NCBI GenBank assembly: GCA_965644495.1
Contig: CBFFSA010000006.1
Coordinates: 1-64,000 of the forward strand
Direction of reading: 5' to 3'
Source: Perkinsela sp. CCAP 1560/9
Taxonomy: Eukaryota; Protista; Euglenozoa: Kinetoplastea
DNA: 64,000 bases
Shown here: one piece after another, positions 1-64,000 of the stretch
Layout of the letters: each line of letters begins with the position of its first letter
How positions within the stretch are numbered: the first letter of the stretch is position 1
Program-made: the position numbers and the translations under genes
The notes under the pieces: generated by a model
Databases searched by the model: none
Seen by the model: the letters and a program-made list of their open reading frames with translations, nothing else
Told to the model about the DNA's origin: nothing

Positions 1-637
1 CGTGGATCCCCCCCTGGATCCCCCCCTGGACCCCCCCTGGATCCCCCCCTGGATCCCCCCCTGGATCCCCCCCTGGATCCCCCCCTGGATCCCCCCCTGG
101 ATCCCCCCCTGGACCCCCCCCTGGATCCCCCCCTGGATCCCCCCCTGGATCCCCCCCTGGATCCCCCCTGGACCCCCCCTGGATCCCCCCCTGGATCCCC
201 CCCTGGATCCTCCCCTGGATCCCCCCCTGGATCCCCCCTTGGATCCCCCCCTGGATCCCCCCCTGGATCCCCCCCTGGATCCCCCCCTGGATCCCCCCCT
301 GGATCCCCCCCTGGATCCCCCCCTGGATCCCCCCCTGGATCCCCCCCTGGATCCCCCCCTGGATCCCCCCCTGGATCCCCCCCTGGATCCCCCCGTGGAT
401 CCCCCCCTGGATCCCCCCCTGGACCCCCCCTGGATCCCCCCCTGGATCCCCCCCTGGATCCCCCTGGATCCCCCCCTGGATCCCCCCCTGGATCCCCCCC
501 TGGATCCCCCCCTGGATCCCCCCCTGGATCCCCCCCTGGATCCCCCCCTGGATCCCCCCCTGGATCCCCCCCTGGATCCCCCCCTGGATCCCCCCTGGAC
601 CCCCCCTGGACCCCCCCTGGATCCCCCCTGCCCCCCC
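1..637 (+). repeat. Terminal tandem array (CCCCCCCTGGAT)n, ~53 units; putative non-canonical telomere (G-strand ATCCAGGGGGGG)
   Basis: 12-nt unit runs from base 1. The C-rich strand is 5'-terminal, and variants (GGAC, shorter C-runs) increase toward the proximal junction at ~590-640. Confidence 0.75.
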
Positions 638-708
638 TTCGGCGAATTGTGCGCCATAGAAAACTCTCGTGCAAGAAACCGACTTTTCTTATCGTCGAAA
701 AATAGCTA

Positions 709-1045
709 CACCCCCCTCTCATAAATAATGATAATGATAATAATAATTTTTCTGAGATTATCATTATTATTATCATTATTATTTTTATTATCATCATTAT
801 TTATGAACGCAATAAGGGGTGATCAGAAACAAACATACATCTGTGTAGTATATTTTTGTGGACGAAGGGAAATTGTTTGTTTACGAAGGGAAAAAGTAAG
901 ACGAGGTTAAAGAGATTACGGAAAAAATCTCGAGCTGACATGGAGGAGTAACGGTGGAATGAAAAGTTTTTGATAATTTTTGAGTAATTTTCACAGTCCG
1001 AGGTGATTTTTTTTTTCCAATTATCATTATTAATGAAGGGGGGTG
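709..1045. mobile_element. 337-bp TA-flanked MITE (Tc1/mariner-type, non-autonomous)
   Basis: TA|CACCCCCCTCTCATAAATAATGATAAT ... ATTATCATTATTAATGAAGGGGGGTG|TA; imperfect ~27-bp TIRs; internal extra TIR-core copy at ~787-807. Confidence 0.75.
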
Positions 1046-1196
1046 TATTCTACTCATGATTTGTGACGCAATTTTGTGACGCCCTATTTTTTTAATGTCC
1101 TATTTTTACTTTAGCGAATCAAAACGATCCAGAAATTTATCGTCGCATCAAGCGGAAAGATTCTTCCTTGTTTTGCCTTTTCTAGTATCCCCTTAC

Positions 1197-2510
1197 ATGT
1201 CTGACTACAAAGTACGTGATATAACGCTTGCCGAGTGGGGACGCAAGGTAATAACCCTCTCTGAGGCCGAGATGCCGGGTCTCATGGAGCTGCGCCGTGA
1301 GTATGCTTCATTACAGCCATTACGCGGTGCCCGCATAGCTGGTTGTCTTCACATGACCATCCAGACCGCAGTGCTGATAGAGACGCTAACCCAATTGGGC
1401 GCCGAGGTCCGGTGGGCTTCCTGCAACATTTTTAGTACCCAGGACCACGCTGCTGCGGCGGTGGCGAAGACCGGGGTCGCGGTTTTTGCCTGGAAGGGAG
1501 AGACAGAGGAAGAATACCTGTGGTGCATTGAACAGACACTGAAGGGCTTCACTGGGGGCGATGGAGCCCCCAACATGATTCTCGACGATGGGGGAGACCT
1601 CACAAACATGGTGTTGGACCAGCACCCCGAGCTTGCGCGGAACATCTATGGCATATCCGAAGAGACCACGACCGGGGTAAAAAACTTGTTCCGTCGTGCC
1701 AAGGCTGGTACCCTCTCCATTCCTTCGATCAATGTCAATGACAGCGTAACGAAGTCAAAATTCGACAACCTCTATGGCTGTCGTGAGAGTCTTTTAGACG
1801 GTATTAAGCGCGCGACTGACGTGATGGTAGCAGGGAAGACAGCGCTTGTATGTGGGTATGGAGACGTGGGTAAGGGATGCGCGGCAGCCCTTCGTAACTT
1901 CGGAGCCCGTGTCGTAGTGACGGAGATTGACCCTATCAATGCCCTGCAGGCCAGTATGGAAGGGTACGAGGTGAACACAGTAGAGAATTGCGTTGAGCAA
2001 ACCCATATTTTTGTCACGTGCACGGGAAATGCAGACATTATTCGAGGTGAACACTTTGGACGCATGCGGGATAACACCATTGTGTGCAACATTGGTCATT
2101 TCGACAATGAACTCCAGGTCAACTGGCTGAAGGAAAATGCTGATCGAGTGGAGATTAAGCCCCAAGTTGACCAATTCACCCTACGCAACGGCCGACGCAT
2201 CATTCTGCTTGCGGAGGGGCGATTGGTGAACCTGGGCTGCGCCATGGGCCATCCCTCCTTCGTTATGTCCACTTCCTTCAGCAATCAAGTACTCGCTCAG
2301 ATTGAATTATGGACCAATCGCGAGTCCAAAAAGTATCCTCGAGGCGCGCAGACAGAGGTCTACTTTCTGCCCAAGGAGCTTGATGAGAAGGTTGCGCGTG
2401 CGCATCTGGGAATGTTGGGCGTAAAATTGACGGAGCTGCTCCCTTCGCAAGCGAAGTATATCGATGTATCTGTGAATGGCCCATACAAGCCTCCACACTA
2501 CCGTTATTAA
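1197..2510 (+). CDS. SAHH: S-adenosylhomocysteine hydrolase (adenosylhomocysteinase)
   Basis: MSDYKVRDI start; [54 protein letters not shown]-terminal YRY; closely resembles trypanosomatid SAHH. Confidence 0.98.
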
Positions 2511-3356
2511 AGGAGATTTACGCATTTTGTTGCGGTAAAGCTAAAGGAAATCGAGCGCATCGAGCGAGACAACAGTATTTCTTATAGAGTTCTATTTTTA
2601 ATTTCATGATTCTTTAATTCCAGGTTGCGAATTATATTCATATTATTTTTTCTCATTATAAGTGTCTGCATTTTTCAGAAAAAGATATTTTTGATTTTAT
2701 CTAATAGTTACACCCGACCTTGATTATATTGATTTGTTTGTGTCAATGATATTACCTTCAAATTTTGTCATGTTTTCAATGTTGCATTTTTCCGTACTAA
2801 GTTTGAGTCTTAGATAATACGACTTTCTACACTACTACAATTAAGGTCCCAAATTTGAAATCCGAACAAAAAATAAATGTCTTGATATTGAATGAACGCA
2901 GTAGTACATTGAGTGGGCTAAGAAGAAACTAATCCTACACTACAATATGCGTCAGGGTATGACAAAGCAAAAACATTATATTCGACGTACAAAAGATCTG
3001 CACGTTCGCTTAATTTGTAATTTGTTTTTAAAGCTATTAAAAGATTTCTTCGCGCGAATAAAGATACCCATACAGTATATTGAAGCTACAAGTAACACAA
3101 GACAGGACTATATCCTTATCATGATTACCACATACCATGATACTCAAATATTTTAGCCCAACTCATTCCGTTCTTTTACACAACCCCACCACCAGAACCC
3201 CTCTTCACACATGACCCAGACAACCTCCCCTACCCCCCTTTGTCTCTCCACCTCACCGTTCTTCACCCCTCCCCCTCCCTCTCCTCTTCCCTAAAAACCC
3301 AACCTCTTGCTCAAAACCAACACACACAGATCCCCCCCCCCACACACCCCCACCCC

Positions 3357-4928
3357 ATGCGAAAACCAACCCTTCGTCTCTCCCCCCCCTCCCCCTTCCG
3401 TCCCCTCTTCGCCCATCTCCGCATCCCGGAGGGCCACTGGACGGACTGGGGGCTCCTCGACCCCCTGCGCCCCCCCTCGCTCCACCCCCTCGGGGACAGC
3501 CTGATCCAGCGCGTGGTGCACGACGCCCTGGTGGCGGGGGTGGTGGGGGGGCAGCGGGGTGGGGGGGGTGGACCGGTGGCCAGGGAGGGGGGAGGGGGGG
3601 GTCCACCCCCAGCAACAACAACAACAACAACAACAACAACCCCCACAACAACAACAGGAGTCCCGGATATCTCCTCCTCCCCGTTTTTCCTCTCCCCGGA
3701 GTTCCTCCGTGGGTGCGGGGCTCCGTTTCTGCATCCGTACTACCTGCGGATGGTGGGGGAGGAGGTGGGGTTGCTGGAGCTGGGGTGGGGGCCTGGGGAG
3801 GGGGGGGAGGACGCGGGGAGGGCCTCCCCCCGGCTCTTCGCGGGGAGCCTACACGCCCCGGATGGTTTCTCCACCTCGCTGTGCCTCCCGGGGGACCGTT
3901 TTGCCCCCTCGCCGTTGCCGCGGCGGTTGGCGCATTTGATGGCGGCGGTGAGGATGGAGAGGGGGAGGGGGAAGGCGGAGGAGGTGGTGAGGAGGTGGTT
4001 TAGGATTCCCGGGGAGGGAGGGGGTGGGGGTGGCTCTTCTTCTCCGCTTTGCTCTTCTCCTCCTTCTGCTCTCGATGAGGAGATCGCGTCCTCTCCCGTT
4101 CCTGTGTCATGGGGACGGGCGGGGTTGGAGGCGCTACACCGGGTAGTGAAACGGTATCCCCATGCGACAGGGTCGGTGGCGTTGTCGGTGATGTCGGTGT
4201 GTGGGATTGATCCGGTGTGGGAGGTGCAAATAGAGCCGGAGGGGGGAGGGGCGGGGGGAGAAGAGGGGGGAGAGTGGTCTTCTTCGAATACGTACTCCCC
4301 GGTTGCTGAAAAAAGGGAGGAACCTTCCACCACGTCCACCACCCCGAGTCTCCTCACGGATGGGCTCCAACGGATGTACACAATGACTCCAGAGGCGTTG
4401 GACGCGGCGTTACAAGATCCCGGCTCGGGAATTTATCAAGGGAGTGAGTATGCCGGGAATCCGAATGACCCACCCCTCCCCTCAGGGTGGATGTCCCATA
4501 CCGAGTCTGTGCCGTACCAAAAACAACCCCTCCCCCCTCCCCGGAGCTACCTCGACACGATATGCAGCGTTCCGACCCCGTCTGCTGGTTCGGTCGGGAC
4601 CGAGGGGAGTGGATTCTTCACCTCCGCCCTGCGTCGCTTCCCGACCTCCTCGGAGCGCCCGGAATCCTATTTCGAGCACAACAAGGACATCGGCCGCGGG
4701 GTACGCTACCAAACCCATGGGTTAGATGCGGCCCGGTTCGTGGAGAGTCACTGTGTGCCGATGCGGCGACGGTTTTGTGTACGCGCGTACAACCGGGTAA
4801 CGAACGCGGTGATTGCCACAGCCACAGCCGGGAGTTTCACCGAGGCCCGGAATGAGGTCCTGGAGAGGTTTCTGGTGGGGCTAGCCGCGGATCTGCAGCG
4901 TTTGGACTATAGGGGTAGGGCGGGATGA
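3357..4928 (+). CDS. Hypothetical protein, possibly degenerate RNase III-like + dsRBD fold (mL44-like), probably mitochondrial
   Basis: First ATG at 3357 with Arg-rich N-terminus; LHPLGDSLIQRVV resembles the RNase III LGD motif; C-terminal FCVRAY..VIATATAGSFTEARNEV resembles a dsRBD. Confidence 0.45.
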   Translation: MRKPTLRLSPPSPFRPLFAHLRIPEGHWTDWGLLDPLRPPSLHPLGDSLIQRVVHDALVAGVVGGQRGGGGGPVAREGGGGGPPPATTTTTTTTTPTTTTGVPDISSSPFFLSPEFLRGCGAPFLHPYYLRMVGEEVGLLELGWGPGEGGEDAGRASPRLFAGSLHAPDGFSTSLCLPGDRFAPSPLPRRLAHLMAAVRMERGRGKAEEVVRRWFRIPGEGGGGGGSSSPLCSSPPSALDEEIASSPVPVSWGRAGLEALHRVVKRYPHATGSVALSVMSVCGIDPVWEVQIEPEGGGAGGEEGGEWSSSNTYSPVAEKREEPSTTSTTPSLLTDGLQRMYTMTPEALDAALQDPGSGIYQGSEYAGNPNDPPLPSGWMSHTESVPYQKQPLPPPRSYLDTICSVPTPSAGSVGTEGSGFFTSALRRFPTSSERPESYFEHNKDIGRGVRYQTHGLDAARFVESHCVPMRRRFCVRAYNRVTNAVIATATAGSFTEARNEVLERFLVGLAADLQRLDYRGRAG

Positions 4929-5132
4929 GAAAAAGGGGAGAATAGGGGGGGGGGGGTTGTGGTCTTTGTAAGCGTAAAAATAATAAGAAAGGTGTAGCCT
5001 TTGGAGTGCTTCGTTTCGAAAGGATGAGGGGGGGGGGATGTTTTTACTGTTTGTACGAAACCCTTTCTTGCGAAGAAAAACCAAAAACCCTTGCCCTACA
5101 CTCCTCTTTTTCCTTTACCTCTTTTCCCCCCC

Positions 5133-6917
5133 ATGCAACCCCAAGTCCTCCTCCTCCGCGAGGGCACGGACTGCTCCCAAGGCAGGCCCCAGCTCCTCTC
5201 CAACATCCACGCCTGTCTCGCGGTCGTGGACCTTGTGCGCTCCACCCTGGGGCCGTGCGGGATGGACAAGCTCCTCCGCGCGGGCTCGGGCCCCTGCGTG
5301 ATCAGCAACGACGGGGCGACGGTGCTGTCGGGCCTCGAGGTGGTCCACCCCGCGGCGCGGTGCCTGGTGGAGATGGCGCAGGCGCAGGACGCGGAGGTCG
5401 GGGACGGCACCACCACCACCGCGGTGCTCGCGGGGGAGCTCCTGCGCGAGGCCAGGCTGCTGCTCGAGGACGGGTTCCACCCCCGGGTGATCGTCGCGGC
5501 GTACCGCGCGGCGTGTGAGAAAGCGGTGGAGGTGGTGCGCACGCGGGCGGTGCCGTTTGGGGCGATGGGTGAAGAAGAGGAAACAGAAGAGAAAACGGAT
5601 AAAAAGGAAAGTGAGGAGAAGAAAGGGATCACTCAGGATCGTAAATTGCATGAACTGTTGGTGAAATGTGCCGCGACGGCGTTGAACTCGAAATTGATCT
5701 CCGCCCAGCGGTTTTATTTTGCGGAGATGGCCGTGAATGCGGTGTGTTGTTTAGGGGAGAGCAAAGATATCAATCGGATTGGCATCAAACAAGTCCATGG
5801 TGGAGGGGTGCGGGATTCGTTTCTGGTGAACGGGGTAGCGTTTAAAAAGACGTTTAGTTATGCGGGGTTTGAACAACAACCGAAACAGTTTGAGAAGCCC
5901 ACGGTGTTGTTGTTAAATGTGGAGCTGGAGTTGAAGGCAGAGAAGGATAATGCGGAGGTTCGGATTAAGGGCCCCTCGGAGTACCAAGCGATTGTGGATG
6001 CGGAGTGGCGGATTATCTATGAAAAGCTGGAGAACTGCGTAAACAGCGGGGCACACATTGTGCTCTCCAAGCTCCCGATCGGGGATTTAGCCACGCAGTA
6101 CTTTGCGGATCGTGGGATCTTTTGTGCTGGGCGGGTGAGCGCGGAGGACATGACCCGAGTCGCGGTGGCTACCAATGCCAAAATCCAATCCTCCACCCAT
6201 GACCTTCTCCCGGAGCATTTAGGCTCCTGTGGTGCGTTCGAGGAAAAGCAAGTCGGGGATGAGCGCTACAACCTGTTTACCGGCTGTGATGGGGCAAAAA
6301 CCGCCACCCTTGTGCTTCGTGGCGGTGCGCCACAATTTATTGAAGAAGCCGAACGTTCCCTGCACGATGCCATTATGATTGTCAAGCGCGCGTTGCAGCA
6401 CAAAGCCATTGTCGCGGGCGGGGGAGCCATCGATATGGAAATTGCCAAGGAGCTCCGGGACTATGCTCGATTTGAAATCCAGGGAAAGCAGCAGCTCGCG
6501 GTGCACAGCTTCGCGAAAGCCATGGAGGTCATTCCCCATACGATTGCGGAAAATGCCGGACATGATGCCGCGATGATTTTAAATAAACTAAGGCACCGAC
6601 ACCATACGGATCAAAAGGAAGGAAAGTGGTATGGGGTGGATGTTAGCAATGGGGATATTGTAAACACGTATGAGACATTTGTGTGGGAACCCGAGATTGT
6701 AAAGATTAACGCACTGCACAGTGCCACCGAGGCGGCGTGTGTGATTTTAAGCATCGACGAGACAATTAAAAACCAAGAGAGTGAGGCTGGGGCCGGGTCC
6801 CCGGGGGCGCGAGGTGGGGGTGGAGGGGCACGCACGAATCTGTCCCAGCAGGGGATGGCGGGGATGGCAAAGGGTCTTCCCGGGGTGAAGACGCTGAAGG
6901 GACGAGGGGGGCGATAG
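5133..6917 (+). CDS. CCT7: T-complex protein 1 subunit eta
   Basis: MQPQVLLLREGTD.SQG start; STLGPCGMDK, ISNDGAT, GDGTTT, FKKTFSYAGFEQQPK, ELELKAEKDNAE. Confidence 0.96.
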   Translation: MQPQVLLLREGTDCSQGRPQLLSNIHACLAVVDLVRSTLGPCGMDKLLRAGSGPCVISNDGATVLSGLEVVHPAARCLVEMAQAQDAEVGDGTTTTAVLAGELLREARLLLEDGFHPRVIVAAYRAACEKAVEVVRTRAVPFGAMGEEEETEEKTDKKESEEKKGITQDRKLHELLVKCAATALNSKLISAQRFYFAEMAVNAVCCLGESKDINRIGIKQVHGGGVRDSFLVNGVAFKKTFSYAGFEQQPKQFEKPTVLLLNVELELKAEKDNAEVRIKGPSEYQAIVDAEWRIIYEKLENCVNSGAHIVLSKLPIGDLATQYFADRGIFCAGRVSAEDMTRVAVATNAKIQSSTHDLLPEHLGSCGAFEEKQVGDERYNLFTGCDGAKTATLVLRGGAPQFIEEAERSLHDAIMIVKRALQHKAIVAGGGAIDMEIAKELRDYARFEIQGKQQLAVHSFAKAMEVIPHTIAENAGHDAAMILNKLRHRHHTDQKEGKWYGVDVSNGDIVNTYETFVWEPEIVKINALHSATEAACVILSIDETIKNQESEAGAGSPGARGGGGGARTNLSQQGMAGMAKGLPGVKTLKGRGGR

Positions 6918-7315
6918 GGGGATTAGGGAGAGAGTGAAATGTGGAGGGGGAGTTGAGGGGGGATACGTGGAAAAGGAAACGGAGGCTGATTTGTATGGAT
7001 AACATTTGATATGTATTGGTTTTCAAAGCTTTTGGCAATACGCGCATGTAGTGTGGCAACATTTCATCTGATATATGATCATCTGGTTTTACGAATATTT
7101 TTCTATCTGACGCGCTATTGGCACAAGTACGAATGCGTTTTTTACCCCCATGGACATCGGAATATATTTCCCAACATATAGAATAGAATGAACTACGTTA
7201 GCATTGATGCACTGTTTTCATTTTATCATTAGAAAACACAATGTAACGAGAGCATCAAGGCTACAATGTAATCAAACTTGTGTCGTTGGTCCGGTGCTGT
7301 TTCTGAAGATCCAGC

Positions 7316-8299
7316 ATGATTCCGCGTGTCATACAACCGTATTCGAAATGTCGCTTCACTTTGCCAAAGTCGTTCATATCTCATTACCATTTTTCAGAGG
7401 TGCGGTCCACGATGGACGAGATTCGCCGTCTTATTACGGAAGAAAACAAGTTTCCTTCTCCTGGGACTACGGTTTGCCATCGACAGCGTTCCACTCACAT
7501 CTGCCCGTTATTGTGCACCGCTGACACACAGGTAATGGGACGTGGTAGCTCTGGACGTGTCTGGCATTCGTTCCCTGGTAATTTATTCGCAACGATAGGC
7601 GTTCGGGCTTCTAGCGTGAATGGAAGTGTAGTTCTACGTGATGGCACTTTGTTATGGGCACTGGTTGGCATATGTCTTCATGATACTTTGAGCAAAATGA
7701 AATTTGAATCAAGAAAAGAAAACAGAGGTAAAAAAATTTCTTTGAAGTGGCCGAATGACGTATTGTTAGGGGACAGAAAAGTAGCAGGGACCTTGATAGA
7801 ATTTTACAAGGAATATTACCTAATAGGCATCGGTGTAAACATCAGCAGTGCGCCGCAAATAAACGATGGAGGTCGACTGGCAACCTCATTGCTTGATGGC
7901 GCCGACAATGTGGGTTGTATAACTGGAAAGAATGCCAAAAGAACACACCCCGAGTATATTAGTAAAGTGTCCCGCGAAATACTTCGTCGGTTTATTTCTC
8001 AAATAAGACATTCCTTGGAGAATAACGAAAAGGGTTCAGAAGCTTTGATTTACAATGGAGATGACATTCACCCACACTTTATGAGTGGCGAGGGGTTGTT
8101 GAAAGACTATGAAAAGCGCATGGACCTGTCCATTACTGTGTCTCGTAGGCGAGAAAAGAACTCACAGGGGGGCTTTATAGACGAGAAGAATCATCAAAAA
8201 AATTCTCTTCGTGTATCCGGACTACAAACTGATGGAGGACTTTTAGTATTCGATAAAAACTTGAAAAGGGTTGTTTTGTACAACGACTACTTGGACTAA
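7316..8299 (+). CDS. Biotin-protein ligase (BirA/holocarboxylase synthetase family)
   Basis: Q..GRG..GR.W.S..GNL, KWPNDV, KVAGTLIE, GIGVN motifs. Confidence 0.92.
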   Translation: MIPRVIQPYSKCRFTLPKSFISHYHFSEVRSTMDEIRRLITEENKFPSPGTTVCHRQRSTHICPLLCTADTQVMGRGSSGRVWHSFPGNLFATIGVRASSVNGSVVLRDGTLLWALVGICLHDTLSKMKFESRKENRGKKISLKWPNDVLLGDRKVAGTLIEFYKEYYLIGIGVNISSAPQINDGGRLATSLLDGADNVGCITGKNAKRTHPEYISKVSREILRRFISQIRHSLENNEKGSEALIYNGDDIHPHFMSGEGLLKDYEKRMDLSITVSRRREKNSQGGFIDEKNHQKNSLRVSGLQTDGGLLVFDKNLKRVVLYNDYLD

Positions 8300-9056
8300 T
8301 GAAGAGATATAGATTATCTACGACTTAAAGCGGATCGTTTTTAGATGTCTCTTTCTATGTTATCAATCTTGCCTTCGACATGCACTAAAAAATACGTACG
8401 TACATCGAAAAAAGTGTCTCTCTCCGCGCTCTTCCCCCTCGGCGTGACGGCGTCTTTTCGTTTTGCGACCTTCACGTCTCCCACCCTCGTACAGCAACCT
8501 AAAGTATCTGATACTGCTAACGTGGAGGGAGCGGAGGTCTGGGACCATAGGGGCGCATGTGGAATGGTCTGGGGTAGGGAGTTATTGTTCAGTGAGGTAG
8601 GGAGTGAGGGAGGGGAACCATGAGAGGGTTAAGGGGAGTAAGAAGGGTGAAGGGTTAGCAAGGGTGAAGGGTTAGTAAGTGGGAAAGTTGGAAATATAGA
8701 TAAAAAAGCTAGACTCTATACTACTCTATACTCCCCCCAATTATTTGCAAAGAAAACATACATTATATTTTGTAGTACAATACTGCACAGTGTAATATAT
8801 TTTGACGCCACATTTTTCCTTCTAGAGCTTTAGTGCTTTTGAAAAGGTCTATTAGATTCATGTGTGATGAGTACACGAGTCTTTCAAGATAATGCCTTAT
8901 CGAGTCTCCTTAGGATGCATACTGCTTGCTATTGATACTTCATCTTGATTATCGATCTTTGGTTGCTGTTGTTCTTCAATGACGTATCACTGAGCGCTGG
9001 TCAGTATCCTTTCTTTTCACCACACTATTAATTACGCAAGCGCAAAGATTGCCTTC

Positions 9057-11966
9057 ATGTTTCGACGGAACCGTTTTCATCGTATTAACATAGGTACTTT
9101 GCCTCAATCCATTAAAATCGAATTAAGGCAGCGACTGCGGAAAGATTATCCCCACGGCAAGCTCCCAAGGATTAACCCTTCATCCAAAAAGCCTTCCTTT
9201 TCTAACACCGAAACACCTTTCCAAAGAAACGACACGAAATCATGGATTCGAAACATGTTGGTGAAACCCCAACACGAGAGCCTCGAACTGACAATTTCCC
9301 GTGAGGACCCCGACAGCGCCTATATGGACACCGAGGATGGGAAGCTGGACGTTAGTGCGGAGGACGCCGTCGAGGTACTAAGTGAGTGTATAGCCAGTCC
9401 TCTGTCCGAAGCTGTAAACCTTTCATCGAGTCAAAAAACCCAATCTCTGTTGCAGGCGGCACAAAACTACCACGCGGACGAAAATGATATCACGTCTCAC
9501 GTCGAGCCTGAAGTTCTCTCCGGTCCTAATACCATTGGGGAAAGTCTTCATCGCAGAGGAATGCTTCCTGTGTATGAAATTACGGCCATGGACGCTCTTT
9601 TACAAAGACAGGGGGTTGTGTTTTTTGCTGTTTCAAGTTCGTATCCGAAGTTTGTTCGTGCAGCACTGTACGCACAACTACAAAAATGTGCAGATTTTCA
9701 GCCCGTACGAGGGGCTCAATCGGACAGCGCGGTGTTTGCTCTCACTCCGGCCTCACCCGTTTTAGAATCCGCAACAAAGTTGCGCTGGCTGCAGCGTATG
9801 GTTGCCTCAGGGGTATTACACATGGTAAACATTGGCTCAGTGTTGCTCACCTCTTTGTTGCATTTTTCAAACGTCGAGTTGGTGTTTGATCTGTCCTTAT
9901 GTGCACCGGGTCGGTTTTCGAAGGGATCCATGCCGTCTACGATTTCAACAGAGAGAATAGAGACAGGGCATATGGATATGTTAACTACGGGAACACATGT
10001 GTGTTTGTGCACTCCCTCAAAGGATTCGTTGAACGCTCGACGCGTCGAATCGTTCATGCGGCAGAACGGATATGTGAACTATTCACTTCGTTCCTTATCC
10101 GAACATGAGAATAGTGAAGATTGGGACAGAAGCGTATTTCGTGAAACTCAGCGTGTAATCGCAATCTTTTCTCCGTCCACAATGAACTTCGCACATAGGC
10201 CCAGGTGGAAACTTGATTTTCGGCTAGAGAATTCTAATAGAACCAACAATTCGAGTAGGAAAGACTACCAAGAAAACTTTAACAGTTATGAGGGAATTAA
10301 ATACCCGGTCTCATCAGAACTGAAAACATTTTCTGAAAACTTGAAGGAAGCTTTGCTTGCTGCCGTTGAATCACTGATTAAACATTTAAGTCAAGTTTAT
10401 GGATCTGCCGTGGTTCATATTTATTATCAAACATGCTCTCTCTTGAGGGAGGAAAATGAGTCCGTTCTGATCGACGTTACTGAACGAGCCAAAGAAAGGT
10501 TGAACGGCATGCCACTTGCAGGTTTCAGTTGCGAAGTATCGACTGCAGATTTGTTACACGAATGTTCGTACACGGCTCTGAACCTTCTGGAACCTTATCT
10601 GAAAATGTCAGCAGAGTTACCGGGAGCATACTATGTTTTACCCACTGAAACTGACACAGATGGAGCCTTTTTGGGAGTAATGCAAATAAAGTACCTGTAT
10701 ACACGTGAAGTACAGAAAACGAATGAGTCCGAAAACAGATCCGAGTTTACGAGTCCTTCCATCAGTGAGAGCTTCCTACAATTCTTCGGTTGCAATGACA
10801 CGGCCGCTCGATCGAAATCAATCAAGATTGTTGAAGAAGGAGATTCCGTTCGAGCTATGCCACCTTCCTGGACATGTACCTTACGCTGCAAAAAGGATAC
10901 TTTAAATTCTGGAATTACTCTCCTCGAAAAATACAAAATTTCAGTTCCAGGTTTGCAACTAGCATCTGAACACACTGTAGAGCAACCGATCGAATACGAT
11001 GCTTATTTTGCGACGTCCAGCATGTCATGCAATCGCTACCTATCATCATACTGGGATCTGTCGGAGAAAAATTGTGGAGGACGTTCACATACTGACAAAG
11101 TCGAAAGCGACACACATTTTGCACGTCATTCCTTCTTTTCATTCCGACATATCCGGCTCGCTTGTATTCAAGATGTCCTACTCCTTCTTTATCTTGGCCA
11201 CCTCTCGAATCCTGTTTTGCGTCACGTCAAACAGTTTCACAAGGGTTGGGATGCATGTGAATCCGCAGCCATATTAAAAAATAGAAGCCAAGCGATGGGT
11301 TCCGAATTTAATAAACCGCTTCACCTTTTAACAACGCCTCATATTGTTCCTGGGGCTGTGCTCATTACATGTCCACTTCCCGTGCCTATGACTCCGAACT
11401 TCGCGCCAAGTGATAAAAAGTCGAATATTCACATTGTCGCGAATATTTCGTACCCTACGGCAGAATTCTGTGACTCTGGAGCTTTACATCTGAGTGCGGG
11501 AAATTCAAATTTTGAGTTAACGCTTCCTGAAGTGGGCTTTCTTCCCGTATCAAGCAGAAATGTGGAGCTGCAAGGCCTCACAAGCAACGAAACACAAGTT
11601 TCTGGAAATTCGGTTCCCGAGAAAGCACATTCATTCGAAATGTCTCCCCTGCACGAGCCCTCTCTCATGGCTCTACGTGACGCTGTTTGCTACTGGTGTA
11701 AGTTAGCCCATGTGGAGTATTCGCTTTCTAATCTTCTGGAAAGATTTTATCCCGCTGAAATTGAGGAACACATCCGAACAAAGGAAAAACGTCTTATCGA
11801 GCGTTACGAGACAAGATCTAGGGTTTCGGAATCGGACGTTCGAAATCGTCTTAAGGAGTTTCGCTCCTGTGATGCAGAAAGCTGGGGCAAAGATGACACC
11901 TTTTTCGAGAAGATGAATCAGGAGGGGAAAACTATTTCTACCGAGTACGTGGTTACTTCAAGTTGA
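9057..11966 (+). CDS. Divergent NOL1/NOP2/Sun (RsmB/NSUN) RNA m5C methyltransferase-like protein, probably mitochondrial
   Basis: VFDLSLCAPG (motif I-like), YYQTCSLLREENESV (motif VI), LPTETDTDGAFLG (motif VIII-like); MFRR N-terminus. Confidence 0.7.
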   Translation: MFRRNRFHRINIGTLPQSIKIELRQRLRKDYPHGKLPRINPSSKKPSFSNTETPFQRNDTKSWIRNMLVKPQHESLELTISREDPDSAYMDTEDGKLDVSAEDAVEVLSECIASPLSEAVNLSSSQKTQSLLQAAQNYHADENDITSHVEPEVLSGPNTIGESLHRRGMLPVYEITAMDALLQRQGVVFFAVSSSYPKFVRAALYAQLQKCADFQPVRGAQSDSAVFALTPASPVLESATKLRWLQRMVASGVLHMVNIGSVLLTSLLHFSNVELVFDLSLCAPGRFSKGSMPSTISTERIETGHMDMLTTGTHVCLCTPSKDSLNARRVESFMRQNGYVNYSLRSLSEHENSEDWDRSVFRETQRVIAIFSPSTMNFAHRPRWKLDFRLENSNRTNNSSRKDYQENFNSYEGIKYPVSSELKTFSENLKEALLAAVESLIKHLSQVYGSAVVHIYYQTCSLLREENESVLIDVTERAKERLNGMPLAGFSCEVSTADLLHECSYTALNLLEPYLKMSAELPGAYYVLPTETDTDGAFLGVMQIKYLYTREVQKTNESENRSEFTSPSISESFLQFFGCNDTAARSKSIKIVEEGDSVRAMPPSWTCTLRCKKDTLNSGITLLEKYKISVPGLQLASEHTVEQPIEYDAYFATSSMSCNRYLSSYWDLSEKNCGGRSHTDKVESDTHFARHSFFSFRHIRLACIQDVLLLLYLGHLSNPVLRHVKQFHKGWDACESAAILKNRSQAMGSEFNKPLHLLTTPHIVPGAVLITCPLPVPMTPNFAPSDKKSNIHIVANISYPTAEFCDSGALHLSAGNSNFELTLPEVGFLPVSSRNVELQGLTSNETQVSGNSVPEKAHSFEMSPLHEPSLMALRDAVCYWCKLAHVEYSLSNLLERFYPAEIEEHIRTKEKRLIERYETRSRVSESDVRNRLKEFRSCDAESWGKDDTFFEKMNQEGKTISTEYVVTSS

Positions 11967-12135
11967 GATATGAGCATTTTCTGTATATTTCTGACCAAGA
12001 AAAGTCTCCCAAGTTGTAAAAGGAAATGTGAAGCATGTCATCGTTTTACGATTACCCTTTTTTGACAAAAAAATACATCTCCTAGAAACACTCCTTACCC
12101 CCTAGAAATATTTCTTAACCCTCACACATACCATC

Positions 12136-13266
12136 ATGACCACCCCCCTTACCACCCCGCACCAAAAATGGACCCAACTCCTCGACCACTACACCTACCA
12201 CACCACACGCCTTTCCTCCATCATCCGTTTCCTCTCGTCTCACCCCCACACCGTTTGCCTTCCCCCATCCCCGAAAAAAGCAACACAGCACCTCCCCGTA
12301 GACACGGAGACGAAACTCGCAACCCCGGAAAAGATACTCTCGTGTGTGACACAAACCTCAGCACTGTTCCACCCTCCATGTGCACAGCGGATGTATTCCG
12401 AAACCCCCGGGCTGGAGGGTACACTAGAAAACAATAATGCAATAGAAAATTTTAATACAATAGAAAACCATAATACACTAGAAAACAACAATACAATAGA
12501 GAATTTTAATACAATAGAAAACCATAATACACTAGAAAACAACAATACAATAGAGAATTTTAATACAATAGAAAACCATAATACACTAGAAAACAATAAT
12601 ACAATAGAAAACAATAATAGAATCGAGAACAATAATACGCACAATTGTAATAATATGAATCATCATAAATGTGAAAGGATTTCAGAAACTCAAGTAGAGA
12701 GTATTGAACTTCCCAATGCATTAATAGCAAACAGATTTAAATGTTGGGGGAGGCGAAGGGAGAGGGAACGAAGAGAGGAGAACATCATTTCGTGTCTCGA
12801 AGGAGATATTAAATCGAGAAGAGGAAAATCCATGAAAAGAACACGTCGAGGGGGATGGGGGATTCCGATTTCGGATCATAGAAGCGTGTCGACGGAAAGG
12901 AATGGGGATAAGAAGCGGGAGAAGTGTTGTAGGGGAGAAGTGTTGCAGGGGAGAGAGGGACGGGGGGAAGAGAATCGCGAATACTTTTCGAATGTACAGG
13001 GGGATGAAATGATGTACTACCCGTTGTTTAAACCTTCGGTGCTGTTGGAGGAGATGGAAGCGTGTGACTCCGGGGAGTACGGAACAGACAGCGATAGTGA
13101 AATACAGGCAAGTTCCTTGGCTTCCGAGAGATGGACAGAGAACAGGCCATACGAAAGAGAAGGAAAAATGTATGTGGTGGATGGCGTGCAACGAATGCTA
13201 TACAAAATGGACAGGAGCCTTTGTTACTTGCAGCGAAAGGTTGCCCGTGCGGCTCGAATGGTTTGA
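12136..13266 (+). CDS. Hypothetical low-complexity protein with internal tandem repeat
   Basis: 376-codon ORF on the cluster strand; no recognisable domain. Confidence 0.5.
   Translation: MTTPLTTPHQKWTQLLDHYTYHTTRLSSIIRFLSSHPHTVCLPPSPKKATQHLPVDTETKLATPEKILSCVTQTSALFHPPCAQRMYSETPGLEGTLENNNAIENFNTIENHNTLENNNTIENFNTIENHNTLENNNTIENFNTIENHNTLENNNTIENNNRIENNNTHNCNNMNHHKCERISETQVESIELPNALIANRFKCWGRRRERERREENIISCLEGDIKSRRGKSMKRTRRGGWGIPISDHRSVSTERNGDKKREKCCRGEVLQGREGRGEENREYFSNVQGDEMMYYPLFKPSVLLEEMEACDSGEYGTDSDSEIQASSLASERWTENRPYEREGKMYVVDGVQRMLYKMDRSLCYLQRKVARAARMV
12421..12638 (+). repeat. 18-bp tandem repeat (ACAATAGAAAACAATAAT-like, ~12 units) with 54-bp higher-order period
   Basis: Encodes (TIENFN TIENHN TLENNN) three times plus degenerate units. 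Confidence 0.92.
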
Positions 13267-13405
13267 AAAAGTGTTAGTATTTCGAGTTAAAAAGGATGAA
13301 AGATACATGTACAATTTTAAACAATAAAGGTAGCACAACTGTATGCATTATTCCTAGCATTGCGAGGTTCTGCTACACTTTTTTGCATGCTTTAATTTTC
13401 TTTTT

Positions 13406-14857
13406 ATGATTGCTGCGAGCTCTAGAGTTCAACAGAAAACGGGCCATCCCCAAACAGTGGAGAAGGGAAAAACGCCGTTTTTATTTAACAATCCGAAAGA
13501 CCGTCTTCTTCACTTTCTCCGGTGCATTTCTCCGAAGATAGTAGATATTCCACATTTTATTTTAGCTCAATGTAGAGAACTCAGCAAATCGGAGAACGCC
13601 TTCCCGGAAAGCAAAGAAGACAAGAAAAAATTTCTTTTTCACATGATTTTGGAACAGGTTCTGGACTGTGCGTTCGAAGCCTATCAGGAACTCATTAGTC
13701 GAGTCGTACTTCCGCCTCTCCAGCAGGACCCAAAAACAAATATCGATCCTGTCGCTTGTTACACATCCTCCGAATTTTTATTCACCCTACGGACGGACTT
13801 TTGGAAAGGAAATAATTTGTTCATGGGCCTTGATCAGAAGGTGTTTGAAACGTCAGAATACGGCACGGAGACTGCAGCAGACTACTTGACGCGAGCACTA
13901 CGTCTTACGGAGCGGAAAATTTCTTGCCTGTTCACACAGTTTCTGTTGGAAGGTTTGCATTCCTGGCTTTGTGGTTTGCCGCAACCTATTCTTCCCGTAT
14001 TGCTCAGTCCCGTTGGAGTTGAAAAGGGCCGAGAGCTCGATGAGGCATGTGCAGGTCTAGGGGAAGATGCGATAAATTTTTTAGTTCAGCTAGTATTTCC
14101 GCTTTCAGGAAACACAGATCTTTTGCCATTGCTACATACTGAGGATGACCTGCACAACTCAAAAGAGTCACCACGCACTATTAGTGCCAAAACGAAAAGA
14201 CCAGCACCAACGAAGTGTAAGTCGTCAAAACGACCGACTAAGGAAAGTACTCCGAATATCAAAGACATGAATAGAGAAACGAAGTCACCTATACCTTCTT
14301 GCACAGAGAAAAATGTGTCCTTCGTGGTTGAAATTCCAAGGGACGTGCTCACAGATGCGACTAAGAGTATACCAAATGAAGTACCAAACGAAGAAGATCC
14401 CACTTCGAAAATACCCCCAAAAATCAAGGTTTCGAAATGTGAAAAAACGAAAACAAAGAATCTTCCATCTCCCCATGAAAATAATTACGGTAAAGTTTTG
14501 CTAGAAAGCGAACGGCCCAAAGAAAAAACTAAATACACCGAATCTGGGCACGATAAAACAAGGAAAATAGAGAATGGGAAAATAACTAAGAACTCCAATA
14601 ACCAAATCTCCAAGCCTCACCTTTCTTCCACGCAACAGAAAGACCGTCTATCACGTTGCCCCACTCAGATGACGAGAGCACAGATTACTGCCCTGCGTCG
14701 GCCTATCGGAAGAGGTATTTCAGAATTTGAACTAATGAACCATTACTGGGTAGAAGAACTAAAAGAATATGCCAGAAAGCATCGCATACCAAAGTCTTGT
14801 CAACAGAAAAAGTCAAGCATGATTCGTGCCATATTGAAGCATACAAAGGAACAATAA
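13406..14857 (+). CDS. Hypothetical protein with C-terminal SAP/HeH-like motif
   Basis: C-terminal YWVEELKEYARKHRIP...KKSSMIRAIL follows a Lys/Ser/Thr-rich linker. Confidence 0.6.
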   Translation: MIAASSRVQQKTGHPQTVEKGKTPFLFNNPKDRLLHFLRCISPKIVDIPHFILAQCRELSKSENAFPESKEDKKKFLFHMILEQVLDCAFEAYQELISRVVLPPLQQDPKTNIDPVACYTSSEFLFTLRTDFWKGNNLFMGLDQKVFETSEYGTETAADYLTRALRLTERKISCLFTQFLLEGLHSWLCGLPQPILPVLLSPVGVEKGRELDEACAGLGEDAINFLVQLVFPLSGNTDLLPLLHTEDDLHNSKESPRTISAKTKRPAPTKCKSSKRPTKESTPNIKDMNRETKSPIPSCTEKNVSFVVEIPRDVLTDATKSIPNEVPNEEDPTSKIPPKIKVSKCEKTKTKNLPSPHENNYGKVLLESERPKEKTKYTESGHDKTRKIENGKITKNSNNQISKPHLSSTQQKDRLSRCPTQMTRAQITALRRPIGRGISEFELMNHYWVEELKEYARKHRIPKSCQQKKSSMIRAILKHTKEQ

Positions 14858-15116
14858 CTCTGCTCCTTTTTGGTAGTAATCGTAAAACTATCAGCATAAC
14901 TCTTTTTTATACAGAGCTTGTATGGCTTGCTAGACAAATTTTCTTGCCAGTTCAACTAAATATTCTTGCCAGAACCCTTCTTTGACGTAATAGAACCCGC
15001 AACGAACAACATTTTCAAAAATCATAAGGATTCGTTCGATCCGAGGATACAAAGTCAAGTTGAAAATCTCATTTTACATTTTGACCCGTTTTTCTTATTA
15101 TTGTGTTGACTTTTTC

Positions 15117-16172
15117 ATGCGAAGAGGATTGCGTTTTTTCTCTGCATCGCTCAAGACTGGACTTCGAAGGCCTTCCATCGGCATGCGCACCTCAACACGC
15201 GGGTTTTCGCAAGTTGGCATTCAGAGATCAACCCCGGCCCCAGAGCACGAACCCTCGAAGAAAGAATCAAAAGGACTAAAAGCACAAGAAGAATCTACGA
15301 TGGAACCCAGAAGGAACAAGAAAGGACACCTGTTCAGACCAACACGCTGCGCGCTCCACCTATTTATCTTCGAGCGCTGGCCTTGGAAAGATCCTGACAT
15401 TACGTACAAGGAGCACCGTGCCCAGCTGACGAAGGATTTTGATAATCTTCCGGAACCACTCGCGGAAGAGTACCAACAAATGGCTCGAGATTTCAACGAG
15501 AAAGCTAAAGAGGCGTTCAAAAGGCGCAGAAGGAAGAACAGGAGACTAACTATGAAGACCTGGCGCAGCATGGTTGCTCCTGGTCTGTACAGAGCTATGA
15601 ACCGAGATGAGATAAATGCTAAAATTCCCTATGACCGCAAAGCAGTGAAATTTACTGTCTGGTTTTCCCTTGTTGGAAAGGCATTAAGTGCTGCGTGGAA
15701 GGCGGAGAGTGAAGTCGTCAAGCAGCGCTACACGGAGCTTGCCAAAAAAATTCGATATGGCGCATTGAACGGACTTTTTAAGTACGATCCATCCATATGT
15801 AGGCTAAAGAAAGGAGTTCTTGTACCCCATGTTCGTGATTTCGTTTTAGCAAATTCCAAATTTCTTGAAGAAATGAAGCTCCCCGTTGAAAAAGAGAAAG
15901 TAATACCACGGTTTCGTAGATGTTCCCCTTCAAGCCCGTGGCGCAAAATACCAAAATATCGATACGCCCTGGAACATCCCGAGGAGGTGAAAGCATTGTC
16001 TGAAAAGCTGTGGAACGAAAAAAACGCCACGTGTAAATCACCTGGTATGGGGGTCCCGAGAAAATTGAGGGTGGGATACTGGCAAAGGGCTGCCAAGAAG
16101 CTTTTCGCATGTTTGCCAAAAGAGGAGCAGGTAAAATACTGCAACAAGCATGGATTGACTCTTCAAACATGA
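15117..16172 (+). CDS. Basic HMG-box-like protein with mitochondrial presequence (kinetoplast DNA-associated-like)
   Basis: MRRGLRFFSAS start; PTRCALHLF...FDNLPEPLAEEYQQMA and LSAAWKAESEVVKQRYTELA are HMG-like helices; third degenerate copy at the C-terminus. Confidence 0.65.
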   Translation: MRRGLRFFSASLKTGLRRPSIGMRTSTRGFSQVGIQRSTPAPEHEPSKKESKGLKAQEESTMEPRRNKKGHLFRPTRCALHLFIFERWPWKDPDITYKEHRAQLTKDFDNLPEPLAEEYQQMARDFNEKAKEAFKRRRRKNRRLTMKTWRSMVAPGLYRAMNRDEINAKIPYDRKAVKFTVWFSLVGKALSAAWKAESEVVKQRYTELAKKIRYGALNGLFKYDPSICRLKKGVLVPHVRDFVLANSKFLEEMKLPVEKEKVIPRFRRCSPSSPWRKIPKYRYALEHPEEVKALSEKLWNEKNATCKSPGMGVPRKLRVGYWQRAAKKLFACLPKEEQVKYCNKHGLTLQT

Positions 16173-16705
16173 GCTATAGCGAAGTGTACGGAAAACTGTA
16201 CTTCTATCGGTAATCACAAGAATATAATGAGCCGACATTAGTAAACAAGTTAACAGAGGAATCAATAACGTTAAGGTAGAATATTTATTCAGAATACTCC
16301 ACACATATTCGAGACAAATATAATATTCCTTTCAATTATACATGTACTAATTTAATGGACTTTGAAAAATTGAGAATATGACAAAATGTAGAAAAACGTT
16401 GATTTTTCTACTTTATTTTTAGTTCCGCCGTATGTGTACTACGATGTATGCTTTTTTGGACCCTTCTAAAAGACGAACAGTCCTACAGTCTGCATTCAAG
16501 AATATTCATAACAAAAAAAATTATTCTCTTACCAGTTTATATTCTACATTTCCTTGATTAACTCAAAACGCGTTTCCCTGCTTCCTTCCCCAAACTCCCT
16601 TTATCCCCCTCCCCCCTTTTTTTACCCCTTTCCTCTTCTAACCCCCACCAAGAAAACTTTCCCTAAAGAAAACCTGTTTCACCCCCTTTCCCTCTTCACC
16701 TCTCC

Positions 16706-19045
16706 ATGAACCCCTCCCCCACCGCCTCCCCCCTCTCCACCCGGTGGTCCTTTGAGTCCTGCCCCCTGGATCGGCTCGAGAGCACACGCATGGTACTCCC
16801 CCTCGGGTGTCTCCTCGCTCCGCTACAAGCCCTCCCCTCCCCGACAGTGCTCCCCGAGACCCCCACGCGCTGCCAAGTCTGTAGCGCCGTGCTTAACCCC
16901 TACTGCGCCGTGGACCCCCGGACCCAGTCCTGGACGTGTGTGTTCTGTGGGGCCCGCACAGGGCTCCCGGTACGCAGACCCAGCGATGCGAGGGAGAGTC
17001 ACGCGACGGGTACAGGAGGTACGACGACGACGACAACAACAACGATCCCCGCAATGAGTCCGGGGTGTACTACGGTAGATTATGCACTCGTTTCGAGTCC
17101 TGGGGAAATCGAAAGCTCCTCGGGGCTTTCGCTTGTGTTTGTTATGGTCGTGGATATCTGCGTGCCGACGGTGGGGGAGTTGGAGGCGTTGAAACGACAT
17201 TTAGTAAAGGTGTTAGGGAGTCTGCCGTATGGTGCGTACGTTGGGTTGATTACGTATGGCACAACGGTACAGATTCACCAGACAAGGCGTAGTGGGGCGT
17301 TTCAGCGGTGTTGTACCTATCGCGGTACCGTCGAGGTGAGTTGCGAGGATATTCGTCGAACGCTGGGGGTTGACCCGCAGAGTCAGGTGTATCTGAGCCC
17401 TGTGGCAGAGGCAAGAGAGGCGTTGGATGTGCTGTTTGAGGAATTGCAGCCGGATCTGTGGCCAGTGGAGAAGGGCCATCGTGCGTTGCGCTGCACTGGA
17501 GCTGCCATATCTGCCGCTACATCGTTGCTGCAGTGTTTTTATCCCAAGACCCCAGCACGTGTGCTTACTTTCGTGTCCGGTATATGCACCGAAGGCCCGG
17601 GTCGAGCTGTTGATGTGGCCAAAACAAACTTGATTCGAGGACATGCAGATATACGGGACCAGACTGCGGCAGCGAAACATTGGCCATCATCCATCAGCTT
17701 CTACGCCTCGTTGATGAGACGAATGGTCAGCCATAGTTATGTTCTCGACGTTTTTAGTGCGTGTCTGGACCAAACAGGACTTGCGGAGATGAAAACTTGC
17801 ATTCAATGTACTGGAGGTACTCTCCTCATGGTGGATGGGTGGCAAAAGCCGCACTTCGCGAAGAGTTTGGAGCAGTATTTCCTTAAGGACGACACGACGA
17901 ATAGACCTAAGATGTTTTTCAATGTGAGTTTTGAGGTGCAAACTACACCGAATTGGAAGGTAATGGGGGCAATTGGACCTTGTATAGGAGGCGTGAAGAA
18001 AAGTTCCAGCATTGCAGATACGGAAATGGGTATGGGCGGCACTGCTCAATGGCTATCCAGCACCATGGCGGAAGATACAACTCTGGCCGTTTATTTCGAA
18101 GCACATAATTCCAATGGTACGAACACGACTTCCTCTGAACCACTGAAGGATTACCGATTTGTTCAATTCGTGACAAAATACGTTTGCGTGAACGGGGAAA
18201 CACGCATAAGAGTCTCGACACTTCCTCACCGCATTCATCACGGAACTGATTTCAATGCGCTCGGACAGACTTTTGATCAAGAAGCGGCGGCGGTACTCGT
18301 CGCTCGCCTGTGTGCACACAAGACGGAATCCAGCTCTATGTTTGATGTGTTACGGTGGCTGGATCGCCACCTGATTCGATTCGTACATCGTTTCGCAACT
18401 TTTAACAAGGACGATCCGCGCTCATTACGGCTGGGACCTCGTCTGAGTTTCTTTCCCATTTTTATGTACCACCTAAGGCGTTCCCCGTTCCTACAGTTCT
18501 TTAACAGCTCACCGGACGAAACAGCAAATTACCGTATACAGTTATTTCGTACACAACTACGTGACGCTATTTTGATGATTCACCCCACACTTGTGAGTTA
18601 TACTATGACAGGCCCAGAGTCTCCTGTTCCCTTGGACGAATCCGCCATACAAGACGAGAACATCCTAGTTCTGGACACCTTTTTTGAGATTGTTATTCAG
18701 TACGGTGTGACCATTCAAGAATGGATTAAGGCAGGATACGAAAAGAATCCGGATTACGCGCATTTCCGGGCTTTCCTAGATCGACCCCGAAAGCATGTAC
18801 AAGAACTTTTGCGGGGAAGACAACCGGCACCTGTTTTATACGAGTGCAGTAAGTTCGATCCCTCAAGTCGCATTCTGATGAACCGGATTAATCCTTCGCG
18901 CTCGCGTACCACAAAGAATCAAGGCGCTCAGCTGCCCAATAATGTTTTGTATGGAAAAGGCTCGGAGGAGTTGATGTGGACAGACGACGTCACGTTACAA
19001 ACATTTACGGATCACTTAAAGAGAGTTGCTGTACAGAATCAATAG
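16706..19045 (+). CDS. SEC23: COPII coat protein Sec23
   Basis: RCQVCSAVLNPYC..W.C.FC zinc finger, RCTGAA, CTEGPG, FDQEAAAV, LRWLDR.LIR, HLRRS.FL..FNSSPDET. Confidence 0.96.
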   Translation: MNPSPTASPLSTRWSFESCPLDRLESTRMVLPLGCLLAPLQALPSPTVLPETPTRCQVCSAVLNPYCAVDPRTQSWTCVFCGARTGLPVRRPSDARESHATGTGGTTTTTTTTIPAMSPGCTTVDYALVSSPGEIESSSGLSLVFVMVVDICVPTVGELEALKRHLVKVLGSLPYGAYVGLITYGTTVQIHQTRRSGAFQRCCTYRGTVEVSCEDIRRTLGVDPQSQVYLSPVAEAREALDVLFEELQPDLWPVEKGHRALRCTGAAISAATSLLQCFYPKTPARVLTFVSGICTEGPGRAVDVAKTNLIRGHADIRDQTAAAKHWPSSISFYASLMRRMVSHSYVLDVFSACLDQTGLAEMKTCIQCTGGTLLMVDGWQKPHFAKSLEQYFLKDDTTNRPKMFFNVSFEVQTTPNWKVMGAIGPCIGGVKKSSSIADTEMGMGGTAQWLSSTMAEDTTLAVYFEAHNSNGTNTTSSEPLKDYRFVQFVTKYVCVNGETRIRVSTLPHRIHHGTDFNALGQTFDQEAAAVLVARLCAHKTESSSMFDVLRWLDRHLIRFVHRFATFNKDDPRSLRLGPRLSFFPIFMYHLRRSPFLQFFNSSPDETANYRIQLFRTQLRDAILMIHPTLVSYTMTGPESPVPLDESAIQDENILVLDTFFEIVIQYGVTIQEWIKAGYEKNPDYAHFRAFLDRPRKHVQELLRGRQPAPVLYECSKFDPSSRILMNRINPSRSRTTKNQGAQLPNNVLYGKGSEELMWTDDVTLQTFTDHLKRVAVQNQ

Positions 19046-19376
19046 GGGCATGGCGCCATTCCGCATTCATAAAGTACCGCTTTCGATTTTAAAGACAGCT
19101 ACAATTTGTGGTCAAAACGTCAAAGAAACAGAAAGTTCAAGTACCCGAATTAATGTTTTTGCTATCTATTCTGATTCATGATAGTGCAAATGGAACATTG
19201 ATACTACATTTATATTTTGACACACTTTCAAGCGAAAAATCAGATAGAAATCGACCTTTCTTGCCTTTATGCTCATCTAGTCATCATTCATTCATTCATT
19301 TTTTTATGATTCGGCTCGACTCATATTAATCGACTCCAAAATCCCATAATTCGGATTCTTTCAATCCTGCGCCGAA

Positions 19377-21518
19377 ATGCAGAACTCAGTACGTGCGCTC
19401 CCGACGGGAAATCTGCCGAAAATTCCGTACTCCTTGCCCTCTCAAAAACTTTTTGCTACGGAATCTTCGGGTGCGTTTCGCCGTGAGTGGCTTCGCGGAC
19501 TTCCTGCGTATCGCCAATTCGTAGAGAACACGAAATATCTCCCCTCCCACGACGACTTTTGGAAATCAACGCCCTCTCAGGCAGTCACGGTGATTGCCAC
19601 ACGGATGAACTACCACGACATGCTGAACAGCGCAGCTACGGATGGCATCATGCCGATCGAGGGTTTACTGAATGCTCCCGGGTCCCCTACCCCCGATCTG
19701 ATCTATGACGACATCATGCGATGGAAAACATTTGATCGTATTCAAAAACCACCGGAGCAGCAATACGTCATGGAGGAGGTTGTTCTTAACCAGTTACTCG
19801 CGCGGGCCGCACATCACGTACTACTTGACCCGCTCTATTTCACCAAAGCCGAGCAGTTCTTTCGAAAAGTCGAGCAACAACAGAATGTGACACATGCCGG
19901 GTACAGTTGCTGGGCACTGATGTGTGTGGCAAGCGGAAGGCTTCGGGCTGCACTTGACATCTTAGCTTTTATGGATACACACGGTTTGAATTTTGATGGC
20001 CATGTTTTTGTACTGTGCATGAATCCCGGTGCTTCAAATTTTAAAGATCGTATTCGCGGTGGACCAAATGAACAGAAGGGGTTTGTACGACAACTTAGGC
20101 TGTTAAACCGACTAGAGTCGCTGTCCAGCACCCGAAAAGCCTCCGTGCCAGCTCTTCATGCGTTTTTTGTCATGTTCAATTTGACCCTTAATCATGTGGC
20201 AAAGTGGGAACTCATTCGCCTGGCAGTTGAGAATTCAAATCAGTTTCACTTTTCTCTCCGCACTGTGCTGTATGCATTTGAGATTGTGCGATACGAAGGG
20301 GCACGTCGGTGTGGTCCACTTACGATCCAGCGACTACTGATCCTATTCGCCAGGCATCAAAAGGCCGAACTCTGCTTAGATCTTCTGATTCGTGTGCGAC
20401 AAAACGAAATGCTGGAGGAGCACCTGAAAATGGCTGTACCCGTTGTGATTCCTTTGTCCACCAGGAGAGAAATATTGGGATACCTCATTCCTGAGACGTC
20501 AAAGAACGATATGCATTCCCTGGCGGCTTCGGACACATTCCAATCTACTTTGCGAGTAGATGAAATAAGTAGAAAAAATGAACATACGCCAGAGAACAAA
20601 GTTGGTGATGAGATTACAGTTAAAAATAAAGAATGTTTAAATTGGATCAGGAGGCTAATGTCTATAAACGATGACGATTTAGATTTAAACGCGTATAAAG
20701 AATACGCCAGACTTTTTCCCAAAGCCTCAGATATGAAAATATCATTCGATCAACTGATAACAGCCTCTTTACCGAGACCCTTCATTTCGAAAGATGGAGC
20801 GACTCATGGTAAATTACAAACAGAAAGGTTTAACATCACGAACACTCACAAAAAGAGCTTATCTCCACGAATGGTTTTTTTGCGTCATTTGCTTCCTTTT
20901 GCATCGCTGAAGCGTTTGCACGTACCCTGCGCGAAACCAAACAAAACAGTTCACATAATTGAAGGATCCAAGAGCGCCAAGAAACGCTCCGGACGTCGGA
21001 AACTGAAATTCATTGGATTGAAGGACAGCTTGAAGACACAGAAGAAAGCAGCGAGTAATCCCTCGAACAAATCAAGCGACGGCAATAAACCTGCAAGAAA
21101 AGAGTTGGTATCCGTAGAGCCGACGTACGGAACTGAAAACGAAAAAATGGATGAAAGTGTCACGAGTGAGAGCGGCATATTGGGTGAGAACATTTCGACA
21201 TCAGGAGAGAACGTCATATGTGAAGATCATCCAATGAAACCAAGTGTAGAGAAGAAATACAAGGGAACACCAACAACTACGAAGGATGCGCTTCGCTTAC
21301 AAAAAAAGCAATACGTCGAAGAAGTTCCGAGTCCCGAAAGTCCATTTCAGCAAGACGTGGTAAGGCGTGAGAGACTTGAGCGCGTACGACGCGACAAGGC
21401 CAGTAATCAAGACATAGCTCTTACGCAACAAGAGCAAGCCGTTCGAGAACTCCAAAGACAGGCCAAGGAGCAGGAAGAGAGGCGCCGCCGACTTCCCTCG
21501 GCCTGGATGCTTTCATGA
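19377..21518 (+). CDS. PPR-like helical-repeat protein
   Basis: YSCWALMCVASGRLRAALDILAFMDTHGLNFD is a PPR-like unit; other helical segments; charged C-terminal tail. Confidence 0.5.
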   Translation: MQNSVRALPTGNLPKIPYSLPSQKLFATESSGAFRREWLRGLPAYRQFVENTKYLPSHDDFWKSTPSQAVTVIATRMNYHDMLNSAATDGIMPIEGLLNAPGSPTPDLIYDDIMRWKTFDRIQKPPEQQYVMEEVVLNQLLARAAHHVLLDPLYFTKAEQFFRKVEQQQNVTHAGYSCWALMCVASGRLRAALDILAFMDTHGLNFDGHVFVLCMNPGASNFKDRIRGGPNEQKGFVRQLRLLNRLESLSSTRKASVPALHAFFVMFNLTLNHVAKWELIRLAVENSNQFHFSLRTVLYAFEIVRYEGARRCGPLTIQRLLILFARHQKAELCLDLLIRVRQNEMLEEHLKMAVPVVIPLSTRREILGYLIPETSKNDMHSLAASDTFQSTLRVDEISRKNEHTPENKVGDEITVKNKECLNWIRRLMSINDDDLDLNAYKEYARLFPKASDMKISFDQLITASLPRPFISKDGATHGKLQTERFNITNTHKKSLSPRMVFLRHLLPFASLKRLHVPCAKPNKTVHIIEGSKSAKKRSGRRKLKFIGLKDSLKTQKKAASNPSNKSSDGNKPARKELVSVEPTYGTENEKMDESVTSESGILGENISTSGENVICEDHPMKPSVEKKYKGTPTTTKDALRLQKKQYVEEVPSPESPFQQDVVRRERLERVRRDKASNQDIALTQQEQAVRELQRQAKEQEERRRRLPSAWMLS

Positions 21519-21974
21519 GAGCAGAACGGAAGGGAACCACTCACGTTTAGAATAATGTGATCGTTCTTCTGACAATTATTCTTCTTCGTACGGTAAGAAA
21601 ACCCTGACCACACAATTTGTTACGCTTAGGCCGAATCTTTTGGTACATTCTTAAGCAATGACTTGCTATTTCTACACGGTACGAGTTAAAGTTTTGTGGG
21701 TGGTATGCAGACACCACATATGTACATACAGATATGTACATGTACATATCTTATACTGCGCCCATTCTTACGTAATTGTACGTATCTACTTATCTTACAT
21801 CCGTATGTCGTACACCTGACGTATGTATCGTACATCGCTAGTAAGACCAATGAGAATCTTAGTGAGCATTCGACGGATTTTCGAGTAAATGTTTTTTATA
21901 GTATGAACTTTTTAGCATCACAAAGCAGTACTCGACAAACGACGCACTGGGAGGCCAACAAATCGTAAATTTGG

Positions 21975-22799
21975 ATGAACGTCCGTGACATTGAAGGAAA
22001 ACATTTAGCATGGAAATGCTTCCTGCAACATGAACATGAAAACGTCCACACTCTCAGCACGTATACCTTAAATTGCAGTACTCCACCGGGTACCCATGAT
22101 TTTCATTTTATTAGAACCGGATATTGCGAACGTTCATTAAGCGATGACCTTTCGTGTGCTTGTAAGGTGTGCGACTTGAACTCGTCGTACTTCTGGAAAT
22201 CAGTGGAATCAGATTTCATATACGATTGGTATAAAAGCAATGATTCACGCCCAAAGAAATCTAGCTTTCAATTCCCCAATTCAGAAATTGTTTGCAACCA
22301 TCCTTGCAGCAGCCTTGTGACGTGTAACGCAAGTCAGGGAACAGTAGAGGTAGTAAGACAAAAGGTTTGCGATGATTTTCTTCACTCTTCTGGTTTTGTG
22401 CACTTCCTTGGATTTATTTCTCCCCAAAAAGAAGATAGGACATCATGCGAGGAAAGTGCAGCTCCGATCGTTCACTTCGCCGTAGCCCTGCGTCCTCTAA
22501 ATCCACTCCATACAAGGACAGAATTATATCTTGCGTTTCTCGCAGTCTCTCCAGTGTTCCGCTTAAGGGGTATTGGAACCAAAGCATTGGACTTATTTCA
22601 TCTCCTGGCGAAATATTTTGGTTGCGACAAAGCAAGGCTTCATGTGGTGAACGAACCGTCTATGATGTGGCTTGTCAGATTCTACGAGAGTAAAAACTTC
22701 AAAATCAGAAGGCTGATTCCGCGTTATTTTGAGTCTGGCCAAGATGCTCTTGAGCTAGTACTCAATTATGACGCACACCTGCCAAGACGCCGGATGTAG
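21975..22799 (+). CDS. GNAT acetyltransferase (RimI/Naa-like)
   Basis: LAVSPVFRLRGIGT acetyl-CoA motif; LHV...FYESKNF..RRLIPRYF..GQDA. Confidence 0.85.
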   Translation: MNVRDIEGKHLAWKCFLQHEHENVHTLSTYTLNCSTPPGTHDFHFIRTGYCERSLSDDLSCACKVCDLNSSYFWKSVESDFIYDWYKSNDSRPKKSSFQFPNSEIVCNHPCSSLVTCNASQGTVEVVRQKVCDDFLHSSGFVHFLGFISPQKEDRTSCEESAAPIVHFAVALRPLNPLHTRTELYLAFLAVSPVFRLRGIGTKALDLFHLLAKYFGCDKARLHVVNEPSMMWLVRFYESKNFKIRRLIPRYFESGQDALELVLNYDAHLPRRRM

Positions 22800-22906
22800 T
22801 CATTCAACTCAACAAAGAAAAGAAAAGGCTGCCAGCCACTTGCACCTTTGTATGGATAATCAACTGACTGTTGCATACTCACTTTCTTATGGCTTTTAGG
22901 GAAATA

Positions 22907-23877
22907 CAGTGGTTTCAGTTGATCTTGCCCCCCCCCTCGGAATTTTGATTTTTTTTATCCATTTTTGCTCATCTTTGCAGCATTGGAGAGACCTCGTTCC
23001 CCTAGCGAAGAGCTTTGCCGCCTTTTTTTCATAGAGACCCCCTGGTGCCCCCTGGGTGACCCGAAAGTTGACCAAAATAAAAAAAAAATGACATTTTTTT
23101 ATCATATCAAAAATTGGAACAAAAAACGGATTTTATGTCCAAAAGTTAACTCTGAAGGAAAAGAACTAGTATCCGGAAAACACTTTTTGAAGTCTATTAG
23201 GGACTGAATCACTTGTGTTGCACACTTTACGTTTTTCTTGAGGACGTTTTAGAATCTGAAAAGCTTTTTTAATGGCATCGGCGAGGGTAGCATGATTGTG
23301 GGGCTTAATTTTTTTCTTTATGATGCCGTTCATTTGTTTCCAAACATTTTCTATTGGATTTAAATCAGGCGAATTCGCTGGCCAAGACAATTGTTTAATA
23401 CGATATTTTATCAATTCACCTTTTGCCAAGTTATGGGTATAATATCCCCCAGTTTGTGGGATATTGGGGGATTGTCTTCTCTTTTGTCATTCCATCCTTG
23501 TACCTACTCCCCCTGTTTGGGGTTAGAGGGTCTGGTCTGCATAATGTAGAGATGTTGACTATATTAAATTAGGCGATAGGGATGGTACTAGACATAGAGC
23601 TTTCAAATTATCAATTTAGAACACTATTACTCGTACTTACATGTTCAAAATGTACAAAAAATCGGGAAAATGTGACAAAAAAAGGTTGTGTACACAGAAA
23701 ACGTCTAAAAAAACAGTGTTTTTCGGACCCAGGGGGCACCAGGGGGTCTCTATGAAAAAAAGGCGGCAAAGCTCTTCGCTAGGGGAACGAGATCTCTCCA
23801 ATGCTGCAAAGATGACCAAAAATGGATAAAAAAAACTCAAAATTCCGAGTGGGGGACAAGATCAACTGAAACCACTG
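22907..23877 (-). mobile_element. Internally deleted Tc1/mariner DNA transposon, 971 bp, ~155-bp TIRs, TA target-site duplication
   Basis: TA|CAGTGGTTTCAGTTGATCTTG ... CAAGATCAACTGAAACCACTG|TA; TIRs ~22907-23066 and ~23721-23877 are near-identical; transposase remnant inside. Confidence 0.95.
23166..23480 (-). pseudogene. Tc1-like DDE transposase C-terminal fragment
   Basis: WPANSPDLNPIENVW hallmark; an upstream EDN motif lies in another frame; no N-terminal HTH region. Confidence 0.9.
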
Positions 23878-23960
23878 TATTAGTAATATGTGAATTTACA
23901 ACATATTTCTTCTCTGTCTTTTCTTCTTTTCTTCTTGTCTTTTCAACATTTCTCCACAAA

Positions 23961-24683
23961 ATGTGCTTCTACGGTATTCCATTGCCGGGTGAGTGCTCCG
24001 ATCATTCTCATCGGCGTCGGCTAGGGAAGGTAAAGGGTATGTCTCTTCCCCAGGAGGTTCAACTTTCACGCGTCATCGCAAATGTTTCGAACCCGGCACC
24101 CTCCTGGAACACATTTTTCATGGCATGTGAGTGGGCTGGGGTAGGCTGTGACGCCCAGTTGCAGGTAGAGCGCATTGATTGGAGCTCGAGTCGTTTAACC
24201 GCTACCGGACTCCTGCAAGGGACTGTTGCGTTAAATTTACTTCCAGAATCCGTCAGATCCTTTAATATTGGGAATAATGAGCTTGTAGGGATGCGGACCG
24301 ATTTAGATAGCCTTCCTCCCGGCTTAGTTAAGCTTGAGATGTATAGTAATCTCCATCATGGCCCACTGTCTCTCTCCGGGCTTCCGAATACTTTGCGAGA
24401 GTTATCATTCTCTCGAAACTGTTTTCACGGCACTCTCACGGTGGATACTGTCCCAACGAGTCTCCGGGTACTAGACGCGAGCTATAACAACTTCAAAGAG
24501 CTGATCGTCAAAGAACTACCAAAGTTGCTCCAAATCGACGTGGTGCAGAACGTGATGAAAGATTCCGAAGGGATTTCTCGTATTTATGGGGCGGACAGCT
24601 TCCTTGAACAAATAAGCATCGAGCCACAACGAATTGACTTTGGTGAAAAACAGGATCCGTTTTCTGACTCAATAGTTTTCTAA
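23961..24683 (+). CDS. Leucine-rich repeat protein with CxWxGVxC N-cap
   Basis: CEWAGVGCD cap; repeats LP..L..L....N.(L/F).G.L.L. The true start may be the later Met (MSLPQE). Confidence 0.85.
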   Translation: MCFYGIPLPGECSDHSHRRRLGKVKGMSLPQEVQLSRVIANVSNPAPSWNTFFMACEWAGVGCDAQLQVERIDWSSSRLTATGLLQGTVALNLLPESVRSFNIGNNELVGMRTDLDSLPPGLVKLEMYSNLHHGPLSLSGLPNTLRELSFSRNCFHGTLTVDTVPTSLRVLDASYNNFKELIVKELPKLLQIDVVQNVMKDSEGISRIYGADSFLEQISIEPQRIDFGEKQDPFSDSIVF

Positions 24684-24916
24684 CTCAATATCGCGTGATC
24701 TGGGTTTCCCAAGACAATGGGGGATTTAAAAGCGCCCAAAGGGTACGATGAAAGTCTTACTCAACAGGTCTTCCTACATGGACTCGTATTGTTAATTTAC
24801 TTTTTGTTTTTGATATCAATATTACCCAGGCTTCCTTAGAGTCAAAAGAAGGAAATCCTATGCCTGAAAAATAATCTTTGTAGTTAACCGATCGCATGTA
24901 CATGTAATCTTTAGTA

Positions 24917-26098
24917 ATGTTGCAGCACTCTGTAAGGGAAGCTACCCACCTACTTGTGTGGGCTCGTACGCATGGAATACGCTGGTGGAATCGCGTATGT
25001 ATTAAGAATGGAATTCGAGGACGTGGTCTATTTGCTACTCAAACCCTGCTGCCTCAAGATGTGGCGTTAGCTGTGCCACTGTCATCGTCCTTCAGTCTCT
25101 TGAATTTTGAACAAGACGGAGAGTTTCCTTTACGTGTGGAACCTGAGGACTTTGACCACACCTTGGCGTGGTGGCCAGACCTGGAGTGGGGCACTTTCGC
25201 ACTGATTGTGTGGCTGACGAAGGCTTACATCCAGCGCGACTCACGTTGTCTGAGCTACCTCAATGTGCTTCCAATTCCTGCAACCTCTGGGGGAGTCTTG
25301 ACACAGAAATCGGTGCGAGAAGATTTTCCAGTACTGCGTTCGATTGCACGCCAAGCGCAGAGTACAGCGGAGTACAAAGATGTGATAGCTCCCGTCGCAG
25401 CACAGTGTCGTCTGCCTCCTGAGGTGTTTAACGATTATTTAGTGTGGATGTACACAATGATACGTAGCCGTGCCCTGCCGATATGGTCACGTTCGGGGGA
25501 TGGGCATCCATCTTTCGCGAATACAAATTACGGAAGGAAACGTTCCGTAGAGCTATGCGGAACTAGTTCAGATAGTAACACGAGCGAGAGTCGTGGAGAT
25601 GCTTTCGCAATGTTTCCTTTACTAGACATGATGAACCACAGCGAAAACGCCTGCAACATGAGTATCGGATTTGCCGGGAAAGAGTTCACTACCCACTTCA
25701 CAGAAAGTGATCAAGAACAGAGTAGTGACTTTGTGATCGCGCAAGCCACAAAAGAAATAGCACCAGGCGAAGAACTCTTAGTAAACTACAACGAAAATTT
25801 TGGCTTTGATGGAGATCTGTTTGCCGCGTGGTTTGATATTCCTTTACACGACAATGTACAGACAGCCACGGCTCAGAAAGTCATGCGTTGGAATCGATCG
25901 GATAATAGCTCCATGCTTACGCCATATCGTTCGCAGAACGCTACAGAAGCTACTGGTGATAATGAACGTACTAGTGCAAAAAACTCTTACTTTGCGTCGG
26001 AAAACAATCCTGTACTCAGTCATACATTGTCCAAGATTGCCTCGGTCGATGATGAATACGATACCTATAATGAAAAAATGTGGTCACATGCAACGTAG
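24917..26098 (+). CDS. SET-domain protein-lysine methyltransferase (Rubisco-LSMT/SETD3 type)
   Basis: GRGLFAT, IRSRA, PLLDMMNHS, IAPGEELLVNY. Confidence 0.9.
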   Translation: MLQHSVREATHLLVWARTHGIRWWNRVCIKNGIRGRGLFATQTLLPQDVALAVPLSSSFSLLNFEQDGEFPLRVEPEDFDHTLAWWPDLEWGTFALIVWLTKAYIQRDSRCLSYLNVLPIPATSGGVLTQKSVREDFPVLRSIARQAQSTAEYKDVIAPVAAQCRLPPEVFNDYLVWMYTMIRSRALPIWSRSGDGHPSFANTNYGRKRSVELCGTSSDSNTSESRGDAFAMFPLLDMMNHSENACNMSIGFAGKEFTTHFTESDQEQSSDFVIAQATKEIAPGEELLVNYNENFGFDGDLFAAWFDIPLHDNVQTATAQKVMRWNRSDNSSMLTPYRSQNATEATGDNERTSAKNSYFASENNPVLSHTLSKIASVDDEYDTYNEKMWSHAT

Positions 26099-26657
26099 AA
26101 CCAGCATTCTGCTTTTTCATTGACCGACATTAACACACAAAGACTAGAAACTGTTTTAATGAGGGGTCTGGAGCACTCTATTTACCGGCTAGTAAGTACT
26201 AGTCATCCAGGAAGGATAGACGCTTTTGACAAGAGGTATTAGTAATTCTTTTTTAAGTTCTTCGTTAAATGAGGTGTTTGTTTTCAATTTAGAAGGCACC
26301 ACTGCTGCGCGCTTCGCGTTGAAAACTACTTCTGCGTTTTAGCGAAGCGCACAAAAAAGAAAACATTATCGAAAAGATGAAGAATAATTTATTTTTCTTG
26401 TACTGTATTACCGTGTCCCCCTTCATAATTTCACTGTTTTTGTTGACTTCTTCTTAATAATCGGAGGTAGAGCGGGACTTATACAACCACCACAATTTAC
26501 AGCTGTGCAACAGCTCATACTTTCTTACAAGTGCTTGAACGCGCGTAAGCGCTCACTGTCGTGGTGCGCTTAAAAAAAGTTGCTACACCTCATTCTCCAC
26601 TCTACACATATTCACTGCAACGAATTCATTTTTTTAAGCTATGTCACCATTTTCTTC

Positions 26658-28349
26658 ATGTTTCATGTGACTCCTCACACCCTACGCGCTGGAATTGAAC
26701 TCCCTCGCACCCTACCCCGACGCTACGGGTTCGCATCCTCCGCGGAGGTAGACATCACCCACGCCGTGCTGGACGCCTTGGGACGTGCACAACTTCAAAT
26801 TGGTACCTCCTTAGTCCCCCATCTCACCTACATGCTAGTCAGCGCAAAGCACAACGAGGCCCGACACGCGCACAGGGCGCTTCGATCGTGTCTGCGCAAC
26901 CACTGGGGGGCTCACCATTTAAACGGGATGGTTGCACTTAGCGTGGTCGCCCCTCGTCAGCTCGTTGCCGGGGGGTTTGTGTCCATCGCTGTGGCGCATC
27001 TCCCGGGAGCCCGTGTGGTCCCGCTGCGATCGTGGCAGGAGGTCGCGGCGTGTGGACGGGAAGGGGGCGGGAGTGCCACCGCCTTGCTGTTTTGTGACGC
27101 GCATATTGCCGAACGTGATGTTCGGTGGGCACAGCGAAGGTTGGAACGGTACTGTGAGCGGTTCCACAGGTGTGTTGGGGGGTTGGTCCCGACGTTTCAG
27201 AACCAACCCGGGATGTGGGTGATGAATGGGGCCAGGGAAGAGGGAGAGAAAGGTGCGGAGGAGCAAGAGTCGTGTGGTGAGGTGGCGGGAGTTGGATTTT
27301 GGGGTGGAGGGGTAGAGGTGGATGTCTCAGTGGTTCCGCCGTATGTGTCTTCTCCTGTCACAGAGGAGTCTGACACGGGAGAAAGTCCCCAGAAGAGTGT
27401 GGAGTGTATTGTTACGAAGGTGGATACCCAAGTCGTGGAGGATCCAGAGGCGAAGCTGGTAAGTGTGCTTACATCATCCAATACGGGAGAAAACATGCCG
27501 GCGTCGTTTTCCGAAATGCCCGTGATAGCAGAACTTGACGGAATTCCATCCCTCCAACGACTACAGAATCTTTTTCCCGAGGCACTTCCAGGAGATGTGT
27601 ACGCGAAAATATTGGATCCCATTTCTCATACGCAGTACCTCTGGGGGTCCAGAATGCCCGGTTCACCCGATTCAGTGCTTTGCCTGCAGCCTCTCCCGTC
27701 CACGTACGGCAAAACCATAAATGCGGGCTCCCGAATTATCTTGGGTACCGTTTCAAAGCAAACAGACGCTCACAACTGGGCGGGAGAAATCCTGAAAGCT
27801 GCTCGGTCCCGCGCAAAAAAGGACCAGTACGGATTTATCATTTCTAGCGATGCAGCTGAGGAAACAATGAAGAACGATACACGCAAACAAGCGGAACCCT
27901 TCTCTCTGTCGAAGGGAGGGAAAAATTCGGATGTAAAATCTGATGCGCAACTGTATGGGGTAAAAAACAATGTCGAAGAGAAAAATAGCATTTCTCCCAG
28001 TAGCAAAGGTGCTAGAGATGACGTTACACAGGCATTCACGAACGAGAACAGATTATGGTTATCTTTTTCTAACAAAAGCATGGATGATGTGCACAGCTGT
28101 TCAAGCCAATGGAATCTTGCCGTTCGATGCCTGATCGGGGGACCTGCTGATAATCGAGACGAAAATAAACTTGATAGGGCTGCAGTGATTAACAAAATGT
28201 TGTATCGGGGTCACATATCTAACCCCGGAGGAGTAAAATCCAGCTGTTTGTTCACTCCCGGCCAAATTGGGCCGCTTGTTTCCGGAGGCTTAGGAGATTC
28301 CCTCACATTTCTTCACACTCGAGCATCGGTCACGGCGTGTATATCATAA
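26658..28349 (+). CDS. Divergent FIST-domain-like protein
   Basis: N-terminal ASS...AV..AL and VSIAVAHLPGARV; IAELDG.P; C-terminal LFTPGQIGP...LHTRASV resembles FIST_C GEIGP..LH. Confidence 0.6.
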   Translation: MFHVTPHTLRAGIELPRTLPRRYGFASSAEVDITHAVLDALGRAQLQIGTSLVPHLTYMLVSAKHNEARHAHRALRSCLRNHWGAHHLNGMVALSVVAPRQLVAGGFVSIAVAHLPGARVVPLRSWQEVAACGREGGGSATALLFCDAHIAERDVRWAQRRLERYCERFHRCVGGLVPTFQNQPGMWVMNGAREEGEKGAEEQESCGEVAGVGFWGGGVEVDVSVVPPYVSSPVTEESDTGESPQKSVECIVTKVDTQVVEDPEAKLVSVLTSSNTGENMPASFSEMPVIAELDGIPSLQRLQNLFPEALPGDVYAKILDPISHTQYLWGSRMPGSPDSVLCLQPLPSTYGKTINAGSRIILGTVSKQTDAHNWAGEILKAARSRAKKDQYGFIISSDAAEETMKNDTRKQAEPFSLSKGGKNSDVKSDAQLYGVKNNVEEKNSISPSSKGARDDVTQAFTNENRLWLSFSNKSMDDVHSCSSQWNLAVRCLIGGPADNRDENKLDRAAVINKMLYRGHISNPGGVKSSCLFTPGQIGPLVSGGLGDSLTFLHTRASVTACIS

Positions 28350-28763
28350 AAAGTTTACAGATCAAGGATTGCGAGCTTATACCGTTCGTGGAATTATGGT
28401 AGCCTAGATAAAAAATCTGTAAAATATCTGTACCAAAAATATAAGCATTTGCACTAGTTGCCCCATTTCTTTTCGTTTTCTTTGATACGTTGTCGTCAGT
28501 TTTATAAAGTTTGGTCCGGCGTGATTTCAAACACATGTACATAAAATTAGTGTCAGAAGCTTGCCTTAAAAAATTACGTAATGCAATTATTTAATTCTTT
28601 ACAAGAAGCGGCCCCACTCTTTTACATTCTTTCTATATTTCCCGTACAGGAACGGTCATAAATTTGGTAAATGGTACATTGCACAAGTTTACAAGATTAA
28701 GTTCGTTTTAGAAAATAAGACAGGTCATTTATAGTTATAATAGAAAATAGACTGAACAAGAAA

Positions 28764-29747
28764 ATGTTCAGTGACGCGATGAGAAATTTGAGCCTTGCCC
28801 AAAATAACAAACAGGCAACTGAGTTAGAAAATGCCGCAGACAGCAATGACATAGACGAGATTCGAAGGCGCTATCGAGATCAACTTCGAGAGAATAATGT
28901 ACTTCGTGAAGCACTTCAGAATCTTGAAAAATACTATCTGGATACACTTCAAGAAACAGAAAAACGAGTATTATCTATGTTGCGTCAGCCCGACCATGAG
29001 GATGCAAGCTTAGGTGCCCCGATTGTGAATACGATAGCGATTCGAAAGGAAACAGTACAACATGGAAATGTAACGATGCCGAAACTTTCGTTCTCAAATG
29101 ACGTATTGCTCCCATGTAAACAAAATATACGTTCGGCTCGATTAGGAAACACATGGCAAAAAGCTGCACGCAACACGTCGGGCATAAATGAGGCTCCGAA
29201 TCCTCATTCCGATAATTTTTATGCTGCTAAGAAATCTCACTGCCACGTTGCAGCGAATCATGCCTTTCTCGCTGGTGCACTGACACAGAGATCACACCAA
29301 CCCAAAGTTTCTTCAATGGATCCCCACACAGGTTTCAGCACTCAGCAAGCGAAGAAAATGCAGTCACAATCATTTTACGCACCCACGCGAAAAGACAGAA
29401 CAAACTTAAAAGCTCCGAAAGTTCCACAACGCTCCGTGGAACAAGGATTTAATTCGACAGCTCGAAAGCCTGTCCCCGAATCTGGATATGTAAAAGACGA
29501 ATTAAAAGATAAGATAAACGCTCTCTCATTATCTAATATGAAAAAATCCTTCAATCCAATAAAGGAATCGGTCTCTAAAGACATACGTGGGACTCGAGAC
29601 TTGAGGGGAACAAATCTGAATTTGGGAACCTATGCGAGACCCACGATTACGAAATTGTATGATCGTCCGTGGCGCCAAAATTCCACATCAGTCTACTCAG
29701 GCGTGCACGCCGTAGGCATGAAAGACAAATTTCCTTCGAGGAACTGA
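28764..29747 (+). CDS. Hypothetical protein with N-terminal coiled coil
   Basis: 327-codon ORF on the cluster strand. Confidence 0.6.
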   Translation: MFSDAMRNLSLAQNNKQATELENAADSNDIDEIRRRYRDQLRENNVLREALQNLEKYYLDTLQETEKRVLSMLRQPDHEDASLGAPIVNTIAIRKETVQHGNVTMPKLSFSNDVLLPCKQNIRSARLGNTWQKAARNTSGINEAPNPHSDNFYAAKKSHCHVAANHAFLAGALTQRSHQPKVSSMDPHTGFSTQQAKKMQSQSFYAPTRKDRTNLKAPKVPQRSVEQGFNSTARKPVPESGYVKDELKDKINALSLSNMKKSFNPIKESVSKDIRGTRDLRGTNLNLGTYARPTITKLYDRPWRQNSTSVYSGVHAVGMKDKFPSRN

Positions 29748-30250
29748 CATCCATCCCGATGACGGCACGGGAGATGCCAACGAAATTATCATACATACCT
29801 GCGATACCGAGAAGGCGGAGCTTTTCACCGCCACATCGCAGGGTCTAAACAAACTTGTATCTTGGACAGGTTCGCTTGCTGTATGTATACATGACGAAAA
29901 GCCAAGATATTTTAATTCTAGGCTTAGGCTAGCGCGTATTTCATGCTTACACCTTCAGCAGCACATGCAGTAGAATATCTACTGCATGAAGGACACACAC
30001 TGGTATTTAAGACATACTACAGTAGAGTGTAGTTTTTATAGATTCTCTCTGAAAATCAACCAGTCGACCACAGGGGGTGTGGACCGGTTTTTTAGTTTCT
30101 GTCCAATTTCTTTCCGTGCATTGATTGATTGAAACGTACGAGTTAATGGCATTACCACAAATTTGTAGTAATCCTTTTATACCAACGTCATGCAAACTAT
30201 TTCTCCACTTTTGCGTACTTAAACCCCACTTCCCTACCCCCTACTCCTTC

Positions 30251-31354
30251 ATGCTTACCACCACAACCCTGTGGTTGGCCATCCTCCTTGGCCTCCACCC
30301 CTCTCCCCTCCCTCCCACCACCACCACCCCTCCCACCACCCTCACCCCCTCCTCCAGCCTCTACCCCGACCCCGTAACCTACTGGAACGACCGCCCCCTC
30401 TACAACGACCCCACATCCCCGATCCCTGCACCCCCCGCACCCTATGCCCCCCCCTCCCCCTCTTCCCCCCCTCCCCCCCCCTCCCTGGCCCCCGAATCCC
30501 TCCACCCCTCCCACCCCCGCTGCCCCCACTCCTGGACCGGGCCCCAGTGCGACCTGTGCCCCCTCCCCTTTGGCGCCCCCCACTGCAACCGGTGTCTCCG
30601 GGACCGCAGCCTCCTGCAAGCCTGGCTCCACCCCTACCCGCACTGCCCCGCGGTGGTCCCCAGTCGTGCCCCCTGGGGGTATGCGACCCCGGAGGCCATT
30701 GCGGCAGCGGAGGCGGCTGGGTCTTCTTCTTCTTCTTCTTCTTTTTCATCTTCTTCTTCACCTTCTTCTTCACCTTCTTCTCCATCTTCTTTTTCTTCCT
30801 TTGTTCCTTATTGTAATGTGACTACACTGTGTGAGGGACGGGCGGAGCGGGCGGAGTACGACTACGGGAGTAAACGCTGTGTGTGCCGGCAGTGTACCCA
30901 CATGTGGGAGGGGGAGGGGGAGCGGTGTGAGAGCTGCCGGGCCCCGTTTAAAGGGGAGAGGTGTAACGAGTGTATGGACCCGAGCCAGGTGTACCCGGGG
31001 TGTAGGGAGACGGGGGTGTGGGGGACGGTGAAACGGGTGTGGGATTCCAGGTGGGGGAGGCTGGATTGTGGCGCGACGGCGTGGGAGGCGAATGGGGAAC
31101 CGAGACGGGTGTTTTATAATTGGGAGCTGGGGCAGTGTACGGCGGAGTGTACGCAGGGGTGGACGGGGAACCGGTGTGAGTACTGTCCGAAACCGTTTAC
31201 GGGGAGGAATTGTGATGAGTGTATAGAGGGCGACCGCTCGTTTCCGATGTGTTACGCCACGAATGAGGAAAATTTTCGTGCGAAGCGGCTGCATTTGTTT
31301 CGAGGAACGGCGGTGTTGCACCCAGTGGGGTATGGTGCGAATGTCACGGAGTAG
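30251..31354 (+). CDS. Secreted Cys-rich laminin-EGF-like repeat protein (paralog 1)
   Basis: Hydrophobic N-terminus; three W.G..C..C..PF.G..C..C....(Y/F)P.C units. Confidence 0.8.
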   Translation: MLTTTTLWLAILLGLHPSPLPPTTTTPPTTLTPSSSLYPDPVTYWNDRPLYNDPTSPIPAPPAPYAPPSPSSPPPPPSLAPESLHPSHPRCPHSWTGPQCDLCPLPFGAPHCNRCLRDRSLLQAWLHPYPHCPAVVPSRAPWGYATPEAIAAAEAAGSSSSSSSFSSSSSPSSSPSSPSSFSSFVPYCNVTTLCEGRAERAEYDYGSKRCVCRQCTHMWEGEGERCESCRAPFKGERCNECMDPSQVYPGCRETGVWGTVKRVWDSRWGRLDCGATAWEANGEPRRVFYNWELGQCTAECTQGWTGNRCEYCPKPFTGRNCDECIEGDRSFPMCYATNEENFRAKRLHLFRGTAVLHPVGYGANVTE

Positions 31355-31628
31355 AAAGCTTAACCAAGGGCGGAAGGGAAAAAGCCCCGAATGGAGTCTC
31401 TGTATGATAGATTACTTCACTAGACTACAAAGTAGTGCGATTAGGTTAAAAAACAGTTTTTGAGACTCGAATTCAGTTCTAGGAACGTACTAGTAGCCGT
31501 TAGTGAAAAAATGTAAGAGGAAAGACGTGCACCGAATCTGGAGTCTTGTACTACGACTGTATCTTTAAATCCTCCTACCCTTTTTACTATCAATTTTCAC
31601 AGTATTATTTTCACAATTTACCCCTGCC

Positions 31629-32504
31629 ATGATACACGCTGTGCCGCTCCTTCTCCTACTCCCCTCCGTCACCGCGTACATCACAACTCCGAACAACGTT
31701 AACGTGGGCAGAGTCTGCGGACGAAATATGCTCCTTGGAGACAACTGCGACCTATGCCCTTTCCCCTTTGGCGGTCCTCAGTGTGACATGTGTGTGATTG
31801 ACGACCGCGACGGGTCGTACCCTCACGCCTTACTCTTGAATCCTGAGCTCACCACGTCATCCTCTGATGGCGTCCGCGGAGTGTTCCCCTACTGCGGGGA
31901 CGGGAAGTATCTGTACGAGGCTCACTCCAGAGCAGCACAAGGCACCGACCACCATCCCCCGTGTAACCACGCCGTGACCTGCGGGGATCGTGCAGAGGAG
32001 GTCTATTGGAATGCCACCTCCCAACGATGCCTGTGCCGGCGCTGTACGTTTATGTGGGAAGGAGAGTGCTGTGAGCGGTGCCCTGCCCCGTTTGCAGGTC
32101 CTCGATGTAATCAGTGCACGGAACGCCTCCAGGAGTTCCCCTACTGCCGCAACCTCTCCTTCGTGAACCATTTGACCTCCCGTGAAGGCAAGATTGTGCG
32201 ACATGCGGAACGATTTACATGTGCTCTCCCACAAGGGGATGTGGGCCCCACTGCCCGCCATGGGTTCTACAGCATGGAGGAGGGACATTGTGTGTATGAG
32301 TGCAAGAATGGGTGGACCGGGGACCACTGCGAATTTTGTGCTAAGCCTTTTACGGGCGCCCGTTGTAATCAATGTATCAATGTCTCGCGGGTGTTTCCTC
32401 AGTGTTATGACGCAGAGGAGAAGAATCGGAGGGCAAGAACGCTGTATTCCCTACGCGAAACAGCGGTAATAAATCCTGTAGGGTACGCGACCTCCTTTGA
32501 ATAA
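31629..32504 (+). CDS. Secreted Cys-rich laminin-EGF-like repeat protein (paralog 2)
   Basis: Signal peptide MIHAVPLLLLLPSVTA; same three Cys units and shared TAV..PVGY tail. Confidence 0.8.
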   Translation: MIHAVPLLLLLPSVTAYITTPNNVNVGRVCGRNMLLGDNCDLCPFPFGGPQCDMCVIDDRDGSYPHALLLNPELTTSSSDGVRGVFPYCGDGKYLYEAHSRAAQGTDHHPPCNHAVTCGDRAEEVYWNATSQRCLCRRCTFMWEGECCERCPAPFAGPRCNQCTERLQEFPYCRNLSFVNHLTSREGKIVRHAERFTCALPQGDVGPTARHGFYSMEEGHCVYECKNGWTGDHCEFCAKPFTGARCNQCINVSRVFPQCYDAEEKNRRARTLYSLRETAVINPVGYATSFE

Positions 32505-32575
32505 GGAGGACATGACTGAGTAGTTTTTTATACAAATGGGTTGCATGACACAGTATTTTTTGTACTATAGGAATA

Positions 32576-32913
32576 CTCCTCTCTTTAATTTCTATAAATA
32601 TTAATTATAACAAAACAGAAAATTTATATTTGTTTTTTTATTTATAGAAATTAATGAGAATGGTTAGGCAAAAAGTCCTGATTAATGATAATATCCTGCC
32701 TGATGGAAAAACACTATTTTTCTGCGATAAGCTATCGCGGAACGTGAGATCCAAGGCCCTTGTCGGAAGTGAGGGTCAAATTTTTCTGCGGTGTTCTCCC
32801 TTCTATCCTAGCTTTTCCTGTTTTTTTTTTCAAAAGCATATTTTTTTGAAAAACTAAGATTTTTTTTCTGAAAAATTAGGAATGGTATTTATAGAAATTA
32901 ATGAGAAGAGGAG
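32576..32913. mobile_element. 338-bp TA-flanked MITE
   Basis: TA|CTCCTCTCTTTAATTTCTATAAATA ... TATTTATAGAAATTAATGAGAAGAGGAG|TA; internal TIR-core copy at 32639-32660. Confidence 0.75.
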
Positions 32914-33016
32914 TACTACTCTCCTCTTTATACACCATATGTTGTGACTCAGCATTTTATAATCTTTTTCTTAAAATATCTTTATAGGCATTTCCCCAAG
33001 AGATTCATTTTGATTT

Positions 33017-34537
33017 ATGCTATTTCCACTTGGAAGAATACTCGTTCTTTGCTGTGCGCTGCTACACAACAACTTCTACTTGTCTTGGCTTTCTACTGTG
33101 GCCGCTTCCACAGAGATTCGCATCACGGATGACCCAAGGCGAGTGATTGATTTTGGTACCTTTGGATATTCTAATTCAGGTGTTTTCGAGCTTGAAATCG
33201 AGGGCTTCTCTCTCAAAGATGCACACCTTCATGAAACGACAGAGCCCGTGGGATTTACTTTAGACGCCGTGCCGAGTGCGTCATATGCTCGTATGGAACG
33301 CAACTACGGCACTTTCGAAGAACCGATACGCGGGAAGTGCTTCATTGACGACCCGCTGGTGGTACCACACGTGGACCAGCCGAACCGACGCCGTACCATG
33401 CCCCTAGAAGACTGGTTACAGCATCGAGCCCCTCATGTGGCGCTGTCTGTTGACTTGCTTTTAGGGAAGTCCTTTTCTCACTTGGCTCCGATAGGGGCCG
33501 CAGAGTTCTCTGTTGACGCCACAACTTACAAAGTTCGATTTTTCATCTCAGAACCGAACCTATACGCTCTCTTTTTTTACAATTGTAAACAACCGAACAA
33601 GGAAGGCACTGACTCGAGCGCTGATTGGAATGATGGAGCTAGAGCGAACTTCGTGCTTCGATATTCAATGTACAATACAGAACCAAAAACGGGTCGCCGT
33701 AACTATCTAGGCATAGGATACGAGCCTCTCGTACGAGTTTACTACGTGGCTACGGCGCTGTTCCTTCTCCTTACCGTTCTGTGGATCCGAGACTGTTCAC
33801 TCCACAAACAATGGGTACATAAAATTCATCGTTTTATGACGGCGCTGATAGTCTTAAAGACGCTCAGTGCTTTCTTCACCTCAATGCGTTACGCCACCCG
33901 GGCTGCATCAGACTTAATCAATGCCTGGACCGTTTTTTACTATGTCTTTCTTACTTTGAAGGGTCTCGTAATGTTTACAGTTATCATGCTGCTCGGTACC
34001 GGGTGGAGTTTTCTGAAGCCATGCCTCAACGATCGAGATAAAAACGTCCTAATGTTTGTTCTTCCTTTGCAGCTTCTGATCAATATAGCAGCAATTGTCA
34101 TACAAGAAACGAGTGAAGGAAGCGTGGCCTGGGGCTTCTGGTGGGATATTCTCCCTTTGTTGGATGTAGTATGTTGCTGCGCTGTGCTTCTTCCTACAGT
34201 CTGGTCGATTAACACACTTGTCGAAACGGATGACGAGGAGAAATCACGTTTGAATCTCCATCGTCTACGTCAGTTTCGTACCCATTATCTTCTTATCGTA
34301 GGTTACATTTATACCACACGCATTGGGGTCAGTTTTCTGGAGAACATTTTGGCTTACCAGAACCTTTGGATGGCCTCAGTCGTGAACGAGGTTTGTAACT
34401 TCTTATTTTATGCCTACGTGGGACGCAATTTTCGGCCTCACCCGAGAGGTTTGTATTCACCGCTTCCTAATGATGAGACTCCACAGTCGACTGATTCTCT
34501 ACACAGAAACTACAGTGACGACATTTTCACACTTTAA
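33017..34537 (+). CDS. GPR107/GPR108-like (Lung 7-TM/GOST) membrane protein
   Basis: Signal peptide, FG.FGY...G, LYALFFYNC, HKIHRFM, LLGTGWSFLKP.L.DRDK, CCCAVLLP.VWSI, LRQFR..Y. Confidence 0.9.
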   Translation: MLFPLGRILVLCCALLHNNFYLSWLSTVAASTEIRITDDPRRVIDFGTFGYSNSGVFELEIEGFSLKDAHLHETTEPVGFTLDAVPSASYARMERNYGTFEEPIRGKCFIDDPLVVPHVDQPNRRRTMPLEDWLQHRAPHVALSVDLLLGKSFSHLAPIGAAEFSVDATTYKVRFFISEPNLYALFFYNCKQPNKEGTDSSADWNDGARANFVLRYSMYNTEPKTGRRNYLGIGYEPLVRVYYVATALFLLLTVLWIRDCSLHKQWVHKIHRFMTALIVLKTLSAFFTSMRYATRAASDLINAWTVFYYVFLTLKGLVMFTVIMLLGTGWSFLKPCLNDRDKNVLMFVLPLQLLINIAAIVIQETSEGSVAWGFWWDILPLLDVVCCCAVLLPTVWSINTLVETDDEEKSRLNLHRLRQFRTHYLLIVGYIYTTRIGVSFLENILAYQNLWMASVVNEVCNFLFYAYVGRNFRPHPRGLYSPLPNDETPQSTDSLHRNYSDDIFTL

Positions 34538-34623
34538 AAACAACAACAGATTTTTCTAGCTTTATCTTAGGTTCACCATTACTTAATTGACTCTACTTGT
34601 TCTTTATTGCGTTGGTTGGTCAG

Positions 34624-35000
34624 ATTGAACGAAGTTTGCACACTTTGTAAAAAAAATTCTAAAAGTGACCAAATATCAACGAATTCCAAAGAAAATCAAA
34701 ATGATGCAGACAAGACGATTTCCGCACAAAACAATGCCACATCCAACAAAACTCGTACCAGAGGGCTTAACCTCACTTAACCTCAATAAACGGAAGACGT
34801 GTGACACAGTTCATTTCAAGACACTCACAACAAAACCCACCATCAAAGTGATTGACCATGATTTCACCCGTACCTGAGAACGTAAAAAGGTCAAGGATAC
34901 AAGCGAAGATTCTAAACTATATCTTTTGCAAGCAACAGAAGCAAATAATAATAAGATCGTTTTAATTTGTTTTTGAAAAAGTGTGCAAACTTCGTTCAAT
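34624..35000. mobile_element. Degenerate MITE-like element bounded by a perfect 23-bp inverted repeat
   Basis: ATTGAACGAAGTTTGCACACTTT (34624-34646) and AAAGTGTGCAAACTTCGTTCAAT (34978-35000); outer termini and TSD not resolved. Confidence 0.6.
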
Positions 35001-35639
35001 TCCACCCGTTGGTTACTACCGCCCTCGATTATTGAAAACAACGAACAAAAACAGTAAAAAAAAAAGAGGAACACAGTAATAATAAAAGAAAAATTATAAA
35101 AGGGGCTCCGGTGGTCCAAATTTGACAAAACAAATTCGGAGCCTTGGGGTGTCCAGGGGGGTTCTAGAGGAAGGGGCATACCGCACTATTTTTTTTCGAA
35201 AAAAAGGCGTAGCCGGAGTCTTGGCGTACATTCCCCCTCTCACCCGGAGGTGACCAAGTTCTAATTCTCGGACCAATTCTCGGAATTAGTGCTCTGAAAG
35301 CGAAAGTACGCAAAAAGGACACCATTTTTGCCCACAAATAGGCTATGTTGTTGGCTCAAATGATTAGAAATCCCTTCGGTTTCTTGCGATTTCGAAGCCA
35401 AGTTTTCCTTTTTAGTCGCTTCGTTAGACACGGAGGTAGTTTTCAACGCGAAGTCCGTAGCATGAGTGACTTCTAAGTTGAAATCAACCACCGCGTTTAA
35501 CGAAGCAACTAAAAAAGAAAAATATATAGCGTTCGGAGAACGGATGAAGGAACTTTGTAATCCACTTTCTTTTCACGAGTACTTTTGGTCGTAGAGTTTT
35601 ACTCCACATGCTTGGCTGCTGTCAAGTGACACCTCAAAA

Positions 35640-36542
35640 ATGAACCACTCCGAAAATCAAAGCGCGCGTGACTTTTGTGATTCCTTGCCTGACGATCCAC
35701 GTCTTGGTCCGACTGATGTCGAACCCGCCGATCCACCGCTGAATCGTACCCATCCTTTTGCTACCATCGCGGCCTATCTTACTCGAGAAAGTGATGCCTC
35801 CGTGCATGCTACACTCGCCCACGTCCCCTTACGTCGAGATCGACCCACCCAAAGTGAGGAAATTAGTTTCCAGGAAAGTCTTGGAGTGAATTCTGGCCTT
35901 TTCAGTGATACTTGCCACTTCACATTGACGTCTCCAAATCTTGACCCCTATTTTGAAGTGGAACCACCACCCCCGCTTTTTCTCTCGCTACCACAGGGTA
36001 CTGATGAATCATGTGAGAATGTAGGATCAGGCGCACAGTCGAAGGAATGTTCTGAGCAATTGCAAAATGAAGAAACCAAATCGATCCCATTAAGTCCGCG
36101 GACCGAGCGTGTTTTCCGGACAATCCAAGAAAAACTGGAGAAGAAATACAAAGAAGTGACAACCAGTGATGGCCTGATGTCGGCAAGGACTGAAGCAGAA
36201 ATTGCAGAAAAAGGAAATGCCGCAGTACTAGAGGCGCTGCAGGATGCTCTTCCTGATGGAGAGCAAAGTAAGAAGCGTATATGTTGGAGATTTACAGCCA
36301 TTATCAATCGTCGTCATCGTATTAACCTTGGCTGTCTAACCCGGAAAAACGAGGCTCGAATGACGAGTTATACTCTGCCGAAAACAATTCGAAATCGCCC
36401 TCCTGGAACTGAAGAGGGCGCTCGAGCGACGCAAGACAAAGGCGGAGTAAAGTCAAACGTCTCAAGTTTTTCAGACAGAAAGGAACAAATGCCAGAAAGG
36501 TTTGATACCATGGTGGTTATCGCCACACCACACTATTGTTAA
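35640..36542 (+). CDS. Hypothetical protein
   Basis: 300-codon ORF on the cluster strand; no motif recognised. Confidence 0.55.
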   Translation: MNHSENQSARDFCDSLPDDPRLGPTDVEPADPPLNRTHPFATIAAYLTRESDASVHATLAHVPLRRDRPTQSEEISFQESLGVNSGLFSDTCHFTLTSPNLDPYFEVEPPPPLFLSLPQGTDESCENVGSGAQSKECSEQLQNEETKSIPLSPRTERVFRTIQEKLEKKYKEVTTSDGLMSARTEAEIAEKGNAAVLEALQDALPDGEQSKKRICWRFTAIINRRHRINLGCLTRKNEARMTSYTLPKTIRNRPPGTEEGARATQDKGGVKSNVSSFSDRKEQMPERFDTMVVIATPHYC

Positions 36543-37337
36543 TCTACTGCAGAAACGTGGAGTGAACACGCCCATGTATGTACCACAAAAAGCTTTCAAT
36601 TTGATGTGCACGTATCATCCCAGAGAAGGTAACCCATAACCGATATTTTTTACACATGTTTGAATAAAACGATTTATGTCATTCAAATAGACTCAACTTA
36701 ATTAGAATATATTAAAGCAAACAATAGAGAATATATTAAACAAACAAACGAGTCTATTTATTTTTATTGAAATTTCATTACGTGACTCCTATTTTTCGAA
36801 CACTGTTTGAATATTAAGGATACTTTTAAAGTCACATCACGAATTCATCTTGCACCACTCTATATTTCTTCACTAAATATTTTGGCTACACTATGAACTT
36901 GTATTCAACTACACCGCGCTACAATGATTGCTTGGAATATGTACAACTACATAGCTGCATTTTTTGTACAGTATACATGTATATTCACTTGAACTGGATT
37001 TACTCACTAGTTTCTTTCTGTTTTTCACCATAAGAAAGATCAAGCAGGAAATTATACTTTTTTCACTTTTTTTCACTGATGTGAAAGGTAGCGCCCTTGT
37101 TGCAGTGACCAATACACTATTTACAACATATTCAATCCCGTTCGTTTTCACAAGAAAAATGTTATGCACAAGGTTTTCGATACCGTGTAGATACGTGTAT
37201 ACCTATTTTGCTTGGGATCTAGTGTCGAGCTGGAGCTGAAAAGCTCTTTCTTCATTGCACATACTTTTTTTATTTTTATTATTATTATTATTCTCACCGG
37301 TTATCCGTTCACCGAACCCTTAAAAAATTCATTCGAA

Positions 37338-38654
37338 ATGAAGGCGGATCAGGACTTAACGAGGATTCCCCTCTCGTGCCCTTGTCTGGACCTAGAATTC
37401 CACCCACAACATGAATCGGTTGCTTGTGGCCTTATAAACGGCGAGGTTCTTATGTTCAATAGAGTGAACAAAGAATGGAAGCTGTACTACAAAATTGGAC
37501 GTCACACCCGATCCGTTCGATCGATACGCTTTGACAAAAATGGGACACAAATGTACACCGCCGGAGCCGATCGTCGACTACGATGTTACGATCTCGAGCA
37601 TGAGCACGAGACCTGGAAAACCTTACGCAAATGGCACGCGGGACCTGTGGAGCGATTAATGCTCATAGATAGCGGAAATGGAATAGATAGCTACCCTTTC
37701 TTAAAGAACACCTCTACGGTATATTCCAACACCGCGTTGCGTGGGACGCTCGTCGCGGGTGACACATACGGGGTGATTTGCGCCTATGACGTACGGAACC
37801 CAAAATCTCCCTCTCTCCGTTTTGAAGAGGATGGACACACAGACTACATCAGTGACTTGCTCTTTCTTGGGGATACGCGAAACGTGGTAACGCAGAAAGG
37901 ACCGAGTCTGCAGTATATCATGGCCTCTAGCTCCGGGGATGGAACCGTAGGGCTGTTCGATTTGCGACGCGCAGGGAAAGCACTTGGGTTCACCCAGGCG
38001 CTCAAATCACGTCAGGCGGACATTGTTGCAATGGATTGGGACATCGGAGCCGGTGGGGTAGACAGTCTTGTACACTGTGCGTTGTCAAATGGATGTCTGT
38101 GTTCATGGTCTGTATCTGATCTCACGACTAGCGTCGATGAACCGCGCAGAAGAAAGTGCTGTGGTAGTGGACTGAGTTGTCTTCACGTAATCAAGGAAGT
38201 AGCACCTAAGGCTACCCGCTTGCAACGCAGTCGGGCCCTTGTGGGCACTGAAGAAGCGAAACTGTGTTGCTTAGGGTTACAACCATATATGGAGATTTCA
38301 ACGGAAACTATTCATGAAGCAGACTCGGGTGGAGGTATTCACTGCTTCGCGCTGAGTTACTCATCTGAAATCTGTGTCATGGCGTGTGACGAGGATATAA
38401 ACTTCGTAGATGTTTCAAGATTTCTCCAAACCACGCTCACTGATTCTGCAGACACTGTATGTGAGTCTGGAAATCAAGTGGGAGAAGATTCGACCACGTT
38501 TCCTGCAAACGAAATTTATGGAACACACAAACATGAACCTATAGAAGATGAATCTTACGACAGATCTACTGGTGCGGTGCGTATATCTTGTGAGACAGCA
38601 AAAACCTCTAAGCAGTCCAAGAAGAATGACGACTTTTTTTCTCAGCTTGAATAA
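37338..38654 (+). CDS. WD40 protein, WDR55/JIP5-like
   Basis: DLEFHP..ACGLING.V, HTRSVRSIRF, HTDYISD, SSGDGTV..FDLR; C-terminal DDFFSQL. Confidence 0.75.
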   Translation: MKADQDLTRIPLSCPCLDLEFHPQHESVACGLINGEVLMFNRVNKEWKLYYKIGRHTRSVRSIRFDKNGTQMYTAGADRRLRCYDLEHEHETWKTLRKWHAGPVERLMLIDSGNGIDSYPFLKNTSTVYSNTALRGTLVAGDTYGVICAYDVRNPKSPSLRFEEDGHTDYISDLLFLGDTRNVVTQKGPSLQYIMASSSGDGTVGLFDLRRAGKALGFTQALKSRQADIVAMDWDIGAGGVDSLVHCALSNGCLCSWSVSDLTTSVDEPRRRKCCGSGLSCLHVIKEVAPKATRLQRSRALVGTEEAKLCCLGLQPYMEISTETIHEADSGGGIHCFALSYSSEICVMACDEDINFVDVSRFLQTTLTDSADTVCESGNQVGEDSTTFPANEIYGTHKHEPIEDESYDRSTGAVRISCETAKTSKQSKKNDDFFSQLE

Positions 38655-39039
38655 TACCACATCAGTGTCATTTGCTGCCTCACAAAAGCTTTCATTAGTC
38701 AATGCTACACTGTATCTAAAAAGGTAAGTTGTGAAGTATACTAGCTTGTGTTGCAAACTTTTACATTACTCTTATTTGTTTTTCTTCGATATGTTGATTT
38801 TCAGAAAACCTTGCGATTTCCTAACACCGAAGATGGAGATTGTCGATTCTTAACACCGGAGATTCTATTCAGCAGTAGCTCGCTCCGAAATTCATGGTGA
38901 TACAAACAGAGTTTCACGTACAGTTGAAAAGTATGGTAATGAAACCAGCTGACATTTGCTTGACCACACCTTCCACGATGGAAATCAATTGTGCACTCCA
39001 AAATATTCATCATTTGGTAAGGTTTCCTTCTTGGACGCA

Positions 39040-42000
39040 ATGAATAGGAGCATTTCTAGAATGCACTTTTTGCGGCAGACCTCCGCATTTCTTTTTCATA
39101 AGAGCGCTCCGAATTTCAGCTTTCAAGGTGATTCAAAAAAAATTTATTCCGCACATGATCGAAGAAATTTAGATGACACCGTGGAGACAAATTCTAGCCC
39201 TACATCTCGAACCAAAATAGATGCATACCTCAATGCGACGCCTGATTCGCTTCAAATGAAAAAGAGTACAGCACACTCTACTCGTTTTCCTTCCCGATAT
39301 TCAATGAAGTCAAATTATGACACTTTTATTGAGCTTTCCTTCGAAAGCCCTCTTGTGAACGAATATGTACATGACGAATGCTACGTTGAGGAAGATACAA
39401 AGAAACTTTTGGAGCAACCATCGTATTTATTGCAGGACCCTAGCCTATCGGATTCGCCGTCTACGATAATTTCGCCCGAATCTAAGGATCTACCTTTGTT
39501 AGAAGAATTAGCTACGATTTGTGAAGAAACGCACAAAGATTTTTCGATACGATTTTTCTTTGGAAAGCCGCATTCTCAACAAAAATTTTCCGGAAATACG
39601 ATGATAGAAAATACGCTCTCAACCAGTAAATCACTGTATCCTCGCAGACTACTACTTGATCAAGCACTTATGAGAAAAAAGAGCGCTTTTTTATCTGGCC
39701 TATTCTTGAGTATTCGTAATGAAAAAGAATTGTTTCAACAAAAAATTAGAGACCAAAGGCGTCCAACAGATAATGCTTCTACCTTGCACCCAAGTCCGTA
39801 TGATTCATACTACATTCATAATGAATGTAGTAACGGACGTACTCTGTGTAGGGGCGAAAATAATACCACAGAGTCTGAAACCGCCACTCCTGCACAAGAT
39901 TTAGAAAATTCGACAGATCAAATGCCAGAAAGAGATAGATACTCTCAATGGAATGTTCCGGCTGAAGAGAATGTGTTGCACCATGAGATGAAGCTCTTTA
40001 CAAAGTCCCTATTTCCGCCGGAATGTTTAAAATTTTCTAAACCGTTCCCTAAAAGCTTTGAATCCTCTAGGCTTGAAGAATCGAACATCGTACCTTCTTG
40101 CTCTATCGAAAATATATTAAGCTCTAATAAAAAATCGTATTCGTTAAGAACATTGGCCACGCGAAAAGAAACTAATACATCGGCGAATGTTCGTCAGGAA
40201 GGCAATCAATTGAGTCCTTTCCTGTCAATGATTCCTAGAATTTTCGATACTTTTTGCATTTCTTCAACGGAAGGTTCAGCAAAAGACCTTGTCCGATTCT
40301 ACCCTGATTTGTCAGTTCTTGTATTGGATTTATTAAGAAGACAGCCGGAGGAAGCGCGACATCAGACCCTATTGACAACATCAAAGCTAGAATGGCTAGC
40401 ACAAGGCATTTTGGAATATGTTTATGACGGAGAACGGACCGCAAAACGTGAAATTGCATTCTCAAGCCGAACACTCTCCGTCTTGTTTCCAAAAACTGAT
40501 TCAAAAGAAGTGAAAAAATATTCTTACACTGTGTTAAGAAATGCTTACGGTGAAGACGAGGTGCTACTCGGGCAGCGTCCCCTAGTTGCCCAAAGTCGAT
40601 CTACACCTACATTCGTAATCAAAAACAAAATTCAGGCTACAGAATGGATAGTGGCAATTCAGGCTTTTGTTTCGCTAGAAAATCTTGCCTGCCATTTCAG
40701 TCAGGATAGTGTTTCTGTCCTATACAAACCGAAGCTTGTTTCGTTTATTATTGCTTCTCTTGGTGCCTGTATGGACTTACCTCCTCCAAAGAACAGTAAT
40801 CTGGGTACCAATGCTCATAGCAAGGAAAGCAGTACACGAAACAGTGACTCAATCCTATCGCTATACGAACGATCACAGAAATATAATTGCGCTGTATCCG
40901 ACTTCGCATTATCTTATGTAATGCGTGCTTTGCATAAAAAACCGGAGAAATCGTGGGAAATGTATACCAATTCGAGACGCTTGCAGACAGCAGCACACGG
41001 TTCCCTTCAAGTCTGGGCGCTTTACCTTCTAAAAAGTCATTGTCTTTCTTGGTGGCGCGCTGTTAATCTGTTGGGTGATATACTTGCATACAGACGCCAC
41101 GCCTTGTATGAACGTCGAACAATTGGTGACTTCTGCAAAAGGAGCTCAGCAGATGCTACTGGCCAGCTTGAAGAATTCGAACATCCTACAAAGGAAAAAT
41201 TTCGCCCAACTGAAACGGAGCTTATATCAGTTCTCTCTAGTGCAGCCTCATGGGAGCAGTGTGCTATTACGCTACGCTATGCATACGACGTATCCGTAGG
41301 AGCGGGACACTCATTTTCCTCTTGGCGATTATGTATTTTGTGCTTGAGGCGTCTGGGTCAACTGAAGTCTAAACGCGTTGTGTCACTACAATTAAAAAGT
41401 GTGTGCTCCAACATTGTGTGGAAAATGGCACGCATGAGGAAGAGCGTTCCTACGCTTGCTCGTTTGCATGCGGCTACCATACTTTTAGAAAACACCTTAT
41501 GGAATCTCGCTCTTGCAGTTTTACAAAGTGACAGTACTATAAGTCATGTGCATCACTTATCAAAATCGCTCGTGAAACAAAAATATATTGAGGTACCTTC
41601 ATGGATGGAGGCGCTTAGTTTGATTCGTTGCAATAAGATGCGGAAAGTACCTCTGGCAATTTTTGAAGCGCTACTCCGGAGCTTAATATTCGATTTTCCT
41701 TCTCATGTATGTACAAATCGCTGGTTAGGAGAGAAGCTCACAACTCCTTGGAAAGTTGTCGTGTACGTGGTTGAAAGCTGGCGCCAGAATGGGACGGTAT
41801 GGCCCTACAGCAGCGCCCCCTTTCATTTATCTCCATACGCTTCAGCTTTGTTGTATACTGTTCCCAAGATTCCATCCAAGGGGATTCTGGACACCATTGC
41901 GGCACCGGTTTGCCTTTTTATGGATAACACCTTTGACACAATTCTTTTGAAACGGTTAGACTACGCTGCTTTGTTCCGACTCATACGGTGTAGTGCGGTA

Positions 42001-45000
42001 GCGAAAGGTGTGGACGAATGTGTAGTTGGAGGCAAACGACCCGAATTTCCTTTTTCCTTGTCAAAATTCCTATCTATCGGACCACTTTGGACGGCCGCCA
42101 TTCATGTTTGGCTTAATTTTGAGGGGGCAAGGGTACACGGACACCTCATTGAATTGTTGTTGCGCCACAGACTTTATCACAAGACTACAAACCTAGAAAA
42201 CACACTGTATGTTCCATCCGAAGAAAAGACTACTGACCAAAGGTACCCCAACTTTAACAAGATTATGTTGCGTGCAGAAAGAAAACGTCTTCCTCTGAAC
42301 AAGGCGGCAAATGTACGACCAATGCAGGAGAACGACCTTCGGGCATGGTTATTGAGTGCCGCTCCTATATCACGCACAACTGCTCATTATTACATAAGAA
42401 CTTACGCAAAATATCTGTGTGATGACACTCTTGGAGCAGATAACCGAGATCCGACTTCCCATCATGATGTAACGATTCCTGAATTCCAAGAACGAAGCAG
42501 GATTGAAATGCATGCTTTGCTGCGTCACTGTCCTACTGGCCGTTTGCTGATCGAAAAATACTTCCCCTCTTTGCAAATAAAGTGTAATTGGGATGTCGGA
42601 GACTTCCTTCAAGCATTTATGTTGCAACAGGCTTCAAAGAACGTTCCTTTTCATAGCGAGATAGGCGAAGACAGGGGAACAAATTTTTTAAATTCGAATT
42701 TCGGTGGTCACACCGAAGTAGCTTGGAATCTATCGTTAAGCTCCGGCGGAAGAAAATTTATTGACGTCTTGGTTCATCATGTGGAAATGCCAAATTTCAT
42801 TGAAATTATTGGTACTGATGTAGATTCTGGTATTCGTAGATTGAATCAAAGTGATAACGTGAAAATTTCCAGATGGATTGTTCCTCCGTGGGAAGTAATT
42901 CTCAGCCATTACGCGGCAGCGCTGAAAAAACATCAATTAAAGCCCAAACTACCAAAGGAACGCAAACTATTTGCAAGAGCCAGAGAATCACCAGGAGGGC
43001 TGTGTCGCGAATCAGAAGATTCCATAGAAGTTTCATCGATCTCTAGTGCTTCCACTTACAAAATATTTGCTGCGCTTGCCGTTTCTCGTCCATGGGCTCT
43101 GAGGCATGCTACCACAGACTATTTTTTAACACCGCTGTCTTGGTTCGTACATCGCGTACACGTTGCAGAACGCAAACGAAATATATACAGATACGGAAAT
43201 TACCTGTTATACTCAGCGATGAGAATGCCTGCGGGAGAATCCCTCATTCTGGCGATTCATATCATGCAACAAGAAGTCTTTGGTCTACTCGAAGAGAATG
43301 CTAAAGCAGTTAACACGCTACGACATTGTTTTTGCAACCCTTTGCTTTTAAAGAATTTGCATGCCGAAAATGATAAACTTTCATTCGGAGACATTGGTTC
43401 TATTTTGCAGCTCAACTCAATACTGGGGAATAAGCTTCAAGGAGCCACAAAAGTGAAGGATGTGACTGTAATGGATTGGGAGAGAGCACTTCATTCGTTT
43501 CGCGCCATTTGTACGCGAAGCGGCGTGCAGTGGACACCAAAACATGACTCAGACACTCATTGTCATTCAAAAGAAAGCTTTGCACGGTTTGATTCCCAGT
43601 TGATCAGAGATGCTCGCAAAATAAATGAAGTCGAATTGCCTTATTCCATAGCCGTACAACTTTCGCGAAACTGCGACAGACACGAACTGTCAAGATTGTT
43701 ACTTCATCCAGCTTACTTTAGACCTAGCTTAAAGTCAAGTTGCACTCATCTTTCTGTCTTTTTGCAGGTAATCAATCCAGCTTTAGATGATGAAATAAGA
43801 TTTCGACTACCCGTGCGCCTTCCTGTTGACGTTATATTGCGCCTCACTGATTTGCTCTGGGATGAAAAAGAAGCGTTCATTACAGAACACGAAAATAAAT
43901 TGAATCTTAAGTCAACGAAAACGTTATTTTCAGGGAAAAGAATTCCAGCACTTCTAAACCTTGACCAAGAGTCTCTTCGTCTACAATCCGTATCAGAGTA
44001 TTACCTTAGAGTATCCTGTAACTATGTGGAATGGGTAAACATAGTGTTTCGAAACATGAAATTCTATCCAGCTCTGACTTCCCGGCTGCTACTGTACATT
44101 ACCAATACGACGAAGCACAAAATCAAGGCGTCTAAGGGAACCACTAATCTGTTTTCCGTTGTGAAAAGGGGGGAAGGTATGGATCTTCCCATTTCAATTT
44201 CTACGGAGATACGGCGCATTTACAGGCATTTACTTGACACCCCAATGAGTCATTCGAAGACAAAGAGTTGGAGGCATTCGTACCTTGTTCGAATCCATTG
44301 TATGCTTGAAAAGGAACCATTTGCGAGTATTTCGGTTATGACTATACTACGCACGCTATTCATTCTCGCCCTTCGCCAGTGCCTTTTCGTTGATCACGTT
44401 CAAGTGACACACAAAAGGCTTCTGCAGGAAAACAAACGCGAGGAATTGCTGCTATTTTTAACGTTGTCCTTAGATTCAACGTTTCATTACGATGAAAGAT
44501 GGATTGAAAGTGTTACTTTACAGTGCACGCGTTTTTCTAATCATAGAGGAATAAATGCGCCAACCCTGGGAGAATTGGAGGGGGTCACACTTTGCTCTAC
44601 GAACTTCTATAGCAGGACTATTATAAATTCTATGCGTGGTGTGCCGAGCGGTATTCTAGAAACACATTGGGCAGCTGCATTGTACTGCATTCAAAGAACA
44701 AAACCGAGCGCAATGTTTCGAGCAGTTTCAGCGTCGTGGCGTTTAACGCTGGAAGTTGTTACACAGCTGCAGAATTTACACGAAAAAAATTCATTGAGTT
44801 TGTATTTTTCATGCCCCCACAATGACAGGAATTGCTCTTGCCTCAGAGATCGTTGTCAAAATTTGTTTGTGCATGCACTGCGTACTTTAGCCCGTTTTAA
44901 ATGTCGCAGGGAGGTCTACTCATTGGCCACGTACATGGTTCGCCGTGGTCTAGCCGATTCCTCAAGAGTGGTTCTTCGACTCGTGCGAAAATATACTGCA

Positions 45001-48000
45001 GAAAGTACTCGGGTTTCAGGATTAGTTTACGGGCTCTGTCAGCCCAGCGTTGACCAATGGTACCATGCAGTGTCTTTATGCTGTGCTCGATATCGTCAGT
45101 GTCTTAGCTCGACGTTACTGCTTCCTTTAACTTCACCGAACACTCCATGGTATGTTAATCTGAAGCTTATGGCCCTTGCTTTGGCACGAGGGACACCTTC
45201 TCGAGAGGTTTCACGTACCTTTTACGTCACTTTTCTAAGAGACAGTCTCCGAAAATCTTCTCATTACGAAGTCTGTGTTGCAGGAGTGGCTCGTACTACG
45301 CCGACGTGGGCAGTGCACGTACGCCCCCTTCAACGCATGTTCCACAGTCTTCACGCATTCGCACAACTATCGAATTCTGAGAACTCATACGCAAATTTGA
45401 GCCTTGAGAGGCCTGTGCAGTGGATATGCGCGCTCCACCTGTTTGCTCAATATAAAGCGACATGCGCTCCTGTGCTCTCGATTGTTGCAAATGGTATGGT
45501 CCGATCACTTCATACAAACACTGATCTATGTATGAAGTTTTACCACAACATTCGGCAAACGAGCTTGTCGAAAGAGGCGTTGACGCTGTGTCTTGATGTC
45601 GCTGTAAAAAAGGCTCGTTGGATGGATTGCTGTCGTATTGTTTTGCATCAAGTTCGCAGTGAGCCATATGTATCCGATCCTCTACGAAGTGCCGTCCTTC
45701 GCCTCTTTATCATGTGCTCCACGGATACTGTTCTTTTTGAGGCTCTGCTTTCTTCACCTAAATTAGTATCTGCGAAATCTCCAGTTTCGCCAAAGACTGA
45801 TGAGATCAGGAATCGAAAAACAGGAGAGAAAAAACAATTTTCAGCTTTGGATTACACAGTAATATCAAAGTCTTGCTTGGAAATGCTATTAGTTACAGCA
45901 GTGCAGTTTGGACGCTGGCAGTACGTACTCATGATGTGTAATGAGAACACATCTCCACCTGAAATGGGATCACAACTCAGAGACGACGATGCGCTCCGCA
46001 AAATTATTATCAGTGCATTGGCTAAACTGGCACCAAGTTATCTTTACCAGTTTGTCGTGCATTCAGATGATTTTTTGATTCCAGTAGCAGTACTCTTGCA
46101 TCACTATCAACTTCTTTTTCAAAGCCTCGTGAGCTCAAGAACCGCAACTCAGTCACATGAAGGCGACAGCAACGTAATTTTGGAAGGGGGGTCATCCCTG
46201 CCCGCGACATTACAATCCTTAAACGACTTGAACTTCGCTATGCGTCGCCCTGTAAGTCAAAAACTTTGGAATATTTTGAGCCACTTGAGCGAAAACCTTC
46301 ATCTAATAGCCAAGAAGGATCCGGCACTTATGGCGAACGAACAAGCATGGGCTCTAATCATAGATTTCATAAGATACAAGATTCCAGTCTCGCTTTTTAT
46401 TCGATTTTGTTGGGAGCCACTCAACCGTACACATTCCTTGAGTAGGGATCAAAACAAGACATACCAGGAGAATTTTCTTGACGTGCCTACTAATATGTAC
46501 TACTCAGACTTTCTAAAAGGATCCGGGGTATCAATATGGAATCCACTGGCACGGCTTGCCAGTTTCGCGGGGGATTGGAAATCGTCTTTAGCAGCGCTTC
46601 GCGCTCTGTCTACGCAGAGTAGAGCGACAGACTCCCATTCAATATCATCGCAGGGCTACTTATTTCTTCTTATCCGTGCCTTTATAGCAGAATTACTGCA
46701 GAAACGTGCTCTACACCACTCGTCGTTGTCTACTGATGTAGCTAAAAGGATGTTGGGATGGGCATTGCGCCTTTCATATTCACTGCCCGTTGAAGCTATT
46801 GTAAATAACACCTCTCCTGGGCAATCCCATGCCTGTAGCGAGACACTTGCTTTGTACTCCTACGAATTTTGTCAGAGATTACTTCGTTTTTTGACGTTTC
46901 CGTCAGCGATAGGAAAAAACGTTGTCAAAAGCACAAATAGTCATTCATTTGGTACGGAATTTGCAGACTCTTGGTCGAGTGCACTTGAATTAGTCTTCTC
47001 AACAAGAACTGAGGACAAGTCTTTCTGCTTTCCACCTCAGATTCTTTTCGCCGATATTATTTTTTCTTGCCTGGCTCGATTTTGTCCCGGAAATTGGAAC
47101 AAGGCTATGGCCCTCTTGAGTACCGCATGTAGCAATATCTTGGACGATGGGAAAAAGGTATGGCAGAATTTAGGATTAAAGGCTGCATTACAACCTAGAA
47201 CGATCGGCGCCACGATATGCCTGCTACATCAAGCGCGCCAATGGAAACGAAGTGTTCGGCTCTATAATTTTTATAATGAACAAAAAGCTACAAGTTGCCC
47301 TTTGCTCGAAATTAAAGAAAGAGTACGTCAACGTCCACGTGATAAACTGCATATATCGCATGATCCTACATTAGCACTTTGCTTCACGCTTGCTCAGGGC
47401 CATAATATGTGGCAATTTGTTTTGAAAATAGTGAATGAGTTGGACTTTACATCTCATAATGAGGGATTGGAGACAGCTCAGGCAGCGCAAATTAGAGCGG
47501 CTCGTGCACAGTATATTCTGCAAATAAATATTCTAGGAATTCAGTTATGCTGGAAGCTAAGGCGTCTGAAAACCGCGTTTATAATTTTGCGGAAATCACT
47601 ATGCCAACATGGTCGATACCTTTTAGACGAAAAGAACCAGAGATCCTTAGCGCTATTGGAGAATAAGCGCATAGAAGTCGGGCTTTCGAATTTAGAGGAG
47701 CGACCTTCCAAGTACATTTCACTTCTTAATTGGGCATGTGTAGTCGGTTTCAAGATCACTTATTCGTTAAAAGAACTGATAGAAAGGGAGAACGAATCGT
47801 CTGCTTGCGACGCCTATGTTGCGACGAAGAGATATTCTGAGATTGGCGTACGATGGAGAAACTGCCTGACAATGCTTCAGCTTTGTTGGCAGGAGAAGGT
47901 ACCATTTCTTCCCAAAACACAAATTTTTGTCACGAGAATGCTTCTAAAAGTTACCCCCTGGGAAATTGCCTTGCATCATATGCAGCGAATAATCGTCTTA

Positions 48001-48369
48001 TCTTTTCCCTTAAATACACAGAAGACGACATTCATTGAAAGTAACAAGTTAGAAGAAACATCTAGTCACCTAGAGCAACTGTTCCCGATATCGAAAACGA
48101 AAGTTCAAACGCATTTACTTAACGAGGTGCTAAAAACACTTATTTCACTCATCATACGAGCCCCGGCAAAACTACCTCACCGTATCCCGAGTCAACGGGT
48201 AATCGAAACTGTATATACTACTATGAAACAAACGTCTCCTTTGACTCATTATTGGATGGCATTATTCTATCAAACGCACGAGCTCAAACTTTCTAGAAGC
48301 TCAGTTGCTCGATACAAGTATCATGTAGCACGTTTACATTCATCTATGGGACAACGTGGATCTTCATGA
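39040..48369 (+). CDS. Giant (~3100 aa) helical-repeat protein with W-x-x-A-L (PPR-like) motifs, probably mitochondrial
   Basis: Uninterrupted 9.3-kb ORF; MNRSISRMHFLRQ N-terminus; more than 20 motifs such as SWMEALSLI, DWERALHSF, NWNKAMALL. Confidence 0.7.
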   Translation: MNRSISRMHFLRQTSAFLFHKSAPNFSFQGDSKKIYSAHDRRNLDDTVETNSSPTSRTKIDAYLNATPDSLQMKKSTAHSTRFPSRYSMKSNYDTFIELSFESPLVNEYVHDECYVEEDTKKLLEQPSYLLQDPSLSDSPSTIISPESKDLPLLEELATICEETHKDFSIRFFFGKPHSQQKFSGNTMIENTLSTSKSLYPRRLLLDQALMRKKSAFLSGLFLSIRNEKELFQQKIRDQRRPTDNASTLHPSPYDSYYIHNECSNGRTLCRGENNTTESETATPAQDLENSTDQMPERDRYSQWNVPAEENVLHHEMKLFTKSLFPPECLKFSKPFPKSFESSRLEESNIVPSCSIENILSSNKKSYSLRTLATRKETNTSANVRQEGNQLSPFLSMIPRIFDTFCISSTEGSAKDLVRFYPDLSVLVLDLLRRQPEEARHQTLLTTSKLEWLAQGILEYVYDGERTAKREIAFSSRTLSVLFPKTDSKEVKKYSYTVLRNAYGEDEVLLGQRPLVAQSRSTPTFVIKNKIQATEWIVAIQAFVSLENLACHFSQDSVSVLYKPKLVSFIIASLGACMDLPPPKNSNLGTNAHSKESSTRNSDSILSLYERSQKYNCAVSDFALSYVMRALHKKPEKSWEMYTNSRRLQTAAHGSLQVWALYLLKSHCLSWWRAVNLLGDILAYRRHALYERRTIGDFCKRSSADATGQLEEFEHPTKEKFRPTETELISVLSSAASWEQCAITLRYAYDVSVGAGHSFSSWRLCILCLRRLGQLKSKRVVSLQLKSVCSNIVWKMARMRKSVPTLARLHAATILLENTLWNLALAVLQSDSTISHVHHLSKSLVKQKYIEVPSWMEALSLIRCNKMRKVPLAIFEALLRSLIFDFPSHVCTNRWLGEKLTTPWKVVVYVVESWRQNGTVWPYSSAPFHLSPYASALLYTVPKIPSKGILDTIAAPVCLFMDNTFDTILLKRLDYAALFRLIRCSAVAKGVDECVVGGKRPEFPFSLSKFLSIGPLWTAAIHVWLNFEGARVHGHLIELLLRHRLYHKTTNLENTLYVPSEEKTTDQRYPNFNKIMLRAERKRLPLNKAANVRPMQENDLRAWLLSAAPISRTTAHYYIRTYAKYLCDDTLGADNRDPTSHHDVTIPEFQERSRIEMHALLRHCPTGRLLIEKYFPSLQIKCNWDVGDFLQAFMLQQASKNVPFHSEIGEDRGTNFLNSNFGGHTEVAWNLSLSSGGRKFIDVLVHHVEMPNFIEIIGTDVDSGIRRLNQSDNVKISRWIVPPWEVILSHYAAALKKHQLKPKLPKERKLFARARESPGGLCRESEDSIEVSSISSASTYKIFAALAVSRPWALRHATTDYFLTPLSWFVHRVHVAERKRNIYRYGNYLLYSAMRMPAGESLILAIHIMQQEVFGLLEENAKAVNTLRHCFCNPLLLKNLHAENDKLSFGDIGSILQLNSILGNKLQGATKVKDVTVMDWERALHSFRAICTRSGVQWTPKHDSDTHCHSKESFARFDSQLIRDARKINEVELPYSIAVQLSRNCDRHELSRLLLHPAYFRPSLKSSCTHLSVFLQVINPALDDEIRFRLPVRLPVDVILRLTDLLWDEKEAFITEHENKLNLKSTKTLFSGKRIPALLNLDQESLRLQSVSEYYLRVSCNYVEWVNIVFRNMKFYPALTSRLLLYITNTTKHKIKASKGTTNLFSVVKRGEGMDLPISISTEIRRIYRHLLDTPMSHSKTKSWRHSYLVRIHCMLEKEPFASISVMTILRTLFILALRQCLFVDHVQVTHKRLLQENKREELLLFLTLSLDSTFHYDERWIESVTLQCTRFSNHRGINAPTLGELEGVTLCSTNFYSRTIINSMRGVPSGILETHWAAALYCIQRTKPSAMFRAVSASWRLTLEVVTQLQNLHEKNSLSLYFSCPHNDRNCSCLRDRCQNLFVHALRTLARFKCRREVYSLATYMVRRGLADSSRVVLRLVRKYTAESTRVSGLVYGLCQPSVDQWYHAVSLCCARYRQCLSSTLLLPLTSPNTPWYVNLKLMALALARGTPSREVSRTFYVTFLRDSLRKSSHYEVCVAGVARTTPTWAVHVRPLQRMFHSLHAFAQLSNSENSYANLSLERPVQWICALHLFAQYKATCAPVLSIVANGMVRSLHTNTDLCMKFYHNIRQTSLSKEALTLCLDVAVKKARWMDCCRIVLHQVRSEPYVSDPLRSAVLRLFIMCSTDTVLFEALLSSPKLVSAKSPVSPKTDEIRNRKTGEKKQFSALDYTVISKSCLEMLLVTAVQFGRWQYVLMMCNENTSPPEMGSQLRDDDALRKIIISALAKLAPSYLYQFVVHSDDFLIPVAVLLHHYQLLFQSLVSSRTATQSHEGDSNVILEGGSSLPATLQSLNDLNFAMRRPVSQKLWNILSHLSENLHLIAKKDPALMANEQAWALIIDFIRYKIPVSLFIRFCWEPLNRTHSLSRDQNKTYQENFLDVPTNMYYSDFLKGSGVSIWNPLARLASFAGDWKSSLAALRALSTQSRATDSHSISSQGYLFLLIRAFIAELLQKRALHHSSLSTDVAKRMLGWALRLSYSLPVEAIVNNTSPGQSHACSETLALYSYEFCQRLLRFLTFPSAIGKNVVKSTNSHSFGTEFADSWSSALELVFSTRTEDKSFCFPPQILFADIIFSCLARFCPGNWNKAMALLSTACSNILDDGKKVWQNLGLKAALQPRTIGATICLLHQARQWKRSVRLYNFYNEQKATSCPLLEIKERVRQRPRDKLHISHDPTLALCFTLAQGHNMWQFVLKIVNELDFTSHNEGLETAQAAQIRAARAQYILQINILGIQLCWKLRRLKTAFIILRKSLCQHGRYLLDEKNQRSLALLENKRIEVGLSNLEERPSKYISLLNWACVVGFKITYSLKELIERENESSACDAYVATKRYSEIGVRWRNCLTMLQLCWQEKVPFLPKTQIFVTRMLLKVTPWEIALHHMQRIIVLSFPLNTQKTTFIESNKLEETSSHLEQLFPISKTKVQTHLLNEVLKTLISLIIRAPAKLPHRIPSQRVIETVYTTMKQTSPLTHYWMALFYQTHELKLSRSSVARYKYHVARLHSSMGQRGSS

Positions 48370-48741
48370 AGCATATCATCAGAATGGAAGAAAGGGTAGA
48401 GCAAACGGGGTTTTCATTGATTTAATTTTTTTTTCATTAGACTTTTAAGAACTACCTGTAAGGAGTTCTGTGATCCGCTTTTAAACTCAGACAGTACCTT
48501 TGACGAGCCGAGAAAATGGAAAGATTTCGCACGCTAATTTCTTTTTTATGTATGGAACATTGGAATCCTTTGCAAGCCGAGAGATACCGTTCTATTTTTC
48601 CGTTAGTTTACCAAAGGTACAACTTTTAGTATCTCCCTCGTCTTTACAGCCTAGGTTTCTTTAAAAGAACTTCTTTTGTAGTTTGAATCTGATGCTATAA
48701 AATTCAAGTAGACACGTAGAGTTCGACCTGCAGGACAATTA

Positions 48742-50451
48742 ATGCAAGTAAATTGGAGTCAAAACAATAGTAGCCAAATTAGCCAAGAATACAACTCTGC
48801 CGAGAGTAATTCGGTTGATTCTGAAGAACTCTTTCTATTTGACATTCCTTTGCATTTACTAGTTCCACAATATAGGCCAGAGGTACTTAAGGATGTCGTA
48901 AATTTGAGCCTTAGAGGCATTACAAGGGATGTGGAAGAAACATCAAACATTGAAAAAGATGCGAAAAGCCATACTCAGCCTAATCCAGCTGTAGCGTGCA
49001 CTAGTGAAGGAACATACCGTATTACAAAGACGGAGCACAGCTCAACCTTGTTGCTCGGACCAGTATTGCACAATTCTGGTGAAAATATATCACTCACTGT
49101 TTGGTGGAGCCCAAATAGCTCGTTTGCCGCATCACTCGAACGTATACGACCCGACTTCTCAGTAATCTACTCAATGATTCAAAATTGCCCGTATTACGAG
49201 CTTACTCAGGACCAAAGCACTTTTCCTGCTCTGGCATCCGATTTGTCATACAAAACCGCCCGCGCAGTGTCAAAGGGACCCGAAGTACAACGGGGTGGAT
49301 ACACTCCTGAAAAATACTATGCAGCAGCAAGCGCAAGTCGTCAAGAAATTAAGAATGAACTTCTAAGGGAGGGGCTTCGACTATTCTCATCCGACACATT
49401 GCAACGTCTTCACCCGCGCGTCTTAGATGAAGTCATTGACGCAATGATAGCCCAGTTGTCGGCGGCACGTATGCAGCCACCATACGAAGAACTCGATGGG
49501 AGAATAGACCGTGTTCCGCTCTACGTCGCCGTTGATGCCCTTCAAGAAATCTTTCCGCTAAAAGTGTTGCAATTCGTGGCGGAAAGATTTGGAATGTATC
49601 GTAGAATACATGTGGATGAAAGGCACATTATAATACCAAAACGTCTGGAAAAGAAATCCTTTCTGGTTGGTCTCCATCTTTGCCTGCGATCCTATATCCA
49701 GCATAAGACGGCGTTGATTTTACAAGATGGAGCTGTCCCTCTCAATGACGAGAAGCTATTAGAAGCATTGAAGAGTTCCTTACATCCAGATATAGCTTTA
49801 TGTGTGGCGCAAGGTTCCGGAGTAGATCCTTCCTCTGAATCGACACAACATTGTAAGTCCGGTGGTGTGCTCACTTTGTTTGATACACTAGATGAAATCC
49901 TTGGAGGCATTGCAGTTCGCACTCTTGAACCTAGCGTTGCGGAATGCGAACAAAATACAAATTCAGAATCTCCGTTGACGTGGCAATATTGCTATCCTGA
50001 CCATCTCCCAAAGGATAGTGCCTTGCATATGCTACAAACACTTTTTCAGCTGCGAAGTAGGTGGTCTAAAAGAGAGATTTTACCTTTCTTACTTCCAGTT
50101 TTCCGACCCTCGTGTTCCATTCCCATTGAAGATTTGAATGGGATTTCAAATACAATCGATACACAGGTTTCCTTCGAACACAGTCCAAACATCCCAATGA
50201 TATTGTTTGATAAAGAGACGGAAAATTTAGATCACCCCACGCCACATCCTTACGCTTGGAGAAGTGATTCAGAAACAAGAAACTATCCCGATCCAGCGTT
50301 TCCTCTTCTGTTCCTATGCACTCGTTCGTTTGCTTATCAGTCTTTCGCGAACTCAGCTGCGTCCATAGAAAAAGTGTTCGAGGATTTCATGGCTCGACAC
50401 GCAGAAAAAGAATATTTGAATGGAGATATATTCTATAGGAGCCGGAAATAG
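48742..50451 (+). CDS. DCC1: Sister chromatid cohesion protein Dcc1 (Ctf18-RFC subunit)
   Basis: AVACTSEGTYRITKTEHSSTLLL; LP...LQTLFQLRSRWSKREILPFL. Confidence 0.8.
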   Translation: MQVNWSQNNSSQISQEYNSAESNSVDSEELFLFDIPLHLLVPQYRPEVLKDVVNLSLRGITRDVEETSNIEKDAKSHTQPNPAVACTSEGTYRITKTEHSSTLLLGPVLHNSGENISLTVWWSPNSSFAASLERIRPDFSVIYSMIQNCPYYELTQDQSTFPALASDLSYKTARAVSKGPEVQRGGYTPEKYYAAASASRQEIKNELLREGLRLFSSDTLQRLHPRVLDEVIDAMIAQLSAARMQPPYEELDGRIDRVPLYVAVDALQEIFPLKVLQFVAERFGMYRRIHVDERHIIIPKRLEKKSFLVGLHLCLRSYIQHKTALILQDGAVPLNDEKLLEALKSSLHPDIALCVAQGSGVDPSSESTQHCKSGGVLTLFDTLDEILGGIAVRTLEPSVAECEQNTNSESPLTWQYCYPDHLPKDSALHMLQTLFQLRSRWSKREILPFLLPVFRPSCSIPIEDLNGISNTIDTQVSFEHSPNIPMILFDKETENLDHPTPHPYAWRSDSETRNYPDPAFPLLFLCTRSFAYQSFANSAASIEKVFEDFMARHAEKEYLNGDIFYRSRK

Positions 50452-50458
50452 ACAAATA

Positions 50459-50548
50459 CTGTGTCCCCCCTTTATATTTCGCTGGTCAGGCCCCCCTTTA
50501 TACTTCGTTACTGCTCAAAATGGGCGAAGTATAAAGGGGGGGTCACAG
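50459..50548. mobile_element. 90-bp TA-flanked mini-MITE
   Basis: TA|CTGTGTCCCCCCTTTATATTTCGC ... GCGAAGTATAAAGGGGGGGTCACAG|TA; internal core copy CCCCCCTTTATACTTCG at 50491-50507. Confidence 0.75.
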
Positions 50549-50705
50549 TAATACAGTATAATAATGTATGGATGCTAGTGTACAATACGTAAATACGAAA
50601 ATGTATACAAATTGTTTAGAGCTATTGAAACTTAATCGAAACACAAACAATCGAAATATATATTATGTGATTCTTGAACTCAGATATGCTACTCTTTGTC
50701 ATTCG

Positions 50706-51950
50706 ATGATTACCTTTAACCCGACCGTGATTTCGAGTGAGAGAACTTTCCAGAAAATTTCAGCGCACAATTCTGATTTATCCGCTGGGCGTTTCGAAGG
50801 AGAAAAAGACATCAAGGAAGTCCAAGCGAGACTTGCATCAGCTGTTAGTCAGTTAAGTGAATCCCGATCCGAGCTAACTCGTCTGCGCCTGCTGTGCTCT
50901 CAACTATATGTGGCCCAGTTAAAAGGGCAGCATTTAGCTCTCGACTCGGAGTCAAGATCTACTATGTCGAAAACGCTATCAAACCGCTACTCAACAGTTT
51001 ACACCACATACGAAGTACCATCACCAGAGAATCGTTGCGATGTTCCCATCATAAAGGATTCTTACAACGATCTGGGGATTAGAAGTTCGCATTACACACC
51101 AACTGTGAGTTGTGGTTCGCAGACTGAATCGCCGCGGGAAGTAGGTGAGCTTTCTACTAAATCAGCAGAGAGCAATTCCGAGGACAGAGCTTGTCAAATG
51201 ACTTTTACGCATGCACACTCTGTTGCCATTACACCCAGGACACCTTTTTCTGATGCTTTGGAGCAGCAAACACCTTGGGCGCATGATGGCAGGAGCGGAT
51301 ATCATTCGGAAAACTCTTACCTTCATAGCTGTTCGTCAAACGAAGATCGTCCAAACTTGAACACTACTACCTTGAATGCTGACTTTTCACCCTCCTCTAC
51401 GAATGGTGTACGGCTATCGTTTACCCCCTCGGAATTTAAGCGGGTGATTACGAATGAGCACTTTAATATGAACTCATTATCGACCCCCCGAAGTGCTGAG
51501 GAATTAATTAGCACACCGCGCAATAAAGATCGACTACATCGGACCACAAGTATCAGTTCTACGAATGAACTGATCTTTCAAACTAAGAAAACTAAGCCAA
51601 GTGCCGCTAGTAGGTCTCGGCGAACGAGGTCGTCCGAGGAGGAAGTGCTGGAGGGAAGTCAATCCGACGAAAACATGGAAGGCACAACAAATAAGCGCTT
51701 ACGCAGAGGTTCTACGAAAGACTTCAACGCAAAAAAATTGCGAGCATCAAACTCCACAAAAGCGCGAAATGAAGCACAAAGCTCAGTTAGCCCAGATACT
51801 AAAGAACTTTCAATAGGGGAAAGACTTCACCTTCGCAAAAAAAAATTAGATACGTTCGGCGATTATGTAAAAGAAACCTCCAGTACCAAGGAATTAGAGA
51901 ACTCGATTAAATCAAGCGCCAAAAAGTCTCGTAGAAAGAAAAGTCGATAA
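50706..51950 (+). CDS. Hypothetical protein (N-terminal coiled coil, S/TP-rich disordered tail, basic NLS-like end)
   Basis: Long ORF on the cluster strand; start uncertain (upstream in-frame ATG at 50568 lies in AT-rich sequence). Confidence 0.6.
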   Translation: MITFNPTVISSERTFQKISAHNSDLSAGRFEGEKDIKEVQARLASAVSQLSESRSELTRLRLLCSQLYVAQLKGQHLALDSESRSTMSKTLSNRYSTVYTTYEVPSPENRCDVPIIKDSYNDLGIRSSHYTPTVSCGSQTESPREVGELSTKSAESNSEDRACQMTFTHAHSVAITPRTPFSDALEQQTPWAHDGRSGYHSENSYLHSCSSNEDRPNLNTTTLNADFSPSSTNGVRLSFTPSEFKRVITNEHFNMNSLSTPRSAEELISTPRNKDRLHRTTSISSTNELIFQTKKTKPSAASRSRRTRSSEEEVLEGSQSDENMEGTTNKRLRRGSTKDFNAKKLRASNSTKARNEAQSSVSPDTKELSIGERLHLRKKKLDTFGDYVKETSSTKELENSIKSSAKKSRRKKSR

Positions 51951-52206
51951 TTGCTTCGTATTTCCTTTTATATTACAATGACTTCAAAAGGATTTTTCTT
52001 AAAGGGTTGCCTAATTTTCGATTTTGAATGTACTATTTTGTTTTGGTATACAGGTTATGATATGATAACGTAACTTGAGGCTCTGTTATACTGTTAATCA
52101 AAATTGCAGCGGCTTACAATTTAATTCTTTAAAAAAATATGGTACTACATTCGTTTTTTAAAGGGATTACGCACCCCTTTTGGAATCGCTACATAATATT
52201 TTTATA

Positions 52207-53055
52207 ATGTCACCCTTTTTGAGAGCTGTAGCGAGTACAAGCATATCTTCTCTTGTGACCTCCTCTAGACACCGATCCACCTTTCTGTTATATCAGAGCG
52301 GCTTGAGACATCAGTCCAGTACCAGCGCAGAAATTACGAATGTCGAAGAAAGTGATAAAGATGATCTGAACCCAATGTCAGAAAATGCAAACGGCGTGTT
52401 GCAGATCTCGCGCTTTGATCCGTCGTGCAACACTCAGAAACTTGACAGTTATTCTTTCAAGAAGACAAATGACTTTATGGTACTCGATCTATTAGTCGCG
52501 GTAAAAGCTCACCAAGACCCAAGCCTAGCCTTTCGAGCTTCATGCTGCGAGGGGGTATGTGGTAGTTGTGCAATGAATATAAATGGTGTAAACTCACTTG
52601 CCTGTGTTACTTATGCCCAGAAACACACAGTTGTTGGACCACTGCCGAACATGCCTGTAATAAAAGATTTGGTGGTAGATTTCAAGCTATTCTTTGGCCA
52701 ATACTCCTTTATTCGTCCCTATATACGGAACCTCAACTTGGACCGATACCATATTCAGTCGATATACAAGCGATATAATGAAATGATGAGCACAAGTCGC
52801 ACAAGACCCGCAATAACCAACGATAACGATGGATCCATCTTATTCCACAATGTGCCCGACAAACGCGGTACTTACTTGCGCCTGATTGACCGGTTAATTG
52901 CACAACAAGAAGTAAAAAAGGTTCTTATTATACTTTTGAAAATGAGACAAGAAGGTTTGAATTTAAGCAAAGGCGAAGAGGCAGAACTGTTGCGTGCCGC
53001 TGCGACACCTGTAGAGCTTGCTGAGACATCTGAGAATATGATCAACAAAGAATAA
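52207..53055 (+). CDS. SDH2N: Succinate dehydrogenase iron-sulfur subunit, N-terminal half
   Basis: DPSLAFRASCCEGVCGSCAMNING..LAC, PLPNMPVIKDLVVD; lacks the C-terminal CxxCxxC clusters. Confidence 0.92.
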   Translation: MSPFLRAVASTSISSLVTSSRHRSTFLLYQSGLRHQSSTSAEITNVEESDKDDLNPMSENANGVLQISRFDPSCNTQKLDSYSFKKTNDFMVLDLLVAVKAHQDPSLAFRASCCEGVCGSCAMNINGVNSLACVTYAQKHTVVGPLPNMPVIKDLVVDFKLFFGQYSFIRPYIRNLNLDRYHIQSIYKRYNEMMSTSRTRPAITNDNDGSILFHNVPDKRGTYLRLIDRLIAQQEVKKVLIILLKMRQEGLNLSKGEEAELLRAAATPVELAETSENMINKE

Positions 53056-53542
53056 TGCTGTTCCTTTTGCATAACCTCTTTAAAGCCGTCCAAGGGAAAC
53101 GTCACATACTATTTAAATAAAAAAGTCAAGCATGTAAAGTTACTTCTATGAGCCCCGTAACAAAAGCGTTTCCCATACAAACTTTAGTACCACTTATGCC
53201 GAATAAGAATAGTGCTTGGCATTTTTAGTAAAATAGCACCCCTTATTACTCGTATTCGTATTATAAAAAATGCCTTTCTAAAAAGCTATAGCACAATAAT
53301 TTTACTGAATCTCTGACACAGCCAACTTTTGAAAAAGACCAAAATACCAGAAATAATGACCAGCAATGCGCACGAGATAAAAAAAGAAAAACGTTCGGAA
53401 ACGAAAATATAGAACTTCACATGAATATTCACCGTCGTCTTGAGATGTTGATTACCCCCTTTTAACCTCTTTATCACTACCGTAACATGCACTCTTCAAC
53501 ACAACACTACCTCCCTTACTCACTTCTTTAACTCCCCCCCGG

Positions 53543-54685
53543 ATGGCACCCCCCACTTCCCTCTCCGCTATCTCCAACGATTGTCCCTACTGCGCCGAGA
53601 ACCCCTACGCAACCCGTGACGAGCCCTTTCCCCCCCTCGCGCGCCAACACTACCCGAGCCGCTGGTCTTTCTACCGCGACGCACTCCGGTCCCCCCGCTA
53701 CGTCCTGGCCCCCATGGTGGACCAGAGCGCATTAGCGTTTCGCATGCTGTGCCGGTCCTACGGCGCCGAGCTGTGCTACACCCCGATGTTCCACAGTGCG
53801 CAGTTTTCCCACAGTGAGGTCTACCGCCGACGTGAGTTCACGACGTGTGAAGGGGACCGACCGCTGGTGGTTCAGTTCTGTGGGAACTCCCCAACGACCG
53901 TGCTGTCCGCGGCACAGTATGTTGAGAACCACTGTGATGCGGTGGACTTGAATTTAGGGTGTCCTCAAGGGATTGCACGACGTGGACACTATGGGAGTTT
54001 TCTAATGGAGGATTGGGCGTTGATTCATAGGATTATTCACACGCTTGCGGTGGAGTTGAGGGTTCCGGTGACGGCGAAGATTAGGGTTTACCCGGATGTG
54101 GAGAAAACAGTCGCGTATGCTCGGATGGTGGTAGAGGCGGGGGCGTGGATGCTGGCCGTGCATGGAAGAACGCGAGAGATGAAAGGAGCACAGACAAGCC
54201 TTGCGGATTGGGAGCAAATTCGAGCCATTCGAGAGGCATTGCCGTACGTTCCCGTCCTGGCGAATGGTAATATTTTAACTGGAGACGATGTGGAACATTG
54301 TCTACGCGCGACCGGATGTGCAGGCATATTGTCTGCGGAAGGTCTGTTGTACGATCCCCGACTTTTTTTAAAACCCACTGGTCAAATCTTGTACAACGGT
54401 AGGTATAAAAAACTATTGCCTCTTGACGTGTGCTTGATTGATACAGTAGAAGATGTTGTACGGCGTTACCTAGAGTACAGTCAAAGGTACGGAGCTGTTG
54501 CCTCGCACGTGAAAGCACATTTGTTTAAACTTTTGTTTCACCTCTTTGCTCACTACCCAGAGCTGCGCGTGAAACTGGGGGATAGTTGTGGAAATTCTAT
54601 TGACACGCTACCCAACTGTGCGGCAAACATCATAGCTCAGGCTAGATCAAATTTTCTGCTTCAAAGTAGTAATATATTATCGTAG
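53543..54685 (+). CDS. DUS1: tRNA-dihydrouridine synthase 1
   Basis: APMVDQS..FR, YTPM, DRPLVVQF, DLNLGCPQGIARRGHYGSFL, VHGRTRE, ANGNI. Confidence 0.93.
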   Translation: MAPPTSLSAISNDCPYCAENPYATRDEPFPPLARQHYPSRWSFYRDALRSPRYVLAPMVDQSALAFRMLCRSYGAELCYTPMFHSAQFSHSEVYRRREFTTCEGDRPLVVQFCGNSPTTVLSAAQYVENHCDAVDLNLGCPQGIARRGHYGSFLMEDWALIHRIIHTLAVELRVPVTAKIRVYPDVEKTVAYARMVVEAGAWMLAVHGRTREMKGAQTSLADWEQIRAIREALPYVPVLANGNILTGDDVEHCLRATGCAGILSAEGLLYDPRLFLKPTGQILYNGRYKKLLPLDVCLIDTVEDVVRRYLEYSQRYGAVASHVKAHLFKLLFHLFAHYPELRVKLGDSCGNSIDTLPNCAANIIAQARSNFLLQSSNILS

Positions 54686-54870
54686 ACGCTCTAACACCCT
54701 ACTGTGATGATCTACAGCAGGAGACCACATTTTGACCATATTGTTTTTGGCAAATAAATTTTGGTCTCATTTCTTGAATTAATTAGTCAGAATTAAAAGA
54801 AAACATATTTCATCTTGAATATGATACATGACAGATATCCACAAAAATCTTATAGAAGTACTTGCTTTTT

Positions 54871-56718
54871 ATGCCCACCCTCACTTGCATCCGCTCATAT
54901 CTATTTGAGCTTCTTGGAAAAACATTTTCTGACGTAGAATTCGCCGACATCTGCTTTCGCTTCGGTGTGGAACTCGATGAGATAACTACCCCAGAAGAAA
55001 TGAAAGCGAAAGAGATGGGAGAGAAGATTGCTCGCACGAGCGACTTCTCTGCTGAAAATAACGATATCATTTTTAAGATCGATTGTCCCGCGAATCGGCA
55101 TGACCTCCTAAGTGTCGAAGGCATGGCTGTTGCACTAAAAGTTTTTCTAGGTCTCATTCCAACGCCATGTCATCGATTAATCCGCCCTTCTTCCTTGGTT
55201 ACTGTCCACGTTATGCGTTCTGTGAAGCATGTTCGGGAGTTCATATCGTGCGCAATTTTGCGAGAGCTTAATTTTACGACCACTTCCTTAGCATCTTTCA
55301 TAGACTTTCAGGATAAACTTCACCAAAGTTTGGCACGTCGACGAAGTTTAGCCTCAGTTGGAACACATGACCTCTCCAAAATACGTCCTCCATTTTTCTA
55401 CGATGCACAGCCGAGAAATGTGATCCAGTTCGTCCCATTGAAGCAGAGCACCACATTGAGTTGCGCCGAAAACGGACTTGCAGAATATTACAAGGATGAC
55501 AAATTTATATCGAAGTACGTATCTCTGCTTTCCCCGTTCCCAAATTACCCGATAGTCAGAGATTCCGTTCCGAAAGTGCTTTCCCTCCCCCCCATAATAA
55601 ATTCGGCTTACAGCGCAATCTCTCTTTCCACTCGGGATGTCTTTATTGAGTGCACAGGAGTAGACAAGAAAAAAACAGACAATCTACTTCAACTGCTGGT
55701 AGCCTCCTTTTCAATGTATTGTAAGGATCCCTTTACCATTGAACCAGTTGAACTGAAGTACGAAGACGGGAGAAAATCTGAGCTTACCCCTAGCCTTGGA
55801 AGTAGAAGCATGACGTGCAGCACAAGTAGACTTGCGACGCAAATAGGCCTTTTTCACGAAGAGCTCACTCCTTCAATCTGTGCATCACTGCTTCGTAAAA
55901 TGCAAATCGAAGCCGATCCGAGTTCAAATGACGATCTACTGGAAGTGCAAGTACCTATACAGCGACCGGATATTCTGCACGAGTGTGACATTATGGAAGA
56001 CGTTGCGATTGCTTTTGGATATGATAAACTTGTGCAACGGGATCCGATTGTTCCTACTTTGAGCTCAGGAACGCAAAACAGACTGGAAAAACTATCTCAC
56101 TTACTTCGTCTCGAAATCGCTACCTGTGGCTACAGCGAGATTCTGACTACCAGTCTCTGCAGTCGTGACGAGACATCCCGAATGTTGCGCCGCAAAGAGG
56201 ACAACTCGGCGGTACAAATCGCAAATCCTAAAACGCATGATTATCAAATTTGTCGGACTTCTCTACTTCCAGGAACATTACGTTTCTTAATGCATAATTT
56301 ACACCATGCACTTCCAATACAGTTATTTGAGGTCACTGACGTGGTTTTGAAGGATGTGACCGCTCGCACGGGAGCCCGGAACAAAAGACATGTCGCGGCT
56401 TTATGTTGCACGGCCGATCGCAGTGCTTTTCATTGTTTACGTGGGGTACTTGAACACATAATGGAAAAGTTGGAGGTCCCAAAGCTCAATGTTGTGAAAT
56501 CAGACGATCAAGATTTCTTTTTACCTGGACGAGGGGCTGATATCGTAATTAACACGCGGAAAGATTCTTCTATGCAGAACATTGGATGTATCGGCGTATT
56601 ACATCCCGAGGTCCTAAGCAATTTTGATATTTCATATCCCGTAACGTACATGGAATTTACTATAGAGCCATTTGTTTCTGATTCTGGTGTGTCAGAAAAT
56701 GAAATTACAGAAAACTAG
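54871..56718 (+). CDS. FARSB: Cytosolic phenylalanyl-tRNA synthetase beta subunit
   Basis: MPTL start; FGVELDE, PANRHDLLSVEG, QDKLH, GTHDL, VLSLPPIINS, RPDILHECDIMEDVAIAFGY, NPKT..YQ..RTSLLPG. Confidence 0.96.
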   Translation: MPTLTCIRSYLFELLGKTFSDVEFADICFRFGVELDEITTPEEMKAKEMGEKIARTSDFSAENNDIIFKIDCPANRHDLLSVEGMAVALKVFLGLIPTPCHRLIRPSSLVTVHVMRSVKHVREFISCAILRELNFTTTSLASFIDFQDKLHQSLARRRSLASVGTHDLSKIRPPFFYDAQPRNVIQFVPLKQSTTLSCAENGLAEYYKDDKFISKYVSLLSPFPNYPIVRDSVPKVLSLPPIINSAYSAISLSTRDVFIECTGVDKKKTDNLLQLLVASFSMYCKDPFTIEPVELKYEDGRKSELTPSLGSRSMTCSTSRLATQIGLFHEELTPSICASLLRKMQIEADPSSNDDLLEVQVPIQRPDILHECDIMEDVAIAFGYDKLVQRDPIVPTLSSGTQNRLEKLSHLLRLEIATCGYSEILTTSLCSRDETSRMLRRKEDNSAVQIANPKTHDYQICRTSLLPGTLRFLMHNLHHALPIQLFEVTDVVLKDVTARTGARNKRHVAALCCTADRSAFHCLRGVLEHIMEKLEVPKLNVVKSDDQDFFLPGRGADIVINTRKDSSMQNIGCIGVLHPEVLSNFDISYPVTYMEFTIEPFVSDSGVSENEITEN

Positions 56719-56946
56719 CTTTTAGTTTTCACGAGCATTAATGGGTGGGCGTCTCTTTCGCTATAAACATTTATCCTCGGGACTAGTTCGTTATCGATTT
56801 CACCACTTTTATTGCTTCAATATTATTTTTTACAGCTATAAAAATCATAAGTCTACTCAGTCGTCGATAGCTACAGTTATAGCTACAGTTCTACTTTAGG
56901 TGATACACTTTAGCTTTTACACCAGCTATATCATACTCAACGAGCA

Positions 56947-57357
56947 ATGGTCACCATAAGCCGTCGCAAGCAAAGAAAAGCCCACTTCACTGCCCCCAGC
57001 CACGAACGACGTATTCGTATGAGTGCCCCATTGTCCAAGGAGCTGCGAGCCAAATATGGAGTACGATCAATGCCTGTCCGCCGTGATGACGAGGTCAAAG
57101 TAAAGCGAGGACAATCCAAAGGACGAGAAGGGAAGATTACTCAAGTGTATCGTTTGAAATGGGTTATTCACGTGGACAAGCTTAATCGGGAAAAAGCGAA
57201 CGGTACGTCAGTGCCTCTTGGAATTAACGCATCTAATGTTGAAATAATAAAGCTTAAGCTAACGAAAGACCGCAGGCGCATTTTGGAGCGTAAGGCTCAA
57301 CACCGTAGTAAGGATGAAGTTATTAAGTCCGACACGAAAATGAAGGAAATAGACTAA
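56947..57357 (+). CDS. RPL26: 60S ribosomal protein L26 (uL24)
   Basis: [46 protein letters not shown]. Confidence 0.98.
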
Positions 57358-57683
57358 GAAAGTCATGTTTTCACGAAAGAAAGTGTAAGTATTGAATCCT
57401 GTCATATTTAGAATTTATAGTTCTGTCTATAACATAAAGCGAAATAGTATAGTAAAGCATCCAAATTAACTTTACTTATTGATGTTATCATAGTGTATTG
57501 TTATATGCGAAGACAATTGCTTTGCATAAGAAAATCTCAAAAAAATATCCTTTGTTTCAAAATTAGATTACAAAAATGTGCTGCAGTAACAAACGAGAGA
57601 GCGTACTACAATCAATATTACATCCAACTCAGAGTACCCTGATGCGCTCTTAGTTATCCTCCGCGTTGTCATTGCTGTAGGGC

Positions 57684-59111
57684 ATGAGTTGTACAAACTG
57701 TTTTCAAAGAGCAGTTCTTGGACGAAGCATTGCACAAACAAAACCATCGGAGAGAGTTTATTTTTGGCAATGCCTTCGTTTCTTGCGAAAGAAAGCGAAA
57801 CCGAACCCGACCATCAGCACATCTACTAAAGCGACAGATCAAAGCAATGAAGGGAGATACAAAGGAGTAAAATCCGACTACGCTGAGAAACCATACAGTT
57901 CTGGACACCCGAAAGTACCGGGATCCCTTCGCACATCGAAAGATGCCTCTGTTCCCAATATCCAGAATTCATCGTCATCCACGCCGTCATTAATCGACGA
58001 TGAGAAGCGCATCAAAACTATACCAAAGCAAACTGTATTTCTAGATCTCAATGCGGCTGATATTCCAACAGCGACCTCCGATGAAAGACCCAATGAGCAG
58101 GGAAGGACTCCTGACCTTGAATCGCGCAATGGCCTAGCATTGTCAATCTATCGTGCGTGTAGGGCTACTCGCGAGTCCATGAGGAAACGATGCACTGAAG
58201 AACATCCTATTCAGGACTGCGTCTTTGGTGGTGAAGAGGGAATATACAAAGTTTGGGCCCACTACGGAATTCGCCCGCATGCTCTATTCGCAGCGTCGGA
58301 TATTCATCTTCCCAGGTGGTGCCGCGAGAATTCCCAACCCACTTACGTAATTCGCTCCCCGCTACCGCTTATCAACCGCATGTTACACGCGAAGCTGAAC
58401 GACAGTTTCGCGGCTCACTTTCCTGCACCTAAACGCATGCGCAAAGACGTCTTATTTTCTCGTGAGGTCATATCTTCTCCTGGTCGCATTCTCGCCCTCC
58501 ATGGTATGCAAATACCATCAAACCTTGGGGCGTTGCTCAAATATGCAGTAACCATTGGCTTTCATACGGTAATCCTTATGGATTGTGTCTCCCTGCTCAA
58601 TGAAAAAGTGCTACGAGCCGCAGAAGGAGCTCATTACCACCCCCACGCCGTGTTTGTTGAAATTCCATCCCAGGATCCGCGCAAAGCCGCTGAACTCCTC
58701 GAAGACGTTGCCATTGCACAGCGCTTGGTTCCCTGCGTGACACTTCCCGCAGCCGAGACGACGCCCATTACCGAGTTTGCTCGTTCGCTTTATTGGTACA
58801 ACCAACAGCGACGGCAACCGTTCGAGTCCCCGCAGCCGCTGGAGAACTACGGAGCTCTGGTGGTTCTGGGTGGGGAGCACCATGGGCTACGTGCGATGTG
58901 TAGTCACTGGAAGAGGATTCGTCCACAGTATGTCTCGGTTACCATGGACCACTGTTTGGTGGAGAGCCTGAATGTCGTCTCAGCGGGAGCGATTCTCATG
59001 CACGCGCTGCGCCACAGTGCGGATAAGGACCACGAGCGGGATCTTGCGCATGGGATATCCTTTGGGGAGGACAAACTTGTGAAATCGTCGTTTGTCCTGC
59101 CGGAGCGATGA
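57684..59111 (+). CDS. SpoU/TrmH-family (MRM3-like) RNA methyltransferase-like protein
   Basis: MQIPSNLGALLK, KVLRAAEGA, LVVLGGEHHGL, VESLNVVSAGAIL. Confidence 0.85.
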   Translation: MSCTNCFQRAVLGRSIAQTKPSERVYFWQCLRFLRKKAKPNPTISTSTKATDQSNEGRYKGVKSDYAEKPYSSGHPKVPGSLRTSKDASVPNIQNSSSSTPSLIDDEKRIKTIPKQTVFLDLNAADIPTATSDERPNEQGRTPDLESRNGLALSIYRACRATRESMRKRCTEEHPIQDCVFGGEEGIYKVWAHYGIRPHALFAASDIHLPRWCRENSQPTYVIRSPLPLINRMLHAKLNDSFAAHFPAPKRMRKDVLFSREVISSPGRILALHGMQIPSNLGALLKYAVTIGFHTVILMDCVSLLNEKVLRAAEGAHYHPHAVFVEIPSQDPRKAAELLEDVAIAQRLVPCVTLPAAETTPITEFARSLYWYNQQRRQPFESPQPLENYGALVVLGGEHHGLRAMCSHWKRIRPQYVSVTMDHCLVESLNVVSAGAILMHALRHSADKDHERDLAHGISFGEDKLVKSSFVLPER

Positions 59112-59511
59112 GGATGGATCTTTCATAATTTCAACATAATTCTGTTTATGTACCTTGTATATCTCGTTTACTTCGGTATTTACGTTTTGGAATTTTTTAT
59201 GGGATGGTGCGATGTCGATATGCATTAAATGGCACTCCGCTTGACTCAAGATGAGTACAATTATTGTAAAAGGCAGGAAATTTTCGTGAGGAAGGTACTA
59301 CCTCTGCACTTATGTTCGTACCTCGTTATTTTACCGTATTTATACGAAACGCCCGAAACGAGAAGAGCTGCTTTGGCGCACAAAAATCTAAAGGGACGAG
59401 AACAAAAATGATGATATCGTACATACTATTATTATACTTTATAGTAATGTGTGAGGTTCTATTTTAATAATGCTAATTTTGCGGAACCTACTTTTTTACC
59501 ATACCGGGAGA

Positions 59512-60744
59512 ATGAGGCGGCTGTGTTCAGGTAGCTCTATACACTTTGCTCAAAATCAGCGCCATTTTAGCGTTCACGAGTATAGTGCAAAGCACTTACT
59601 GCGGTCGGCAGGCTGTAACGTTGAGAAGGGAGTTATGTGTGAATCAGTTGCCGATATCCCAAAAGTGTGGAAGGATATTCCTTCGGAGGTGAAGGTTGTG
59701 AAAGCTCAAATCCTTGCCGGGGGTCGTGGAAAGGGCACTTTTACCAGTGGATTTCAGGGAGGTGTGCACATGTGTACTACCTTAGAGAGCGCAATCGAAG
59801 TAGCCACAAAAATGCTAGGCGGAACGCTCGTTACGAAACAGACGGGAGCGAGTGGTATGCAAGTACGGAAACTGTATATTGCTGAGTGCTTGCCTGAAAT
59901 TAAGAAAGAGTACTACTTAGCCATTTTGCTAGATCGGCCCTCCGGTGGACCTGTATTCGTTGCATCATCAGAAGGGGGAATGGATATAGAGGAAGTTGCG
60001 CGTTCGTTTCCGGAAAAGATTCATAAAATGCCAGTAAATATCCTGAAGGGCATATCGCTTGATGCAACGAAAGAATTTGCCTTTGCACTTGGCATGGGTC
60101 CCGGTGCTGCCGAAGAAATTGTAAAACTGTACGATTTTGCAAAATCTAAAGATGCTCTTATGGTCGAAATTAACCCATTCGCACAGCTTAATGATGGCTC
60201 TTTCATGTGTATTGATGCAAAAATAAATTTTGATGATAATGCAGATTTTCGTCAAGCAGAGGTCATGCTACATGAAGATATGGATGCTAAGGATCCTCGA
60301 GAAGTCGAAGCAGCGAAATGGAAACTCAATTACGTGGCCTTAGATGGCAACGTCGGCTGCTTGGTAAATGGTGCTGGACTGGCGATGGCAACAATGGACG
60401 TCATATCCCTTTATGGCGGAAGTCCAGCTAATTTTCTTGATGTGGGCGGAAGTGCCTCCACTCAACAAGTTGCAAGTGCGTTGTCTATCATTCAACAGGA
60501 CCGAAAAGTGCGCGGCGTACTGGTAAACATTTTTGGCGGTATAATGAAATGTGACACTATCGCCCGGGGCGTGATTGAAGCGTGTCATGCATCCAGTTGT
60601 AAGGTGCCACTTGTCGTTCGACTGTCAGGGACGAACTCAGACGAAGGAAAGAATTTGTTGCGAGAAAGCGGTCTGAGCATTCATCCGGCTTCCGATTTGG
60701 ACGAGGCTGCACAAAAGATGATGTCATTGATCAGTAGCAAGTAA
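59512..60744 (+). CDS. Succinyl-CoA ligase beta subunit, mitochondrial
   Basis: HEY.AK.LL, KAQILAGGRGKG, GGMDIEEVA, EINP, DAKINFDDNA.FRQ, VNGAGLAMATMD, NFLDVGG. Confidence 0.96.
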   Translation: MRRLCSGSSIHFAQNQRHFSVHEYSAKHLLRSAGCNVEKGVMCESVADIPKVWKDIPSEVKVVKAQILAGGRGKGTFTSGFQGGVHMCTTLESAIEVATKMLGGTLVTKQTGASGMQVRKLYIAECLPEIKKEYYLAILLDRPSGGPVFVASSEGGMDIEEVARSFPEKIHKMPVNILKGISLDATKEFAFALGMGPGAAEEIVKLYDFAKSKDALMVEINPFAQLNDGSFMCIDAKINFDDNADFRQAEVMLHEDMDAKDPREVEAAKWKLNYVALDGNVGCLVNGAGLAMATMDVISLYGGSPANFLDVGGSASTQQVASALSIIQQDRKVRGVLVNIFGGIMKCDTIARGVIEACHASSCKVPLVVRLSGTNSDEGKNLLRESGLSIHPASDLDEAAQKMMSLISSK

Positions 60745-61198
60745 AACCGCGTCCGATAGGCGGTTTGACATGTCAAGTAGCTACATGTATCTCATTCAGC
60801 AACCGTACAAATATTTCTATGTCGATATTTAAGTGAGAGGAAGGTATCGGACCGATAAAATAAGAAGAGACTTTAGGGATCTTGTGTTTTTAATACCTTA
60901 GATTTTTCAAAGTGGGCTCGCTATTTTTACCTACTCTTTTGATGTACTTGACCCCCTTTTACGGTAACAGGTTTGGATGGAATACAGAAACAAAATTTAT
61001 TTCCTTTACTTCTGCCTACAATAAGGTCACGTAAAAAAGGCATTCACTACTTCAAGTAGTTTTCGGAATATAAAATGCTTGCTCTTTTTTTGTATTCTCA
61101 TCCAATGCTGGAAAAAGAGAAGTGTGAGAGCTAAAATTTTCTTGAACGCTTAAGAATGTCAATGATTCCAACCGAACGATGTGCTTTTCTATTCTTCC

Positions 61199-62431
61199 AT
61201 GTCACAATTCGATACTCAGTTCCACGCAGTTTATCTTTTGACCTCAGCGGATCCCGCAAAGTCAACTTTGACGTATATTGGGTATACCGTTAATCCTGAA
61301 CGCCGCCTTCGACAGCATAATGGGGAGATCACAGCTGGTGCTTTTCGTACGCAAAAGGTTGGAAGGCCTTGGCGCATGGAACTCTGTATATTTGGATTTC
61401 CTAACAAACATGTTGCACTTCAGTTTGAATGGAATTGGCAGCATCCTCATCTTTCCTGCGGGCTACTTCGCGCTAAATGTCAAGAGATGAAAGGCAATGT
61501 GGGGCAACGTTGGGCGTATAAAGCTAAACTCGCCATTCTGCACGAATTGTTGCAACTTTCACCCTGGAACAAGCTTTCGATGACGATATTTTTTATTGGC
61601 CACGGAAAGGAGAGGTACGATTCTACTTTGATGCATATGCGTGGTTCCACTCCCAATAAAGTGCGGATCAAGAGGGGTAATTACTATGCAGTGCCAGAAC
61701 TCAATAAATTGATCAAAATCGCGCAGGGATCTTTTGAACAATTGCGAGCGCACATCACTGGTTTCGATTTTCTTAGCGATGATGAAAGTCATTCAGAAGA
61801 GTTCGTGCAGAATGAATTGAGTAATGACAGGCAAGGTACACCAGATTTCGTGGTGGAAGAACAGTTAAACAACCGAGATCTGAATTGTTCGCGTAAAATA
61901 TTAGAGAGTGATGGAGAAGATTTCTTTTCTCTTATAGAAGGATTAACGCAGGCACCTAAGGAAGAAGTATTTTTGTATCGCAGTGCTCAGAATAACGGGA
62001 AGAAAGCTTCCAACGTACATTGCATCTCCTCGGAAGGCATTTCTCAATGCCTTATGGCATCCGAAATGAAGGATAACATTTGCTGTTATTTTTGCTCGAC
62101 GATTGTTCCTTTCAATTGCATGTTGACCTGTGTACATCCATGTACTTTTGCGACGCATCTTTTGTGCCTATCTGACTGGTTTCAAGCTTGTCGACCCGTA
62201 AAAAAGGATAGCAATAACGTTTACGAAGAAAATTTGTATGATTATTTTGTTCCAGCGCATGCCGCACCTTGCCCGCTTTGTGGCAAAACTCGGTTTTGGA
62301 GTGAATACGTTGCCTTACTCAAAAGGAAATCAAGACGATGTGAGTCTCAACAATCGCAAGATGAAAAAACAAGTCTCAAATATCGAAAAAGCGAATTTCG
62401 AAAACGTGTCAGAGAGATGCAGAATCTGTAG
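61199..62431 (+). CDS. SLX1: Structure-specific endonuclease subunit SLX1 (GIY-YIG + RING)
   Basis: VYLL.S...TYIGYTVNPERRLRQHNGEI.AGA, PW.M...GFPN..ALQFEW.WQHP; C-terminal RING-like Cys/His cluster. Confidence 0.93.
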   Translation: MSQFDTQFHAVYLLTSADPAKSTLTYIGYTVNPERRLRQHNGEITAGAFRTQKVGRPWRMELCIFGFPNKHVALQFEWNWQHPHLSCGLLRAKCQEMKGNVGQRWAYKAKLAILHELLQLSPWNKLSMTIFFIGHGKERYDSTLMHMRGSTPNKVRIKRGNYYAVPELNKLIKIAQGSFEQLRAHITGFDFLSDDESHSEEFVQNELSNDRQGTPDFVVEEQLNNRDLNCSRKILESDGEDFFSLIEGLTQAPKEEVFLYRSAQNNGKKASNVHCISSEGISQCLMASEMKDNICCYFCSTIVPFNCMLTCVHPCTFATHLLCLSDWFQACRPVKKDSNNVYEENLYDYFVPAHAAPCPLCGKTRFWSEYVALLKRKSRRCESQQSQDEKTSLKYRKSEFRKRVREMQNL

Positions 62432-63070
62432 ATTATTAATGCAACCTACTTAATTGTCATTGCTCTACCTCCCTATTTAGAGCGTTGAAACCTGTTAAGT
62501 TTTACCTGGATTTTCCAGGACACCTTTTTTGGGGCGTTTTTTGGAAGGGGTATCTTGTGAAAACAACGGCGTAGAAAGCTAGTATATAGGTCCCAAACTC
62601 TCAAAATACAATAGGCGAAACGATTAAAAAAACTTTAAGCCATGTTTTTCGCAAAGTTCGATTTTTTTCAGAAAATATCCGAACTTGGCGGTCCCGTCCT
62701 GTTGATTCCAGGGGGGGTGTCCCCGAGTACGGGGGTGGAAAATGTGCCCCAAGACTTCGGCTACCCTTTCTGGGAGTTTATTTTGAAAAATATTTTTTTC
62801 AAAAATTTGTCTTGCTTATGAACCGCATTTGAAATAGACATTAAGCCTTTCTTTCTATCTTTCGTAGATGCAGGAAGGGATTCGTAATATGCGAAGACGC
62901 GTAAACTTGATGAGCGTCTTCTTCGGACGGCGATGCCTCAAAATCACCTTCTATAGAACTACATTCAGAAACAATTTCCCAAGTGGTTTCCCAACGTTTC
63001 AGCTCTTCCGAATGGCGCTTCAAGCATTCGGATGCGACAGTTTCCATGATGTCATTTTGAAGTGAAAAAA

Positions 63071-63225
63071 CCTATTTGGATATTAAAGTGCTATTTGGGT
63101 ATTAAAGTGACTATTTGGATATTAAAGTGCCTATTTGGATATTAAAGTGCTATTTGGGTATTAAAGTGCCTATTTGGATGTTAAAGTGCCTATTTGGATA
63201 TTAAAGTGCCTATTTGGATTTTAAA
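63071..63225 (+). repeat. Minisatellite, 19-20-bp unit CCTATTTGGATATTAAAGTG x ~7.8
   Basis: Head-to-tail copies with no spacers; 19-bp GGGT variants at units 2 and 5. Confidence 0.95.
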
Positions 63226-63653
63226 CCGCAGCCCGGATCACCAAAAGTGCAAGTGCCGCAGTTTCCCACAAGAAAAACGGTATCTCCCTTATGGCATGAG
63301 AGCGTACAGGCGCATAGAAAGGTGGAGATAACGTTTTTCCTGTGGGAAGCCGCCGCACCTGCACTTTTGGCATCTCCCTATTTAACTTTAGCGTTCATTA
63401 GCCAACAAAAATATTATGGGCTCGTTTTTTGGTTCATGGAGAAAACTTTCTTAATCGAACCCCCTATTTGAAAGACCAATGTCCGAAATTGGCGCACTCT
63501 TAAGGAGGGGGAACAGTAGTTCTCTACGCTGTATACAAGACGGATTCATGACCTTCCGTCGTGCTCATCTCTTACACGTAAATGTTCAATATATTTGGTT
63601 CTTTGATGTGTCCTTTGGGACCTTCTTATCAGCTATTTTCTTGTGTTAATAAC

Positions 63654-64000
63654 ATGCCCTCCAAGCATGAGACAATGGTAAAGCGACTTAACGAGCTCGG
63701 ATATGCTTTGAAGGATGCAAAGACAGCTTTGCGGCGATGTAATTACAATTTGGAGGCAGCAACTGATCTCCTTATGAATACGACTGAATCAGAAAAACAG
63801 GGCGATACACTGAACCAGGATAGGTTGATCAGTGCCCAAAGTCACATCGATGTAGATCATGCGGCTGAAAGACATATTTTCACTTCCAATGTCGTTTCTA
63901 CATCTGGAAATATTCCGCAGAAACCTGTACGAGTTCACCCATGTATCGTACAGTATGGAGTTTGTAAATATGGGGATACATGTAAGTACGCCACAATGCC
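63654..64000 (+). CDS. Partial CDS (runs off the window): UBA domain + CCCH-like zinc finger
   Basis: Not in the ORF track; hand translation gives MPSKHETMVKRLNELGYALKDAKTALRRCNYNLEAATDLL...PCIVQYGVCKYGDTCKYA, open to the window end. Confidence 0.8.
   Translation, partial: MPSKHETMVKRLNELGYALKDAKTALRRCNYNLEAATDLLMNTTESEKQGDTLNQDRLISAQSHIDVDHAAERHIFTSNVVSTSGNIPQKPVRVHPCIVQYGVCKYGDTCKYATM

What the first reader, a model, noticed from the sequence alone, without database searches (positions are those of the whole stretch)
3170..54230. Recurrent bipolar C-to-G skew domains embedded in genes: candidate replication origins or internal promoters
Seen: at about 3.2-4.3, 5.1-6.1, 8.4-8.7, 12.1-13.1, 16.6-17.5, 26.7-27.5, 30.2-31.35 and 53.45-54.2 kb, a few hundred bp of strongly C-rich/G-poor sequence switch abruptly to G(T)-rich sequence. 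Polarity is always the same, and the pattern runs across UTR and CDS alike (CCT7, SEC23, DUS1); the rest of the window is not visibly skewed. The unit is strand-symmetric, with G-rich strands pointing outward. Known: a C-to-G switch is the leading/lagging signature of a bidirectional origin and is also seen at R-loop/G4-forming bidirectional promoters. Inference: a dense, sequence-encoded initiation system inside one co-oriented cluster, strong enough to rewrite protein sequence (Pro/Thr/His then Gly/Glu/Arg).
Basis: partly seen in the sequence, partly recalled or inferred. Interest (0 to 1): 0.9.

Follow-up and report, generated by a model that had tools for sequence, protein, structure and literature searches.

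The report
C-to-G skew islands inside genes
About one gene in six of this trypanosome-like protist carries a 1-kb patch in which nearly every freely changeable DNA letter has become C before a fixed point and G after it. This is the footprint of a two-sided, strand-specific DNA process that I did not find described and whose nature (internal transcription start, replication start or repair site) remains unproven.

Summary
The window holds eight clear C-then-G islands plus one weak one at 4.45-5.05 kb, each 0.3-1.2 kb and 54-66% GC against about 43% background. All have the same polarity.

The skew is strongest at silent sites: 51% C then 58% G on average, up to 79% and 86%, against about 22% outside. 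It runs into UTRs and shifts amino-acid composition.

- It is not a generic gene-start profile: 87 island-free genes are flat.
- Relatives lack it: 0 islands in 79 kb of four other kinetoplastid contigs, two of them syntenic.
- It is not classical GC-biased gene conversion. In the C half only C rises, in the G half only G.
- The two halves are not inverted repeats.
- G4 motifs are about 100-fold enriched, only on the outward-running strand.
- Island left edges sit at gene starts in 11 of 17 cases (3.2 expected).
- Two other assemblies or read sets of the organism show no excess polymorphism in islands.

The polarity matches divergent Pol II start regions of T. brucei and is opposite to mapped T. 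brucei origins. I favour internal divergent transcription/R-loop zones (0.35), ahead of origins and repair hotspots. No RNA or nascent-strand data exist.

The scan found the same islands earlier on other pieces of this genome.

The parts
3111..4310 (.). Island 1. The C half is 3111-3491 (C 0.50, G 0.09) and the G half is 3492-4310 (G 0.42). It starts about 250 bp upstream of the first ATG of an unknown ORF (3357-4928).
4451..5050 (.). Weaker second island at the 3' end of the same ORF. C is 0.38 in 4451-4700 and G is 0.40 in 4751-5050. The G part crosses the stop codon at 4928 and abuts the C half of the next gene at about 5052.
5054..6153 (.). Island in CCT7 (T-complex eta, ORF 5133-6917). 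The C half covers the 5' UTR plus the first 38 codons (4-fold C 0.79). The G half runs to codon 341 (4-fold G 0.66). It holds a 22-residue Glu/Lys-rich insertion that all seven orthologues lack.
6700..7100 (.). Solitary G-rich tail (G 0.37, C 0.15) across the CCT7 stop codon (6917), with no C-rich partner.
8410..8690 (.). Mini-island between two genes. C is 0.38 in 8410-8505 and G is 0.45 with C 0.08 in 8506-8690. Only an unverified 92-aa ORF overlaps part of it.
12051..13266 (.). Whole-gene island (ORF 12136-13266). The C half is 12051-12400 (C 0.40, G 0.11). An A-rich tandem repeat fills 12401-12740. The G half is 12741-13266 (G 0.36, C 0.14).
16525..17524 (.). Island in Sec23 (ORF 16706-19045), switch at 16930. 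It starts 181 bp upstream of the ATG. It holds a poly-Thr insertion. Identity to the syntenic orthologue is 34% in the C half, 38% in the G half and 52% in the rest.
26570..27469 (.). Moderate island at the 5' end of an unknown ORF (26658-28349), switch at 26903.
30200..31399 (.). Strongest island of the window, covering a whole Cys-rich (EGF-like repeat) gene (30146-31354). 4-fold C is 0.58, then 4-fold G is 0.78. A (TCT)n Ser run lies at the switch (30807). The same Cys-repeat motif is spelt with C-rich codons on the left and G-rich codons on the right.
53396..54495 (.). Island in a dihydrouridine synthase gene (ORF 53543-54685), switch at 53812. It starts 147 bp upstream of the ATG.

Best explanation
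Shown. The islands are real, specific to this lineage, and made at the DNA level by a strictly strand-specific substitution drive. On the strand that runs 5'->3' into a fixed point, A, T and to a lesser degree G have been replaced by C. Equivalently, on the strand that runs 5'->3' out of that point, any base has been replaced by G. The effect is strongest next to the point, fades within about 600 bp on each side, and overrides conserved amino acids.

Inferred. The one well-precedented chemistry I know that yields 'any base to G on one strand' has three steps. A base is lost from DNA exposed as a single strand, a C is inserted opposite the gap (Rev1-type bypass), and the exposed strand ends up with G. 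With that chemistry, the exposed strand is the minus strand left of the switch and the plus strand right of it. That is the pair of non-template strands of divergent transcription, or the lagging-strand templates of a two-way origin. It is not the 3' overhangs of a resected break.

My preferred reading is that each island is a compact internal site of divergent Pol II initiation and R-loop formation set inside a one-way gene array. G enrichment of the displaced strand would make R-loops and G4 more likely and so feed back on itself. In a trans-splicing organism such a site can lie inside a coding sequence without truncating the host gene's mRNA.
For: Strand-specific DNA-level drive:
- At 4-fold sites C is 0.51 in C halves and G is 0.58 in G halves, against 0.21 and 0.23 outside. 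Strong islands reach 0.79 and 0.86, with A and T at 0-0.08.
- At 2-fold sites, C halves show C/(C+T) = 0.69 but G/(A+G) = 0.46. G halves show G/(A+G) = 0.70 but C/(C+T) = 0.39. Outside the values are 0.42 and 0.40. There is therefore no symmetric AT-to-GC push.
- The drive runs into 5' UTRs and across stop codons.

Shape and structure:
- GC peaks at 0.64-0.69 at the switch and decays by about 600 bp.
- G4 motifs occur at 2.6 per kb on the outward strand only, against 0.02-0.03 per kb outside.
- The two halves share no specific complementarity (mean z = -0.18).

Distribution:
- The 87 island-free genes show a flat profile.
- There are no islands in 79 kb of four other kinetoplastid contigs, two of them syntenic prokinetoplastid relatives, nor in the closest relative's Sec23.

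Comparison with T. brucei:
- The polarity equals that of T. brucei start regions, where G/T runs on the coding strand drive directional Pol II initiation and H2A.Z deposition (PMC5579346).
- The polarity is opposite to T. brucei SNS-seq origins (PMC13179062).

Link to gene structure:
- Island left edges lie within -300 to +100 of an ATG in 11 of 17 cases, against 3.2 expected (P = 0.0002).
- Five of those starts are confirmed by domain or orthologue alignment: CCT7, Sec23, Dus, RPL18 and WLM.
Against: - There is no RNA, 5'-end, R-loop or chromatin data for this organism. The one possible RNA run holds next to nothing of the stretch.
- The switch lies inside coding sequence, not in the spacers where kinetoplastid start regions are known.
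- T. brucei start regions are 5-10 kb wide, GT-rich and sit at cluster boundaries. These islands are 1 kb, G-only (T is depleted) and internal.
- One island per 9-18 kb would mean far more promoters than any kinetoplastid is known to have.
- The place where a start site is most needed, 638-1094 between the telomere-like array and the first gene, has no GC-rich G arm. It shows only a G>C skew in AT-rich DNA.
- Rev1 was not identified. Three Y-family polymerase genes exist, and the one I could read is Pol eta.
- G-run and G4 counts equal what local codon usage predicts, so nothing suggests selection for G4 as such.
- No excess polymorphism is seen in islands, so an ongoing high mutation rate is not evident.
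Confidence: 0.35

Rival explanations
1. Fixed, efficient bidirectional replication origins. The lagging-strand template on each side of the switch is the exposed strand and becomes G-rich. Alternatively, origin-proximal DNA is laid down by an error-prone polymerase.
For: The polarity is correct for exposure of the lagging-strand template (inference). A spacing of 2-40 kb is in the range of eukaryotic origins. G4 motifs are strand-oriented around the centre.
Against: The skew fades within about 600 bp instead of running along the replicon. Mapped T. brucei origins are 85-92% intergenic and AT-rich at the centre, with G upstream and C downstream, the opposite polarity (PMC13179062). An origin model gives no reason for left edges to sit at gene starts.
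Confidence: 0.2
2. Recurrent DNA breakage and homologous repair at fixed intragenic hotspots. Error-prone repair synthesis primed from the two 3' ends, or strand-specific mismatch correction of heteroduplex, imprints G on the newly made outward strands.
For: - The tract length and the centre-peaked profile match conversion and repair-synthesis tracts.
- Low-complexity insertions lie in or near the switch.
- A Spo11-like gene is present.
- Two assemblies differ in 0.5-1.5-kb blocks of about 1% divergence, as expected if haplotypes recombine.
- Runaway GC evolution that rewrites proteins is known from gerbils (PMC7403616).
Against: Classical GC-biased conversion predicts that both C and G rise in both halves. 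They do not. If the mutated strand is the exposed 3' overhang, as in break-associated mutation clusters, the expected polarity is the reverse of the one seen. I know of no polymerase bias that inserts G. The divergent blocks do not coincide with islands, and islands show no excess polymorphism.
Confidence: 0.2
3. Selection on the mRNA or protein. Examples are a G-free unstructured 5' region for translation, long-range C:G pairing within the mRNA, or adaptive low-complexity protein segments.
For: Islands favour gene 5' ends and include the 5' UTR. Several genes have a C-rich 5' end and a G-rich 3' end.
Against: - The two halves share no complementarity beyond composition.
- The same pattern occurs mid-gene, at 3' ends and in a largely non-coding spacer.
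- It changes otherwise invariant residues of CCT7 and lowers Sec23 identity.
- Orthologues in relatives function without it.
- G-run counts equal the synonymous-shuffle expectation.
Confidence: 0.05
4. Artefact of sequencing or assembly, or foreign DNA.
For: None found.
Against: Contigs of three separate DNA runs and an independent ENA assembly reproduce the islands. Conserved kinetoplastid genes read through them in frame.
Confidence: 0.01

Closest known systems
Divergent RNA pol II transcription start regions of Trypanosoma brucei (GT-rich promoters; Wedel et al. 2017, PMC5579346)
   Same: In both, G runs lie on the strand that is the coding strand for outward transcription on each side, so the plus strand reads C-rich then G-rich. 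Both occur in a kinetoplastid with polycistronic, trans-spliced genes. In T. brucei, synthetic 210-416-bp G/T-run elements suffice for directional initiation.
   Different: T. brucei regions are several kb wide, lie between gene clusters, and are rich in T as well as G. They are not reported to overwrite coding sequence. The islands here are about 1 kb and lie inside genes. They are G-only, far more extreme (up to 86% G at silent sites) and far more numerous. No initiation has been shown.
GC-skewed CpG-island promoters and gene ends of vertebrates that form R-loops (Ginno et al. 2012, 2013; from my own knowledge, not read here)
   Same: Both show positive GC skew in the direction of transcription and a bipolar skew at bidirectional promoters. 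Both are kb-scale and GC-rich, with G4 on the displaced strand.
   Different: The vertebrate skew is modest, lies mainly in the 5' UTR and first intron, and is tied to DNA methylation biology. It does not recode proteins.
Replication-origin skew switches (bacterial oriC; T. brucei SNS-seq origins, PMC13179062)
   Same: Both show an abrupt change in the sign of the strand composition at a point, with strand-specific G4 around the centre.
   Different: Bacterial skew spans the whole replichore. T. brucei origins are intergenic, AT-rich at the centre and of opposite G/C polarity.
GC-biased gene conversion hotspots and runaway GC evolution (gerbils, PMC7403616)
   Same: Both involve local, lineage-specific GC enrichment strong enough to change amino acids in conserved genes.
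   Different: Gene conversion bias raises G and C alike on both strands. Here only one of them rises in each half.
Strand-coordinated mutation clusters in single-stranded DNA at breaks (kataegis-type; Roberts et al. 2012; from my own knowledge)
   Same: Both show a switch from changes on one strand to changes on the other across a point. The abasic-site route with C insertion gives changes to G or C.
   Different: Those clusters are somatic or one-off events at cytosines in a deaminase context. The exposed strands at a resected break are the opposite ones to those implied here.

Membership tests
Kinetoplastid replication origin (T. brucei SNS-seq topology, PMC13179062) | Lies in an intergenic region | tested here: not met
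   The switch lies inside an ORF in all 17 scored islands. Only the unscored mini-island at 8.4-8.7 kb lies in a spacer.
Kinetoplastid replication origin (T. brucei SNS-seq topology, PMC13179062) | [quoted passage not shown] | tested here: not met
   The centre is 64-69% GC, with C upstream and G downstream (compared).
Kinetoplastid replication origin (T. brucei SNS-seq topology, PMC13179062) | Short nascent strands or fork divergence at the site | not testable with these tools
   No such data exist for this organism.
Replicative strand skew (bacterial type) | Skew persists along the replicated arm | tested here: not met
   The skew returns to zero by about 600 bp from the switch. The cumulative skew shows only local V-shaped dips.
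Kinetoplastid divergent pol II start region (PMC5579346) | G/T runs on the coding strand of each outward direction | tested here: inconclusive
   G runs and G4 motifs lie on the outward strand of both arms, but T is depleted rather than enriched.
Kinetoplastid divergent pol II start region (PMC5579346) | Located at boundaries of polycistronic clusters | tested here: not met
   All islands lie inside one-way gene arrays. The minus-strand ORFs nearby are DDE transposases.
Kinetoplastid divergent pol II start region (PMC5579346) | Primary (5'-triphosphate) transcripts, pol II and H2A.Z enrichment | not testable with these tools
   No RNA run holds the stretch.
GC-biased gene conversion hotspot | AT-to-GC bias that is symmetric for G and C | tested here: not met
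   At 2-fold sites C halves raise only C (0.69) while G stays at 0.46. G halves raise only G (0.70) while C stays at 0.39.
GC-biased gene conversion hotspot | Coincides with recombination or break hotspots | not testable with these tools
   Only indirect data are available. A Spo11-like gene is present, and the divergent haplotype blocks do not coincide with islands.
Inverted repeat / palindrome (cruciform or long mRNA hairpin) | The two arms are reverse complements of each other | tested here: not met
   The number of 7-mers shared between the left arm and the reverse complement of the right arm equals the shuffled expectation (mean z = -0.18).

The most novel reading that the evidence does not exclude
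A free-living or parasitic relative of Perkinsela has evolved compact internal initiation sites written into coding sequences, for divergent transcription with R-loops or for replication. A self-reinforcing, strand-specific 'any base to G on the displaced strand' mutation process has driven silent sites to 60-86% of a single base and recoded housekeeping proteins. If so, start sites could be read directly from the sequence in this genome, and it would be a natural example of runaway R-loop- or G4-linked mutagenesis.
Probability: 0.3. Interest if true: 0.9.

Novelty: new variant of a known kind. Interest (0 to 1): 0.8.

Why it matters
Kinetoplastid Pol II promoters and replication origins are notoriously hard to define by sequence. 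Here a genome seems to mark hundreds of fixed points with an unmistakable signature visible in the raw sequence.

Whatever the process is, it is strong enough to override purifying selection on CCT7, Sec23, ribosomal protein L18, a protein kinase and others. That makes it an extreme case of a neutral or mutational force shaping proteins.

The strictly one-strand 'any base to C/G' spectrum also rules out the usual explanation for GC islands, GC-biased gene conversion. It points instead to chemistry on exposed single-stranded DNA. A single stranded nascent-RNA, DRIP or SNS experiment on this organism would decide between the readings.

Tried and rejected
- Generic 5'-end composition profile: rejected. 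The 87 island-free genes are flat.
- Codon-usage or translation explanation: rejected. The pattern reaches UTRs and a spacer and changes conserved residues.
- Inverted repeat or hairpin: rejected. An RNA duplex-energy test timed out and was replaced by a k-mer test.
- Classical gBGC: rejected by the 2-fold-site test.
- Selection for G4 motifs: no excess over synonymous-codon shuffles.
- 'Islands never cross gene borders': not testable with 17 islands. Observed 0 against 1.2 expected, P = 0.28.
- Conserved motif at the switch: none seen by eye in 17 aligned switches.
- Recent paralogue pairs to polarise substitutions: none close enough, best 36% aa identity.
- Genome-wide pattern mapping: only the first 100 places are listed.
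- Excess polymorphism in islands: not found.
- Rev1: not identifiable. Two of the three Y-family genes could not be fetched.
- Literature: no description in prokinetoplastid or kinetoplastid papers.


Full report
**What the window is.** The window is the first 64 kb of contig C6 of a 21-Mb, 110-contig genome. All large reading frames lie on the plus strand. They encode ordinary eukaryotic housekeeping proteins: S-adenosylhomocysteine hydrolase, CCT7, a lipoate ligase, Sec23, a SET protein, a GOST membrane protein and a dihydrouridine synthase.

The best protein matches are to the free-living prokinetoplastids PhF-6 and PhM-4 (CCT7 67%, Sec23 55-56%). Perkinsela and other kinetoplastids follow. 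The organism is therefore an unnamed, deep-branching kinetoplastid with one-way, intron-poor gene arrays. The minus-strand ORFs in the extra 200 kb I fetched are DDE transposases, not host genes.

**Checking the observation.** I used a detector that requires the left 300 bp to be C-over-G and the right 300 bp to be G-over-C.
- It finds 6 islands in the window and 11 in contig C1:1-200,000.
- Block shuffles give about one.
- The three hits of opposite polarity are junctions beside or between neighbouring C-to-G units.

Refined coordinates are given under 'parts'. I add a weaker island at 4451-5050 and a lone G-rich tail at 6700-7100.

Islands are 0.3-2 kb long and 54-66% GC against about 43% background. 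They are reproduced in contigs of three DNA runs and in an independent ENA assembly that is 99.76% identical over 19 kb. They are not artefacts.

**Nature of the signal.**
- At 4-fold degenerate sites C is 0.51 in C halves and G is 0.58 in G halves, against 0.21 and 0.23 elsewhere.
- In strong islands the values reach 0.63-0.79 C and 0.66-0.86 G. A and T are almost eliminated. The other strong base stays near or a little below background.
- First and second codon positions follow. Pro, Thr and His are enriched on the left. Gly, Val, Glu, Arg and Trp are enriched on the right.
- CCT7 has 27 lineage-unique replacements at otherwise conserved columns in the island, against 9 in the rest. They run in the expected directions: I>L and N>H on the left, and I>V, K>R, D>G and M>V on the right.
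- Sec23 is 34-38% identical to its syntenic orthologue inside the island, against 52% outside.

The second refutation test also fails. The 87 genes without an island have a flat C and G profile from -300 to +1700 of the ATG and around the stop codon. The islands are a discrete class affecting about 17% of ORFs.

**A new constraint: the drive is one-stranded.** Two-fold degenerate codons separate a general AT-to-GC push from a strand-specific one.

| Region | C/(C+T) at Y-ending codons | G/(A+G) at R-ending codons |
|---|---|---|
| C halves | 0.69 | 0.46 |
| G halves | 0.39 | 0.70 |
| Outside islands | 0.42 | 0.40 |

Together with the 4-fold data, where both A and T are lost to C on the left and to G on the right, the spectrum is 'any base to C' on the strand that runs into the switch. 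Equivalently, it is 'any base to G' on the strand that runs out of it. Classical GC-biased gene conversion predicts that both C and G rise everywhere, and it is not met.

Three further results describe the shape.
- The two arms are not inverted repeats.
- G4-type motifs are about 100-fold enriched, strictly on the outward strand. Their number is what local codon usage predicts, so nothing indicates selection for G4 as such.
- Averaged over 17 islands, GC peaks at the switch (0.64-0.69) and the skew decays to zero by about 600 bp on each side. This is the profile of something that starts or ends at a fixed point with variable reach.

**Relation to genes.** The skew pattern itself is strand-symmetric, but its placement is not.
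- The left edge lies within -300 to +100 of an ORF start in 11 of 17 islands, against 3.2 expected (P = 0.0002).
- The right edge lies near a stop codon in 7 of 17, against 3.9 expected (P = 0.07).

C-rich DNA has few stop codons, so called ORF starts could be pulled towards island edges. I therefore checked the starts. CCT7, Sec23, Dus, RPL18 and a WLM protein have starts confirmed by orthologue or domain alignment.

The C arm covers about 80-250 nt of upstream non-coding DNA, probably the 5' UTR. Short genes are covered entirely, with the switch near mid-gene. Examples are RPL18, the gene at 12136-13266 and the gene at 30146-31354. The other six islands lie mid-gene or at 3' ends.

Whether islands ever cross gene borders could not be tested with this sample. 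I could fetch only plus-strand clusters, so the anchoring has not been checked in clusters of the other orientation.

**Lineage specificity and age.**
- There are no islands in 79 kb from four other kinetoplastid contigs. These include Perkinsela and a syntenic relative that carries CCT7 and Sec23 side by side. About five would be expected at this genome's density.
- The Sec23 gene of the closest available relative (56% aa identity) has no island either.
- An independent assembly differs from the window by 32 single-base changes in 19 kb. These cluster in three blocks, and none lies in the three islands it covers.
- In read contigs, the island at 30.2-31.4 kb has the same variant density as its flanks, about 0.8%.

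I therefore see no sign of present-day hypermutation in islands.

**Mechanism.** The geometry, with G-rich strands running outward, fits any two-way process. The spectrum narrows the choice. The only well-precedented route I know to 'any base to G on one strand' is base loss in exposed single-stranded DNA, followed by insertion of C opposite the gap (Rev1-type bypass). This is my knowledge, not tested here.

Under that route the exposed strands are the minus strand on the left and the plus strand on the right. These are the non-template strands of divergent transcription, or the lagging-strand templates of a two-way origin. The 3' overhangs of a resected break are the opposite strands.

Between the two surviving readings, four things favour transcription/R-loops:
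- the 600-bp reach;
- the tie to gene structure;
- the match in polarity to T. brucei start regions, where G/T runs on the coding strand suffice for directional Pol II initiation and H2A.Z deposition (PMC5579346);
- the mismatch to mapped T. brucei origins, which are intergenic, AT-rich at the centre, and have G upstream and C downstream (PMC13179062).

G enrichment of the displaced strand would stabilise R-loops and G4, giving a feedback that could explain the extreme end state.

This stays an inference at about 0.35. No RNA or chromatin data exist. The islands are narrower, G-only and internal compared with T. brucei start regions. The chromosome-end spacer at 638-1094, where a start site is expected, has no such GC-rich arm.

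A repair-hotspot model remains possible if some unknown bias puts G into repair-synthesis strands. A Spo11-like gene and block-wise haplotype differences show that recombination is plausible in this organism.

**Comparison with what is known, and novelty.** I found no description of such islands in papers on prokinetoplastid genomes, Perkinsela, or kinetoplastid skew. The closest known things are listed above with their differences. The islands fail defining tests for kinetoplastid origins, replicative skew, gBGC hotspots and palindromes. They meet only the polarity criterion for divergent start regions. I class them as a new, extreme variant of the known 'skew switch at a bidirectional initiation site' signature.

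The scan has reported the same islands several times on other pieces of this genome. The new contributions here are:
- the two-fold-site test against gBGC;
- the synonymous-shuffle test for G4;
- the significance of 5' anchoring, with validated gene starts;
- the polarity comparison with published T. brucei origin and promoter maps;
- the lack of excess polymorphism.

**Limits.** All scored genes are on the plus strand. No RNA evidence was available.

Noticed in passing
window 1-637: The contig starts with about 53 copies of a 12-bp unit with a C7 run (C-rich strand reading inward), oriented as a telomere would be. An AT-rich 160 bp follows, then 300 bp with G>C skew before the first gene.
   Followed up: no
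window 26230-26350: A dispersed repeat of about 105 bp with an internal palindrome. The genome holds at least 581 candidate copies at 82-90% identity, some spaced 3,420 bp apart in an array on contig C15. Read depth is about 300 times that of the flanks. It has no Rfam match.
   Followed up: partly
window 22903-23881: An element flanked by inverted repeats of about 155 bp (22903-23057 and 23727-23881, 96% alike).
   Followed up: no
window 12401-12740: An A-rich tandem repeat of 54-bp units, coding Asn/Ile/Glu-rich repeats. It sits exactly between the C arm and the G arm of a whole-gene island.
   Followed up: partly
window 9914-29037 versus L029 (ENA contig): A second assembly of the same organism differs by 32 single-base changes that fall in three blocks (10.0-10.6, 13.6-15.1 and 27.95-28.6 kb, about 1% divergent). 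Long identical stretches separate them. This mosaic suggests recombination or loss of heterozygosity between haplotypes.
   Followed up: partly
window 5568-5640 and about 17100-17180: Low-complexity insertions occur inside islands of conserved proteins. CCT7 has a 22-residue Glu/Lys-rich insert that seven orthologues lack, and Sec23 has a run of eight Thr.
   Followed up: partly
window 4751-5050, 6700-7100, 8506-8690: Three consecutive genes end in, or are followed by, a G-rich, C-poor tail. Two of these tails cross the stop codon. This may be a 3'-end counterpart of the C-rich 5' ends.
   Followed up: partly
window 30146-31354 and 31629-32504: Tandem paralogues (36% identical) encode Cys-rich, EGF/laminin-like repeat proteins. 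The first is wholly an island. The second has only a C-rich start.
   Followed up: no
L024 (Logan transcript contig of a PhF-6-like relative), 73-1785: CCT7 of this relative has no island but shows a weak gene-long drift at third positions. C falls from 52% to 22% and G rises from 24% to 46%, from 5' to 3'. This is one gene only and could be chance.
   Followed up: no
L004 2218-6204 (G000 C1:12218-16204): Two minus-strand ORFs (48% identical) carry DDE_1 transposase domains. These pogo-like elements are inserted against the direction of the gene array.
   Followed up: partly
G000 C1:395279, 400432, 405650, 407268: The same G-run motif recurs at intervals of 1.6-5 kb. This suggests a tandem gene family whose copies all carry the same island.
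   Followed up: no
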